Source of the DNA: Guillardia theta CCMP2712
Taxonomy: Eukaryota > Protista > Cryptophyta
Assembly (NCBI RefSeq): GCF_000315625.1
Contig: NW_005434667.1
Coordinates: 673,061-737,060 of the forward strand
Direction of reading: 5' to 3'
Length of the DNA stretch: 64,000 bases
Shown: piece by piece, positions 1 through 64,000 of the stretch
Layout: each line of letters opens with the position of its first letter
How positions within the stretch are numbered: position 1 is the stretch's first letter
Notes under the pieces: generated by a model
Seen by the model: only the letters and a program-made list of their open reading frames with translations
Database searches by the model: none
Told to the model about the DNA's origin: nothing
Translations under genes and position numbers: made by a program

Positions 1-1802
1 GGTAAGAAAGCTCGAAGTTCATGCCGTCGTGTACTTCGTAGTCTGACAACGTGATCTTGTCGTTGTACACTTGCTTGCATTTCTGAAGAATCTGCAGCAC
101 AAGAGTTCAGCATTGTGTGATGACACGACAACGAAGCAGACCAGCGACCGCGGGTCTCTCCCGATTTTCTCTCCGATCAAGACTTTCAGGTCTTGGATCG
201 TGTCTGTCGGTTTAGCGTACACGCTCGTCTTCCGGCCAAACCGATCGTCCGCATGCACTTTGATCTTACCGGCCAGCCGATTGTCGTCGAGAAACTGTTC
301 AGCAGTCAGACGGGAGCAGGAGAATGAGAGTCTCGTGCCTCTGCGTAATGCCAGGGCTTCTTGCTCGGCAGGACGACGGAGGGCTCACGGGAGAAACGCA
401 TCTTCGTATACATACTACCATCGCGGCCTTGCTTCGTTTGCCTCCCATGGGAGAACCCCGTCTTGTTCTTGGGCGTACTCTTCTTCAGGCTCGAGTCGAA
501 CCCGTACCTCTCCATCTCCTTGCTCGAGTAACTGACAGACTCACCCCACACTCCAGCAAGGAAGTCGCATGCTACCTGTCCTCTTTCTCCGACTCCCCGT
601 CTGACACGGGCAATCGCTCGAAGCCTCTCTCCCTCGCCCCTCCAGACTCTTCTCCCCTCCGAGACTGGGGCAGCAGCTCGTTTGCGAACGGCATGAGCAA
701 GGACCTGCATGCTGACGTCACCCCCCGTCTCTGAGTTGCTCTCAGCCCTTACACAAGGTCCGACTTATCGAGGGCGTTGGCGATGCTGACGTTGCGCAGC
801 CGCAGTTGCGCCTTCAGCCACGGGACGCCTTGAGACTGGGAGGTCAACGATCAGCATCGGGCCCTCTCCGAGGCAAGCAGCAGTAACGACCAGCAGCCAT
901 CCTTCAGCTTCCAGGGCAGAAGTGTTCTCCCCCTGCCTCCTTCCCTGCAGGATCGACTCCGCCAGGTTCGCAGCCCGAGCGCTGTACTGCATCCTGCAAG
1001 CTTGCAGCGTCACGAGTGGGGAAGGGGGAGGGCTCTTGCCGCCTACTTTGCATGGAAGCTCTGCTCCGGCTCGCGGCACCATGCATCCGCCTCAGACTTC
1101 ATCGCGTCGAGCTGCACAGCCTCCTCAGCCTCCCCTCAATGAGCCTCCTCCGACTCACCATGGACCTGTCCCTGGCTCGCTCCCCCTCCTGCTCCAGCTC
1201 TTGACGACCTTCAGCTCAGAAGGAGCAGCGGGCAAAAGAGTTGCGCGTTCACCTCGGGTGATGTTCTTCTTCCTGCACCAAGGCGGTCAGCGGCCGGAGG
1301 GAGCAGGGGAGGGCGGCAGGTACCACAAGGGGTCCCTCATAAATTTCTCGAGGTCCTCCCTTGTCTCTATCCCAGCGTATCTCAGCAGCAGAGGATCGAC
1401 CGAGTGCAGGAAGGACCGCGTCCTGTTCCGCGCCTGCTACACCCGTTGAGCTTGTGCGGAGCAGGGCAAAAAAGGAACGACCTGCTCCAGCGCCCCTCGG
1501 TATGCCTCCTTCAGCCCCCCTCCATCGCAGGCGGAGCTATTGCGCAGCGCTGGATGGGAGCCCGAGCTCGCAGCCACTCGATCGATCGAGTCTCGGAGGA
1601 ACACAGCAGAGTGTCCCTGCTCTCCTCTGTTGACCCCTGCCCTCGGCGCCTTGCTGTCCCGACGTCCCTCGTCGCTGGCCCGCATTCGCTTCCTCGCACC
1701 GGGTGCCTCATGCCTGCCATGGTCCCCTCCGCGCGGCAGGGAGGCCTCGCATTGAGCCTGCAGCAAGAGGAGGAGGAATAGAGCGGAGCCTCTTGCACAC
1801 AT
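1..1802 (-). CDS. Multi-exon protein with N-terminal signal-peptide-like segment and C-terminal Hub1/UBL5-like domain (3' end runs off window)
   Basis: Removing a 50-nt GT-AG intron (141..92) gives KIKVHADDRFGRKTSVYAKPTDTIQDLKVLIGEKIGRDPRSL-ILQKCKQVYNDKITLSDYEVHDGMNFELSY, which aligns with UBL5/Hub1 ([41 protein letters not shown]). Upstream exons run back to MCARGSALFLLLLLQAQCEA at 1802. The middle exon joins are uncertain. Confidence 0.7.
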
Positions 1803-1884
1803 GGCGGATCCTCGTCATCTCACACTCCACATGCTCAACCTTGCATCAGCTGCAAGAAGTCATCCGACCTGTCACCTGACGCTC

Positions 1885-2015
1885 TCTCCCTCGTCTCCTC
1901 GTCTCCTCTCCTCGTCTCCTCGTCTCCTCTCCTCGTCTCCTCTCCTCGTCTCCTCGTCTCCTCTCCTCCTCTCTCCTCTCCTCGTCTCCTCGTCTCCTCG
2001 TCTCCTCGTCTCCTC
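1885..2015. repeat. (TCTCCTCG)n-type microsatellite
   Basis: Tandem ctcgtctc/ctcctct units, intergenic. Confidence 0.9.
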
Positions 2016-2586
2016 TTTTCTCGCTCCTCCCCTCCCTCTACCCGCACACAGCACTGGACCTCCCTTCTGCTGACCCGCCGCTTCTTGTCATCCTATTTAT
2101 TCGCACTAATTGAAACCTTCTGCCTTTCCTGGTACACCCAAACAAACATGGCGCCGGGGGCCGGTGCCCAGCTCCTATCGCTCTGAACCGCCCAGCCCCT
2201 TCCTGCTCGCCTCTCTTCTCGTTCCTGCTCTCCCGCTCTCCTGCTCTCCTGCTCTCCTCCCCTCGTCCCCCTCGTCCCCTCGTCCTTTCCCTTTCTGCTC
2301 CTGTACTGTGTGGACGGTTCTTCATCCTAGAGGGAAAGACGTAGAGTTGTCTTAGAGAGGAGGGCGGGGAGGGGGGGGAGGGGAAAGGGGAGGAGGTAGT
2401 ATAGGGAGAGTACAACAGCGTTGTTTCAAGGCTGAAATGCTCCTCCCGTCTGACTGCTATCCAGGTCGGAAGTCTCCTCAGCTCGTCCGATGAGAGCAGC
2501 AGCAGCAGCAGCAGCACCGAACTCCTCCATCGTCTCCTCAGCGCTCTTCTAAACCCGCTGCTACCTGCGCGCCCCACGGCTCGCGG

Positions 2587-4507
2587 ATGCAAGGATACCA
2601 TACAGCAGCGCGCACGAGACTGTTCCCCTCGAGCGTGAGGACGTTTGTGATCCTGACGGTGATACGACGGGGGTTTTGCTTCCTGCTGCCAGCGAGCGCC
2701 GCCCCGGGCGCTGCGTCGTCCATCAGCCCGATGATGTCGAGCGCGATGGAAGGGAGAGGAAGGGTCGTCGTGCAGACGCTGACTGAGGAGGGGAGGATGG
2801 ACATCGCCATCCCTCTCAGTGGAAAGTTGAGGCAGCTGAACAGGCTGAGCAACGAGCCGCTGCAGAAAGTTTTTGGGAGGATCAAGCAGGCAGCCAGCCG
2901 GTCCACCAGCACTGTGGGGAAGAGAGGGTTCAAGGCAGGGGGAGGGGAGCAGGTTGCCCAGCAGAAGGAGGTCTTGTGTGAGCTCTTCGACCCCCGCGGG
3001 GAGAAGATTTACGAGGATACGCTGAACATCGACGCGTGGAAGAGCGGAAACGTCTTGAAGGTCGGGGAGGAGGAGTTCCTGGTCGACGTGGACCCTCCCT
3101 CAGTCCAGAAGCTCAGCCTCCTCTCCCGGCCCATGTCCGGCATCCCCTTGCTCCCTCTGGTGGAGTTGAGACATTCCAGCCTGTCAGCCTGCACGTGGCG
3201 CTGGTTCAGGAGCAGGCAGGTAGAAGACTCTGTTGCAGGGGATGGAGAAAAGGAGGAGGGCGAGAATGGCTGGGAGCCGATAGCAGACGCCGACTGCAGG
3301 GTGTACACGCCGCGAACGGAGGACGTTGGTTGGAAGTTGAGAGTGCGGTGCTTGCCTCGCAAGGTTGGAGAGGGAGGAGGAGGAGACGGGGGGGCGAGCG
3401 CGTACCGTGAGGGGGAGCATAAAGATGCGGAGACGACAAGGGCGGTGGCGGAGCTGCCGAAGAGTCTGGCAGGAGACGGGAGGCAGGAGAGTACGAGGGA
3501 CAGGACGTGCTCTCCCTCCTTCCGCGTCGTCTCCTACAACCTCCTCGCTAGCTCATACGCCGACTCGCCATTTGCCCGGGAGAAACTTTTCCCCTACGTG
3601 CCTGCGGCGGCCATGGATGCAGACTACCGCAAGCAGCTGCAGTTGCTGGAGCTATTCGGGTACAACGCAGATATCCTCTGCCTGCAGGAGGTCGACCAGT
3701 CGGCGTTCCAAGAGTTCTTCGAGGAGCAGCTGGACAACGCCGGGTACTCTTGCCACTTTCTGAACAAGGCGGGCAGCGTGAAGGAAGGGGAGGCTGTGTG
3801 CTTCAGGAGGGAGAGGTTCGAGGTGCTCGAGAAGAAGGAAGTTGTAGTGAAGGAGTGCTTCAAGTCCTGCTTCGAGGACGGGAGCAGGCACAGGCAGTAC
3901 TGCGAGATGATGTCGGACCCCTCCAACGCCGAGCTGTACCGGGTCCTCTCCGAGAAGCTCTCGACTGTGGCGCAGGTAGTGGCGCTGGGCCCTCGGGACG
4001 GGGCGGGGGAGGAGGGAGGGCTGATAATCGTTAACACTCACCTCTTCTTCCACCCCGAGGCCTCCCACATCCGCATGCTGCAAGTCTCCGCAATCCTAAC
4101 GGAGGCGATGGACATGAAGGAGAGGATGGAGGAGAGGTCTCAACGGGCCTGCGCGGTCCTCTTCGTCGGGGACCTCAACAGCGAGCCTGACACAGGAGCG
4201 ATCGAGCTGCTGGCGGGAGGAGCCGTGTCACCGCAGCACCCGGAGTGGGAGGCCCACGCGGGATTCCGATGGGGGGACAACGGGGAGGAGGAGGTGGGAG
4301 TGCATGCGGACTCGGGCCCGTCAGTGAGGAGGGAGGAGGGGCAGGCGCTCAAGGGGATGAGCCTGTCGCATCCCCTCGCTCTAGCGAGCAGCGACGGTCT
4401 TGGCTCGTCCTTCACCAACTATGTCCGAGGATACATCGGATGCCTCGACTACATCTTCTACGAAGCCTCTGCGTTGAGAGTCGAACAGGTCAGGAAAGAT
4501 TGATGTG

Positions 4508-4548
<41 letters not shown>

Positions 4549-6131
4549 ATCCTGCTCGTTCTCCTGCCGCTCCTGCTGCTGCTCCTCCTGCGCCTGCGCC
4601 TGCACTTTCGCCTTCTCTCTTGCTCTCCCTCCACGTCTCCTCCTCCATCTGCTTACTCCGATGCTCTAGTTCGTTCAGCCACCTACTGAGGAGGAAGTGG
4701 ACACAACGGCTCTGCCCTCCTTCAAGTTTCCCTCCGACCACATCTCCATCTGCTGTGATCTAACGTGGCGCAAATCTCCCCTCCCCTCCTCCCTCCCTTC
4801 CTCTGCCTCCCTCCCGTCCCCTTTCCCCACAGCGCAAGACCTTTCCGTCGAACGCTACCCCGCAAGCTTGTATGCTCGAACAAGACTCCCTCAACCGGCA
4901 AGCCCGTACCTGGTGAGGGAGAAGAGTAGCAGGAGAACGGGGAGTGGACGAGAGGGAATGAGAGGGTTGGAGACAGAGAGTTGAGGAGGAGGAGGAGGAG
5001 GAGGAGAAAAGCAGGAGCAGGAGCAGCAGGAGCAGGGGCAAGAGGATGAGGTGGTGGTGGTGGTGGTGGTGGTGGTGGTGGTGGAGGAGGAGGAGGAGGA
5101 GGATGTTCGTCGCCTGACGGACGTGGAAAGGTGTATAAGGCCGTTGCAAGTCTCCGCGAGGGCAAGCTTATTGGCCTTCCGATCGACAACGAGTACTACA
5201 TCGCAGCTGCTTCTGGAAGTCCGGAAGGGGTGAGGGGAAGCCAGGAGAGGAGGGGACGAGAAAAGAAGGATTGGAGAAGAGGGAGGAGAGAGAGAAGAGA
5301 GAGGAGAAGAAGCAGAGGGAGCAGAGGAAAGCAAGTTCCTCAAGTGGGTGGAAGAAACAAGAGAAACAGGAGGCAGGAGGGGGCGAGCGACTTTATGAGA
5401 GCAGGGAAGGGTTGATGGAGATTTGAAATATTCATGGTAGGTGCAGCGACTGCGGGAGGCTCAGGGAGGAGGAGGCGACCTGTCTGTCTGCCTCGCCGAC
5501 CCTTCCGAAGCCTCCGAGCACGCAGTCTGCAATCGCGTCCCGCTCGACCTCCTCCACCACCTCCTGTCCCTGCCTGCAACCAACGTGGTGCTTCCGAGGA
5601 AGAAGCTGGAGGAAGCGGGAGGTCAGACCATGGCAGAGGAAGGAGGGGAAGGAGGGGGCGATGCTGACTGGTAAATCAGATCCGAAGATCGTCCTGCGAT
5701 GTCCGGGGCAGGATAAGGGTCAGATGTACGTCAGCGGCGCCTTCTCCTTCCCTCGCGCTGTGGCGCGGGAGCTCGGCATGCCCCTCGTCGTCGCTCCCGC
5801 ATCCTCCAGCAAGAGGCAGTACCCCAGCTCTCCCTCCTCGTCCTCCTCCTGACCCGCTGTGCGCAGTTGCCTCTCGGTAAGGGAGTTCAGGGACAAGTGG
5901 GCAGCATGCGCGCAAGTGTTCGATGGAGGGGACGCGGAGGAAGCAACGAAGCTCTTGACCATCGACATGGCGGAAGAGGCGAAAGTGAAGATACGCCAGG
6001 AGGTGAAAGAGCTGAACTTCCTCCTTCCCCCCCTTCCTCCTCATGCTTGACTTTTACTGTACAAGGACCCTCGAGCTGCAGAGCTTCAGGAGCTCTTCTC
6101 CTCCTACGGCATCACCTTCGACCTCGTCTGA
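2587..6131 (+). CDS. PDE12: 2',5'-phosphodiesterase 12 (CCR4/nocturnin EEP family) with in-frame spliced C-terminal YrdC/Sua5-like domain
   Basis: EEP motifs SYNLLA, LCLQEVD, NTHLFFHP, GDLNS, FTNYV..LDYI and PSDH (the last after intron 4489-4669). The frame stays open to a GT donor at 4913. Phase-0 joins at 5140 and 5441 give AVASLREGKLIGLPIDNEYYIAA / LSVCLADPSEA..LLHHLL / FPRAVARELGMPL / CLSVREF..VFDGG / ELFSSYGITFDLV*, i.e. a YrdC fold. PDE12 identity is strong; the fusion is moderately supported. Confidence 0.8.
4982..5101. repeat. Intronic (GAG)n/(GTG)n microsatellites
   Basis: Triplet runs inside predicted intron 4913-5139. Confidence 0.9.
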
Positions 6132-6448
6132 GCTCCGCGTGCCCCTCCCTCTTTACGAAGCTGGCGATCTGCTCGTCGAACTCTGGAAGGATCTTGTGTC
6201 CTCCGCTCGCTGCCATCTTGACCGTCAAGTTGGGCAACAAGCTCTTGAGCCTGCATCCGCCTCAGTTCCTTTTTCTCCCCAGCTCTTCGGCATCCTTACA
6301 CGCTGACGCGGTGAGGACGGAACACCTGGTCGTCCTCGGCATAGAGCAGGAGAGCCTGTTTGACCGTCAGCAAACTCACCCGCCAGTCCAACGCTCCAAA
6401 GCTCACCGGGATCTTGGGGCGCTCGTGGGATCGCCAGGTGGAGGGCTA

Positions 6449-6501
<53 letters not shown>

Positions 6502-8040
6502 AGAGTGGGAAAGTCAGAGGCTGCAGGTATCAGGGGAAAAGGCTCCAACCTCGTCTCCCCCCATTGGCGCAACTAGCACGATCTTATGGACTTTATTCTC
6601 GTGCTTTGCCACGTATCGCCTGCTGGGACGTCAGGGAATTCACCTCAAGTATGATGAAACAGTACAGAGCTTGTCCTCCCCCCCAGCTCTTGCCCATGAT
6701 GGTGAATGAGCTGTTCGTACTCTGCGTATCCGAAAGACTCGTCAGATCCGGCAACGAAGGGGAGGGAGAGGGCAGATGGTGGGGGAGGGAGGGAGAGTGA
6801 AATGGGAGGCTACAGGGCGGGAGCAGGAGGTAGGAAGGGATCGAGCGAGTGACGGAGGATTGACTGTGGCGATCGGTGGAGCTTGTCACCTTGTCCTCAA
6901 CGATGCGATCCACAACCTTCTGAATGCTCTTAGTTGCACTGGAAGAGCTCTTTCGGGGCTGGACGTCAGCAATCTCCTTCCACGGGTCAGGTCCAACGTA
7001 CTGGCCTCGTCGCCGAGTTGGTGTGAAAGTTCGGGAGTACGACCAAGAAGCCTCGGGAGCCCAGGAGCGCAGCCGTCCTCTCCCACTCGCGCACCACCTG
7101 CCAGGGCCTGTCAAACCCAGCAAGAGCAGCATCGAGCCCCCACCTGGGTGCTTGAAGAAGCTCCATGGATCATGACGATGAGGGGAGACTGAGGCCTCCC
7201 GTACTCCTTGTACTCGACTCTGCCCACTGAGGAGCGTGCGGGATCAGCGATCAGGTCTACTCTTACCGTGCGCCCCTTCACTCACCGTCAGAGATCTCCA
7301 CAGCCTTGCTGGCAGTGTTTGTCTCTTCTCTCGCAGCTGAGCTTTCCTGACCTCTCGCACCCCGAGCCTCCCTCGCCACGTCATCCTTCGTCTCCCGCTC
7401 ATGAGATGCGAGTGTGCTCCGAGCGTCTTTGTCGAGCACCTGGAGGTCATCAGCTGTACGGACGAGCTAGGACAAGGCTCTACCCCTGTATCAGCTCCCT
7501 TCACCACGTCACTCCTCACCTGCAGAGGATCAGCATGAAAGCGTCCGGCAGTGGGTACAGCCAACGATCCTCCTTCTCACCTGTGCCTGGTACAGAACTA
7601 TTGCACCGCACAAACAGACGGCAAACAATCCAAAGTATCCCCTGCAAGGTTCTGTCAATGGGTTTCCAGGCTCTCAGGTCGTCCATCTTCATTTCTATCG
7701 CTGGGTTGTTCTCCTGGACTGTACATCACGTCTTCCCTCTTCCTTCCTCACTCTGCCATATGATCTACATTGCTCCCACCCACGTACATGCATTTCTATT
7801 GATCTTCCTCCCTTGCTAGGAAGTTTGTATCGCGGTCACCACGGCCAGGGCGAGTCCAGCTCAAAGTTGTCATCGAGTCGATGCCAGTCGTTCTCAGTCT
7901 CAGTCCATCCTAACCCCGATGTCCTCCTCCTCCTCCTCCTCCTCCTCCTCCTCCTCCTCCTCCTCCTCCTCCTCCTCCTCCTCCTCCCTCTCATACCTTG
8001 AGCATGTTTCTTGCCGTCTTCCTCGTTTTCCCATGTCCAT
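6112..8040 (-). CDS. Alpha/beta hydrolase-fold protein (multi-exon)
   Basis: Spliced segments IHGASSSTQ, FLVVLPNF, nucleophile elbow IMGKSWGG, KVHKIVLVAP, LLLYAEDDQ (acid) and MAASGGHKILPEF (His). Stop at 6114-6112. The 5' exons and start are tentative. Confidence 0.7.
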
Positions 8041-8049
8041 TCTTTTGCG

Positions 8050-8342
8050 CCTCCCCCACCCCCTTTGCTCATTCACCCCCTCTTATCCCTCAATTACTAC
8101 CCCTACTACATGGATGAGGGCACCACCCTACCATAGTGAATTTGATTGCTTTGTAAGGTAAAGGGAAGGTAGGGTACCCAGACATACCATGACAGGGGTC
8201 TTCACGGGGTACAATTCGGTTGGATGGAGTGTGGTAGATGGGGTGGGTACTACAAGGGAAGACTAGGGGTAATGGCATGGTATTTGGGGGTGGATTGAGT
8301 GAGGGGTAGATGGACCAGGACGTCGATAGGGGGTGGGTGGGG
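8050..8342. promoter_or_regulatory. Cluster of GGGGTR/YACCCC motifs in divergent intergenic region
   Basis: Many ggggta/ggggtg/tacccc copies between the hydrolase (-) and WDR5 (+) starts; function inferred from position only. Confidence 0.4.
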
Positions 8343-8609
8343 CCAGAAAAGCGCGGGAGATGGCGACGAGAAGAGAGGCGCGGAACAGGGCGGAAGAAGA
8401 GGAGGAGGAGGAAGGAGGGAGGCGGAGTAGGAACAAAACAAGGAGAACATCGTAGATGAGAAGACAAGGAGACGAAGAACTGTTCTGTGGGAACGGGAGA
8501 GAGTGAGCAAGGGATTAGAAGGAGGATCGAATAGATTGCAGAGTGGAACTTTCCCTGCTTCATGTGGTTTCCCCCCGTGGCTGACTTCGCGCGTTCTGTC
8601 AGCAGGTAA

Positions 8610-9690
<1,081 letters not shown>

Positions 9691-9797
9691 TATTTTTTTC
9701 CTCCTCGTAAATTGAAGTTTGTTTTGTGCCGCTGAACCGTTGAAGCTCTGACAAGCCTGATCTTGCTCTACTGCTTTATGGGCTTTATTTGATCGCT

Positions 9798-10794
9798 CTA
9801 CAACGCAATCTTTGTTGATACCCTGGACGTGGTAAGCTCGCCCAGCAGAGGTTGCTCAAGATCCGATTTCCTCGGGGGATGCTCGATGGAGTACCTCAAC
9901 CTCTCCACATCAGAGGGGCTGATATGGTTCTTCCTGAACACCTTGTACCACATGCGCGTCCTCCGCTCCCTGGTCGCTGAGTTGCACTTTTTGATCGACT
10001 TGAGCCACTGCTCAACAAGCCGTTGCTTGAAGATCTGCAAAAACCACGGCAATCAACCCCAACACAAGGGTAAAGAACGACCCCTCCGCATCACCTCGTG
10101 CGAGATTTCCTGGCCGTATTCCCAGGCTAGCTGCACTGGTGTGCGTCCTTGCTGGGAAGCATGTCATGAAAGCGCACGGAAGGAGTTGGAAAGGATGGAC
10201 CTTGTCTTTCGCTGTCACTTTGAGCCCGCGCTTTAGAAGGTTGTGGATGGCGTTGCTGCTGCCGTTCACAGCTGCCCAGTGGAGGGCTGTGGCGCCATTC
10301 TTGTCGACGGCACTCACATTCGCTCCTCTCTCACAGAGAGCGTCAATAGCCGAGGAACGGTCGTTGACGGCAGCCCAAAAGATCGGGGTCCACCCATCGC
10401 TATCGGTCAACTCAGTTCCAAAGCGTTTGTCGTGTATTCGTTTGAGCTCGATCGCCTTGCCAGCAGCGGCTAAAGACATCATCAACTTGTAGTAGGCCTT
10501 TAGCTCCTTCTTCTGGAGATTGAATTTCAATCCTCCTCCACGAAGATGCATCACCCCGAGGGATGAGGATGGAGCGATGGAGGATTGTTGGATGCCAACG
10601 TGGCCGCGCGCAACACAGCACGATAGGACCACGGGCTGATCACAAACAAACTTCAGCGCGCAACCAACACGATCGAACTGACAAGCATGATCTGCGTCTG
10701 CCGCTGTCCTCGCACCGCATGAGAGCACGCTCCCAACTTTCTGCACCCCCCAAGTCGCGAACGCGACGACTAACCAGGGTAGCAGAGTTTTCAT
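9798..10794 (-). CDS. Ankyrin-repeat protein with signal peptide and HLRGG-ending presequence
   Basis: MKTLLPWLVVAFATWG N-terminus; ankyrin repeats DGWTPIFWAAVND, NGATALHWAAVNG and, after an intron, GRTPVQLAWEYG. Confidence 0.8.
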
Positions 10795-11353
10795 GTCCGC
10801 TCCAGCTTATCTGAGCATGGAGAAGCTCTTGCCAACAGTCTGCATGGCCTCTGCCGTCACTTCTGTCTGTCTCATCTTCTAGCTCTCCTCAGCTTCCTGC
10901 GCAGCCTTCTTCTGCATCTGCCGGCCGCTGGGGCACCTCCAATCCGACCATTGCTAGACCAGGGAACTTGAACCGCTCGTCGTTGAAAGTTTCAATAAAA
11001 ATATACGAAAGTTCTGGATATCAAAGTTTCAAAGTTTGTAATTCGTTACGGAGAATTCCGCGCGAGGAGAGGCAGGCATGGCGGAAGGGGAGCCGGGGGG
11101 GAGGGAAGTAGCACGAGATATGGCGGGAGAGGGGGGGGGGGGATGGTCAGAAGATAGAAGGAGGTAGGAGTGAGAAGAGGCCCAGCAACGGGGATGTGCG
11201 AGGACGCAAGTGTCTCGCTGGAAGAGCCATTGGTCGCCTCATGATTGTTGGACGAGCTCATTTCTGGATCGGCACCGGGTCTATGGAGGAGTCTTACGAT
11301 GTGCCTGCAGGTTTCAATGAGTTTTGCAGTCTGAAGGAAGCAGAAAACAGAAG

Positions 11354-13483
11354 ATGAGCGGGTCAGACGGGCAGAACAACTTCGTCAAGAAGCTCAACGA
11401 CCTCAATCCCTCCACCGTCTCAGTCCAGACGCTCTCGAAATGGTGAGGGCGACCCCTCAAGTGACGGGCCTGACCTGTCGATGCAAGGATGATCTTCAAC
11501 TACAAACATGCTGCGAACTTGGTGCGGACATGGCAGAGGGAGATCCTGCAAGTGAAGCCGGAAAGGTGAGTCAGAGAGCCTCGAGGGCACTCATTCTCCG
11601 CTAACGGCATTCTAGGAAGCTGACCTTTCTGTACCTGGCGAATGACGTGCTGCAGCAAGTGAGGAACATGACTGACGTTCCTTCTCTGAAGTTTGCTCGT
11701 GTCCTGTCAGAGCCGCAAGAAACACCAGGAGTTCTTGAACGAATTCGGTTGGACCCAGGGCCTTGAGAGCGTTAGTCCTGACCATTTCCCTTCAACCAGC
11801 CAAAGTCCTTCCAGGGGTCCTTGCAGATGTTGCGAAGAGCTGTGATTCGAATCCAAAGGTGCGTTTCTTCCTCTCCCTCCCTCCCTCTCCCTCCCTCCCT
11901 CCCTCTCCCTCCCTCCCTCTCCCCTCCCTCTCCCTCCCTCCCTCTCCCTCCCTCCCTCTCCCTCCCTCCCTCCCTTTCTCCCTCCCTCTCCCTCCCTCCC
12001 GCTCCCCCCCTCCCTCTCCCTCCCTCCCTCTCCCTCCCTCCCTCCCTCTCCCTCCCTCTCCCTCCCTCCCTCTCCCTCCCTCCCTCTCCCTCCTTCTCTC
12101 TGCATGATTGTCTTTCCCGGATTGAAAGTTTCGACAGGTGAAGGAATCGTCCGCGCGGCTCATCATGATCTGGTGCACCTGTATCTCCAGTGGTCAAGTT
12201 AGGTTCTGACATGGAATCTTTTGGAAGGGAGGAGCGAGACGTGTACAGCAAAGACTTCTTGCTCAAGTGCTCGGCTGCACTGGTAACACCTACCCTTGTG
12301 CCAAGATCTCGACTGTTCGTGAGTGGATCCGCAGAAAGGAGAGTTGGCTGTATCCAGCAAAGACACTGGCAGCACGCCCGACATCAAAGGTGCCTCCTGA
12401 CCTTCTCTTCCCCCCAAGGAGGCTGATGTGACTCGTGGCCATCGACGTCTGTAGAGAAGGCGGAGATCCTGGAGCCGGTCGCCAAGGTCTTAACTCCGAG
12501 GTCCTTGCTGGAGTTCTGACGGGGCCTCAGTTGAACGAGGTGCTCTTGCGGCATAAGAATCTGAGCATTCGGACGGACGACAGTCACTCGAAGATCGAGA
12601 ACCTGTTGTCTCCCCCCTTCCTCCTCCCACCAGCGCCTGACCTGTGCCTGCAGACCGCCGGAGATCTTTCAAGTGAACCCTGAGGAGACGACGACTTCAG
12701 ACGTCTCGTATAACATCGCTGTTTCTGCCAGCCAGGTGCCGTTTGCGAAGGAGAGACTCGCTCTCCCTGTCCCCCACCTCACGTTCTCCTGCTCATGAAG
12801 ATCTTCATCACCAACGTCTCGTTGATTGTCAGATCTCCTTCCCCTGTGGTTTCTCCACAGAAGATATCGTTTTCAATATCCTATTCAATCTCTGTCTCCC
12901 CCGACCCTTCTCCTCCCGCTCCCCTCCTGACTTATCCGAAGGTCTTGGAAACTGGTGTGGCAAATAGAGAGGAGTTCAAGAAGTTAACGACTCAGAGCAT
13001 CGAGATCCTTCGCGATCTCCTGAAGGATCAGGTGAGTCCACGAGGCGACCAGCTCCTCTGTGACGCTGCGGAAGATGGCGAAATTTCAGGAGAACGAAAA
13101 GTGGCTCACCGAGCATTCAGCGGTGAGCAGCAGGAGAAGGGAGAGGAGAGCGAGGGATGAGAGAGGTGGAGAGGAGGGAGGGGAGGAGACTCTGACCTCC
13201 CTCTAGGTTCTGGCGAGCCTGAAGCTGTACATGTCCAACATATCCAGCACAGCAGCGCCGGGCGGTGCAGGAGGAGGGGGAGGAGGCCGGCCTCCTCCTT
13301 TGGCTGACAGCGACGAGGACGAGCCGAGGTGCTGCCATTCTCCGCGTTCTGTTTCGCTCACCTGTCCACAGCCCGAAGAGGCCGAGAGGAGAAAACTGGG
13401 CAGGAGGAGAGGAGAGCGTGCAGGAGCAGCCGCCAACTGAGGTGCCCATGGCGGACACTGCAGGAGAGGACTATGAACCATAA
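11354..13483 (+). CDS. CID-domain protein (RPRD1/Rtt103-like, binds Pol II CTD)
   Basis: Spliced FVKKLNDLNPSTVSVQTLSKW-MIFNYKHAANLVRTW..KLTFLYLANDVLQQ-SRKK..WKERDVY. Many short introns; 3' exon structure approximate. Confidence 0.8.
11870..12100. repeat. Polypyrimidine (CCCT/CCCTCT)n intronic tract
   Basis: About 230 nt of almost pure C/T inside a CID-gene intron. Confidence 0.95.
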
Positions 13484-13616
13484 TAGCGGTTGGAGGAAGT
13501 GTGGAGGAGGAGGAGCGAGGAGGAGCGAGGAGGAGGAGGAGGAGGAGGAATTGGCTTATCACGACCCAACTTTAAAATTAAAGACACCCATGAGCTCAAG
13601 GTCAAGACCTTCCTCG

Positions 13617-15935
13617 TTAGTCTCCCAGCCCCGTCAGATTGCCCAGGATGTCCTTGACGGTCTCGAACAGCCCTCCTCCTCCGGAATCTCCTGCTCTTTC
13701 GGTTCAGTGCGGAACGAGGAGCAGGTACATCCCTCCTCACCTCCTTGATCCCCCTTCCACACCTCTGCGTCCTCCCCCCACACCTCCTCTCCTGCACGTC
13801 ATTCAGTCACGCACAGAGCTCGGACCCTCCCAAGAACCTTCTGGAACTCCCTGGTTGCCTCCTCCTTCACCAACACCACCGCCGAAGAAGCCGCCGGCCC
13901 CATCACCACCTCCCGATGTCGCGCCGCCCTGACTCGCTTCTGCTTCCTGAAGTCACGCAAGAGGAGGAGGAGGCAGAGGAGGAGGAGGGGAGGGGGATGG
14001 GGTGAGGAGGAGGAGGAGGAGGAGGTGAAGGAGGAGGAGGAGGAGGAGCTGCTGCAGGAAGCCATGGACTTGCTTGAGATCGACCCGAGGAGGAGGAGGA
14101 AACGGAGGGAGGCAACGACCTGCTGCACTCCCAGCTGCACCTGCCGCTGCGCCACCAGCCGCTCCTCCAGCCGCTTCTGCACCGTCTGCTCCTCCTCCTC
14201 CTCCGATGGGGATGAAGAAGGGGAAAGGGACGCCTCCTCCGCTGTGCCGGCTGAAGTAGTCGAAGTCGATGGAGACGGCGCATGCTAGGACCGTTGCCTT
14301 CTCCTCCACCTTGTCGCTCCCGTCAGTCTCTCCCTTGACGGAAACAAAGCCCTACCGTGAGCGCCCTTCCTATCACCGGGCGGGCAAGCAGGTCTCCTGG
14401 GCTCTGGGCTACCATAGGAGGACTCCACTGGGTTGTTCTCGTGTTGTGATCGACGTAGTACGTGCGACCCTGATTGCTGTCAGAACCAGCAGCAGCAAAC
14501 AATAACAGATTGCCGCTTCCTACTGATACTCCCCATCGCCCTCCTTCTCCTCCTCACTTTTGTCCTCCTCCCTCTTCCTTCTCCTTCCCTCTCCCCTTCT
14601 CTGCCTTCCCTTTGTCGTTTCCTCCATAGCGGGTAACCCAGCAGGAGGCTCACCTGAGGGTCTTGCTTCTCTTCCCATCCTGGAGGAAGCTGCGCTCGTT
14701 CTGATGTAGTGGACGGGTTCTTTGCTGTGGACTGGTACGTCATGCGAGCCCCTGCATGGCAGACCCATCAGCAACATCGCAGAGAGGAGGGGAGAAGAAT
14801 GGTCTGCTAAGCAGAAAGAAGCAGAGGGTTTGTGCAATGAGGATGGGGTTGGGGGGGGGCGGGTGCTGCAGAAAGGAATAGGAGAAGAAGGAGGAGAAGG
14901 AGATTACCAAAGTCATACAGCGGGCTAGCAGGGTCTAGATGAACGATGTACGTATGAGCATCGGTGAAGAGCGTCTGAACGATCGTGCTCAGTCCTGCAA
15001 AGTTCTTGTCGACGGCAGCGAGCGCCCTCCCCTCCTCGTCCTGCAGTATGAGAGCCAGGGAAGTCAGCGAGCATGTCGGGGGAGGGAGTATCTGACCTCC
15101 AGGGTGAACTCCCAGGAGAGGAGGGGAGCGTCGATCATGGCGAACTGAGCCTGGTTGCTGTAAAGGTTGTACTTGCGTCGCCACAGGTGCCAGTTCATGT
15201 GGACCTCCCCGATCTCGTTGAACTGCGCATCCTGGACTCGCAAGGAGCTGGAGACCCAGTAGAAGGGCCTGTTGATCCTGATCAAGATGTTACCGTGCGG
15301 GTCCATGATGGTGGCGGTGAAGGGACGGTGAGTTCGAGCAAGCTGCCGCACGACTGTCTTCCCCAGCGATGACTCCTGCATCGCAATGGTATCAGACGCC
15401 TCCTGCTCCTCCTGCTGCTGCTCCTGCCAACCTCTGCCATGTATCCGACGATTTGGCCCAGCCTGTTGTAGAGGGTGTAATGATTGGCCTGTTCGAAGCC
15501 AACAAGGATCGTCCCGAGCTCAAGCCTCCGCTGCACGGCAAGGTAGGGCTCACTGAGCAGCGACTCCAAGCATGCTCGAATCTACACGCGCTGGTGAGAC
15601 TCCTACCTCACAAGGGAAGAGACACGGGGAGGGTCAACCTGAGGTGGCGGAAGGTTGTTGAGAGGTACGATCTGCCCCGGAGCTGTCGCAGGAGGAGTAT
15701 TGTACGCCTGCTGCTGCTGGTATGCATCGGGGGAAGGAGTCTGGTGGGGAAGAGGAGGGGCATTGCTGTTCTTCGGTGCCGACAAACGATCCCAGTTCAC
15801 CCCAGACAACGCCCTGGAAGCGTTGTGTTGGAGGACCCGAGAAGGGAGCAGTACGGAAGAACGCTGAAGAGGACCTGCTCGAGAGCAAGCCTTCGCTGCT
15901 GTCTGCAACATCCGACAGGTCGCTGCCAACCGCAT
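13617..15935 (-). CDS. Phospholipid scramblase family protein (AIM25-like) with inserted WW domain
   Basis: Arg/Ser-rich mitochondrial-type N-terminus; VQRRLELGTILVGFEQANHY, RQLARTHRPF, GEVHMNWHLWRRKYNLY, IDAPLLSWEF, LFTDAHTY, AVSIDFDYFSRHS; WW domain [30 protein letters not shown]. Confidence 0.85.
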
Positions 15936-16455
15936 TGCTAGAACGAGAGGAACCGTGTGGCAAAGTGCAGTCTGATTTCTGTTTCTGCGCAGCAACCTCA
16001 AGCCTTGAACCTTCTATCGTCTCCTGTCCTCTCCTATCACCTCCTCTCCTGTCCCGTCGTCTCCTCTCCTCTCCTCTCCTCTCCTCTCCTCTCCTCTCCT
16101 CTCCTCTCCTCTCCTCTCTTCTCCTCCCCGCTTCCTGTCCTCGCTCCTCCAAGAGGGTTTGGTTTCGTCACCTTTCAATGAATTCTTTTGAGTTTCTTTT
16201 GGGTCATAGTGGGGATGTGGTCTAGGATTGAAGCGGGATGACGACGCAGGGGGCGCAGGAAGGGTCGGGCATGGCACAGGAGGGAGAGGGGCAGGGAGGG
16301 AGAAGGGAAGGAGGAGAGTGAGGACGAGGACGAGGAAGAGGACGAGGATGGGGAGGAGGAAGAGGAAGAGAAAGAGGACGAGGATGGGGAGGAGCAGGAA
16401 GAGAAGGACAAGTGCGAGGACAATAGCGAGAAGAGGATACATAGAGATTCCAACC

Positions 16456-18771
16456 ATGATGCAGTAAGAGAGCTGTCTCGTCCTCATAGGTTTCGATCAA
16501 CACAACATCTCCTTCCTCTCTGTGTGTCTAGCTGTGGCTCGCGACTGATGACGTTGCACTCTTTCTGCCAGATGATCGGATAAAGCCCGAGATTATCTCT
16601 TTTGCAATCTTGCCATGGTGAAGGAAGACCTGTCGGGAGGGATCACCCGAGTCAAGCAGCTGTTGAGGAGCGTCTCCAAGAGCTTTCCTGTCTTCAAGAC
16701 CTCCAAGAAAGATGTCAAGAGGACAGACATGCCGAGCGACGTCCAGGGGATGCTGCTCAAGTACCAGAGGAACAAGGAGACCCTGCAGGTCCTGGCGGAC
16801 AACCGGGTAGAGTTCAACAAGGCGGCAGACTCGATCACCAAGGTAGATGAAGCTGTTGTTGACTCGGTCAGGAAGCTAGGGGACAATGGCAGAGAACAGT
16901 TTGTGCAGTCGGCCGAAGATATCGTCGTGCTCTACAACGCCATCACAAGCATCCGCAGCAGGTCAAACGACAGCCTGCTGGACTTTCTGCTGGACGTCGG
17001 AAGGATGGATAGGAAGACCGTATCCCATCTGTCGTCAGAGATCTTGAAGCTCGAGAACGCCAGGGACGCCCTCGACAAGACGATCGCAAAGCAGGAGCAG
17101 TCCAAGGAGAGGGGGGGCTCCGCGGGGGAGAGTGCGGAGAAGTTTGAGAGGAGGCAGCAGAAGATCAAGGCGAGGAAGGCGGCGTACGAGGAGCAGATCA
17201 AGGCTCTCAGGAGTCAGTTGCCGACCGCGGAGCTGAAGCTGGAGTCGAACTTCCTGTCGTCGTTCCTCGCAGTTCTCAAGGAGCATCGGGAGATCTTTGC
17301 TGATGTCCTGCTTCTCCTCCAGAACCTCGACGGCGCCATTGAGAACTTGGAGAGGGTCTGCGAGGAGTCGGCCAGTGCGCTGAACGCAACCATGTCGGAG
17401 CAGGACAAGAGGATGGATTCGGAGGTACTGCAACGGTGCCGGCCCAAGATCATCGAGATTCTCTCGATGCCCGACTTCGCCGTCTCCAGCGCCCTCCTCG
17501 ATGTCCACTTCACCACGAGCTCGGAGCCGGACCTGGTCGCTGTTGCGTGTCCCCTCCTCCGGATCCTGGACGATCTCGACCTCTGCGTGCCCTTCATCAA
17601 GTTCATGATCAGCAACGAGCTGCCCAAGGGCTCGTCGGAGACGACGCTGTTCCAAGTGCCCTCCGTCGCCGGCAGCCTGTGCGATGCCGCGTGCCAGATG
17701 GTGGCTGAGGAGTACCTGCACATGACTCTACACCCTCTGATCGAACAGATCTGCAGCGGGGAGGCGGACTTCGAGGTCGACATGCAGCACATTACGGCAG
17801 ACGAATCGTATGAAGTCAACCTGGACAACCTAACCAAGGCGATCCAGTGGTTCTTCGATACGGTCATCATCTCCATCAGCGACGTCCCGCCACTGCTCCG
17901 GACGATCTCCACTCACATCTACAACATCCTCGGAGCGAGAAGAAGGTCTGAGGCGCAGAGGGCCGTCGGCTACTTCTTCCTGGGTAACTACATCTGCCCT
18001 GCCATCAGAGATCCCCTCCGCTTCTCCCTGACTACCCGGCACGTCGATGAGAGGTCGGCAAGGGCTCTCGCCGTCATAGGGTCGGCAATGCAGTTTGCTT
18101 TCTTCGGGGAGGGCGAGCTGAGCTTCCCTCCAACTGTGAAGGAGCTGTCGTTGCAGTACCACGATCGCCTCGTGGAGGTCGTCGACAACCTGGGAACAGT
18201 GAGCCCCTCTGCATCGGAGAGCAGCCTGGCAGAGGTCGAGATGGCTGTAGAGGAGGAGGAGGATATCCTCTCCCTCCGCTCCTTCATCGTTTCAAACCAT
18301 CGGGCCATCGCGACCGCGCTGGCTCAGAAGGGCTTCTCACAGCATCTGTCTGACCTTGCTCTGTGCGTTGACGGGGTCGCCCTGACGGAGGTGGAGCATG
18401 AGAAACGCCTGAAGCCAGGGAGCAACCAGCCTGAGGAGGAGGAGGAGGAGGAGGAGCCCAGTTCTTCCCTGTGGGAGGCTCCAACTGAGCAAGCCGAAAC
18501 TCCGCAAGTCGTCAAGGCAGTCCGCACCGACTACTTCGTTGACGACGCTGACTGCATGCCCGAGAGTGCGCCGGTGAGAATCGATGCAGCTCCAGAGTCT
18601 TCCTCCGTCATCTTCGAGCTCAAGAGGGTCGATGAGAACCCGCGGACTCCCCTCCAGCCAACTCCCAGTAATGGAGCAGAGCCGGCTGAGCCCCAGCCGC
18701 TCATCAGGCCTCGCAGGAGGTACACGAAGACCAAAGTGATCCCGTCGTCCCCTGCCCCTGAACAAGCAGAG

Positions 18772-18805
<34 letters not shown>

Positions 18806-21229
18806 TGGAGCCGGAAGGGCCTCCGGTGGACTTCAAGGTCCCCACGGTGAAGATTAGCAGGAGCGACATCCGCATGGGAATGTCTCAGAGGATGAAGGAG
18901 AAGGTTGCAGGAGACGAGGGGCCGGCAGAGGAGGAGACGGGGGTGTCGGCCCCCCCGAAGAAGTCTGCGGCATCCTACGGGCGACTGTTCGGCATCGGCG
19001 CCGTCTTCAAGAGGAGCAACGACGGTCACTTCTACGTCAAGAAGGTGATCGCCGGGGGGCCTGCACACAAGGCTGGGATCACGGTGGGGTCGAGGGTCCT
19101 GTCGATCGATGGGGAGAAGCTCTATCACAAGCCTGCCGCCTTCCTGTACAACCTTATCCTAGGGAGCGAGGGCTCCTCCCTCACCCTCCAGGTCCAGTCC
19201 GTCGGGGCTGACGTGGACGCCGCGACCCAGAGAGTGACGGTGAGGCGGGCCTTCATCGACGAGAGCTACGCGGCCGAGAGGGACTCGGCGGAGGCCGAGC
19301 AGGCCGCGGCCTCCCCCACCCATGTCGAGGTGCCCCGGGGGCTGGACCGATCGTTCGACGACACCAGGGAGGAGGTGAAGGTGTTTCAGTCGCCGGGGCG
19401 CAAGGTCGACCAGGGCCCGAGGAGCAGTGGGACCAACCAAGTGGGGATCGGAGCGACGTTCAAGATGGATACCGACGGCTACTTCGTGATCAAGAAGTTG
19501 GCGGAGCATGGAGCGGCCCAAGTCTGCAACAAGATCTCTGTGGGCGACAAAGTCCTCGAGATCGACGGGCACAGCATGTTTCGAGCGACGGCCCTTGACC
19601 TGTCCCGTGCGATCCTCGGGCAGGAAGGGACCTGGTTGACCATCATTCTCCGGTCCAGCGACGGATCGTCCAAGTCAGTCGCGCTCAAGAGGTCGAGAGG
19701 GGAGGAGGATCGGGAGGGCGATCTGAGGCCGAGCATGACGACCGCCTCTCCCACAGCTGGGAAACTAGAGAAGTTGAGGATGGAGGAGACGGGAGACAGC
19801 GTCGGAGTCGGGGCCTCGTTTGCCAGAAACCAGTCTGGGGAGCTCGTAGTGCTTGAGAAGTTCCTACAGGATGTGCCCATGGCCGCTGGTGACCGTGTCC
19901 TGGAAGTTGACGGTAATCCCTCCTGATCCAGTGTTCGCCTCCTCCTCCTCTCGCGTCCGCCTCCCTCCCTACCCTCAACCTTGAGTCTCCTCTGCTCGGA
20001 TCCTCGTCTCTCTCTCACTGTTCTCTACTTCCTCCGCAGCAGCTCTGACATCCCGCCCACCTCCCAACGCTGACTCTCCTGCGCAGGCGTGAAGGTCTCC
20101 GGCAAGTCCTCGGCAGCTCTTGAAGCTCTCATCAGCGGCCCAGAAGGATCGACCATCGAGCTGGTTGTGCTCCCTGCTGTTGATGACCGGGAGTCTGGGC
20201 GACTGCCGTCGGTCAAGAGCATCCGGCTGACGCGCAAGAAGGTTCCCAAGTCGCTCATGCGCGATCACGAGGAGGGGAGCCTGGAGGGGCAGACGTGCGA
20301 GCTGTTCTCGGCAGGAGTAGGGATCTGGTTTCAGCGAGAGGAGGGGTCGGGGGCGCTGAGGATACGCAGAGTCCTCCCTCACGTGCAGACCAGCTGCGAG
20401 GACCAGATCAACATCGGGGACCTGATTCTCTCAGTCGATGGCGTCAACCTGCGCAACAGGTCGAGCCGGGAGGTGGTGGAGATGCTCAACGGGAGCAGAG
20501 GAACGAGCTGCAAACTGAAGCTCCAGAAAGCTGAGCCCAACGGGAAGGTAAAAGGGGCAGGGAGACAAGGAGGAGAAGCTGAGGAGGCTTCTGCAGGTCA
20601 TCGAAGCGAAAGTAGTACGAAGTCAAGAAGGTTTTCTTAAGCTAGAGGAGGTGATGGGCCGGACCGCGGGCATTGGCATCCTGTTCAAACACGATCGAGG
20701 TAGGATAGGTGTCGTGCACTCCACGAGAGGATAGGTTGAGGTTGAGGAGTGAAGGGAAGGTGAAAAGGAGAAAGAGGAGGAGACTGACGAAATTTGTTTC
20801 AACATCAGACGGATACTTTTTCATCAAGCGGATCCTAGAAAACAGCCCAGCACAGAGGACGGGAGGGCTGGAGGTTGGAGATACCGTGCGAGAGATCGAC
20901 GGGGTCTCCTTGTTCCGCAAGTCATACAAGGACCTTGAACAAGTGCGGCAATACTGGGGGAGGAGGAGGAGGAGGAGGAGGAGGAGGAGGAGGAGGAGGA
21001 GCTGACTGGTGGGTCGCAGCTGTTGAATGGCGTTGAAGACTCATCCATCAGGCTGGGCATCTGGGATCACGATAGCAGGCGTTTGCGACATGTGAGGGTG
21101 AGCATTCCTGGCAACTTGTGTATGACGTAACCGCAGGTTGACTTGCCAAGAAACTGGACAGAGGACAGGCTGGGGTCAGAGAGTGAGGAGACGGAAGAGT
21201 TCGGGTCTGCGGATCAGGGAGACGTATAG
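16456..21229 (+). CDS. Coiled-coil (BAR-like) + RasGAP-like domain + five PDZ domains
   Basis: 1103-aa ORF plus downstream exons. RasGAP-like EYLHMTLHPLI, VPPLLRTI, GYFFLGNYICPAIRDP. PDZ starts FGIGAVF, VGIGATF, VGVGASF, AGVGIWF and AGIGILF; most followed by GD/GS-x-VLxIDG. Confidence 0.8.
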
Positions 21230-21324
21230 CTTTTGGGAGAAGCTTGAAGATGTACAGTAAATGTTGACTACGTCGCCCTTGGGAGCAATCCGGTCATCGA
21301 CAAAATTTGTCAACACTGCGCGTG

Positions 21325-21962
21325 CTACGACGACTTCACATTCTCAGCAAGTGGCAAAAAAATTCCTTTGAGCTCTGTGTAAGCCTTCTCGATGTCATCA
21401 TTCACAATCTGCGAAACGACATCAGTCCGTCTGGTCACCCAAACAACACATGGATCACCTGGTGGTCAAACAAGCCTGGCTCGTCCTTTGCTTCCAGCTC
21501 CGACTTAGCATTCGCCAGTCTCTTAAGGATCTTGTCTTCTGTTTCCGTTCCTCTTCCTCTCAGTCTCCTTTCTAGCTCCTCCACACTTGGTGGGACCACG
21601 AAAACGAAGGAAGCGAGGAGCCCAGCCTTCCTGCAAGACCTGCACCCCTGCACATCGATGTCCAGTATGCACACCTTCCCGGCCTTGGCCACGTCCTCGA
21701 CTGCGCTCTTGCTCGTGCCGTACAGGTTCCCGTGCACGTTGGCATGCTCCAGGAACTTGCCCTGAGCTATCTCTTCCTCCATCTGTTCGTGTTCCACGAA
21801 GTGATAGTGGACTCCGTTGACCTCACCAGGACGAGGCTGCCTGGTGGTGTGGCTGACGCTGAAGCTGATGAGGGAGCTGAACTCGCTCTTGAGCTTGTCT
21901 ATCAGCGTTCCTTTCCCCACCCCCGACGGTCCACAGACAACCAGGGCTCGCCGTCCTGCCAT
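21325..21962 (-). CDS. gmk: Guanylate kinase
   Basis: [10 protein letters not shown]-loop, [41 protein letters not shown]; intron, then last exon [14 protein letters not shown]. Confidence 0.95.
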
Positions 21963-22321
21963 GCCGGAGAAGCGACAGGTGAAGGAGAATACTCTCCAGC
22001 AACAGGTGGTGACTACCCCTTTTCTGAAGTAAAAATGAGTGGTGGTATGGGGTCATTTGGCACACCCTACCCCCACCTATATCGGAAGGCACGTGGAACA
22101 TTGTAGGTAAGAACAAAACATTAGACTAAACTCACAGTCAGAACTAAACTCTAAAATAAGTCCCCGCTCTGTTTGTACCAGGGGCTTAATTTAAATTATG
22201 TCAATTCTTTTTTCAGGGGGATGTTATACCCGGTTTAAAATACTTCGGTTTAAAATTCACGGGAACGAACCATTAGCGGAAGCAAGCAAGCACAAGCAAA
22301 TGTAGGAGACAAGAAGAGAAG

Positions 22322-22421
22322 NNNNNNNNNNNNNNNNNNNNNNNNNNNNNNNNNNNNNNNNNNNNNNNNNNNNNNNNNNNNNNNNNNNNNNNNNNNNNNN
22401 NNNNNNNNNNNNNNNNNNNNN
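22322..22421. other. Assembly gap (100 N)
   Basis: Run of n. Confidence 1.
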
Positions 22422-22711
22422 AGGGAGGAGGGGAGGAGGGGAGGAGAGAAGGAAAGAGACATGATCTGGGTTGGAGACCAGAGAGCGAGGAGATACTATA
22501 CTAACCATCGGAAGGAGTCGTGTCAAGAGAAATTGAAACTTGCCATGGCTCAGATCTTTCTCTTTGATTTCTTGATGATCTATTTCGCTGAAAGGTTGCT
22601 GCTTTGCAGGGTAATGAATTGGGATCATTAAGTCAACGATCCGAAAGACAGGAAATTTCACATCAGCTTTGAGTTTACGGTTCCAAACTTCTTGTTTCCT
22701 GCATTATCAAC

Positions 22712-23956
22712 ATGAGCTCAAGAGCAAAGGACAGCAAGGCTGGAAGAAAACCGGATAAAAGAAAGTCGGACAACCCTGGAGCAGGGACCAAGAAAAGAGT
22801 CTTGTCGGCAGATATGGTAAGGACGATCTATGCAGAAAGGAGCACGAAAGCAGGTTACAAATCTTTGGAGAGCGTTGTAGTTGCGAACAGGTACGGAATC
22901 AGCTCCAAGACCGTTCGAGACATTTGGGACCATCGAACTTGGATCGACGTGACAAAACCGCTGTGGAATTGTGATGAGCTCAACCAGATCGTAGCAAGCA
23001 AGCAGACCGAGTCGAAAGACGTGGAGATGAAGAAGGAGAGAGGTCAGAGTGAAGGAAACGGAAGCAGGCAGATGGAGGTCGGTGAGATGATTTCTGGGGG
23101 TGACCCGGGGAGCTCTGCGATGGATTTCCAGGATGACAAGTCGAACAGCATCTCTCCTTTCAACATTTCGGAGGATAGCGACGTCAACAAGTACTTGCGC
23201 GACAGCAGCGAGGAGAAAACAGTCCAGAGCTTCTTGAACCTGGAGTCCGAATCCAACACTGGGAGCTCTGCTTCGATGTACAGCAGCGAGACTAAGGACG
23301 CCAAGGGTAGCAGCGATCGGTACCCTCTGAGGGGCGCAAGGCGTAGAAGCTCGCGAGGGGAGGAGGCACAGAGCACGAGCCCTCCTGAAGGTGACTCGCA
23401 CACGTCTTCGTCAGAGAACCACACAAGGACGAGCCGGTCTACCTCGGGGAGTCGCAGCGATGCTGCTGCGCAGGACAGCACTAGCTGCAAAGCGCAAAGC
23501 GAGGGGAAGCGATCTAGGAGGAAGGGCGAGAAGGGAAGGGAGAGGGAGCACGAGGCCAGGGCAGTGAGGGACGGGTCATCGCCGGAATCTCCTTCGGTCG
23601 CTGGAGGATCGAGTGATGGAGATGCGAGTTCAAACAGTCAGAGCGCAGATTCAATGACAGAGACCAATGTGATGATAGCGTCACAAACCGCTCCTTCATC
23701 TAGCACAGGTGGAGGGCGAAGTGGAGAGGGTGGCGTTGGCGGCGTCACCAGAGGAGGAGCAGGAGGAGGAGGATCAGCTGCAACCGCTGCAGCCACAGGA
23801 GGATCTAGCTCAGGGGCAGAGAACAAGATGAGCGCTTCCAAGTCAGGATCTGTGGGGAAGCGTTCGGACTCAGATGACAGCGCAGGGTGGATCAAGAGCC
23901 TGGATGCCGATGACATCCAGAGCTATATGCTCAACGAGACTAGCAGCGACGATTGA
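22712..23956 (+). CDS. HTH-domain protein 1 (N-terminal YGISSKTVRDIW HTH; Ser/Gly-rich disordered tail)
   Basis: Intronless 414-aa ORF; the N-terminal domain is paralogous to the ORF at 32383. Confidence 0.75.
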   Translation: MSSRAKDSKAGRKPDKRKSDNPGAGTKKRVLSADMVRTIYAERSTKAGYKSLESVVVANRYGISSKTVRDIWDHRTWIDVTKPLWNCDELNQIVASKQTESKDVEMKKERGQSEGNGSRQMEVGEMISGGDPGSSAMDFQDDKSNSISPFNISEDSDVNKYLRDSSEEKTVQSFLNLESESNTGSSASMYSSETKDAKGSSDRYPLRGARRRSSRGEEAQSTSPPEGDSHTSSSENHTRTSRSTSGSRSDAAAQDSTSCKAQSEGKRSRRKGEKGREREHEARAVRDGSSPESPSVAGGSSDGDASSNSQSADSMTETNVMIASQTAPSSSTGGGRSGEGGVGGVTRGGAGGGGSAATAAATGGSSSGAENKMSASKSGSVGKRSDSDDSAGWIKSLDADDIQSYMLNETSSDD

Positions 23957-24105
23957 TGTTGTTGAAAAAACTGTTGATACTCATTGACTAGGTAGCCGAC
24001 TGATGTTATTGAAAAACTGTTCATACTGTGACCGATTGATGTTATTGAAAACTGTTCATACTCACTGTAGATTGAGAACTCAGTTCATACTCACATTAGG
24101 TAGCT
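23950..24105. repeat. Degenerate ~35-45 bp tandem repeat (gattgatgttattgaaaaactgttcatact)
   Basis: Three to four copies immediately after the HTH1 stop. Confidence 0.85.
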
Positions 24106-24502
24106 GAGGGACCCCATCCCCCCAACCCCCTTCGTTTCATTCTCATGGACCCCTGTAATATTCTAGTTTTCTACCCTTCATGGGGGGGTACCCCCCCTTC
24201 CTAAGCGCTCATCACAAGTCGCATATAATGGGAATGAGCACGTGAAAGAGAGGAGAGGAGAGGAGAGGAGAGGAGAGGAGAGGAGAGGAGAGAAGGACGC
24301 TGTTGTTGTACTGTGTGGAGACAAGACTGGAGAACGAGCATGGCGGCGAGAAGGAGAGCTACCCTTTCTCACTGAAGCAGGTTGCACATTTCAGCATTGG
24401 AAAGGAAGTAAAGGGGGGGGAAGAGGGCAAGTGCTGTTGAGGGGAAGCGAGCGGAGGGAGTAGAAGTAGGGGGCTGAAAGGAGGAAGACATCAACTTGAG
24501 AT

Positions 24503-25372
24503 ATGAGTGTCAGACAAGCTGTAAGGATGAGATCTCAGTTGATGCCTCCTCTCGTTCCAACTCTCCTGTCCTTTCTGTTCATTTTAGCGGCTGGCATCCA
24601 GGGCACGGCCCCTCTACCAGCGCTAGCAAGAGGCGCGCTCAGCAGCGCACAGTATCAGATATTCGTCCCATCTCCCCTGAGGCTGCAAGGAGGAAGAAGA
24701 TCCGAGAGCAGGAAGAGGAGGCCTGACGGCGAGAGGAGCGAGTCAGAATCGCGCAGGAGCGTTTCACCGTCTTCGAAGGAGGGAGAGCCGACGCGTTCGC
24801 CGAAGAGGAGCAAGGGGGATCCCAAGGACGGCAGGAAGATTAAGAAGCACATACCCTCTTCAGCCAAGAAGATCCACAACAGCCCTTTGCCCCTGGCCGA
24901 GGAGTCGACGGAGGAGGAGTCATCACAGGAGCAGCGGTCGGAGAGTCCAACCATGTCCCAGAGGACGGTTGAAGACCAGCAGAGCTTGCAAAGGAAGAAG
25001 AAGAAGGGGAATTCAAGCGAGGTATCTTCCTACAAGACCCCGTCGACAAAGAGGAAGAAGGCCTTTCACAAGACTCCCGACTCGGGGAGGTCAGTCCGGT
25101 TCAGCGAGTCACTGACGTCGGTCCACGAGTACCCGAGCAAGAAGCAGAAGTTCTGCACGCAGGAGGAGATCGAGCGAGCGTTCCAGGAGTCGATCGAGGA
25201 AGAGATGCTGTCAGAGCTGGAGGAGGAGCAGAAGCCGAAGGGCAAGGGGAGGGCAGCGCCAATGTGGGAGGAGTCGAGTAGCGAGACTAGAAAGCCCCCG
25301 AAGGATTCAGCGAGCATGATTGACAAGAAGGGGAGGAACAGAGACAAGTCGAAGAGGAAGGGCAAAGACTAG
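24503..25372 (+). CDS. Signal peptide + LRLQGG presequence + Lys/Ser/Glu-rich low-complexity protein
   Basis: Hydrophobic LVPTLLSFLFILAAGIQG, then PLRLQGG, then basic clusters (RKRR, RKKKK, KRKK) and RSVRF. Confidence 0.7.
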   Translation: MSVRQAVRMRSQLMPPLVPTLLSFLFILAAGIQGTAPLPALARGALSSAQYQIFVPSPLRLQGGRRSESRKRRPDGERSESESRRSVSPSSKEGEPTRSPKRSKGDPKDGRKIKKHIPSSAKKIHNSPLPLAEESTEEESSQEQRSESPTMSQRTVEDQQSLQRKKKKGNSSEVSSYKTPSTKRKKAFHKTPDSGRSVRFSESLTSVHEYPSKKQKFCTQEEIERAFQESIEEEMLSELEEEQKPKGKGRAAPMWEESSSETRKPPKDSASMIDKKGRNRDKSKRKGKD

Positions 25373-25384
25373 TAAATCTCAAGG

Positions 25385-28300
25385 CTACAGGTCGAGGCGG
25401 CAGGTACCTTCCAAACCGACAGCTCGCTGCACGACTGCTCCGTTGGCTCTTTCATTCATCCGAGACTGAGCGATCCGCACGGTGTTCAAGGTTGGCGACA
25501 GCGTACTCTCCATACCCCTTGGACCAGATAAGAAAGGAGAATGAAAATCCATCGATAGCTCCTCACCTGATATGCGAAGTCCCACAGCCGAACCCTGTCG
25601 CTCGCGCTCGCTGCCTCCTGATCCTCCCCTGCTCAAAGAACGCCAATGAGCGCTTCCTTGCGACCAACAACTCACGCCCTCACCAGGAGCCATGAAGTAA
25701 AACCTCCCGTCCTGCTGCCGCCGCATCCCTTGGAAGTCGAGGTAGAGGAAGGGACTCTCTTGCCCCCCACCTCCACTCCCGTTAATCATGCTCGCGATCG
25801 TCATCGCCTGCATCAGGGTGAGTGGAGGAGCAGACAGTCGAGCATTTCTCATCCACCTCCATTGGCAGCGGTTCTAATCGCTCCGCTGCTCTGAGAGCTC
25901 CTTCCACTCCTGGAGGGATGGAGGAGGAGGAAGTTCCGATGCTGCGCAACATGTAAAGGGGGATGTAGAGAGATAGACCGACAAGGAATCGTCAAGTGAG
26001 GCACATGAGTGTAGGAGGGCGAGGGGGGACGGGGAGAGAGAGAGGAGGTAGGGGAGAGAAAGAGAGAGAGAGAGAGAGAGAGGAGAGCATGGAGACCTTT
26101 CAGGGTCCTGTTGTCGATCTTCAGCGACGGAGGGACGCACTCCTTGCCGAAGGTTTACCATCAAGGTGCATCGATCATCGCTGCATCGATCTTGCAGGGC
26201 CTCCCCCTCGGCAACACCCGACCCAGCCATCGAGGCGCTGAAATCGCCCACCCTGACCTGCAGCTTGTCCGCGACGGCGTCCAAGACCTCTGAGAACCTT
26301 GCGACGAGGGGGAAGGTCAAGTGGAATTCTTCATGGCCGACCACCACCACCCGCACTTGCAGCGTCCGCCCATCTTGCCTACTGGCAGCTGCACTCGGAC
26401 CCGGACCCTCCGCGCTCCGGGCTGCCGGGTCGAAGCGAAACTGGTCGGAGAGTCGGAAGCGGGAGTTGAGCCGGCTGACGATCAGGGCGGCAAGGGAGGA
26501 GAACCTGCGGTTGCCCAGGGAGACTTGGAGGCAGTCGATCTCGTTGATCCGCGACCAGACGTCCGACCGGACGTTCCGGACAATGGCCCGGGCCCCCCCG
26601 GGATGCATGACCTGGGCCCAACGGAGATCTCTGCCGGCGCTGGCCACTCCGATGACGAACTCCTTGACGAGGAAGAGAACAGACTGAGAGTCGGGCACGG
26701 CAAACCACCTCCGAGAAGCCTTCCTGCGCTCTTCGAGCGTTGAATAGCAGTCCTTCAGGTCTCGGCACATCTGTAGGAGCGGCTCGCTAAGGAGGTTGCG
26801 GAGATTCCCGTCATCAACGAGGGTGCTGACTTTCCCGACGGCCTCGCCCGTTAGACCCCTCTGACAACGATCTTCACTCCTCGAGGCAGCTTGCAGCTTC
26901 GAGCTGAAGTCGAGTAGGCGGTCCAGGTGCTCGCTGCAGTATCGTGCCATGGCAACATATAGGACGTGATAGAGGTTCCTGCCGTCCCGAGATCGGATGT
27001 CCTTGAAAGACGTGATGCTTGTGAGAGTGAATCCCTCCACGGGGTTCGACCGATGCTGGTTCAGAAAGTTCCCCATGGCCAACACCATGCGCAGGGAAGA
27101 CCTCAAAGGTTCGCTCGTTTGCACTTCCGCGTACACGGCATCGAGCCCTCGCAACTCAGAGAACAAACTCGGGACGTCAGAACAAACACTCAGCAGCTCA
27201 ACTTTCTTCGCCAACCTCGCGAAGTTCTGCTCGTCGAACACGTCGAGCAGAAACGAACTCAAGTCATCAAAGGAGGAAGAACGAGCCTCAGCGTTTGCCA
27301 GTGGGTTCCTGGTCATGAACGTCCTCAGAGCCACCTTGGCTGGACCTTCCGGCCAGAGTCGGTAGCTAGTTTGAAGGTACTTTAGGCTATCATGAACTCT
27401 TCCCATGTTCTCTTCGTTCAACGCCCTTTTCGCGAGGTCGTCTGCGAAGAGTCTTGCCATCTCTTCTCGTTCATACTTGACCCCCAGCACAATCTGAAAA
27501 CCCTCCAGCAGCAAGCTAGCTGAATCATTTCCATACGATTCCAACCTTTCGATGCTAGCAGAGCTACCTCGTTCGAGGATTGCTTTGCTACACTTCTCAA
27601 TCTCTTGCTCAAGGCGAGTCAAGGTAGGGCATCGAAGAATGTTCTCCCGCTGATCCTTTGAAGCAGCTGTATCCGACGGCAACTGCGCAAAGAGCATATC
27701 AAAGTCTTCTTCTTCATCGCAATCGTCTTACGTCTAGGATTCTCCCTATTCCTTTGAGGAAGATTTCCAATGCCGGCGTGGAATTCATCTTGATCAGCTA
27801 ATACCTCTTGATTAGATCTCGATTCAAATGCTACAATGAGATCTTTCATACTTGATTGGTGGGTTTCCCCACAACTACACCCCGTAGGTACCACGGCGGT
27901 GAGAAAGTTGAAGAAACCGCTGCTGACGATGTCAGTTCATGCTATCAAGTCTGTCAGCCTTCATGTATACCAGTCTGCGCCTCGGCTTTCTGCTCTCTGA
28001 ACAAGTCCTGTCAAGATGATCACGATCTCTCACAGAAAGTGCCATCCCAGCAAGTGAAACCTCCAACGCTTCCAGGTCTGTGTGAAGAAACGTTGGGGCA
28101 AAATTGTGGCTCCAGAAAGATCTGATAGCAAGAGTCACTCAAGGAACGCAACAGCGATAACACTAGACCTTTCCGTCGGTAATTGAAAACTAGCTGACCA
28201 GTTGAATTTTGCCGTCCTAAACTGCTTCTTGAAAATATCCTGACATGGCAGAGTTTCGTATGGTCCGGAAGTCCTTGACTTAGCCACGCTGGTGGATGCT

Positions 28301-30862
28301 CCTGAGCGAGGCGGCGGAGGCGGAGGAGGAGGCGGGGGAACAGGAGGAGTAGAAGGTGACGGAGAATGAAGGGATGTGGTAGCTGCATTGTGACCGTCGA
28401 CAACAACTTCATCATGAGAGTGGGTCTCATACTCTGGCAGCCGAGACGTCCGATCAGAAATCCCGACAAGCTTCGCATCAATCTCACCATGGTTAGCATC
28501 CTTGGATGCACCTCGAGATGCAAGTGCATCGAGCATTTCATCCCCCTCTGCCTTGGGTGCGTCCTTCGGAAGGGTCAGCAGGGTCAGGTCGTCTGGAAAA
28601 GCGGTCGGGTGAGATTCAGAAGTCGGGTGAAACCTTGCAAGTTTATCACCTTGAACAGAGCCTGAAAGACGATTCAGAATGTCTGAAGACACTGATTTGC
28701 AAGCGTGGTCCAGATCCGCGACAAAGCTCTGGAGGTTCGACATTGCATTCAGCAAGAACGTCTCTGCTTTCAGGTCGTAGTCTTCAAATGTTCGGCGTCT
28801 GATCACTTGAAATACATCTGAAGAGATCTGATACACAGCCTCTTCAAACTTCGGGCGGTAGTGCTTGACGTACTGCTCTTCTAGTGCAACAACTTCCGGC
28901 GAAAGATTCTACAGGGCATCAGGGGAGATGTGGTAGCAAAACAACTTGCGCTACCTCAAGCCCGTAGTACATCTTTATGGATCTCCAAACCACAAAGAAT
29001 TTCGGGAGGGACGCCTCCAACCTCTGCAGAGACTGCATGGGACGCCTGTTAGTTTACTCCTGGGAGCTCAAGGATCACCTTGACAGCAGAGCTGATCATC
29101 TCAGCTGACTCCAAGACCTTTAATGCCTCGGGGCAACGGACCTGGAGAAAGGCTGCCAGGAAATGAATCAAAGTGGATTTCCCATCGGCCGTCTTCAGGC
29201 TTCTGAGTGATCGCAAAGAGCTCAACCTAAATGGACTCGTCATCGCAGTCTTGCAGGGCAATGCAACTCACTTGAACGACCAGGCTCCACAAGCTGGAAA
29301 CTCATTCATGACATTCCCTAAGAAGCGAACAGTGTAGAGAATGTACAAGAACGATGGGCTAAGACAACACATCGAATCAAAGAAACCCAGGATAAGTGCC
29401 AACTTACCTCGAAAAGATGACTTCAATGACTCTCAGTGCGTCACAGAAACTTTCTTGAATGAGCTGGAACTGAAAACACGTCCGAATCATCGAAATGCGA
29501 CGTTCGAATTCGAGGATCGAAACATGGCCGGTGCTCGATTGTAAGCAGTCAGCATTCCATTTGATCAAGCTATCAAAGTAGACATTGCTAGGAGAGAAGT
29601 TCGTCTTGTTCCCTGCCATAGCATAACTCTTAGCTCTAAGGAGACAATAAGCAAATCAAAGACTACCATGGAACCAGTGGAATGCGTTGACCTCTTGTTG
29701 TGTCGGCACGAAAACGTTTGGACGATCCAACATGACTTCCAGAACATTCAACAGGAAACCAATCGATAACCGTTGTCCACCACGAGGAATTAAGGAGCTG
29801 TAAAAGGTTTCCCAAAGAGACACGTTTGAATACACAAACTTGTAGATCTTTCGCGAGGCGCAGGCAAACTTCAAAATTGTTCGTACACAACTGCATCTCA
29901 CAAGAATTTCTACAATAAGATCCATCGAGAGGGTTGAAAGCAACAAGTCTTGCTCGGATGCTTCCATGAACAACTTCTCGGAGATGATTCTTCCATCCAT
30001 CGATGCGTCCCTCTTTCTTGCCGTTGTATTCACTCCTTGAGTCTGACATTCTACCAATTGGACCTGCTGTAATGCAAGCATAGCATTCCTTACTGCAACT
30101 GCCCTCGAAGTCATCACGTTTTGCATCAGCTCAGCTATGAAGGATGCTTTGGCTTCCACGCGTTCGATCGGTATGGACTGCAGCATGATTTCAACATTCT
30201 GTGTCCGTCTTGCATCCAGCAGTGAAGTCTGGGAAGATCTGTTTCCCCTAGTAGCATCATGAGTAATGTTTGATCCCGTTCTAAAGTGATGATCTAAATC
30301 CTCAAACACAAAATCCTCTAGCTCGACCCAGCCCGGTACAGAAGCGACCCAATGCGATTCCGAGATCAAGTGTCTTGGGACGATCTGTAAAACAAAATTA
30401 GTGGAATAACTCGTGTCTGCAAACTTGCAGCGTATACCTTCCAGTGAACGCCTTTCAACCATCCCACTGTCAATCGAGCTGCTGGATTCCACGGTATGTT
30501 GGGGTTGGGGCTGGATCGAGCTGCCAAGTCCGTGGGTGCAGCAGGAGGAGCAGGTGGTAGCAGAGGGATGTTCTGATCCGCACCCTGCTCCTGGTGTTGT
30601 TCCTCCGCATTTGCATCTCCATGAAATCCAGGCGTATCTGGCAAGGACGCTCGTGCCCAAGGAATCATTCCTAGAGTATCAAAGGTGTAAGAAAGATGCG
30701 CGATAGCAGCAAAGGCGAGGTTAGAAACAGTGAGATATGAATTTCAACAAAAATAGATGGCTACTCAAGTTTTAATGCTCTGTCACCAGTATGACATCCA
30801 CCTTTCATGGTCTCCTCTTCTTGCGTAATCTCGACAGCCTTCATCTCTTGAGTTTCAGCCAT
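25385..30862 (-). CDS. Formin-like protein with two FH1-FH2 modules, F-box insertion and ubiquitin-like domain (multi-exon)
   Basis: FH2-1: LKGVHWK, LLDARRTQNVEIML, RFLGNVMN, FRLSSLRSLRSLKTADGKSTLIHFL. FH1: [15 protein letters not shown]2-2: AKFNW, VLAMGNFLNQ..VEGFTLTSI..RDGRNLYHVL. F-box: LSTLSMDLIVEILVRC..FACASRK..LW. Both ends and exon joins are tentative. Confidence 0.7.
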
Positions 30863-31643
30863 GGTCTCTTGCCGCGCCCTTGTGTGTACCTTTGTTCATC
30901 AGATCCCTAGTCATCTAAGGATTCATACTAATTCTTTGTGCTCGCTACAGCTCGATTCTCCTTCCTTAAAACCATGTCCCACCTCCTCAATCTTCCTGTC
31001 TCGTCCTTGTGCTGGCGTATCTTGATCTTGCCGTTTCCATTGTCGTTCTGGACAGGAGGAAAGGAGGCAGGCGGGGTGAGGACGGAGAGGAGTTGTGCAG
31101 AAATCGATCAGGGCGAGACAGGGTGGATCTAGCAGAAAGGGGGGTGGGTGTGACAGGGTGATACCTAAGGACCGGTACGGCCGGTACATCGTTCCAAATC
31201 GTCCATGAGAGGAGGCCCGATAAGTCTACAAGGGAGGGGTACTGAGCTGTCGCGACTTCAAAAGGTGGGGGTGGGGGTGAACTGCAAGAGGTTTGAGGAG
31301 GGGGGTTCATCTGCACAAAGAATTTTGATATGCGCTAGCGGCTACACCGTGATCGGACATGTACCACGGGCCCGGGCCGGGGCGCGGCGTGGGCCGGTGC
31401 AGTGCCGGCCGTACTAGCGGCTCAGCCGCTCGCCGAGCCGACTCGAGTCCGCCCGGGCGATCCGAACTTTGCCAGCTGGGTAAACAAGATCATCCGAGGG
31501 TCAAGTTAAGTTAAAAATCATGCAGTACGAGGACAATCCGAGTCACTGGGAGAGTCCAGGAGGCTTGAACCTGACACTGTCACACTTACTGGCCCAAACG
31601 GCGAGAAGAGAAAAGACAGCGAGAACCAAAACTCGGCGCCATG

Positions 31644-31852
31644 CCAGCGATCATCGGATATGACACTACGGGACCCCCCCGGTAGTCTACTTATTAGCTA
31701 AACGACACAAAACATAAAATTTCAAAATTCTAAATTTTCCGTCGAAATTATGGATCATTGAAGACCCACACGCCAATATTTCCTTGTGTCTGACTCGTAC
31801 TTCATCCTTTCTATGAAGAACAGGTTGAAGTATAACCAGACCCATGTGTGAT
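31644..31852 (-). ncRNA. Candidate Fanzor omegaRNA (scaffold 31852-31664 plus flanking guide)
   Basis: Stems seen: GTCTG..TACTTCA.CCT.TTCT/AGAA.AGG.TGAAGTA..CAGAC; GGGTC/GATCC; CGAC..TAGAATTT/AAATTTTA..GTCG; ACTAC.GGG/CCC.GTAGT. Located between the Fanzor stop and the element end, where omegaRNAs are encoded. Confidence 0.65.
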
Positions 31853-32262
31853 TCAAGGCCGTTTCAGAAAATCTGGTCGTGCTGGTAGAGACATGTAGCA
31901 CAATAGAATATTCATAGCAGCATTGACATCACGAGACTTGATACGGTTTTGAACACAATTGGTGGATCTGCACCATTTCAAACCCCGCACCACTGACACT
32001 TCGTCAGCAAGTATACCATTCTTGTTGATTTGTTTGCGTCTCAAATCATACAATTCTTGATGACATTGATTGCAACATTTTGTCGTTCTGTATTCATCAA
32101 CTGCCGTCACCTCGAAGAAGTTCTGACATCGCCTTTTGATCCATTTTACAGGCACTGACTTCTCTCCACGCCCAGTACAACCGAATGATGCATCACCGTA
32201 TGCAATTATTGGATTTTGATCTGTCCCATTACCTTTCATCTTCTTGAAGAAAGTGAAAATTG
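31664..32262 (-). mobile_element. 5'-truncated Fanzor-bearing CACTA/EnSpm-like element (right end only)
   Basis: The terminus reads CACTACGGGACCCCCCCGGTAGTC at 31664 on +. Inside lie a structured 3' region and a Fanzor ORF fragment, broken at a poly-C tract. No partner TIR found by eye. Confidence 0.7.
31853..32262 (-). pseudogene. Fanzor1/TnpB-like RuvC nuclease, C-terminal fragment
   Basis: IIAYGDASF, VDEYRTTKCCNQC (catalytic E and Zn finger), LKWCRSTNC, SRDVNAAMNIL (RuvC-III D); RuvC-I and REC/WED are missing. Confidence 0.9.
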
Positions 32263-32289
32263 CCCCCCCCCCCCCCCCCCCCCCCCCCC
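32263..32289. repeat. Poly-C/poly-G homopolymer (~27 nt)
   Basis: Homopolymer at the Fanzor truncation point. Confidence 0.95.
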
Positions 32290-32382
32290 TCCTCTCGTTC
32301 CCCCTCGTTCCTCCTGTGAATAACCATAGCAAACCCTCTCGCAACATCATACAGCAGCTCTTGGGTGAGTCCAGCCAAAACT

Positions 32383-33114
32383 ATGTCCGAAAACAAGCAA
32401 ATGCTTCCTTCCAATGCGCAGAACATTGAAAATGTTCGTAAGAAAACTTTGACTTCTGAGCAAGCGGTTGAGATCTTCGCTCAGAGGAACGTTGAGTCCG
32501 GTTTCATTTCTGTGGAGAGCAATTTTTTGTCGAAGAAGTATGGCGTAAGCGCTAAGACTGTGCGCGACATCTGGAACCGAAAGTCATGGACCGAAGTGAC
32601 AAGGCCGTTGTGGACGGCGAAAGGTAAAGAGCTTGAAGCGTCGAAGGTGCTCCAGCAGCTTGTGAACGAGAATGGAAAGGGCGCAGGCAGATGTGAAAGT
32701 GACAGCCAATCTGAGGAGTGGAATATCTTGTCTACAACATCAGCAGCTGTCGAGAGAAGTCAGTCACGCGAGCGCAGTGTGCTGTTCATAGAGAATCGAG
32801 CAAACACTGACGTGTTGTGCAAGCCTGCACGGGTAGCCGATACGCAACGGATGGTAACGGAGGAGCTGCTGTCGAAGAAGCGAGGGGCGGCTGAGGCGAC
32901 GAGCGATACACAGCAGGTAGAGAAGAGGCAGAAAGCGATGGAACACTTCTCAAAAGGTCCTGCTGTAAAGATGACGAATAGCTGTGGTGTGGCATCAGAG
33001 ATCTCAGCGCTCCTGCAGCTGCTGGTGCAACAGCAGAAGAAGATCATGGACCAGCAGCAGCAGATCTGGTACATTTTCGAGGGGCATGAGCGACGAACTT
33101 TGAAGATGCGTTGA
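32383..33114 (+). CDS. HTH-domain protein 2 (YGVSAKTVRDIW HTH; Gln-rich coiled C-terminus)
   Basis: Intronless ORF; KKTLTSEQAVEIFAQR..LSKKYGVSAKTVRDIWNRKSWTEVTRPLW. Confidence 0.8.
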   Translation: MSENKQMLPSNAQNIENVRKKTLTSEQAVEIFAQRNVESGFISVESNFLSKKYGVSAKTVRDIWNRKSWTEVTRPLWTAKGKELEASKVLQQLVNENGKGAGRCESDSQSEEWNILSTTSAAVERSQSRERSVLFIENRANTDVLCKPARVADTQRMVTEELLSKKRGAAEATSDTQQVEKRQKAMEHFSKGPAVKMTNSCGVASEISALLQLLVQQQKKIMDQQQQIWYIFEGHERRTLKMR

Positions 33115-33299
33115 ATCTCTCGTTGAGCTTCAGAACGCGCCTTCGGTGAGGCTGTTAGGAGGGATAAACGAGGGTGACTTTCGAATTGAAAGCTCTGTCT
33201 GGGTTCTTGACTTCGTGAAGCTATCTCATGAAGCACATGTCAACGGATGATCTTCAGTATTGGAAGAACCAAAACAAATGAGAAAGAAGAGCAGCTGAA

Positions 33300-33810
33300 C
33301 TTTCATCAGGAGTCCGGTCCCGGCAACTGAGTTCAACCCAGTCGGAACTTGATAAATGAAGAGTCTTTTGTGGATGAAGCGACTGATCATACAACGACTC
33401 CTGCGCCGGGTCGAGCCCGGGCTCGGTGGCCCTGGCAGAGGCCCCGGCCGGGTGACTCCGAGTGCGGCAGCTGAAGGCTGTCCGACTCAGTCATCACGGG
33501 CCCGGCCCCGGGTCGACCGACAGCCGCCGCGCTCACTGTGACTGAGCGGCGCACGTGCACTCTACCCCTCTTCTTCATAGCGAAAATGGGGGTGTACAAA
33601 CAAGAATGCTCTAATGGTTTACAAGGTGGGTGGAGAATAGGGAAAACGAGGGGTACTATGACATGGAAAGGTGAGTGGAAAGGGTACTTGGCAAGGATGT
33701 ATGGTCGGTGGGTGGGGTAGCACTGATAATCCCAATGATGAGGGGTATAATTGCAGTGTAAAGGTACCGTGGGGTACTTCTGGATAGGGTGAGGGTAGTC
33801 AAAACCCCTC
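33300..33810. repeat. GC-rich palindromic motif block followed by GGGGTR cluster
   Basis: cccggg/ggccc/ccgagt/actgagcggc motifs, then repeated ggggta[c/g/t]; similar blocks at 31140-31660, 38290-38400 and 43900-44400. Confidence 0.55.
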
Positions 33811-34618
33811 CCAGAGAGTTTGAGTCGCATCCTTCGGATGAACGAATTGACAAGAGTTCTAATTGTATTTTAATAAAGTTATATATTTTGAGAATGCTCT
33901 GTAATTATTACATAATAATTTACTCATCCAATGTTTTCATACAAAAAGAACATTTTATCAATATATATTGTACCATACATTTATTTTATACAAATACAAG
34001 ACGTTCCTGTATGGCAGCGATTTGTGCTAGGGGTATATAGGATCTGCACCGCAGGATACGGGTAGGGTGGTTGAAAGGGTCCTACACGTTCCACCGGTCG
34101 AACCGCAGAGCCGCATTGTTTGCACACCTTTTACCCTCCCGCATCCTCGTCCCATCGCCATCATCAGTACAGTCTCCTCCTCCTCCTCCTCCTCCTCATC
34201 TTTTGTCGCTCTCTCCACTTCGAACTTTGTTTCTACGAAATTCCTTCGCCTTGGTAGCCTGTGACTTGGTAGAGTGCAGAAGTGAATCGGAGGTATTCGC
34301 ATACTTTCGGTGTTTCGTTGTTGAGATTTGCTGAATCCCTTGTTGATTGGCAGAGAGGAGACGAAATCAGTTGGGGCTGTGGGGGCCGAATGAATTGAAC
34401 TTGGCCCCCGTGAAAAAGTCAATCTGGTAACACTTGAATGTGAAAAACTTGCCGCTTATCCTGACGTTGGATTTAAGTCAGTTTAAGTGCAAACTCCCAT
34501 GATCAGATTGTTGGAATTGTGACATTTTGAAGATCAATTGTTAATGAGAAAAGGACGAGAAAGAGCCAAGCGAGATGAATCCCTAACTCTGGAGCCATCC
34601 AGAGAAGCAAAGAAGAAG

Positions 34619-36373
34619 ATGATGAAAAGCTTCAAAGGTGTCAGCTTGACGACTCTAGTGTCGGTAGTAGTCAATGCCTGGATATTGCTGCTCGCCGTTG
34701 CTCGTCGGCGATCTATCGATCCTCCTGGACCTATCGGAGACCTTGATGTCAGAATCCATGCTAACGCGAGAATTCCGATGGATTTCCGGCGGGCATACAT
34801 GGTCTTCTACAAATCCCCTGCGCGCACAATCCCTGCAGCGGTCAAACTAAATTTGCGAGGAGGTTTTGAAGAAAACGATAAGCCAATTGAAAGCAGCAAG
34901 ACCTTGAAACAAGTTCGGTCTGCACAACTTTGTGACGAGGCATGGCAGATCCAAGGGGATGGGCAGGTTGAAGAGGCTGTCAGGCTCTTGAAGGAGGCAC
35001 TTGTGGAGGATCCCACAAACACTGAGGCCATTTCAAAGCTGGGAATGATCTATGAGTATGAGATGGAGGACTACAAAGTTGCCAACATGTTATACCAGAA
35101 GGGACTAAGTATACTTCCGAACAGCTCCACTCTACTTTATGATTATGCTGTATTCTTGCAAGAACGTTTGAAGGATATCGATGGTGCCGAGGAATACTAC
35201 AGGAGAGCCTTGAATCAAAATCCAACTGATCCCAACATCCTCAACAACTATGCGGTATTTTTGAAGGAGCGTCGTAATGATACATTGAGAGCGGATGCCA
35301 TTTTCCGACAATCAATCGAGGTTTCACCGAACTCTACCAGTACATTATGCAATTATGCCACGTTCCTTGAAAGCTCTTTCGGTAAATACGACGAAGCGGA
35401 AGAGGTCTTTCACATACATTATGCTCCATATTGTGCTTTGACCAAATGTCTTGCACAGATGTACAAAAGAGCTCTTGAGATAGAGCCAAATGATGCGTCG
35501 ACTCTGTACAATTTTGCGATCTTTTTGGAGGAAGTCCGAGGCGACATCGATGGTGCAGGTATTTTCCCTTTGTAAACTTCTTGAGTGTAACCCTTCCTGA
35601 CACTTTGTCATGACCATTCAGAAAACATGTATAGGAGAGTCCTTCAAATCGAACCAACGGATAGTGATGCTTTGAACAACCTTGCTTTGATCCTCCAAAA
35701 TTCGAGGGTTGGTTTCAATTTCCACATCGCTCTTATACCTTCTCACTTGGTTGCAGAGTGACTACAATGGAGCGAAGATACTGTTTGAACAGGCTCTGAG
35801 CGCATGTCCTGAGGACTTGTCTACTGTCAACAATTTGGTGATGCTCAGCCCAGAAAAGCGGGGTTGTGTTCTAACAGACAAGTAGGCCGTTCTTTATGAA
35901 GATTGCCTTAACCAACCCGAAGAGGCAGAAAAATGGTACAAGAGGGCCCTGCAGGTTCTTGAGAATTCAAGTCTAAGTCTCCAAACTGCGTTAGCTGATT
36001 ATGGTTTGTAGCTTGGACCAAATGATGTTACCACCCTATGTAATTATGGCGGTTTCCTCAACAATTTTGGTGACAAGGTGCGAATTTGCTTCTTGGACAA
36101 TGAACACTGACACATCGCTCACAGAACGGTGCTGAAGCCTTGTTCGATAAAGTATTTGCTAGTTTCTTGATTGCGATTGGCCGCATGTTTTATTCGTTGT
36201 GATAGGCTCGGTCGATTGATACGCTAATGGCGAATAGATTGATTGAAGCTCAGGTTGGCTTTACAGGTGGAAAAGCAGCATTGGTATTTACGAAATCACA
36301 GGAAAGCAAAGAAGGTGAAACGGATCTTTCGCCTAGCAACGCAACTGGTCCGAGGAAGATGATTAAGGCATAG
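34619..36373 (+). CDS. TPR/HAT-repeat protein with signal peptide and LNLRGG presequence
   Basis: LVSVVVNAWILLLAVA; repeats such as AEEYYRRALNQNPTDPNILNNYAVFL and YKRALEIEPNDASTLYNFAIFL; several short 3' introns. Confidence 0.85.
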
Positions 36374-38416
36374 AAGTTTGAATCGTGCCTGATTCACTTG
36401 GTGAGCTTGCTTCGAACAGGTGCCTTCTTCTAATGGCGAAAGCACAACCTACATCCCTTCGTGAATTAATCTCAACAAACTCTACAGCCTTCGTTTTTCC
36501 ATTGTAAAATCCTTTCTAGAGAATGTCAGACGCGAACATGTGATATATTGGATTCATAAAGAATTAGTTGTCAAAATTCTAGTTGGCCATCAATTCCAAA
36601 AATCAAAGGCGACGTGAGTGAAGGCATCAAGATATCTATTCAGTGATTTCCTGTACACCTTGATGGCCCTGCCATTCGGATGGTCGACCAGCCTGAGCAA
36701 CCTCAGAAGAAGAATGAGAATGAGTCGCTCAACCTGCCAACATGCTTGCTCGTCGATGTCATGATCATGCTCCTGGAGGCAGAATCACCACCTCACTCCC
36801 TCTTCGCAGTTTGTATCAATCACTGGTATCTGTTCAAACAGTCCAAGACTGGACAATTTCTTGATCCTTCAGCAAACTCAGGGGTGTTAGCTTGACAGTA
36901 GGGGAGACTCACGAGCTTTTCGTTGAGTTGCTCAGAGAAAATTCAAGGTCACCGACGCCCTCGCTGAACAGGATCAATCAGAACGACAGCCATCACCAGC
37001 AAGTCATCACCGCTGACGATCGGGAGCATCTAAGGAAGCGTCACTCATCTCATCATGGATCAACAAGAGGTGCTCACTTGCTCCCTCAAGCACGCTCAGG
37101 TCTTCATGGCTGTGTCTCCACTTGGACAGAGCTTCCATCCTCGCCAGCGCAGACTCTGTACAAGGTCGTCAAGTTCAACTCCTGATCAGTGTGCAATGGT
37201 GTATCGGGTTACCGGAGTCTACACCAGGCATAGTGTCGAAGATTGCTCGCAGAAACCCAGGGTCCCTCATAACATCTGTGTACTGGTGCCTGGGCCTTCA
37301 AGTCAGAACTCAACTAGATGAGGGCTGGTTACTACCTCTCCATGGCTATTGTCTGCTCAAAAAGAGTTTCTTCGGCCTTGGTAACGATCAGAGCATTCGA
37401 AATTTGAGACTTGAAACTTCACCGCCGAGAAGAAACCGGAAACGGCCGCACTAGTCTTCCGCGCAAGGTTCAAAATCCCTCGATCTGAGGGATTGAGATC
37501 AGCATGTCAGTAGCAGGGGCAGCATCATGCTACCTCCAATCCTGAACAAAACCTTGGAGGTCAAGACCAACAACTGGGAGGCAGCCGTGAACAGCAACAC
37601 CTATGAGACCATCATGAGCAGGGAGAAAACATGTTGGTATGAAGAGACCGGGAGCCAGAGGATCGAAGTGAATGTTAGCAGGAGGAAGCAGCCCGAAACA
37701 AAGCTAACAACCACTAGAGCGAGAGCGGTGCAGCCCCACAGGCTTTGCAGCCTAGGAACACCCGTCACGTCAGCAGACGTTGGGAAGCAAGTCGAACAAG
37801 ATGAGAGAGAAAACTTACAAGGATTGACGTAAGCGCGATACAAGATCTGCTATCGATGCCTGCACACAGAAGATGAATTGAGACTGAGGCAAACTCACCA
37901 TGACATCACCAGGAGCCTCGTGTACGGGTCGAGAGAGGAGCCAGGAAGGACAAAGCTGCTCATTGCCGCCCATGTCCTCACCCCATCGCCTTCATCAGCT
38001 GCTTCATCCCATCGCTCGTATCACCTGCATCATTGTCTTCGTCATCCATCATCCAACATGTCTTGTCCACCTCATCCTATCCACTTCATGAAACAACTAT
38101 CATCTCATCGTTACGCCTATGATGTCCCGCAAGCACTGTCCCTCTTCATCCTCACTTCATCCTGCCCAAACTGCTCTTGCGATCCTGTCCTGTGACTTTC
38201 TTCACGATCCCATCTCTCCCTGCTCCGCCCTCGTAAGGGAAACTCCCTACTGAGCACTTCTCAGTTAGGAGTTTCCCTATCAACGTGCCGGATCGCCGGG
38301 CCCCGGGCCTGGACCGTACGGTCGTTGAAGTTCCGAGTTCGATCGGTGGCCACTGAGCGGCTAGACTGGCACCACCAAACAGTGTCGTGTGAAACGCTGC
38401 GAGCTGCTCCTTGAGC

Positions 38417-38590
38417 TGTTGGGTGGACAACCACTAGATTGTTGGGTGGACAACCACGACATTGCCAAGTTGGGTGGACAAACACTGCTAGTAGATTGTT
38501 GGGTGGACAACCACTATATTGTTAACCACTAGATTGTTGGGTGGACAACCACTAGATTGTTGGGTGGACAACCGTACCACTAGATTGTCA
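38417..38590. repeat. 23-bp minisatellite (TAGATTGTTGGGTGGACAACCAC), ~6 degenerate copies
   Basis: Directly visible tandem copies. Confidence 0.9.
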
Positions 38591-38712
38591 GGCAGGGAGG
38601 AGGTGATAATGTGGCAGCGATAATTTGGCAGCCTGCTCACTGCATAAAGCAGGGCCCAGCAGATCTAACACCGTGAGCCTCAGTTGTAAGAAGAGAGCTT
38701 GTACGAACTGAA

Positions 38713-41107
38713 TCAGTCTTCACCCCCGTCAAGGCTACCCTCCTCTTGCTCCTCCCCGCTCTCTCCGGCTCCAGCGGAGGAGCTTCGAGCACTGATTTGA
38801 CTTGGAGGACGGGAATCTTCCTGCACGTCGGCCTGGCTTGGCAAGGGCTCACTAACCAACATGTCCTGGTCCTCGCCCTCCTCGTTCTTCTTGACGTTCT
38901 TGTCAACTGCAGCTGGGGTCTCCTCCACAGTCTCCACTGCCATGGCCATTTTCTTCCGCAGAAATCTCTGATCTATCTGCATCAACCTTCTCTTCTTCTG
39001 GTTCCAGTCAGGGGGAGGAAGAATCAGCCCCAGCTCGGTCTCGACATCAATAAGGAGCTGTTTGAGCGCAATAGTGTTCTTGACAGAGTAGTCCCCGAAG
39101 CCGTATCGATCGAGCGCATCGATAAGGTCGTCCTTATTCATCGCATTGATCTTCTTCCTCCTCAGCAAGGAGCTCGTCTGCGACGTGGCGCCGCTCTGCT
39201 CAATCCCCAGCGCTGCCTTTTCCTTGGGGGAGAGGTCTGAAAGCAGCCGCATCCCTTCCTCTGCATGGCTCTCCAACTGCGGAGGCTTGACGTCCTCTCC
39301 CACCATGAACTGAGCATATTTCTCCTTGTCCCGCAGATACGGGGGCAGCTGCTCATACCTTGTTTTGGTGGCGATTCCGACGGGATACTCAGTCTGATTG
39401 AAGTCGAAGGGTCTCAAAAGGCCCGAGGAGCACAAGAACATCTTCTTCATCTCCTCCGCCAGCTTCTGCGGCTCAGTCTGGGCCCTACTGTGGAAGTTCC
39501 TTAGGGCCTTGGACCAGTGGGGGGGCAGGGTCTGCTCAGATCTTTTCGACTTCTCCTTCAAGATAAAGTTGTTATATATCCCTTCCGCCATGTCCTCGAT
39601 GTCCATGGTCTCCCTGTCATTGGCAAGGATCCTGGAGTCCAGCCCTTTGATTCCCAGCTTCACAATCTGATCGCTCTCGTTCTTCAACCAACCCCGTTCT
39701 GGGTCATACATAAATCCGTAATCGTGACAGCACTGGAGCTCGTGCTCGATAGCTTCTGCGCACCTTCCAAACTCCGATTCACAGAACCAGCAAACCCAAG
39801 GCGTGGGGTTATCAGTCCCTGGCCCCCAGGGCAGCTCGTTGACAATGGTGTGATTCCCGACTCCGACGACGCATCGCTGGGTCTTGTTGAAGTTCAAGTT
39901 AGGAATTCCCCTATCCGAACGTTCCTCCTCCTCCTTCTGGTCTTCCAATTCCTCCTTGAGATTTTCTTGCTGGATGGCCTCGTGCAGTTTCATCAGCTGC
40001 TCCATTTCCCTCGGGCAAGTCTTGAGGTACTCGAGATCGTCCTGCGCCAGTCGCTCAGCTTCGTCGAAGCCTTTGTCTTTGACTCGAGAGAAGAAACTAT
40101 AGCACGCAGGTCTTCCTGCGATTATCGCGAGGCTGAAAGCACTGTCCCTCTCGTCGTCTTCCTTGTAGATCATCTTCACGTGCTCGGATGGTTTGATACC
40201 GTTGGGATGTTTGAACATAGCGATGATCACCGCAAGATGCCCAAAGAAAGCTGCCCAATGTAACGGCGTCCTCTTATACTCATCAACGGCATAACAATCC
40301 AGGTTCAGGTCAAGAAGCAGCTCCACCACTTCAGTGTGGCCCTGGCAAGCGGCTTCGTGAAGCAAAGTCATCTCATTTGCTGCACAAACCAACAGAAATG
40401 TCACAAAGAGCGAAAGTTTGTTGCAAGGCTCTTAATCACTAACCATCGCGCTGGTGAACGTTGGCTCCCAGCTGAATCAGCTTTGCAATGAAGTCTTGGT
40501 GACCATCCTCCACGTACCTGCACAGCAGGTAGTCGAGCTGAGCTTGATGCCCTCTCGCTTGATCGCAGTGATAGGCAAGGAGAGAAAGTCCAGGGAACGC
40601 TGTTTCATTGATCCCCGACCTCATCGCTGTGGTGACATTAATCCTCCTCCCCGTCAGGTCCTTGTACAGGAGCATCGTCCTCGTCGTCAGGTGGATCTTC
40701 CCTCGCAGTGGGCACGTGGCACAGTAAGGGGGCTCGCATCCACAGCGCGAGATCACGTCCTCCCTCGTGTCTCCCGGACGCCCGAAGCGCTTCAACGCCA
40801 TGTTCACCTTGGCGCAACTGGACATACCAGAAATGGCGTAGGTAGGAAATACACCCTGCTGCCACTTGTCTGCTGTGCGATTGTACACGAGATAATCCGG
40901 CGGGTGCTCTACCCGGTACCTCCTCAGGGGCCTCGTTAGCTGGACCAAGTCGTCGTCAGAGAGATACTCTTGCTCCTCCCTGGCTCCTCCGCGCAGGCAC
41001 AGGCCTCGACATCGCGCATGAGGATGCTGGTGTGAGTGAGGATCCGTCGATCCGCCCCATGGGAGAGCCCTGACGAGCAGCAGGACGAGGATTGAAACTC
41101 GAGACAT
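38713..41107 (-). CDS. Signal peptide + LCLRGG presequence; ankyrin repeats, C2HC Zn finger and SAP/HeH-like motif
   Basis: MSRVSILVLLLVRALPWG; NEMTLLHEAACQGH, YKRTPLHWAAFFGH; WVCWFCESEFGRCAEAIEHELQC; INAMNKDDLIDALDRYG; intron near 40440-40385. Confidence 0.75.
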
Positions 41108-41164
41108 GGGATCACTTCGCTGAGTCCAATTGCCCTTAAGCTACACCCTCTTTGAGGCCATCAC

Positions 41165-41290
41165 TCTCCCTCTCCCCTCTCCCCTCTCCCCTCTCCCCTC
41201 TCCCCTCTCCCCTCTCCCCTCTCCTGCCTCCTGCCTCCTGCCTCCTGCCTCCTGCCTCCTGCCTCCTGCCTCCTGCCTCCTGCCTCCCTC
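41165..41290. repeat. (CCCCTCT)n and (CCTCCTG)n heptamer microsatellites
   Basis: Tandem units in divergent intergenic region. Confidence 0.9.
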
Positions 41291-41457
41291 TCTTCTTCTC
41301 TCGCCCTCCTCCCTCTCTCTCCTCTTCTCTCGCCCTCTCCATCGCCCTCTCCGCCGCTCTCGCAAAGGGACGCTTTGATGTACTTGCTGGGGCAGCGTTG
41401 GTCTCTTATACTCCCCTGCCCTTTTCGGCGGGCAGCAGCCGCGGCCCCCGATATTCC

Positions 41458-43839
41458 ATGGCGGTAGGCAGGAGAGAGGTGGGGGGCGCTAGGAGGAAGC
41501 AATGGCAAACTGTAGCCGCAGCTCTCTTTCTCCTCTTCATGTCTGATAGCGCCTTCTGCTTCACCATTCCTGCTCTGTGGAGCCCGGGTATCGCCCGATG
41601 CAGAGCAGGGCGGGAAGGTCCAGCAGGGCCGTACTTGCGGAGGACTGCTCCCCTCTGCGCAGTAGCAAGTGAGGATGGGAGCGATCTCATGGGCGAGATA
41701 AAGATGATTCTTGATTCGAAGAAGCCATCCATGATCTCGTCCTCGTTGGGGGCCCTGCCGACGCTCGGCGAGCAGGAGCGAGAGGAGGTGCTGAGCTTCT
41801 TGTTGAAGAGCCTTCTACGCAAGAGAGAGACGACTCTGGCGGTCGACACGATCAAGTTCTGCTCAGAGAACAATATAGACGTTCCTACAGAAAGCTTGAC
41901 TGGCGTTCTCAAGTCCTACATCAGAACTCAGGGTACAAGGGCAGAGGGCATGGATACGCTTTTGTCCCTGTGGGATGAGAAGGGCGTGGAGGATGCCGCA
42001 AGAGCTGAGATATCGGCAAGCCAGGTGCTGGCATGCCTGGCTAGAGGAGAGCTCAAGGACGCAAAGACATATCTGCAGCAGCTTCATGGCGGGCAAGGGT
42101 CTGCCCTGGGGCTTGAGACCTACAACCGCATCATGAAGGCCTTCGGGAGATGCACGTCGATCGATGGGGTGCTGGAGACTTTCAGGATCATGCAGGAGCA
42201 CAAGGTCGAGCTGGATGCTGAATCCTTTGAGATCATCAGCAACGTCGCTGTTCGGCAGGTCAGATCCTCCTCTTCCCTCTGCCTCCTACCATGCTGCTCT
42301 GTTAAAATCTCCCCCTATCATCCTCATCGACCACCCGTGTCGTTTCTTCTTCTCACACGCAGCAGGTTGAGTTTGTCAAGGGTGCAGTGAGCATGGAGAC
42401 GCTTCCGCCGGTACCTCTCTGCTTCCTCTTGCATCCTGATTCATCTAGAGACAGGACGAGCTGCCAGAGGCTTGCTTTGCTGGAAGATCTAACGTCGGGA
42501 AATCTTCTTTGGTGAACATGATATGCAACAGGAAGAAATTGGCCTTTACAAGCAAGACTCCTGGAAAGACTCAGGTGCGAGGAGAAAGTTGGGTTGGACA
42601 GGACTTCTCCAAAGCTCAACTCACCTCTTCTCACTCTGCTCTTCGCTTCTTCCCTCCCGTCCCGTCGCCTCCTCTCCCTCCCCCTCTCCCTCTCCCTCTC
42701 CCTCTCCCCCTCTGGCTTCTCCTTTCAGCCCCACACTGCTCATTTCATCTGACTGATTCTCGTGTCATCCTGTACTGACAGCATTTTCCCACAGGAATTC
42801 AACTTCTTCCTGGTCAACGGGGAGAGCAGGGAACCGCACATTCGAAGGCACGGACCTGTCCACCTCTTTGCTAGTCTCAACTCTCTGTTGCTGCTCAGGT
42901 TTCACTTGGTGGACCTGCCCGGTGTGGGGTATGCAGAGGTGAATCTTCGTGACCGAACTCCCCTCCTCCGCTCCCGCCAAAGTTCTGCTCCCAGGTGCCA
43001 AAGGCCAAGAAAGTGGAATGGTTGCGGTTCTACAGGGATTACCTTTCCCACAGAAAGTCTTTGAGGTGCTGTCCCAGCAGCCTGCCTGCTCCGACTTTGC
43101 TCCGATCTGACCAGCCTCCAAGGATTTTCTTCCAGCTCGTCGACGGCCGCCACGGCCCCCTCCAAGACGACGTGGAGCTCATGAAACTGTTTGCTGAGTC
43201 CTCCAGCAAGAATCCGAACCAAGTCGCTCACGCCATCGTAATCACCAAGATGGACAAGACCCTCTCCGCCAAGGTACTCGCGCTCTTCCTCTTGCTTCCT
43301 GCACTCCCTGACTCGGCTGGTCAGGCACAGGAGGGTGTGATGGACAAAGTGAGGAGGACGCTGAGCGAGGCCGGCTGCGACGAGGAGACTCCGGTGTTGC
43401 TCACTAGCTCAGCAAGCAAACTTGGGAGAGGAGACGTGTGGAACTACTTGCAGCTTGCGCTTCAAGATGGGATTGAGGTGCCCTGCATCCTCTACACAAA
43501 GACAAAGTTCGATTGATTGTTTGCTATTAGGAACCGGACCAGGTTGATCCCGAGAAGGTTGCCTCCTCCTGTCCCTCCTCCTCCTCCTGCCCCTCCTCCT
43601 CCTCCTGCCCCTCCTCCTGTCCCTTCTCCTCCTCCTCCTCCTGTCCATTCTCTTCCTCCTCCTCCTCCTGCCCCTTCTCCTCCTACTCCTCCTGTTCCCC
43701 CCTCCTCCTCCTCCTCCGTCTCTTAAAATCACGTTGAGTGCAGCTCGGCAACAAGAAGGGGTCGGAGAAGATCAAGACGGATGAAAAGAATTGGCGCAAC
43801 AAGAAAGCTTTCAAGGGGCTGAAAGACAAAATATTCTAA
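41458..43839 (+). CDS. engB: Plastid-targeted EngB/YihA/YsxC ribosome-biogenesis GTPase with PPR-like N-terminal region
   Basis: Signal [17 protein letters not shown]; G1 [11 protein letters not shown]2 [10 protein letters not shown]3 DLPGVGY, G4 TKMDK, G5 TSS; PPR-like [12 protein letters not shown]. Confidence 0.85.
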
Positions 43840-44608
43840 TCGCCTTGCAACCTCTCTCATTCGATCTCTCAACTCATCTTCCAGAATTCACTTGGCATTC
43901 AACAACCGCCCGGCCATAGGTGACTCAAAACTTCGCAAATAGCTGAGCTGTGAAAACCGTCGGCTTCCGGCTAACTGATCAGTGATGAGTGACTGAGTCT
44001 GCCCGGCCTGGCCGACGGTGACGGCCCTGGCCGCTCCCCGGCAGTGACTTTCGGCAGCCGGGCGGCCCGGTCCGGTCGGGCCCTCAGGGAACTCGGAAAG
44101 AAAGTTCGAGAAAACTTTCAGAAATGCCTTCAGCTAATATGATTTCTTGTTGTCCCACCCCACCTACTGTCTGCCCAACCGTCTCTACACACATCACACG
44201 ACATGTTTTGGTCCGAGAGGTACCAGGAATGATCACCCCCACCCCCAATTTGATGAGTACCCTCCCTTGTGAGCTCCACCGACAGCCTCCAGAATTCTTG
44301 AGATTTGTTGTAGTGGTATGGCAAGGTCGAAAAGGTTCAGTGTACCCCAACATTTGACGTCAAAACTACCCCCTTGAAAGTACCCCTACCCCCTTTTACA
44401 GCGGCATCGCTTGTATCTCCTTCGCATAAGGCGCCCTCATTGTCCACGCACGAGCCCCAGGAGGAGCTGTCGTACTGCTGGAAGTTTGTGCCTCCTCCTC
44501 CCTCGCCCTTGTCGTATCCTAGCTCGCAGGAAGAACAAGGAAGCTCGTCCTAAACTCTGCTCCTCGAACCTCCCTTGGACTCCACACCATCTTTGACAAG
44601 TTAGAGTG

Positions 44609-46287
44609 ATGGGGCCGCCTGCACTAGCAACCTCTACCTTGGCCTTGCTCTCAGTTGGGCTCCTCCTTGTTGCAGACTCGGTGGCGTTCCAGCTTTCCTC
44701 TCCTTCCTGGAAGTCCTTTGGACGAGCGTCTTCCTTCTGCCCGCAAAACCTTCGCTTTGCCCCAAGCTCCTGCTCCTGCAGACGTGCGAGAAACGGCCTT
44801 TTGAGCCTTACAGCAGAAGCAGACTACTACGCTAGACTGGGAGTAAGCAGGGGAGCGTCCGAGGATGAGATCAAGAAAGCTTTCCGTCAGAAAGCCAGAA
44901 AGCTTCATCCTGACGTGAATAAGGCGCCAGACGCCAAGGAACAGTTCCAGAAGGTCTCGGAAGCTTACGACGTACTCTCTGATCCGTCTAAGAAGCAGCT
45001 CTATGATCAGTTCGGTGAGGCTGGTGTGAAGGGAGCAGGAATGGGAGGTGGTGCTGGCTTCTCCGACTTCGGGGACTTCAGCCCCTTCGGAGACATCTTC
45101 GAGACCTTCTTCGGAGGAGGGGAGGGGCAGGACCAGGAAGAGGTCTGGACCGCAGCAAGGCGACGATCTGAGGCTGGATCTCGAGATTGACTTCATGAAG
45201 GCGATCTTCGGAGGTGAAGAGAACATCCGCGTGTCCCACCTTGAGAGCTGCACGACCTGCGAGGTGGGTGAAGGAGGAAGGAGGTAGGGTAAATGTAAAC
45301 CGATGCTGATCATGTGGTAGGGATCGGGCCTGAAGCCCGGGACGAAGCCCAGGACTTGCTCGACTTGCGGAGGATCAGGAGTTGTCACTCAGGTTGCCAG
45401 GACTCCTCTGGGCATGCTGCAGCAGCAGAGCGCATGCCCGCAGTGCAACGGGGAGGGTCAGATCATCGATGAGTACTGCGGGACCTGCTCAGGGAGAGGG
45501 AGGGTGCAGAAGTCGAAGCAGCTCTCTATCACGATTCCTGCTGGGGTGGACACGGGCAGCCGCCTGAGAGTGAGAGGAGAAGGAGATGCCGGACCCAAGG
45601 TAGCGCTCGGGGGGCGGGAGGAGAGGAGGGGATGGTGGAGGAGTGAGGGACGGGGGAGAACAGTAGGTGTATGGAGGAGCTTGGCTGATGCTTGCGGGCA
45701 GGGTGGTCCACCTGGGGACCTATACGTCTTCCTGAACGTGAAACCGAGCAAGGACTTCAAGCGCGAGGGGGCAGACATCTACTCGAATGTGATGGCTGAG
45801 GAGGAGGGAGGACGCAAGGCTGACATTGAGAGCAGGTCAAGATCAGCTACCTCGATGCCATCCTCGGCACGGAGATCAAAGTTCCCACTGTGGATGGAAG
45901 TGTCGACCTGAAGATTGCTGCTGGAACCCAGCCCGAGACTGTGAGCTCTCTTGACCTCGCTCCTCCTTTGCCGCACGCTTGCACTACCACTACCTACTCG
46001 TCCTGTAGCTTCCTCGTCTGTCAGATAGTAGTGGTGTTCTTGCTGATCGTATGGCGGGACCAGGTGATGCGCCTGGAAGGAAAAGGAGCGAACGTGCTCG
46101 GAAAGAAGGGCGTGCGCGGGAACCACTTCGTCACTGTGAAGGTGAGGAGAGGACGTGTGGCAAGTCGGCCAGACATGACAAGGAGCAGGTTGAGATCCCT
46201 ACGTCGCTCTCTAAGGAGGAGAAGGAGCTGCTGGAGAAGCTCAAGTCAGGCTTCAAGTCAGGCAAGGGATTCTTCAGCAGGGTGTGA
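44609..46287 (+). CDS. dnaJ: Plastid-targeted class A DnaJ chaperone
   Basis: Signal + SVA-FQ; J domain with HPD; G/F region with DIFETFFG; CxxCxGxG repeats; [17 protein letters not shown]. Confidence 0.95.
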
Positions 46288-46432
46288 AGCAAGAGGAGGG
46301 GGAGGGTTGCGGAGGACTCGGTCTTGGTTGGATCCTTCATCATTTATTACATCGATTCAGTTTAGGTTTTCAACATACAGGAGAATGATATGGAGGGAAA
46401 AGGGAGGAAAGGGAGAGGAGAGGAAAGGAGGG

Positions 46433-48982
46433 CTATAGCACATGGACAAAAAGGGTATGGGGGCGCATGCCCGCAAACAGCAACACGGTGCAACACAAAA
46501 ATGTCAAGATGCCGAGTCCTGTTGGACGATGAGCTGAACTTGGCCGAGTAGTCGTACACGTTCCCCCGTCTCCTCCGCACGTCCCGCAAACATCGAAAGT
46601 CTACGGAGGAGATGGGAATCAGCTGAACTTCGAGTGAACCTCCTCCTCTAAGTCTGGTCACCTTCCCTGACCAGCAACGTGGAGGCTCCGAGCATCCCAT
46701 GTCGCTGGAGTAGCAGCAGGCGCCTGCAGCGTCTCGCAGAGCTCCGCTGAGGATAGAACAGTCAGCGGTCGCAGGAGGGTAGGAGGAGGACAACAGGAGA
46801 GAAGGGAAAGCGCCGGGGAGAAAGAGGGAGGACTGTAGGAGGGAACAAGAATTTCAAGGGGTGAAGACAGGGAGGATGCAGGCAGGGCGAGGGGGGGGGA
46901 GAGGAGAGGACGAGGGGCAAGGGATCAGAAGGAGGAAGCAGAGTAGCTGACCCATGCGGTGTGCCCTCGCAGTCACAGTGCCCCGTTTCCTTGAGCCCCA
47001 ACCCGCCGCAGACTCCGCACTGATCGATCTGTAGGGTGACAATGAGACGTCATCTTGCTTCCTCCTCCTCCTGCTCCTACTCCTGCTCCTACTCCTGCTC
47101 CTACTCCTACTCCTTTCCTACTCCTCCTCCTCCTCCTCCTCCTACTCCTACTCCTCCTCCTACTCCTGCTCCTACTCCTACTCCTACTCCTACTCCTACT
47201 CCTACTCCTACTCCTACTCCTACTCCTGCTCCTACTCCTACTCCTTTCCTACTCCTCCTCCTCCTCCTCCTCCTACTCCTACTCCTCCTCCTACTCCTAC
47301 TCCTGCTCCTACTCCTACTCCTACTCCTACTCCTACTCCTCCTCCTCCTCCTACTCCTACTCCTGCTCCTGCTCCTGCTCCTACTCCTACTCCTGCTCCT
47401 ACTCCTGCTCCTACTCCTGCTCCTGCTCCTACTCCTACTCCTTTCCTACTCCTACTCCTACTCCTGCTCCTACTCCTACTCCTTTCCTACTCCTGCTCCT
47501 ACTCCTGCTCCTACTCCTGCTCCTACTACTACTCCTGCTCCTACTCCTCCTTTCCTACTCCTGCTCCTACTACTACTCCTTTCCTACTCCTGCTCCTACT
47601 CCTGCTCCTACTACTACTACTCCTGCTCCTGCTCCTGATCCTGATCCTCCTACTCCTACCTTTGCTGGAGGGTCTCGACAGACCCCGTCGCATCCTATCG
47701 CCGATTTTCCGTTGGGGATCCCAAGGCAGTCGCACGTCCCCGTCCCATTGGTGCCGTTTCCTCCGCAGATCCCACACCTGCAAGAATGCCGTTGGAGGGG
47801 AGCAGAGCGGAGGAGAGCGGAGGCGAGGGGACGTGAGGTGAGGTGAGGTGAAATGAGGAGAGCAAAGCAGAGGAGCGGGGAGGAGGAGCGATCAGGAAGG
47901 AGAAAAGAGAGGAAGAGAAGAGAAAATGGCCTACTTGTCGAACTTCTTTGAGTTCACAGCACAGATGCCGTCGCATCCCACGGTCGCTCCGCAAATCCCA
48001 TTGCAGCCAATCTGATTTACCGGGCAGCAGCGCAGGTTCACGTCGAAGATCGGCGGCACGAGAGGACGCGGGTAAAGCTGAGAAACCTCTGTGAGTTATA
48101 CCTCCCCAGCAGGAGCTGGACTCACCTTCCCGTCGCAGCCCAGGCACTGCTGGGGGTCGTTGCGTCCTCCACAAATACCACAGATGTCGAGGACGGTGCT
48201 GCCGTAAGGGACCCCCTTACAATCCAAACAAGAATTGTTGCCGTTGCAGACTCCGCAGCTGGAAGGATACGGTAAGAAACGTCGTGCTACCGCCGCCTCC
48301 GTCCTCCCCTTCTTCTCTGCTCCGCTTCCGTCTTTTGCACTCCCTCCGCTCCCTCTCCTCTTCCTCCTCGGCCTCACCGATCGTATTTGGAAGGCCCGTT
48401 GGGGATGCCGTGACAATCACGGCACGTGCAGTTGTTGCCTCCGCAGACTCCGCACTGCAAGGGAAGCAAGAGTCAAGCCAACGGCAGCTGCTGAGTCAAG
48501 TGGGAGGAACGAACCGCGTCAAGACGTTTGGGTCCGGGAGCTCTCGATCCGTTGACGTAGATGTAGAGGCGCGGTTTGCCGTCACACCCGGTACACCGCT
48601 GAAGGAGGCTCTAAGTTAGGAACGAGGCAGCAGCGATGATGCGAGGACGAGGATGAAGAGACGGGGTAAGAGAAATATCGACAAACAAACTAGTGAACAT
48701 GAGATCAACAAGACTCCTTCATGAGCAGATGGAAGGTCTCTTGTTGATCTCGTTACCTTGTTGTATAGTGAGAGGTTGCCGTAAACAACGCAGTCGCCGC
48801 ACTCGTCGGAAACATATCCACTCTGACATTGCTGAGAGATGTCGCAGGTGATTGACGCGTCTGTAACGCAGACGCCACACTGCAGAGCACAACAAGAAAT
48901 CACTTGCACATTCATCCTGACTGAGTGACTGAGCGAGTGAGTGAGTGAGTGAGTAACTCTGACTGACTGACTGACTGACTGA

Positions 48983-49027
<45 letters not shown>

Positions 49028-52000
49028 TGACCTCCCCGATTTCAACTCTTTCCCCCTTCTCATACCTGATTGTACTCTTTGGGCACGTTGGGGTCCGGGA
49101 CACCATCGCACCCCATGCAGGAGACGTTGCATCCTCCGCAGACATTGCAGACGTCAAACTTCTTAGGGGCGATTCCTGCCAGCACCATGAGCGAGGCAGG
49201 GGCGGGAAGATCCTTACCAGTGATAAGAGTGACTCTCGGGTTGATCGCAACACCATCGCATCCCTGGAGCTCAGGGGTCAAACATGGCAGGGAGGTACGG
49301 CTTGTTAAGGCGTCGAATCTAACATGTTCACCTTGCACGTCGAGTCGTCTCCCCCACAAACCCCGCACACGTCAACAACTTTCCCGCTGTTCGGCACCCC
49401 ATCACATCCCGCGCAGGAGCTACCGTCTCCCCCGCATATGCCGCACGCGTCCAGCACCTGGAGGAGAGAGCGAGAGAGGGTGAGAAGGACTGCATGGTAA
49501 GGAGGCAAGGGTACCTTCCCACTCGCTACCTTCCCGTCGCATCCGATGCAGGAGGAGTTATCTCCCCCGCACACCTTGCAGGCGTCGTAGATGGTCGAGG
49601 AGAACGGAACCAGATCGCATCCGGCTGGTGCATCCAGCACCACATGGTAAGACTGCGGGAAGCGGATCAGCATTGCACACAACATCCCCTCCTCTTCTAC
49701 CGTCTGATTGCACGAGCACTGAGCTCGCATGACGTTCACTGCTCCTGTCTTCGCTACGATCCCCATCAGCTTGCAACCCTGCGTGCTCCACCCTTGACCC
49801 CCCCAGCTCACGCAAGCCGCCACCCTGCTCCTGCCTTGGGCGTCCTTGGTTGGGTTAGGAACCCTAACGAGGTCGAGCTCGAGGACGAGCGGCCGGCTCA
49901 AACGAGCGAGCGGGACGTCGGACTGCAGCCCGAAGACCTCGAGTTGGAACGCGAGGATGGGGGAGATGATGGAGGAGGAGAGGTTGGCGAAGAAGAAGGG
50001 GTTGAACCCTGTCGTGAACGAGCTGACCATGGTTGTCACCGAGTATGGCTCACACTGCAAGGCCCCGTTACTCCCCAGGCTACAGTCCACCCGGTCGAGC
50101 TTGTAAGGAAGAGTGGTGGAGTCCAACTGGGCACTGGAGGAGGAGAAGGAGGCAGAGATGGCTGGGAGAATGGTGTATCCTGAAGAGACTGTGACAGCAC
50201 GCAGCTCCTGCTCTCCACTTTCTCTCAAGCTCGTGTCTTGCTGGAGGAAACGTCGCACTGTGGAGGCTACAGAGACCTCTAGCCTCCTCACCTTGGTAGA
50301 GCTCAGGGTCGAGTCAAGGCTCTTGTCCGTCTCGTTCACCGTCGTCCCATACACGAGCAGCGCGTCAGTGCGCCGGAAGATGGAGAGGATGGTGCTGGAG
50401 CGGTTCAGGAGGTCGGAGGTAGCGAGCGAGGCGTTGCTGCTGGCAATGTACTGCAGGCCGGACAGGGAGCTGACGGCCATCTGGTTTAGATCCTGCAGGA
50501 TGGAGGAGTCAACTTGGACCTGCCAGTCTAGCTCGAGAAAACTGAGGATGAGGTTGGAAATGGTTCGCTCCCAGTCGAAGCACTCGAGGGTGAGCTCCTG
50601 GGGCACTGAGAAGATGGAGCGAAGGGAGCTGGCAACCAGGGAGCACAGGGAAAGCGCGTCTGCCTGCCCTGCCAGGCCGGAGTGAGAGATGGAGGTGTAG
50701 AGCAGCTGGGGGAGCGTGTGACATCGCAGGTCCGAGTTGGAGGAGCTGGCGATGTCGGTTTGCAGGAGCCTCCTCCTGCTCGCTGGGGTTGTGACGGAGT
50801 TCATGAGACCGATGAGCATGCTGATTTGACGGACAGCATCGGTGGGCTTGCCGTTGAGGATGAGGTCGTTGGCGCTGGTTGTCATCGTTGTGAACTCCTG
50901 CATCATCGCAGACCTGTTCGCAAACTGCTTGACGGAGACCTTGATAGAACACGCGGACGTCTGAAGGTTGCAAGTGGTGTGGACCCTCTCTGAGCCGTGA
51001 AGGTTCAAGATCCGCAGCCGGACGCTCCACAGGTAGCTCTTGTCCGAGGGCCCAGCCGGCATCATGCTGACAGCCCGGGGGTTGCTGGAGAAGGAGCGGA
51101 TAATCCTGTAGGCTCCCCCGGTGGTGAAGTACTCCATCTGGTACTGCAGTGGGAGCGAGTCGACGTCATCCTGCCACCCGGAGGCCTGGAACTGAAAGTC
51201 CGTCGACAGAGTCTCGCCGCTGGTGGGGGCGACCTGTAGGTCCCCGTTCCTAGGAGGGCTGTCGATGCTGAAGGTGATCTGGTCGTAGCTTGACCTCTGG
51301 CCCTCACTGACGATCAGCCTGATGGTGTACTGGAAGGAGGGAGTCAGCACGTTGGGCGCGATGACGAGGATGGGCCCGTTGCTGCTGGGGCTAAGGAGGT
51401 TGTCAATATCGGTGACGTTGCGATCCCCGACGACGGTGATCCACTGGTAAGAGATGGGAGCGGAGAGGTTCACCCTCTGGACCTCTGACGTCAGCACGGT
51501 CCTCGAGTTGGATGTGTAGAAGCCGTCAGGCACCAAGGACAGGATCGCGACCACGGGAAGCAAGGAGGAGGATGGGAAAAGGCGGATGCTGGCTGTCGAC
51601 CAGCCATTGGCGGAGCTTACGTTGAGGGTGAACTCGTAGTAGGAGAGCTGGATACCGTCGACAATGGTCTTCAGTGTCCCCTTGGGGATGTAGAACGTCA
51701 CTGAAGTCCCATCAACGCATCCTGACTTGGCCCCGACCGCTGGCACGCTGTCGCAATACCAGCGGTACTGCAACTTAGCAAGCGACTGGGAGGAGGGAGG
51801 GTAGTCGGGGTGGTAGGAGCTCTTGCCGTCCAAAAGGAGGTCTTGGTCGACGCTGAACATCCTTTCCTGCCCGATGATCACTGCGACAGGTGAGCTGACG
51901 AGGGTACTGAAAGCCAGCGAGGAGATGGAAGACAGGGTTGGCCTGTCTTGCTGCCAGACTCTGAGCTGCACGCGGTAGCTCCTTCCCGGCAGGAGGGTGT

Positions 52001-55000
52001 AAGGAGGGATCTCGAAGGTGCGCAGAACTCCAAGGGAGTTGTTGACAGGCTGGTTGTTCTTGTCCAGCACTCGCCACTCGTACTCTAGGACGGGGCTGGT
52101 GGTCGCGTCACAGGAGGACGGCGAGCCGAAACCGACGAAGGTGACGCTTCTGTAAACAGGGACTTGACTTTGTGTAGAGAGCTGAGAGGTCTGGATGTAG
52201 GAGGATGGCAAGGCGAGCAGCGTCTTGCTGATTGTGATTGTCTTCACGTCGCTGTCTACGTTCATCCAGTTCCTCACGTAGAGCCGAAAGACGTACGAGC
52301 CCGCAGGGTAGGACGCGAAGGCAAGTGAGAGGCTGTTGCAGTAGCAGTTGGTTGAGCTGTTGGTGACCGAGTTGTAGCACGTGGGACTATTGCAGTTAAT
52401 CCCTTGCTGATCATATTCAATCCCCGAAAACTTCTCAACCTGAGCGTTGAGGCTGGTAAGGATGCTCTGCTTGCTCGTAGCCGTCAGGCTATCATCGTTG
52501 ATCACCGACAGGTTGCGGTCGATCGACCAGAAAAACCTGAGCTTCCTCCCAAGGCTTCCATACGACATGCTCGCATCAATCGCAACGTTGTTGCATCGCC
52601 CGACATCGCCGGGGGCAACGTACACAACCACTGGCTTGGTTCCCATCGCCGGCTGCTGAATGGTGATGTTGCCGCTGGCTGTATAGGAGAGTTCGACCCC
52701 GCGCATGATCAGGTTGTTGAGGATCCTTACGGGTTGATGGATCAAGAATCTCGATCCTGATCCTAATACAATCGTCAACGTCTGATTGCTGAGAAACCTG
52801 CACGACACGCCGACCCCATACAGCAGGCTCATGATGCTTGCGGAGCTCAGCGAGGAAGGGAGGGCCTTAATCTCCGAGCTCTGAAGCCCGGAGGTAGGAA
52901 GGAGCAGATCTTTGTACTGCGCGTCGATCACCCTCGTGCAATCGAAATTCCCGCTGAGGCCATTTGCTCTGTCAGTGTCGACGTTGAAGTTGATGTTGAT
53001 CGAGTCAAAGGTGTCCGTCAGGACGGCAGACTGCAGCTGTGGGGCGTCTGCCATGAACGAGTAGGTGACCGATGACTGCGCCTCGTACTCTTGGCCGTTC
53101 AGGGAGATCTCAACAAAGACTGTCTTGCCTAGAGGGACCGTCGGCACATTGCATCTCAGCAGGGTCGAGGTGATGATGAATGACTTGGTGGCTCCTGCGC
53201 CTCCATACCGACAGTACGGTCCTCCGTAATCTGAAACAAGGTTTCTCCCTCGGATTATCGCAACCACTCCCGTAGCGCTCTTGCTCCCAATGCTGCAAGC
53301 AGAATCAGAGCAAGACTAGGAGATGCAAGAAGCAAGAGAAAGAGGGAGGAGGAGGGGTTCGTGGAGCAAGCGGGTACCCAGGAGATGAAAGTGCAGAACG
53401 ATAGTCACCTGGGCACGACGGAGTCGACGACGGGGTTTGCATAGTACGTGTAGAGGATCTTGTTGCTAGTGAAGACTTGCCCGTCGATGGAGACTTCAAG
53501 GGGATACGAGTCGATGGCGTACTGTCGGAAGGTGCCAGGGAGAACTTCGGGAGGGAAGTATTGCTTGTACACAGTAGAGTATTCCTTGGGTTGGATCTGC
53601 GGGATGGGGCAGATGGCGAAGCTCGAGTTCAGGACAGTCCCGACTGTCTGCACGGTAGTGATCTGACACCGGAAGCTGCTGCTGGCCCGAAGGTCCTTGG
53701 CTCGTACGAGGGTCAATCCGCCGCTCTGTGCTGGACCTGCGCTGGGGGAAAGCTGGAAGATGACAGGCTGCGGGAAGAACAAGAAAGACATGTAAAGGAA
53801 GAAGGGGGAGAAGTCCTGCGCGTTTAAAGAGATCGATATCGAGACGAGCTGACTCTGAGAGACGCTCGGAGTGGAACAAGAGGCGCGGGTAGATGAGATG
53901 AGAGTCCCTGCTGTCCTGAGGTCGATGGTGCTCTGATTGCTCCAGAACTTGCAAAAGAGGCTGCCGGAGGTGAAGTTGCTTCCTGTCAGCGTGATCTTGG
54001 TCCCCCCGAGCACCGGGCCGGAGGAGGGCACAGGTTTGCCCGAGAGGGCAGCAATGGGATGGTAGTAGAAGAGAGCGCCAAGAGACTCTTGCGTGAAGTC
54101 GGTGTCGGCTCCGTTGAGAGAGATCTGCACACGGACGCTCGAGATGAAGTTGGGGGGTGAGATGCACAGGATTGCAGTCTCCGAGATGTACTGGACCGGT
54201 TTGACAATGCCAGTCGTTATGGCTGTGCTCTCTACCTGACCGAACTTGCAACGGATGTTCGAGTTTGCGTTGCCGATGAAGCCGACACCGATGATTGTCA
54301 CCCTAGTTCGACCCTCTGCTGGGCCCAGGCTGGGTCTGACGCTGTCAAGTTTTGGCGTTGCGTAGAAGACGTACATGGCAGGGCAATAGCTCTGATATAA
54401 CGGTCCGTAGTTGCCCTGAATGGTGTTGCCTTCATTCAGCGACACGTCAAATTGCGCAAAGTAGGTCTCGGTGGAAGAAGACTTGCTGACACAGACGAGC
54501 TGAGATGTGCTTGTCACGGCATCCACATTTGACAAGGTGGTCGACCCCGTACACCTCCTCTGAGTGGGGTCGCGAAAGCAGCCCTGGCTGTCTCCGACCG
54601 TGTAGATCTCATCTATAGTACATCTGGTGAAGACACAGCGAGTCTTGGACGTCAAGTCAGGTCTAAACCCTGAGCCAAACACCGTCATGCGCGTTTCTCC
54701 GCTGGATTTGCCGGAGGAAGGAAGAAGGGCGTTGACAGTGACGTCGCTGTAGTAGGTGAAGGCAAGGCTGGAGCGGATGGGACATTGGTAAAGGCTGTTG
54801 GTTGAGGGGCAGGCCTGGGATGTCACAGTCAAACAACACGACACACGAGGGGCAACAAGTCAAAGACCTGTATGTATAGGCCGTTCAGCCCGACACGGAC
54901 AGGGTAGAGGACGCTGACGTCACCGGCTCCGATGGAAGGTGAGATGCACCTGACGCTCGTGGTAGTCAAGTAGGTGGCGTCAACTCTACGGAAGCAGGAG

Positions 55001-58000
55001 GTGGAGATTCCTGCAGTGCACTCCTGCACTCCTTCCCCGAAGAAGCAGCTGAGGTAGCTGCCCGACATGAAGAAACCAACTCCGGCGACTGTCACCATGG
55101 TGCCTCCAGCAGAGGGCCCGGCGCCGGGGGAGGCTCCGGTCACGTCGAATTCGCCGTAGTACTGAAACTTGATGGCGAGAGAACTTGTGAAGACTTGCCC
55201 GTCCAGCGCGAGCTCGAAGTTGACCCAGCCGGGGGTAGGCCATGGAGGGCTCTTGCAGTAGAAGACTTGAACGCCGTTGGGGTCGTCGAGGATGGCAGGG
55301 ACGACGATGGACCCTCCGAATCTGCACTTAGACACGCCATTGAGGTTCTTGAAACCATCGCCCCCTATGATGATGGGAGTCTCTCCTATGCGAGGGCCAA
55401 GGTTGGGGGTGATCTGGGTCATGTTTGGCTGGCGAAACCAGAGGAAGGTCTTGGGAGAGCTTGGAGAGAAATCTCTGCCCCCGTTGGAGGAGACTGAGAT
55501 GTTGCTGTCCCCGAGGAACAGCAAGTTCCGGGGTGTCGTGACCTGCACTTCTGCAGTGGAGACGAATGTGCACCTCGCCTGAACCACAAGGTTCGCCGAT
55601 CCCCATCTCACTGCACATCCATCGGTGGAGTTGCGGAAGCCAGCTCCTGAAATCGTGATCGCAGTACCTCCCTCCTGCGGGCTGCCTGCGGGAAGCAGGG
55701 TGTCTCCAGTGTTTGCGATGAGGGTGGGGTGATTGTAGAACTCGAACTTGAGGGTCTGGACGAGAAAGTCAAAGCCGTTGGCTGAGATGTAGAGGTCGAC
55801 AACTTGGGCGACATGGCTGGGAGCGAAGCACATGACGTTGGTGGAGTTGAGGAAGACCAGCGCGACTTTCGTGGTGCCGAACCTGCAGAGAGACTGAGAG
55901 GTGTTGAAGAACCCGGACCCAGTGATGTCGATCCTCGTCCCTCCCTGTGCTGGGCCCGACGTGGGAAAGGTCTTCTGCATGACAGGGTCTTGGAAGAACT
56001 TGAAGCAGAGAGCTGGGGCGATGCTACAATCCTGCTGGGGGGTATAGGTCGATCCATCCAGAGCCATCAGAACCGGGATGGTCAGCTGTATGCTGGAAGC
56101 TGCGAAGGACGGAGTTATGCAGATGATCTTGGATGTGTCGAAGAGGAAGGTAGCAGGAACGACCACGTTTGAAAACTTGCAACGGAGGGTGTTGGTGAAG
56201 TTCATGTTCGTAGCGCGAATATAGAGGGTTGTGCCTCCCTTGATCGACCCAAAGGTCGGAGAGATGTCTAGGATTTGAGTGGCTTCGAGGAACTTGAACT
56301 GAAGGTTTGACTGGATGTAAGTCTTGTTGTCCCATGACAGGCTGATTGGCAGTGACTTGCCGAAATGACATGAGCTGCATGGTGGGCTCTTGAAGGTCAG
56401 CGAAGTGGAGGAGTTGAAGACAGCGAAAGTACACGAGGAGAGGCCGCAGGCATCAGTGCTGGACCCGATCCTGACGAAGAGGAAGTTGTCGATGAAGTTG
56501 GAGCCTGTTATCGTCGCAAGCACTCCTCCACGGTAGTCAGCTCCATCGGGGGTGACGACGAGAGAGGACGGGAAATCGTAGAGATAGATCAGCCTCGTGA
56601 GCGAGTACTCCTTGCCATTCACTGAGACCTGTACTGTCAGACCTGCTGGCCTCGCCCCGAAGCTGGCGGGAACCGTGAACGTCAATTGATCTGAGCAGGA
56701 GGAGGAGGAGCAAGGGGTCCCCTGAACCGCCACGTTGCCTCCGAGCATGACGGTGAAGCTGTACTGGCTGGCAGGATATCTCATGCAGTCGGAGATCGTC
56801 GACCCATTCATGGCGCGCGTGCAGCCTGGAAGGTTCCTGCCGATGATGGTGGCGACGAAGCTGTTGGACGCGAACGCCTGAGAAGGGATGACTCGCAGGA
56901 TCTCCGGGCCGACGCTGCAGTCAGTGCCCGAGAAGCCAAGGCTGCACTTGCAGAAGAGCCCCGACGCGTCGCAGGCTCCCGACCCTGCGATGGCTCCGCC
57001 ACAGTTGAGCGGGCACAGGGCGGATGTGAGAGTGAAGACGTTAAGGCTGCTGGTCGTGGTGCTCAGGATATCATTCTCAATGTTGGAGGCGAGGACAGTG
57101 ATCTTCTGCTGTGACGTCGACAGGGTGCTGGTCAGTGTGAAGACGATCTGGTTCTCGTTCACAAACGTGGCCGATTCGCAGACCACTGAGCCTCCTGTGC
57201 ATCTCACGAAGAGGCTGCTGACGTTGACGAAGTTGGCTCCATAGATAGTCACTCGTTGCGGGGCGGTGGAGGAGCCGCTGAGTGGAGCAAGGGAGAACAT
57301 CTGGACGGGATCGTAGTACCAGAACTTTTGAGAGGACAAGCTCGTGTCACTGAATTGTTGGCCGTTGAGAGAGAACTGAACAAAGCAGAGCCCGCGTGTT
57401 GGGAACTCTTGGGTCGGAGAACGGAGCAGGTAGTTGCCGTTGCTGCTTCTGGTCGAGCTAGTGACGCATCTGAGCTGATTGTTGACCACAGTCGCGACCG
57501 ATACCAGAACGATTCCTTCCCTGGCCAGCCTCTCCGCCTCAGGGGGGAAGCTGGGGATCAAGGAGCATTTCAGGTTGTCGAGGGAAGGAAGCGTTTGCGA
57601 CAGAGCGATAGCGATGGTTGTCAAACCTCTGTTTGGACCGGCACAAGGCGTCAACGATGCGACTTCAGGCTGCAAGTATGCAAGGTATTGACAGATTGGT
57701 AAAGCGCAGTTAATGGCGTAGTCCTGAAGGTTCAGCGTCAACGCCAAGGCATACATCTTCTGGCCAGCTGCTGGACTGAGACACACGATCGCGGTCGAGC
57801 TGACAAATGTCGAGCTTTGTGAGAGGAGGGCGAGATCGAAGCTGCACGCCAAGTACTCGCTGGGATAGAAGCCCATCCCGTTGACTGTGATGGAAGTCCC
57901 GCCGTTGGCAGGGCCGAGCGAAGGACTGATCTTGCTTATCATGGGCAGCTGGTAGTACAGGAAGACTGAAGACTTGGTGAAATGGTCATAAGAATAGGGT

Positions 58001-61000
58001 TGAAACACAAGGCTGTTGCAGTCAACTCCGAGGAGACAGATCCCAAAGGAAACATTCTGAAACTGAGATGTGATGGTATATCGAGGAGCGATGCAGATGA
58101 TTGCTTGGGTGAGAGAATCAAATTTCACAGCGCTAGTCTGATTGGCAAACGTTGGGCTCAACACTATGTTTCCGAATCTGCACCTTATTTTGGCATATTG
58201 AGCGAATTGCTCTATCAACGCAAAGTTGAGCCCAGTCACTGTGACTTGAGCACCTCCCTGGAACAAACCGAGGGTAGGACGGGAAGAAACTGTCCAGTAG
58301 ACGATGAGAGCATCCTGCTTCACACTGTTGTCGATGTTGAGGAAGAAGGATGTGTCGAAGGGACCTGAGCCAGCGTTGTACGTGATCCCAAAGCTCGTGG
58401 CGAGAGGCATCGAGTCACCAGCCCGAAGGTTGATGGATACGCATATCACTGTGGTCTCCGAGACGAAGACGGGAGAGTCAAACCTCCTCGTCACGCCGTC
58501 CGCAGCCTTGTCCCCCAACTCTGAGGTAGTCAAACTGTTGAATTGACACCTCAACGTGTTTTCGTTGAGGAATCCGGATCCTGTCACCGTGACCTGCCCT
58601 CCTCCGTCCCCCGCTATGATCGATGGGAACAAGCTGTAGATCACGGGAAGCTCGCAGAACTTGAAGATGAAGGCGCAGTTTGCAGTGTTGCCGTTGTCAC
58701 ACTTGGGAGCGCTGATGTCATAGATGTCTCCTGTCGCAGGGTTCAGCGGATAGTATCGATTCCCGTTAAAACTGAACGAGACGGTTGTCAACATGGGTTG
58801 AACAGAAAGAATATCTGTCCGTAGGGAAACTGCGTTTGGAGTGACGCACAGCAACCAGTTTGGGTTGCAGACCCCTGAAGCATCAGGCAGGCAGGCAGCA
58901 GGGACTGTGATGGACTTGCTACCGATCCTGAACTTGCACAGGAGGACGGAGGCGCAGGTTCCGCAGTCATTCCACGTGGAACAGTCTAGGCAGGGATCGT
59001 AGAAGCCGCTCACACTGACAGAGATGGTGGTTCCTCCCTGGAAGGATCCGATGGAGGGAGAGATGCCGAGGATCGTTGGCGTCTGGAAGTAGTTGAACTT
59101 CTCCACGTTGGCCTTGGTATAGTCGATGCCGTTGAGGGCGATGTCAAAAGGCACAGAAACGCCGCAGCGGGGGCAAGGGAGCATCGAGTCCAGGCTGCCC
59201 TGGTATGGAGGAGAGACGCAAAGGACGCTCGCATCCTGAGCTTGAAACGTTCCGATCGTTACGACTGTGTCAAACTTGCAGAGGATCGGAAGGTGCTTGA
59301 AGCCAGCTGGGAGAACGGAGGTGTCTCGTTGCGAGAACCCAACCCCTCGCACAGTGATGGGCGTTCCTCCGACCAAGGGACCGAGGCGCAGGCTGAGAGA
59401 GGTGATCTTGACGTTGATGTAGGTGAAAGTGGTGGAGCTGCTGGTTTGAGAGAGAGATGAAGTACAAGAGGTGGCGCCAATGTCGATGATACAAGGATTC
59501 AGGCTGATCTGTACCTTGACAGTGTTGGGATAGTTGGAGTTCACCGGGGGCCCCGGGGGTACTGTGCATGCGAACGTCGACCCGTCAAAGGGGAACTGAA
59601 TCATCCTCCATGTCTGCAAGGAAGACTTGATGAGAACCGGCCCGTCGACCCACGGGAGGTAAAAGATGCAGTAGTAGTCATACTTGAAACCTTGGAAGAC
59701 TATCTCCTTGTTCAGCCCCTGGAACAGGTTGAAGCCGTACACGTTGATCACCGTTTGCTGGTCTTGTAGGGGGCCGAAACTAGGGGAGATGTAGCTCAGC
59801 CCGTAGTAGCGGAAGAAGGGGTCAGCTGTAAACTGGATCCATGTGTTCCCGAGGTTGGTGGATACATAGAGGAGGACGGCAGCATTCGCAGTGCTGTCCA
59901 AACCAAGAGCACTGAGGGGAGGGACGGTACAGAACAGGAGCCCTTCTCTGGAATCTAGCGAAGCAGTAGAAGTGAGATTGACGTACTTGGTGTCATAACT
60001 TCCCTGCACCATGTACGTGCCGAACTTGCACCTCACGTCCAGGACATACTGGAGGTTCGAGCCCAAGAACGTGATCGTCGTCCCTCCGACTGCTGGGGCC
60101 GTTGGCCACCTGATGTTGCTGATGCTCCCGATACCGTGAAAGAGGAACTGAATGCGCGAGTCCTGCTGGGTGAAGGATATCCCGTCCAGCGTGAAGGCGA
60201 AGAAGACCACGACTTGCTGCGAGGAAGAGCTCCAGGCTATCTGAGGAGTTACGCATGTTGCGTATGGCACGTTGGGAGGAAGAGGTTGGTTGAGGGTAGC
60301 AGGGACTATGTAGTTTCCAAACTTGCACTGCATTGTATCGGCGTTGATGAATCCTGTTCCTCGCACAGTGACAAGAGTTCCTCCTGTCCACACAGAGAAG
60401 GACGGGGTTAAGCTCTGTCCGTCTGTCCTCAGCTGGACTTGAGGAAGAGTTTCGGAGCAGTTTTGCCCGTAGAATCCCAAGGAAAGCTTGCAGATGCAGG
60501 TTCCGTTCACGCACTCTCCCTGCGGGAAGGAGCAGTTGAGCGGACACGCTATCATCGAGCAGTCCGCTCCTCCCCATCCGAAGAAGCAGGAGCACAAGGA
60601 TACCGAGTAGTTGGTGCTGTACTGGTAGCCCAGCTCTCCCTGGTTGTTGAGGTACTCAATGCCTGGCGAGCCGAGGCAGACTCCCCTCCCGCTGCAGTTG
60701 TTGGGACAAGCAGAGATTCCGCAGTCGATTCCTGTGTAGCCGATGTCGCAGAGGCAGCCCTTCCCTCCCACGCATGTCCCCCTGTACTTACAGTTGTTGG
60801 GGCATGAAGCCTGGGAGCAGTCTGGCCCCCCCCAGAACCTGTGGCACTTGCAGTTCCCGTCCTGATCGCATGCCCCATGATCCGAGCAGTTGTTCGGACA
60901 CTCTCGCAAGTCGCATGCGCCTCCAAACCACCCCTCATCACACCTGCAGACAAGGGATCCTTGTACAAAGTCTGTCGGAGCCATCCCATCTTGACTCGTC

Positions 61001-64000
61001 AGGAAGTCTGCAGTCGGAACTCCAATGTAGTCAACGACGCAAGCTCCATGGCCCGAGCAGCGCTTGGGGCAGAATCCTTCGTAAGGACCCTGGCTGCAGT
61101 CATCTCCGATGTATCGCTCGAAGCACGAGCAGGTGCCATTGATGCAGATCCCGTTGTTGGAGCAGGAGGAGGGGCAAATCTTGATCTCACAACCCGCGCC
61201 TTCCCACATTGGGTCGCAGGAACAATTGCCATACCTACAAGCGCCATGTCCAGAGCAGTTGATCCCGTTGATGAAACCCGGGCATGAGGCAACCAGCGAG
61301 CAATCTACTCCATCGAAACCAGCGTCACAAGAGCAGACCCCGTAGCTGCATGTTCCCCTCCCCGAGCACTCGTTGGGACACCCTCTCGGCGTTGAGCAGT
61401 CGCTTCCTGTCCACTCGAAGTCGCAGGTGCAAACTCCATTCAGGCAGCTCCCATGGCCCGAGCAGTTGAGGGGACAGGAGGAGTAAGAGCTTGAGTTGAC
61501 ACTGCAGTCTTGCCCTGTCCAACCGCTGTCGCAGACACAAGTTTGATTCACGCAAGCTCCACGTGAGCTGCAGTTGTTCATGCACACTGTTGGAGGGGGC
61601 GGGGGAGTTGAACGGACGGAGCAATCAGTACCTTCGAACCCCAGGTCGCACATACAAGAGTAACTGACAGCAAAAGGGTTGGCGTCATTAGAAGAGACAT
61701 TACAGAAGCCATGGCTCGAGCAGTTATTCAGACACCCGTGAACAGAAGAATCGTTCATCCATGTCACATCCATCGAGCAGTTTTCTCCCAACCAACCGAA
61801 GTCGCAGACACAACTGCCGTTCGCACAGACACCATGGCCGGAGCAGTTGTTGCTCTGCAATGCTCCATCCAGCCACTGCCAGCAAAAACTTGCGTTGAGA
61901 TTCAGAGATTGATGCTCACAAGAGATCCCAGCATAACCAGGATCGCACAGACAAGTTCCATTCAGACAGGTCCCATGACCAGAGCAGTTGTGACTCTCCG
62001 AGCAGACCGATCCCCCGTACACATCACACTGACTTCCCGTCCACTGTGCATCACATAGACAACTTTGCGTTGAGTTGAGGCCAGGGACGCAGGTTCCGTG
62101 CCCTCCGCAGTCGAGCGCACAAGAGGCATTCGCATTGACGGAGCAATCCACGCCACCCCACCCGCTATCGCACACGCAGACAGCAGTAGAAACGTTGGTA
62201 GTGCAAACCCCGTGTCCTGAGCAGTCTCTAACGCACCCAGTGACGCTGCAGTCCCCGCCTACCCATCCAAGATCGCAGAGACAGACCCCTACCCGACCCT
62301 CGAGACCTATCTGATGCTGGTAAGACAGCGAGGACGCGTGCTCGTCGAACAGCGGAAGACCGAGAGACGTCGCTGGTACACCCGTGAAGCAGCCAAGGAC
62401 ATAATTCCAGTTCGTCTCGATCGCTTCGACCCCATCGATCACGAACGTGTATGGCAGACTGGAGTCGACTTGCACCGCTGTGCGGACATGGTAACGATAC
62501 GTCCCATCCGCGAGCTGGCGACCATTGCAAACATCGAGTTGGACATCGACGTCCTGCTTTGACCCTGCAAGAGGCCCGTAGATAGGGTATCCGTCCAGCG
62601 CGTAGCCCAGCAGGGTCTCCTGGTTCACCTTGGTGTTGCAGCCAAACAAGGGATGGTGATAGTGCCACATGCCGGTGGAGGAGGCGTGGCCGTAGCAAGG
62701 GACAGCATTGAGCCCTTCCATCGCGTTGCTTCCATCAGTGAGCAGTGGCCCGAAGATAGGGATCCCATTCAGAGCCACTGCAATCATACCATACTTGGGG
62801 AGAGCGAATCTTTTGCCAATGTTTCTTGGGACTGAATGAAGAACGAACCTCCAGCTGAAATCGCAAAGGGGCATGCTTGCACTCGACGCCACAAAGTGGT
62901 TGGGAATTCCGTTCGATATGATCTGACGCCTGTCTGCTGAGTCCAGGATCTCAACATTGCTCTGGTGCAGACTTGGTATTCCAAATAAATCTCGCTCGCA
63001 ATTGTCCACCATGTCCATCTTGCTCTTATACCTTGCATTGTGTAAAGACTGATCGTCGAAGATCCAAATATCAGGAAGGAGATCCGATCCGGACCAAAAC
63101 ACGTTTGCTGCACTGTCGAGACAGGTACCATGTCCGGAGCAGTTGTGCTGTTGCCCTAGCCCGCAAGAGATTGCCGGGAGCGAACAGTCAATAGCATAGT
63201 AGCCAGGGTCGCACTCGCAGGTTCTGTTATTCGTACAAATCCCATGAGCAGAGCAATTGTTGAAACATTGCGAGCTCTCACATCCTAAGCCGGAGAATCC
63301 AAAATCACAGGCACATGTTGCATTCGTGCACAAACCATGGCCACTGCAATTGAATGGACAGTCAACAGGCGAGGTGCAATCTACCCCACTCCATCCGAGA
63401 TCACATATGCATGTTCCGTTTTGACAGCTCCCCCTGCCCGAGCAAGATCCTGCACAAGTGCTGCTCGCAACAAAGATCTCACAACCTATTCCAGTCCATT
63501 GAATGTCGCAAGAGCAAGTCCCATTATTACAGGAGCCATGACCACTGCATGAATTGTAACATGACATAGTGTTACAATCCACACCTTCATAGCCGTTTTG
63601 ACAAGTACAGACTCCATCAGAGCAAGTGCCATGGCCAGAGCAATTGTTATAGCACATCTGATTCGAACAATCGCTTCCAGACCAGCCCAAGTCACAATTA
63701 CATTGCCCTGTACTTGAGTCGCAAATCCCATGTTGAGAACAGTTGTTGAGACACAAAGCTAAGGAACAATCTGGCCCAGTAAACCAGAGATCACATACAC
63801 AAATCCCATCTGCATTTGGAAGGCCTACATGACAACAAAACATCAGCATATGAAGCAGCAAGCAAGTTTTATCTACCATGATTTGAGCACTTTTGTGCAG
63901 CGTCGATCACTTCGCATCCTAACCCCAGATATCCCTTGTCACAAGTACAGATTCCCCCAGGGAGACACAAACCATGACCGCTACAATTCCCTGACCCCAG
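46433..64000 (-). CDS. Giant cell-surface protein: tenascin-type EGF repeats, YHYH, many IPT/TIG repeats, PKD/REJ, GPS-like motif, DxCGVCGG Cys repeats, GPI-like tail (5' end outside window)
   Basis: ORFs 54829-63879, 53405-54844 and 49305-53267 plus short 3' exons. EGF: CSGHGxCxxGxCxCDxGWxGxDC. IPT: ISPSxGPxxGGTxITVxGxGF. REJ: [32 protein letters not shown]: CVSW..WSTQGC..CSCNQT. C-terminus [24 protein letters not shown]...VL*. Confidence 0.85.
47055..47660. repeat. ~600-nt intronic (TCCTAC/TCCTGC)n microsatellite
   Basis: Hexamer array inside an intron of the giant gene. Confidence 0.95.
48918..49030. repeat. Compound tetranucleotide repeat (GAGT)n(GACT)n(GGCT)n, intronic
   Basis: Directly visible. 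Confidence 0.95.

What the first reader, a model, noticed from the sequence alone, without database searches (positions are those of the whole stretch)
10534..41002. Ubiquitin C-terminus mimic (LxLRGG) closes the presequence of four unrelated signal-peptide proteins: candidate DUB-cleaved periplastid targeting signal
Seen: ankyrin protein MHLRGG (10548-10534), K/S-rich protein LRLQGG (24677-24694), TPR protein LNLRGG (34847-34864) and ankyrin/ZnF protein LCLRGG (41002-40985). Each motif lies ~40-80 aa from the start, after a hydrophobic signal and a basic linker and just before the mature region. None shows an obvious Phe right after the signal. The two clear stromal proteins here (EngB SAFC-F, DnaJ SVA-F) have the Phe and lack LRGG. 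Known: ubiquitin ends LRLRGG and deubiquitinases cut after GG; cryptophyte stromal presequences have +1 Phe whereas periplastid (PPC) ones do not; import across the second membrane uses ERAD-derived SELMA with ubiquitin enzymes. Inference: the motif is a maturation site cut by a PPC deubiquitinase and marks host proteins sent to the PPC/nucleomorph. I cannot confirm whether this has been published.
Basis: partly seen in the sequence, partly recalled or inferred. Interest (0 to 1): 0.85.

Follow-up and report, generated by a model that had tools for sequence, protein, structure and literature searches.

The report
Ubiquitin-tail motif closing periplastid import leaders
In the alga Guillardia theta, proteins sent into the relic cytoplasm around its chloroplast carry an entry tag that ends in the same six residues as ubiquitin's tail (L-x-L-R-G-G); this tag ending is conserved across cryptophytes, seems not to have been described, and probably marks where the tag is cut off.

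Summary
All four motifs are in frame, 36 to 82 residues behind a signal-peptide-like start, in ORFs that continue into ankyrin, TPR or K/S-rich regions. The real unit is a hexapeptide, [LM]-x-[LMI]-[RKQ]-G-G. In the window it occurs four times in six frames, each time in one of these leaders.

It is not chance. In 264 kb, 5 of 40 L[RQ]GG sites follow a signal peptide, against 0 of 269 for all permutations. Genome-wide, Leu at P6 of LRGG is about 100 copies over in-frame shifted controls.

It tracks the periplastid compartment (PPC). Four G. theta starch synthases carry it, and cryptophyte starch is made in the PPC. Homologues from Hemiselmis, Cryptomonas, Teleaulax and Hanusia keep it inside leaders that are otherwise unconserved. 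Charge and conservation both switch at the motif.

Cleavage after GG by a ubiquitin-tail-reading protease is plausible but untested. Cryptophytes lack the ptDUP clade. One USP gene has an LLSLRGG site 1.26 kb upstream.

I found no publication describing this. The scan's first readers flagged the same motif in more than 20 other windows of this genome.

Verdict: a real, conserved new variant of the bipartite PPC leader. The mechanism is inferred.

The parts
10534..10794 (-). W1 leader: signal peptide, 65-aa spacer, then MHLRGG (10551-10534)
   Evidence: In the Hanusia phi orthologue P0117 the leader is 33% identical and the mature part 83%, with GVM[HN]LRGG conserved. AF2 pLDDT is below 50 for residues 1-92.
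10198..10533 (-). W1 mature exon: ankyrin repeats. The ORF beyond about residue 199 is probably intron read-through.
   Evidence: Pfam Ank_2 E=2.1e-13. The orthologue alignment ends at residue 199.
24503..24694 (+). W2 leader: signal peptide, spacer, then LRLQGG (24677-24694). Q replaces R at P3.
24695..25372 (+). W2 mature part: K/S/E/R-rich, probably disordered, nuclear-type protein
   Evidence: Translation. No Pfam family found.
34619..34864 (+). W3 leader: hydrophobic segment, 50-aa spacer, then LNLRGG (34847-34864). An in-frame Met at 34544 would add 25 charged residues.
   Evidence: KLNLRGGFEEN is conserved in Hanusia phi P0106 and in the transcript-like contig P0105.
34865..35575 (+). 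W3 mature part: TPR repeats
   Evidence: Pfam TPR_17 E=9.8e-27. The confident AF2 fold starts at about residue 96.
40985..41107 (-). W4 leader: signal peptide, 17-aa spacer, then LCLRGG (41002-40985)
   Evidence: The site is listed genome-wide as C7:714046-714062(-). Six distant homologues carry RL[RHQL]LRGG.
38713..40984 (-). W4 mature part: a conserved Cys-rich N-terminal domain (exon 1), then ankyrin repeats in the next ORF
41458..41562 (+). Comparison gene: stromal-type leader SAFC|F without the motif (EngB-like GTPase)
44609..44689 (+). Comparison gene: stromal-type leader SVA|F without the motif (DnaJ protein)
22322..22421 (.). Assembly gap. It is not part of any of the four genes.

Best explanation
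The window is nuclear DNA of the cryptophyte Guillardia theta. The four sites are instances of a cryptophyte-wide leader element.

Host-encoded proteins bound for the periplastid compartment (PPC, the relic red-algal cytoplasm that holds the nucleomorph) carry three things in order:
- an ER signal peptide;
- a net-positive transit-peptide-like spacer of about 17-70 residues without Phe at +1;
- the hexapeptide [LM]-x-[LMI]-[RKQ]-G-G, which copies ubiquitin's L71-R-L-R-G-G76.

The hexapeptide sits at the leader/mature junction. My reading is that the SELMA (ERAD-derived, ubiquitin-dependent) translocon carries the preprotein into the PPC. A PPC-resident cysteine protease that reads ubiquitin tails (USP-like or LXGG-type) then cuts after GG and releases the mature protein.

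Shown: the motif exists, is non-random, is linked to signal peptides and to PPC marker enzymes, is conserved across genera, and sits at the junction.
Inferred: cleavage after GG and the class of enzyme.

My odds: PPC-leader element about 0.85; it is a cleavage site about 0.6; the protease is DUB-type about 0.4.
For: 1. Organism. The genome is 87,145,349 bp in 669 contigs, and hits are named GUITHDRAFT.

2. Non-random, and tied to signal peptides.
- 5 of 40 L[RQ]GG sites follow a signal peptide, against 0 of 269 for permutations.
- All nine G. theta leaders I read (eight from DNA, plus the database protein P0037) have L or M at P6.
- In the window, the hexapeptide occurs only in the four leaders.

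3. Genome-wide counts around the core CTNCGNGGNGG.
- With CTN at P6 there are 430 sites.
- With CTN shifted to P7 or P8 there are 342 and 314. Reversed controls give 314, 309 and 321.
- Real ubiquitin units number about 13, and none is among the first 100 listed sites.

4. PPC link.
- All three starch-synthase genes whose N-termini I could read have signal peptide, spacer and [NS]LRGG. In L022 the motif lies 10 aa before the catalytic-domain start, KLQIVFVSAEIAPW.
- A fourth G. theta paralogue, P0037, has LRLRGG.
- Established knowledge, not tested here: cryptophyte starch is made in the PPC.

5. Conservation.
- Starch-synthase homologues from Hemiselmis, Cryptomonas, Teleaulax and others keep [LM]x[LMI][RK]GG in leaders that are otherwise unconserved. 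Leaderless homologues ranked below them (one named Symbiodinium, P0057) have neither a leader nor the motif.
- W1 against Hanusia phi: 33% identity before the motif and 83% after it.
- Six distant W4 homologues keep the motif.

6. Junction behaviour.
- The spacer has 103 K/R and 38 D/E in 806 aa. The 25 residues after GG have 62 K/R and 102 D/E in 575 aa.
- P1' is never Pro in 23 sequences.
- Confident AF2 folds begin 6-14 residues after GG.

7. Context from the literature.
- The ptDUP clade is absent from Cryptophyta, and an alternative enzyme is postulated (10.1101/2025.03.31.646294).
- The only accepted PPC/stroma discriminator is the +1 Phe, scored in a 25-residue window that would miss a motif at variable distance (PMC12136025).

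8. Candidate enzyme. An LLSLRGG-coding site at C13:4900-4919(+) lies 1.26 kb upstream, on the same strand, of a USP-domain match.
Against:
- Most DUBs need the ubiquitin fold. The leaders contain none and are only 17-70 unconserved residues long.
- W2 has Q at P3, and other leaders have K, I, M or W at motif positions.
- The Hanusia phi orthologue of W4 (66% identical) and a Baffinella homologue have a signal peptide but no motif.
- W3 may start at an upstream Met, which would make its hydrophobic segment a signal anchor.
- The only unselected genome sample (200 kb) gave one clear leader and one possible leader.
- The broad DNA pattern YTN..YTN-MGN-GGN-GG shows no excess over its reversed control (1601 against 1679).
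- Signal peptides were called by a hydrophobicity rule, not by a trained predictor.
Confidence: 0.6

Rival explanations
1. The motif is a PPC leader element that is bound rather than cut. It would work as a sorting or retention signal read by a ubiquitin-tail-binding factor of the SELMA/Cdc48 machinery. Its role would be to keep the protein in the PPC or release it from the translocon. The leader would be removed elsewhere or kept.
For: The same association and conservation data apply. In several homologues a long acidic stretch separates GG from the first conserved domain, so cutting at GG is not required to free the domain.
Against: The charge switch and conservation switch fall exactly at GG. 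In starch synthase L022 the catalytic domain starts 10 residues after GG. Known ubiquitin receptors bind the fold, not the tail (established knowledge).
Confidence: 0.15
2. The motif is the cleavage site of a PPC presequence peptidase unrelated to deubiquitinases, for example an M16 or other metallo- or serine protease. The likeness to ubiquitin's tail would be convergent or coincidental.
For: The leaders have no ubiquitin fold. P3 tolerates Q and K, and P4 tolerates M and I. The PPC transit peptidase is unknown in every lineage.
Against: The six-residue match covers both Leu positions, which DUB clefts read. Many leaders are exactly LRLRGG. The PPC import route is ubiquitin-dependent. Cleavage after Gly-Gly is typical of Ub/UBL and LXGG cysteine proteases (established knowledge).
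Confidence: 0.2
3. The motif is a pro-peptide or sorting signal of the general secretory pathway (ER, vacuole, ejectisome, cell surface), not of the PPC.
For: All carriers start with a signal peptide. PPC residence of the four window proteins was not tested.
Against: The carriers are cytosolic-type proteins (ankyrin, TPR) and four starch synthases, whose product lies in the PPC. The clearly secretory 3016-aa EGF-repeat protein in the window lacks the motif.
Confidence: 0.04
4. Chance or compositional artefact: G-rich, R-rich coding sequence throws up LRGG often enough to be picked out by eye.
For: Thirteen other L[RQ]GG sites occur in the window's six frames. The bare core shows no genome-wide DNA excess (3865 against 3959).
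Against: Permutation controls give 0 of 269. P6 is L or M in 9 of 9 leaders. There is an in-frame P6 excess genome-wide. The motif alone is conserved across genera.
Confidence: 0.01

Closest known systems
Bipartite targeting signals of complex red plastids (signal peptide plus transit-peptide-like region; +1 Phe for stroma, none for PPC; Gould et al. 2006; ASAFind 2.0, PMC12136025)
   Same: Signal peptide first, then a net-positive spacer. The PPC class lacks Phe at +1. Import presumably goes through SELMA.
   Different: A positive, conserved hexapeptide at the far end of the spacer has not been described, as far as I could find. Published logos are aligned on the signal-peptide cut and span 25 residues, so they would miss it.
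Ubiquitin and UBL precursors processed by deubiquitinases (polyubiquitin, Ub-ribosomal fusions, NEDD8, ISG15: ...L-R-L-R-G-G followed by the cut)
   Same: The same six-residue tail. The residue after GG is variable and non-Pro. The compartment has its own ubiquitin system.
   Different: There is no ubiquitin fold in front of the tail (Pfam negative). The 'leaving group' is the whole mature protein and the 'ubiquitin side' is a disordered leader.
Viral LXGG and (M/I/L)XGG proteases that double as DUBs (coronavirus PLpro, adenovirus protease)
   Same: They recognise a short linear L-x-G-G site in an unfolded polyprotein and cut after GG. This shows that a tail-only site can be enough.
   Different: These are viral enzymes. 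No homologue was identified here. The leader motif also conserves P6.
Short linear export motifs behind a signal peptide (Plasmodium PEXEL RxLxE/Q/D, Toxoplasma TEXEL, oomycete RxLR)
   Same: The architecture matches: signal peptide, a variable spacer of tens of residues, then a short motif that is cleaved and/or decides the destination. The motif occurs on many unrelated proteins.
   Different: The sequence differs, the protease differs (aspartic plasmepsin V/ASP5) and the destination differs (host cell).
ptDUP, the proposed PPC deubiquitinase of diatoms (Hempel et al. 2010; phylogeny in 10.1101/2025.03.31.646294)
   Same: A PPC-resident USP-type enzyme acting on imported preproteins.
   Different: Its clade is absent from cryptophytes. 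It is thought to remove ubiquitin from Lys residues, not to cut leaders.
Bacterial double-glycine leader peptides cut by C39 peptidase domains
   Same: The leader ends in GG and a papain-like cysteine protease cuts after it during export.
   Different: These are bacterial, with no signal peptide and a different upstream consensus.

Membership tests
Cryptophyte PPC-type bipartite leader | N-terminal ER signal peptide | tested here: met
   In all four there is a Met, then 0-3 basic residues, then a 10-residue window of mean Kyte-Doolittle hydropathy 2.4-2.9. This is a heuristic, not SignalP. W3 may be a signal anchor if the upstream Met is used.
Cryptophyte PPC-type bipartite leader | No aromatic residue at +1 of the transit-peptide-like region | tested here: met
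   The plausible cuts are AFA|T or TWG|V, IQG|T, AVA|R and WGG|S. The two stromal-type genes in the window show C|F and A|F. The cut sites are inferred by eye.
Cryptophyte PPC-type bipartite leader | Transit-peptide-like spacer, net positive | tested here: met
   Over 23 leaders there are 103 K/R against 38 D/E in 806 aa. It is weak for W1 (+5/-4) and W2 (+1/0).
Cryptophyte PPC-type bipartite leader | The protein resides in the PPC or nucleomorph | not testable with these tools
   Only indirect: the same leader type is on four starch synthases, whose pathway is periplastidial by established knowledge.
Deubiquitinase substrate (ubiquitin/UBL C-terminal tail) | L-R-G-G at P4-P1, with Leu at P6 | tested here: met
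   9 of 9 G. theta leaders have [LM]-x-L-[RQ]-G-G. Many homologues are exactly LRLRGG.
Deubiquitinase substrate (ubiquitin/UBL C-terminal tail) | Beta-grasp ubiquitin fold preceding the tail | tested here: not met
   None of the four proteins has a ubiquitin-family Pfam hit at E<=0.01. The spacers are 17-70 unconserved residues with AF2 pLDDT below 50.
Deubiquitinase substrate (ubiquitin/UBL C-terminal tail) | Peptide bond after GG is hydrolysed in vivo | not testable with these tools
Deubiquitinase substrate (ubiquitin/UBL C-terminal tail) | A DUB is present in the same compartment | tested here: inconclusive
   There are 47 USP-domain matches in the genome. One, at C13:6182-7975(+), has an LLSLRGG-coding site 1.26 kb upstream on the same strand.

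The most novel reading that the evidence does not exclude
Cryptophytes mature their periplastid proteome with a ubiquitin-tail code. Several hundred host-encoded proteins would end their import leader in (L/M)xLRGG. A PPC deubiquitinase-type protease, replacing the missing ptDUP, would cut there, so that SELMA's ubiquitin cycle and leader removal become one step. The cut would expose any chosen N-terminal residue, as in ubiquitin-fusion processing. The motif alone would then predict the PPC/nucleomorph proteome.
Probability: 0.35. Interest if true: 0.9.

Novelty: new variant of a known kind. Interest (0 to 1): 0.8.

Why it matters
How proteins are told to stop in the periplastid compartment, and what removes their leaders there, are open questions. 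The only accepted rule is negative (no Phe at +1), and PPC prediction recovers about a quarter of known cases (PMC12136025).

A conserved positive motif would do three things:
- It would give a simple, testable predictor of the cryptophyte PPC and nucleomorph proteome.
- It would name a concrete cleavage site for N-terminomics and mutagenesis.
- It would point to a ubiquitin-tail-specific protease as the missing PPC maturation enzyme, in a lineage that lacks ptDUP. That ties leader removal to the ubiquitin-driven SELMA translocon.

Tried and rejected
- **Wider genome sampling.** I therefore could not read LHC, aaRS or USP loci and could not do a proteome-wide test. I did not use pattern output to read further letters.
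- **Broad DNA pattern.** YTNNNNYTNMGNGGNGG gave 1601 against 1679 for the reversed control, so no excess. The reversed control is unreliable for purine-rich patterns, because the genome holds many GGAGAG-type repeats. I relied on in-frame shifted controls instead.
- **Bare LRGG core.** 3865 against 3959, no excess.
- **The look-up of encoding contigs for W2.** Nothing on record, because records of the window's own genome are left out.
- **W3 homologue search.** Only close relatives appeared. The more distant TPR hits are unrelated proteins without the motif.
- **EngB identity by Pfam.** Negative on the long ORFs, but confirmed by motifs in small exons.
- **Ubiquitin genes as the source of the DNA excess.** Rejected. 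There are about 13 canonical units, none among the first 100 listed sites.
- **Literature.** No paper pairs LRGG with Guillardia, cryptophytes or (peri)plastids in this sense. The one hit is a passing remark on an LRGGG in Omp85 homologues (PMC2222254). Curtis et al. 2012 and Gould et al. 2006 are not held, so prior mention there cannot be excluded.
Full report
**What is there**

All four motifs are present, in frame, at the stated coordinates.

| Gene | Strand | Start Met | Motif | Coordinates | Residues |
|---|---|---|---|---|---|
| W1 | - | 10794 | MHLRGG | 10551-10534 | 82-87 |
| W2 | + | 24503 | LRLQGG | 24677-24694 | 59-64 |
| W3 | + | 34619 | LNLRGG | 34847-34864 | 77-82 |
| W4 | - | 41107 | LCLRGG | 41002-40985 | 36-41 |

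- Each ORF opens with a short n-region and a 10-residue window of mean hydropathy 2.4-2.9.
- Each continues for 177-240 codons after the motif.
- Pfam finds ankyrin repeats after W1, and TPR repeats after W3. It finds ankyrin repeats in the ORF that follows W4's first exon, and nothing in the K/S/E-rich W2.
- None of the four has Phe at a plausible +1 of the signal-peptide cut.
The 41458 ORF reads ...SDSAFC|F and has EngB-type motifs in later small exons. The 44609 ORF reads ...DSVA|F and has a DnaJ domain. Neither has the motif.
- The assembly gap at 22322-22421 lies in a purine-rich spacer. No long frame crosses it, and it is 2.08 kb from the nearest leader gene.

**Is it chance?**

- The window has 17 L[RQ]GG sites in six frames.
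- Only the four leader sites have Leu or Met two residues upstream. So the real unit is a hexapeptide, [LM]-x-L-[RQ]-G-G, which copies ubiquitin's L71-R-L-R-G-G76.
- I added 200 kb of unselected sequence from contig 1. In the 264 kb together, 5 of 40 L[RQ]GG sites lie 15-120 residues behind a signal-peptide-like Met with at least 60 open codons after.
- All eleven permutations of the same residues give 0 of 269. The background rate for GG dipeptides is 63 of 4286.
- The unselected 200 kb gave one clear leader (...SMDVSRLSLRGG|SSDLDDE). It also gave one possible leader whose start is hidden by a gap.

**Genome-wide DNA counts**

| Pattern around the core CTNCGNGGNGG | Count | Reversed control |
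|---|---|---|
| Bare core | 3865 | 3959 |
| In-frame CTN codon at P6 | 430 | 314 |
| CTN shifted to P7 | 342 | 309 |
| CTN shifted to P8 | 314 | 321 |
| Broad pattern YTNNNNYTNMGNGGNGG | 1601 | 1679 |

- The P6 count is about 100 copies above the shifted controls.
- Real ubiquitin units number about 13, and none is among the first 100 listed sites.
- The broad degenerate pattern shows no excess. I attribute this to purine-rich simple repeats inflating the reversed control, but it is a caveat.
- Only one of the eight leaders I read at DNA level uses the counted codon class. The excess therefore extrapolates, very roughly, to several hundred leaders.

**What it goes with**

- The genome is Guillardia theta CCMP2712: 87,145,349 bp in 669 contigs, with hits named GUITHDRAFT.
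- By established knowledge, cryptophytes make starch in the periplastid compartment (PPC). I therefore used starch synthases as PPC markers.
- All three starch-synthase genes with readable N-termini have the same leader type:
  - ...GRTLNLRGG|TETT
  - ...RMRRLSLRGG|NDG
  - ...EDLRMSLRGG|AGSDAIVPDQKLQIVFVSAEIAPW, where the catalytic domain begins ten residues after GG.
- A fourth paralogue, P0037, has SPLRLRGG.

**Conservation across cryptophytes**

- Starch-synthase homologues from Hemiselmis (STLHLRGG), Cryptomonas (RTLGLRGG), Teleaulax (GAMRLRGG) and unnamed transcriptomes keep [LM]x[LMI][RK]GG at the end of leaders that are otherwise unalignable. Leaderless homologues ranked below them (one named Symbiodinium, P0057) have no leader and no motif.
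- W1's Hanusia phi orthologue is 33% identical over the leader and 83% over the mature part, with GVM[HN]LRGG at the boundary.
- W3's Hanusia orthologue keeps KLNLRGGFEEN.
- Six distant homologues of W4 have RL[RHQL]LRGG behind a signal peptide.
- There are counter-examples. The Hanusia phi orthologue of W4 (66% identical) and a Baffinella homologue have a signal peptide but no motif.

**Junction behaviour**

- Over 23 leaders, the spacer between the hydrophobic core and the motif has 103 K/R and 38 D/E in 806 residues.
- The 25 residues after GG have 62 K/R and 102 D/E in 575 residues.
- The residue after GG is S, G, A, F, T, M, R, N or E, and never Pro.
- AlphaFold models give pLDDT below 50 up to residue 92 in both W1 and W3. 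Confident ankyrin or TPR folds start 6-14 residues after GG. These models rest on shallow alignments and are weak support.

**Mechanism**

- The data show a leader element that marks PPC-type proteins and sits at the leader/mature junction.
- Cleavage after GG, and a ubiquitin-tail-reading protease as the enzyme, are inferences.
- In favour:
  - the six-residue identity to the part of ubiquitin that lies in DUB active-site clefts;
  - the ubiquitin dependence of SELMA;
  - the existence of proteases that cut linear LXGG sites (viral PLpro, adenain; established knowledge);
  - the report that the ptDUP clade is missing from cryptophytes, so another enzyme must exist (10.1101/2025.03.31.646294).
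- Against:
  - the leaders have no ubiquitin fold;
  - P3 can be Q or K;
  - I have no cleavage data.
- One lead rests on coordinates only. An LLSLRGG-coding site at C13:4900-4919(+) lies 1.26 kb upstream, on the same strand, of a USP-domain match at C13:6182-7975. I estimate the chance of such a coincidence at about 0.5% per gene. I could not read the sequence.

**Novelty**

- Full-text searches pairing LRGG with Guillardia, cryptophyte, nucleomorph or (peri)plastid found nothing relevant.
- A 2017 review centred on periplastid targeting (PMC5756292) contains no LRGG.
- ASAFind 2.0 (2025) still names the missing +1 Phe as the clearest difference between the two leader types. It scores only 25 residues around the signal-peptide cut, so a motif at variable distance would be invisible to such logos.
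- Subscription papers (Gould 2006, Curtis 2012) are not held, so an earlier mention cannot be excluded.
- The scan's first readers noted the same leader in more than 20 other windows of this genome. The carriers they name include an importin, eL22, LSm, AspRS, a nucleoporin, RIO1, SBDS, MBF1 and Rpn13. I did not verify these, but they fit a PPC/nucleomorph proteome.

**Limits**

- Signal peptides were called by a hydropathy rule.
- PPC residence of the four window proteins is inferred, not shown.

Noticed in passing
window 41160-41300: The roughly 350-bp spacer between the divergent genes W4 (start 41107, minus) and the EngB-like gene (start 41458, plus) is almost entirely purine-rich microsatellite, (CAGGAGG)n then (GGAGAGG)n. 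The reads tool's filter tripped on 41218-41290.
   Followed up: no
window 34544-34618: An in-frame Met 25 codons upstream of the W3 start adds a highly charged extension (MRKGRERAKRDESLTLEPSREAKKK). Transcript-derived orthologues P0105 and P0106 start there. The hydrophobic segment may therefore be a signal anchor rather than a cleaved signal peptide.
   Followed up: partly
P0162 (Hanusia phi) against window 40985-41107: The closest orthologue of W4 keeps the signal peptide and the mature domain, but its spacer reads ...SLPKVLLQDEGPVEQ with no GG motif. This could be a lineage-specific loss or retargeting.
   Followed up: partly
G000:C1:263852 (+) and C1:264775 (-) (L007): A second possible leader end (...GPRLELLRMNLRGG) lies about 0.9 kb from the verified C1 leader and points the other way. 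Its start is hidden by an assembly gap. It may be a divergent pair of LRGG-leader genes.
   Followed up: no
G000:C13:4900-4919 (+) and C13:6182-7975 (+): An LLSLRGG-coding site lies 1.26 kb upstream, on the same strand, of a USP deubiquitinase domain match. This is a candidate PPC-targeted USP. Only the coordinates are known.
   Followed up: partly
window 54829-63879 (-): A 3016-aa single-ORF protein with a signal peptide and Cys-rich EGF/tenascin-like repeats. It is a secretory-type protein without the motif.
   Followed up: no
window 35390-35450 (+), W3 residues about 262-282: The window ORF and P0105 carry about 20 extra in-frame residues (VFHIHYAPYCALTKCLAQMY) that are absent from the Hanusia orthologue. 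This is probably a short in-frame intron read through.
   Followed up: no
P0027-P0029 (Hemiselmis starch synthases): Their leaders end in STLHLRGG or SSLYLRGG. This recalls ubiquitin's longer C-terminal strand STLHLVLRLRGG and hints that the element may descend from a ubiquitin gene fragment.
   Followed up: no
G000:C11:985221-987023 (+): A tandem array of about 14 copies, with a period of about 126 bp, of a unit containing CTCGGTCCCCTCCGAGGAGG. It inflates one control count.
   Followed up: no

Follow-up and report, generated by a model that had tools for sequence, protein, structure and literature searches.

Positions 31691 to 32262 of the window (the whole 64-kb stretch of DNA analyzed here) carry on their minus strand what we regard, with a probability of roughly 0.85, as a recent 5′-truncated insertion, or remnant, of an active multicopy Fanzor1 element, the terminal region of which most likely encodes the omegaRNA scaffold of the family. 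The locus itself is a transposon relic, nothing out of the ordinary for a genome whose Fanzor1 family is active. Partial and ORF-less Fanzor loci that supply omegaRNA have already been described in Spizellomyces (Saito et al. 2023), and the window locus is a further partial Fanzor1 copy. What it points to is a Fanzor1 family that is young, seems to be active, and includes an intact nuclease of 642 amino acids under purifying selection. The element's right terminus is now sharply placed, and the structured 162-nt region adjoining it is a candidate for omegaRNA and TAM characterization. Coordinates of the individual features are given in Table 1.

Table 1. Features of the truncated Fanzor1 copy and its immediate surroundings (window positions)
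Feature	Position	Strand	Content or basis
5′-truncated copy of a multicopy Fanzor1 element	31691-32262	minus	~570 nt of the 3′ end; match to L007
ORF remnant	31853-32260	minus	Residues 508-642 of a 642-aa Fanzor1 protein; RuvC-II region/Glu (VDEY), C4 zinc finger, RuvC-III RD
Poly-G (poly-C on plus), truncation point	32263-32289	minus	27 nt, preceded by G/A-rich unique DNA; direct reading
Low-divergence block	31813-32008	minus	Last ~52 codons and start of 3′ UTR; L001, X9 rec18, dS
Conserved 3′ untranslated/terminal region, candidate omegaRNA scaffold and/or transposon end	31691-31852	minus	162 nt; predicted fold and copies
Hairpin A	31788-31841	minus	22 bp; predicted fold
Terminal three-way domain	31692-31778	minus	Closing stem 31772-31778/31692-31698; predicted fold
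Hairpin B	31749-31770	minus	Inside the terminal domain; predicted fold
Hairpin C	31703-31744	minus	Inside the terminal domain; predicted fold
Locus-specific hairpin-forming flank with CACTA	31662-31690	minus	CACTA at 31664-31668 on plus; in no other copy

The protein encoded by the ORF remnant contains the stretches ...IIAYGDASFGCTGRGEKSVPVKWIKRRCQNFFEVTAVDEYRTTKCCNQCHQ... and ...GLKWCRSTNCVQNRIKSRDVNAAMNILL... and ends in RP before the stop, and the motifs IAYGDASF, VDEYRTT, CCNQC...WCRSTNC, and SRDVNAAMNI within it are those of a Fanzor C terminus. Direct searches with this fragment gave a sub-cutoff match to Pfam PF07282 (Cas12f1-like TNB; E = 1e-4), a value of 0.98 in the ESM Atlas to Cas12f1-like TNB clusters of eukaryotes and Nucleocytoviricota, and weak matches to Parasitella Fanzor 1 in the PDB. 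A protein search from the same fragment returned 1,304 proteins at E < 1e-3, many of them 560 to 670 amino acids long, and the fragment aligns to the C-terminal ~150 residues of these longer relatives. One of the 1,304, P0005 from Hanusia phi (EukProt), matches SpuFz1 at 1e-5. While an initial word search yielded three short relatives, from whose contigs two DNA copies at 90 to 93% were obtained (L001 and L002, both frameshifted), a second one, in which the C terminus of P0005 served as the query, recovered P0153, an intact protein of 642 amino acids encoded on contig L007. Cluster mates of P0153 provided four more loci (L008 to L011). The window fragment is identical to P0153 at 134 of 135 residues (508 to 642), which, together with the C-terminal motifs, bears out the preliminary description of the locus as a truncated Fanzor ORF.

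To place the family among known nucleases, we built a profile from P0153 and 13 full-length relatives (profile A4, 14 sequences). P0153 as a single query gave no PDB match at E < 1; the profile matched the solved Fanzor1 structures of PpFz1 (PDB code 9cf0; 8.2e-24) and SpuFz1 (PDB code 8gkh; 2.2e-22), and in its alignment the RuvC-I aspartate, the glutamate, the four cysteines, and the RD pair are invariant or nearly so. Because of these matches and the near-invariance of the catalytic and zinc finger residues, we assign the family to Fanzor1. It has in common with PpFz1 and SpuFz1 the RuvC residues D/E/D and a zinc finger of the C4 type, whereas the window copy comprises only the last 135 residues; the relatives themselves are ~30 to 40% identical to one another. 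In the window fragment, VDEYRTT, CCNQC...WCRSTNC, and SRDVNAAMNI coincide with the invariant or near-invariant profile columns E563, T566, C570, C573, C604, C609, R617, and D618, and the glutamate before [TS][TS], the C4 zinc finger, and the RuvC-III RD are all found there. The RuvC-I aspartate that opens the signature D-x(125-275)-[TS][TS]-x-x-C4-x(5-50)-RD, which is D401 (AIDPGR) in P0153, is missing from the window copy, which begins at residue 508, as is the REC/WED part. Nor did a tblastn search of the entire 64-kb window, in which eight relatives of full length or more were the queries, find an N-terminal Fanzor remnant, in agreement with the earlier remark that no left end is visible. 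Since the N-terminal 507 codons, and with them the RuvC-I aspartate, have been lost, the window copy cannot encode a nuclease. As read from its sequence, the locus is a fragment of a Fanzor1 family member and not a functional member. Weak Fanzor matches at 22796 to 22918 were set aside as chance; they lie opposite a second HTH paralogue.

Members with an intact ORF are represented elsewhere. Three public copies (L007, L008, and L011) have uninterrupted ORFs of 642 codons, and L007 and L011 differ at 5.6% of their DNA with a dN/dS of 0.30. From this comparison the family looks young, and its protein appears to be under purifying selection. Upstream of the intact Fanzor1 gene, positions 706 to 1085 of L007 contain three ~42-nt units and CCCGCCTTCC/CCCTCC runs, which also occur in L008 and L011; the metagenome contigs of the family break at these repeats, so that the 5′ end of the element is hidden. 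Fanzors have spread through giant viruses, and one full-length relative, P0008 (36% identical; positions 2502 to 7778 of L006), adjoins YqaJ and DUF5764 genes, a neighborhood that we take for a large-DNA-virus context.

The right end of the element was located by alignment of the 3′ ends. The window copy, L007, L008, L010, and L002 share sequence up to ...GTTTAGCTAATAA, which puts the terminus at 31691; the flanks that follow GTTTAGCTAATAA are unrelated, with G as the first base in the window, A in L007, T in L008, T in L010, and G in L002. The diverged L001 ends three bases short of the common terminus, and L009 is rearranged. Loose ends occur before 31691, 31692, and 31693 in all four of the sequencing runs compared. 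Because both the copies and the loose ends stop at 31691, the CACTA and the fourth hairpin are part of a flank specific to this locus. The preliminary description was thus right in seeing a truncated nuclease remnant with an intact 3′ end, as the copies end at the same terminus, and the paralogous copies with this end on which it had staked its reading are present in the copy alignment. It was mistaken in extending the element to the CACTA, since the repeat ends 23 to 27 nt earlier, at ...GCTAATAA, and the CACTA stands in unshared flank. With the CACTA assigned to the flank, a guide starting UCAUAUCC..., as had been proposed, falls together with the idea of an EnSpm terminus; from a terminus at 31691, the first guide position would be 31690 (GUAGACUACCGGGGGGG...). 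For an omegaRNA that extended past the terminus, this guide would run GUAGACUACCGGGGGGGUCC... (i.e., GUAGACUACC...), and the flank that would encode it is predicted to fold into a 10-bp hairpin of its own.

The terminal region is identical in L007 and L008 and 92 to 96% identical in L001 and L002. For positions 31660 to 31860, the minus strand has a predicted MFE of −61.8 kcal/mol with a z score of −4.04, compared with a z score of −2.38 for the plus strand. The closing stem of the terminal three-way domain ends at the terminus of the element. A region of ~190 nt with at least four stem-loops had been noted before: the strong minus-strand fold stands, with three hairpins and the closing stem (31692 to 31841) inside the element, while the fourth stem-loop is flank. 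We examined compensatory changes with RNAalifold. In these small sets of similar sequences, which have low power, three diverged sequences gave no compensatory change, 10 broken pairs, and 4 tolerated one-sided changes, and five sequences gave a single apparent double change, located in the rearranged and poorly aligned L009. Substitutions in the three sequences were distributed proportionally over paired and unpaired columns, and pairs were broken about as often as by chance. The stem covariation for which the preliminary description had hoped is therefore absent from the few, closely similar copies compared.

The 3′ region appears to be particular to this family. A covariance model (R1) found it solely within the family itself and had no hit 3′ of the remote relatives on L003, L005, and L006; the 3′ context of L005 and L006 was not usable. 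The only Rfam match at E ≤ 1 was a weak one to SNORD61, on the other strand, and scans of viral contigs with exact patterns of the conserved 3′ end were negative; in metagenome contigs such patterns yielded a single match, L004, which was rejected as a chance 21-mer. In a subfamily that is ~94% identical, a 13-nt insertion (AGGCGGTAGCCTA) lies in the loop of hairpin B (L010, ~1930 to 1945; L009, ~2065 to 2090). In L009 this insertion is accompanied by loss of the 3′ arm of hairpin B and of most of hairpin C, and the terminal domain is therefore not kept in every copy.

Characterized systems suggest what such a region could do. The SpuFz1 omegaRNA consists of the 3′ inverted repeat and a 14- to 15-nt guide from the flank, and the GtFz1 omegaRNA overlaps the end of the ORF (PMC10432273). 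By analogy with characterized Fanzor1 and TnpB systems, the terminal region of the element most likely encodes the omegaRNA scaffold of the family; this scaffold may start inside the 3′ end of the ORF, where synonymous divergence drops, and the flank, from 31690 onward, would provide the guide. The likeness to the Spu-1 Fanzor1 elements (PMC10432273) includes this expectation, namely, an omegaRNA that spans the right end and takes its guide from the flank. By eye, however, the 3′ sequence of the window family bears no relation to the scaffolds of SpuFz1 and GtFz1. We infer that the region corresponds to an omegaRNA and that the window copy could be transcribed, and it is plausible that the window locus would supply omegaRNA in trans.

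The 3′ end of the ORF also stands out in how little it has diverged. L001 differs from the window at 1 position in the 196 nt from 31813 to 32008, at 28 in the 243 nt upstream, and at 8 in the 120 nt downstream. The RNA contig X9 rec18 has no differences over 31851 to 32008, compared with 6 substitutions and 4 indels over 31692 to 31850, and in L002 the trend is similar but weaker. The intact ORFs of L007 and L011, compared with each other, have a dS of 0.04 in codons 590 to 642 and of 0.145 in codons 1 to 500. Low divergence in dead paralogues hints that RNA, not protein, is conserved at the 3′ end of the ORF, and the block fits an RNA or cis element overlapping that end, as in ISDra2 TnpB and GtFz1 (PMC10432273); gene conversion would also fit. 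It is improbable that truncated and frameshifted copies are kept, or at any rate used, as stand-alone guide-RNA genes, with an omegaRNA that starts ~150 nt inside the ORF. Were this so, it would account both for the near-invariant block in paralogues that are otherwise decaying and for the lower synonymous divergence; each relic would supply intact Fanzor1 with a guide taken from its own flank, and the genome would thereby possess a set of trans-acting guides.

RNA data bear on transcription of the element. X9 and X10 are true RNA runs, as their contigs show the spliced introns of neighboring genes; these contigs are strandless. All X9 and X10 contigs over 31692 to 32251 (including those over 31735 to 32251) have paralogue-type differences, and one of them agrees with L001 in its differences as well as in its flank. 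Neither the RNA contigs nor the available raw reads, which stem from polyadenylated RNA (a type of library that would miss a small minus-strand RNA), included any that was assignable to the window copy on the minus strand. Over 31691 to 31734, raw X21 reads accumulate on the plus strand, entering from heterogeneous flanks; 37 plus-strand reads end at 31734 and then carry a run of 13 A. At 31713, T is present in 66 of 112 RNA reads (59%), compared with roughly 10% of DNA depth. The simplest reading is that the runs of A are poly(A) tails, which would mark 3′ ends of plus-sense RNA, antisense with respect to the nuclease gene and derived mostly from other copies, and that the element terminus is a poly(A) site for antisense transcripts from neighboring DNA, mainly at one or two copies. 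Extra depth over the terminal 52 nt was considered as a sign of a TIR and dropped, because the contig breaks are explained by variants at 31713 and 31734.

These data also weigh on the possibility, which we consider unlikely, that the window copy is itself a stand-alone guide locus (a "ghost") whose minus-strand RNA is bound in trans by an intact Fanzor1 and directs cleavage at a match to GUAGACUACCGG.... The last 561 nt of the window copy are identical to the intact-ORF copy L007, so that any omegaRNA gene in them is undamaged, but identity to a master copy reflects youth rather than selection. Intact, selected nuclease genes of the family exist, and contig depth suggests many copies in the genome. 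Ghost omegaRNA scaffolds work with SpuFz1 (PMC10432273), and the divergent expressed gene ~100 nt upstream (RNA contigs at 32444 to 33196) could lend promoter activity. Against the idea stand the loss of the element's own upstream region, the lack of any assignable minus-strand RNA contig or read, with the contigs over 31735 to 32251 being paralogue-like, and the predicted hairpin into which the would-be guide folds.

The label "ghost," which the preliminary description had used, does not suit the locus in its published sense. In S. punctatus, 42 loci have full-length (19) or partial Fz genes and another 134 are ORF-less ghost elements (Saito et al. 2023, PMC10432273), and a ghost omegaRNA-like scaffold functions with SpuFz1. 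Whereas the Spu-1 ghosts keep both inverted repeats and have no ORF, the window locus retains a quarter of the ORF (135 codons) and has no left end. It fits the "partial Fz gene" class of that study better.

Positions 32254 to 31691 of the window correspond to 2626 to 3189 of L007 at 99.8%, with one mismatch, which adjoins the break. In the 13 nt up to the poly-G, 8 of 13 bases match L007 and the five mismatches are clustered, strict identity beginning at 32251 to 32254; since this partial match reaches the poly-G, the break is at the poly-G edge, with the mismatch cluster beside it. A cut at a poly-G of ~27 nt had been described before, and we counted exactly that number. In the DNA run X4, contigs over 31692 to 32251 are identical to the window at a depth of ~900 to 1140, compared with ~63 in the flanking single-copy DNA. 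One of the X4 contigs (depth 892) extends 271 nt beyond 32251 with sequence unlike the window, and most copies are therefore longer than the window copy. Taking contig depth as a rough proxy, this suggests ~15 to 20 near-identical copies, most of them longer than the one in the window.

It is very unlikely that the truncation is an assembly artifact, in which a collapsed repeat was joined to unique DNA through the poly-G and the real locus is full-length or empty. The contigs of the DNA run do break at both sides of the element, the comparison of reads and contigs excludes the poly-G stretch (32253 to 32302) and so does not independently confirm the junction, the 13 nt beside the poly-G contain a cluster of five mismatches, and no run was listed for the junction at 31635 to 31712 (3 words sampled). 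However, unique G/A-rich sequence runs into the poly-G, one single-copy contig reaches the poly-G edge, and on the other side the 3′ flank (31631 to 31690) is unique to this locus and is abutted exactly by the canonical terminus. For the truncated copy that we favor, possible origins would be a deletion or a one-ended, rolling-circle-like transposition of the kind seen in the Fanzor1 Helitron2 elements of Chlamydomonas (PMC3627910).

As to the class of transposon, a CACTA/EnSpm element ending at 31664 has virtually no chance of being correct, because the copy comparison refutes it: the CACTA pentamer and the adjoining hairpin had invited this identification, but past 31691 the window locus has nothing in common with any of the six other copies, and the loose ends of four runs lie at 31691 to 31693. 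Fanzor1 is known from several stramenopiles and from Mariner- and Helitron-borne families, which include 5′-truncated copies with intact 3′ ends, and a Tc1/mariner-borne Fanzor1 is found in Pythium (Bao and Jurka 2013, PMC3627910). In the Chlamydomonas Helitron2 elements CRe-1, -2, and -3, which carry Fanzor1, 5′ truncation is frequent and the 3′ termini are intact (PMC3627910), as in the window copy. CTAA followed by T is present in all copies of the window family, with hairpin C ending a few nucleotides before it. This is compatible with a Helitron end (CTRR and then T), and no inverted repeat of the 3′ terminus can be seen. The family nevertheless differs from the Chlamydomonas Helitron2 elements in that the shared sequence is three bases longer and in most copies reads ...CTAATAA (the 5′ end was not located). 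A Tc1/mariner element would have terminal inverted repeats and a TA target-site duplication; TA follows ...GCTAA in 8 of 9 flanks, yet TAA is common to most copies. In L007, the 1.1 kb that precede the gene hold no inverted copy of the 3′ terminus, and inverted-repeat searches in L003 and L007 gave no TIR.

Two neighbors of the element merit a brief description. On the plus strand, positions 32365 to 33114 hold an ORF that is expressed, occurs in single copy, contains an KYGVSAKTVRDIWNRKSW motif, and matches nothing in Pfam. It begins ~100 nt from the poly-G and is divergent from the Fanzor remnant; a stretch at 22790 to 22966 (plus strand), ~9.6 kb away, is paralogous to it (tblastx 4e-18). 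On the other side of the element, positions 31594 to 31630 are one copy, the only one in the window, of a 37-nt repeat (CCAAACGGCGAGAAGAGAAAAGACAGCGAGAACCAAA on the plus strand) that is unrelated to the element. This repeat reaches a depth of 22761 in X4, compared with ~63 for single-copy DNA, is abundant in the RNA runs too, and in several runs shows loose ends on either side.
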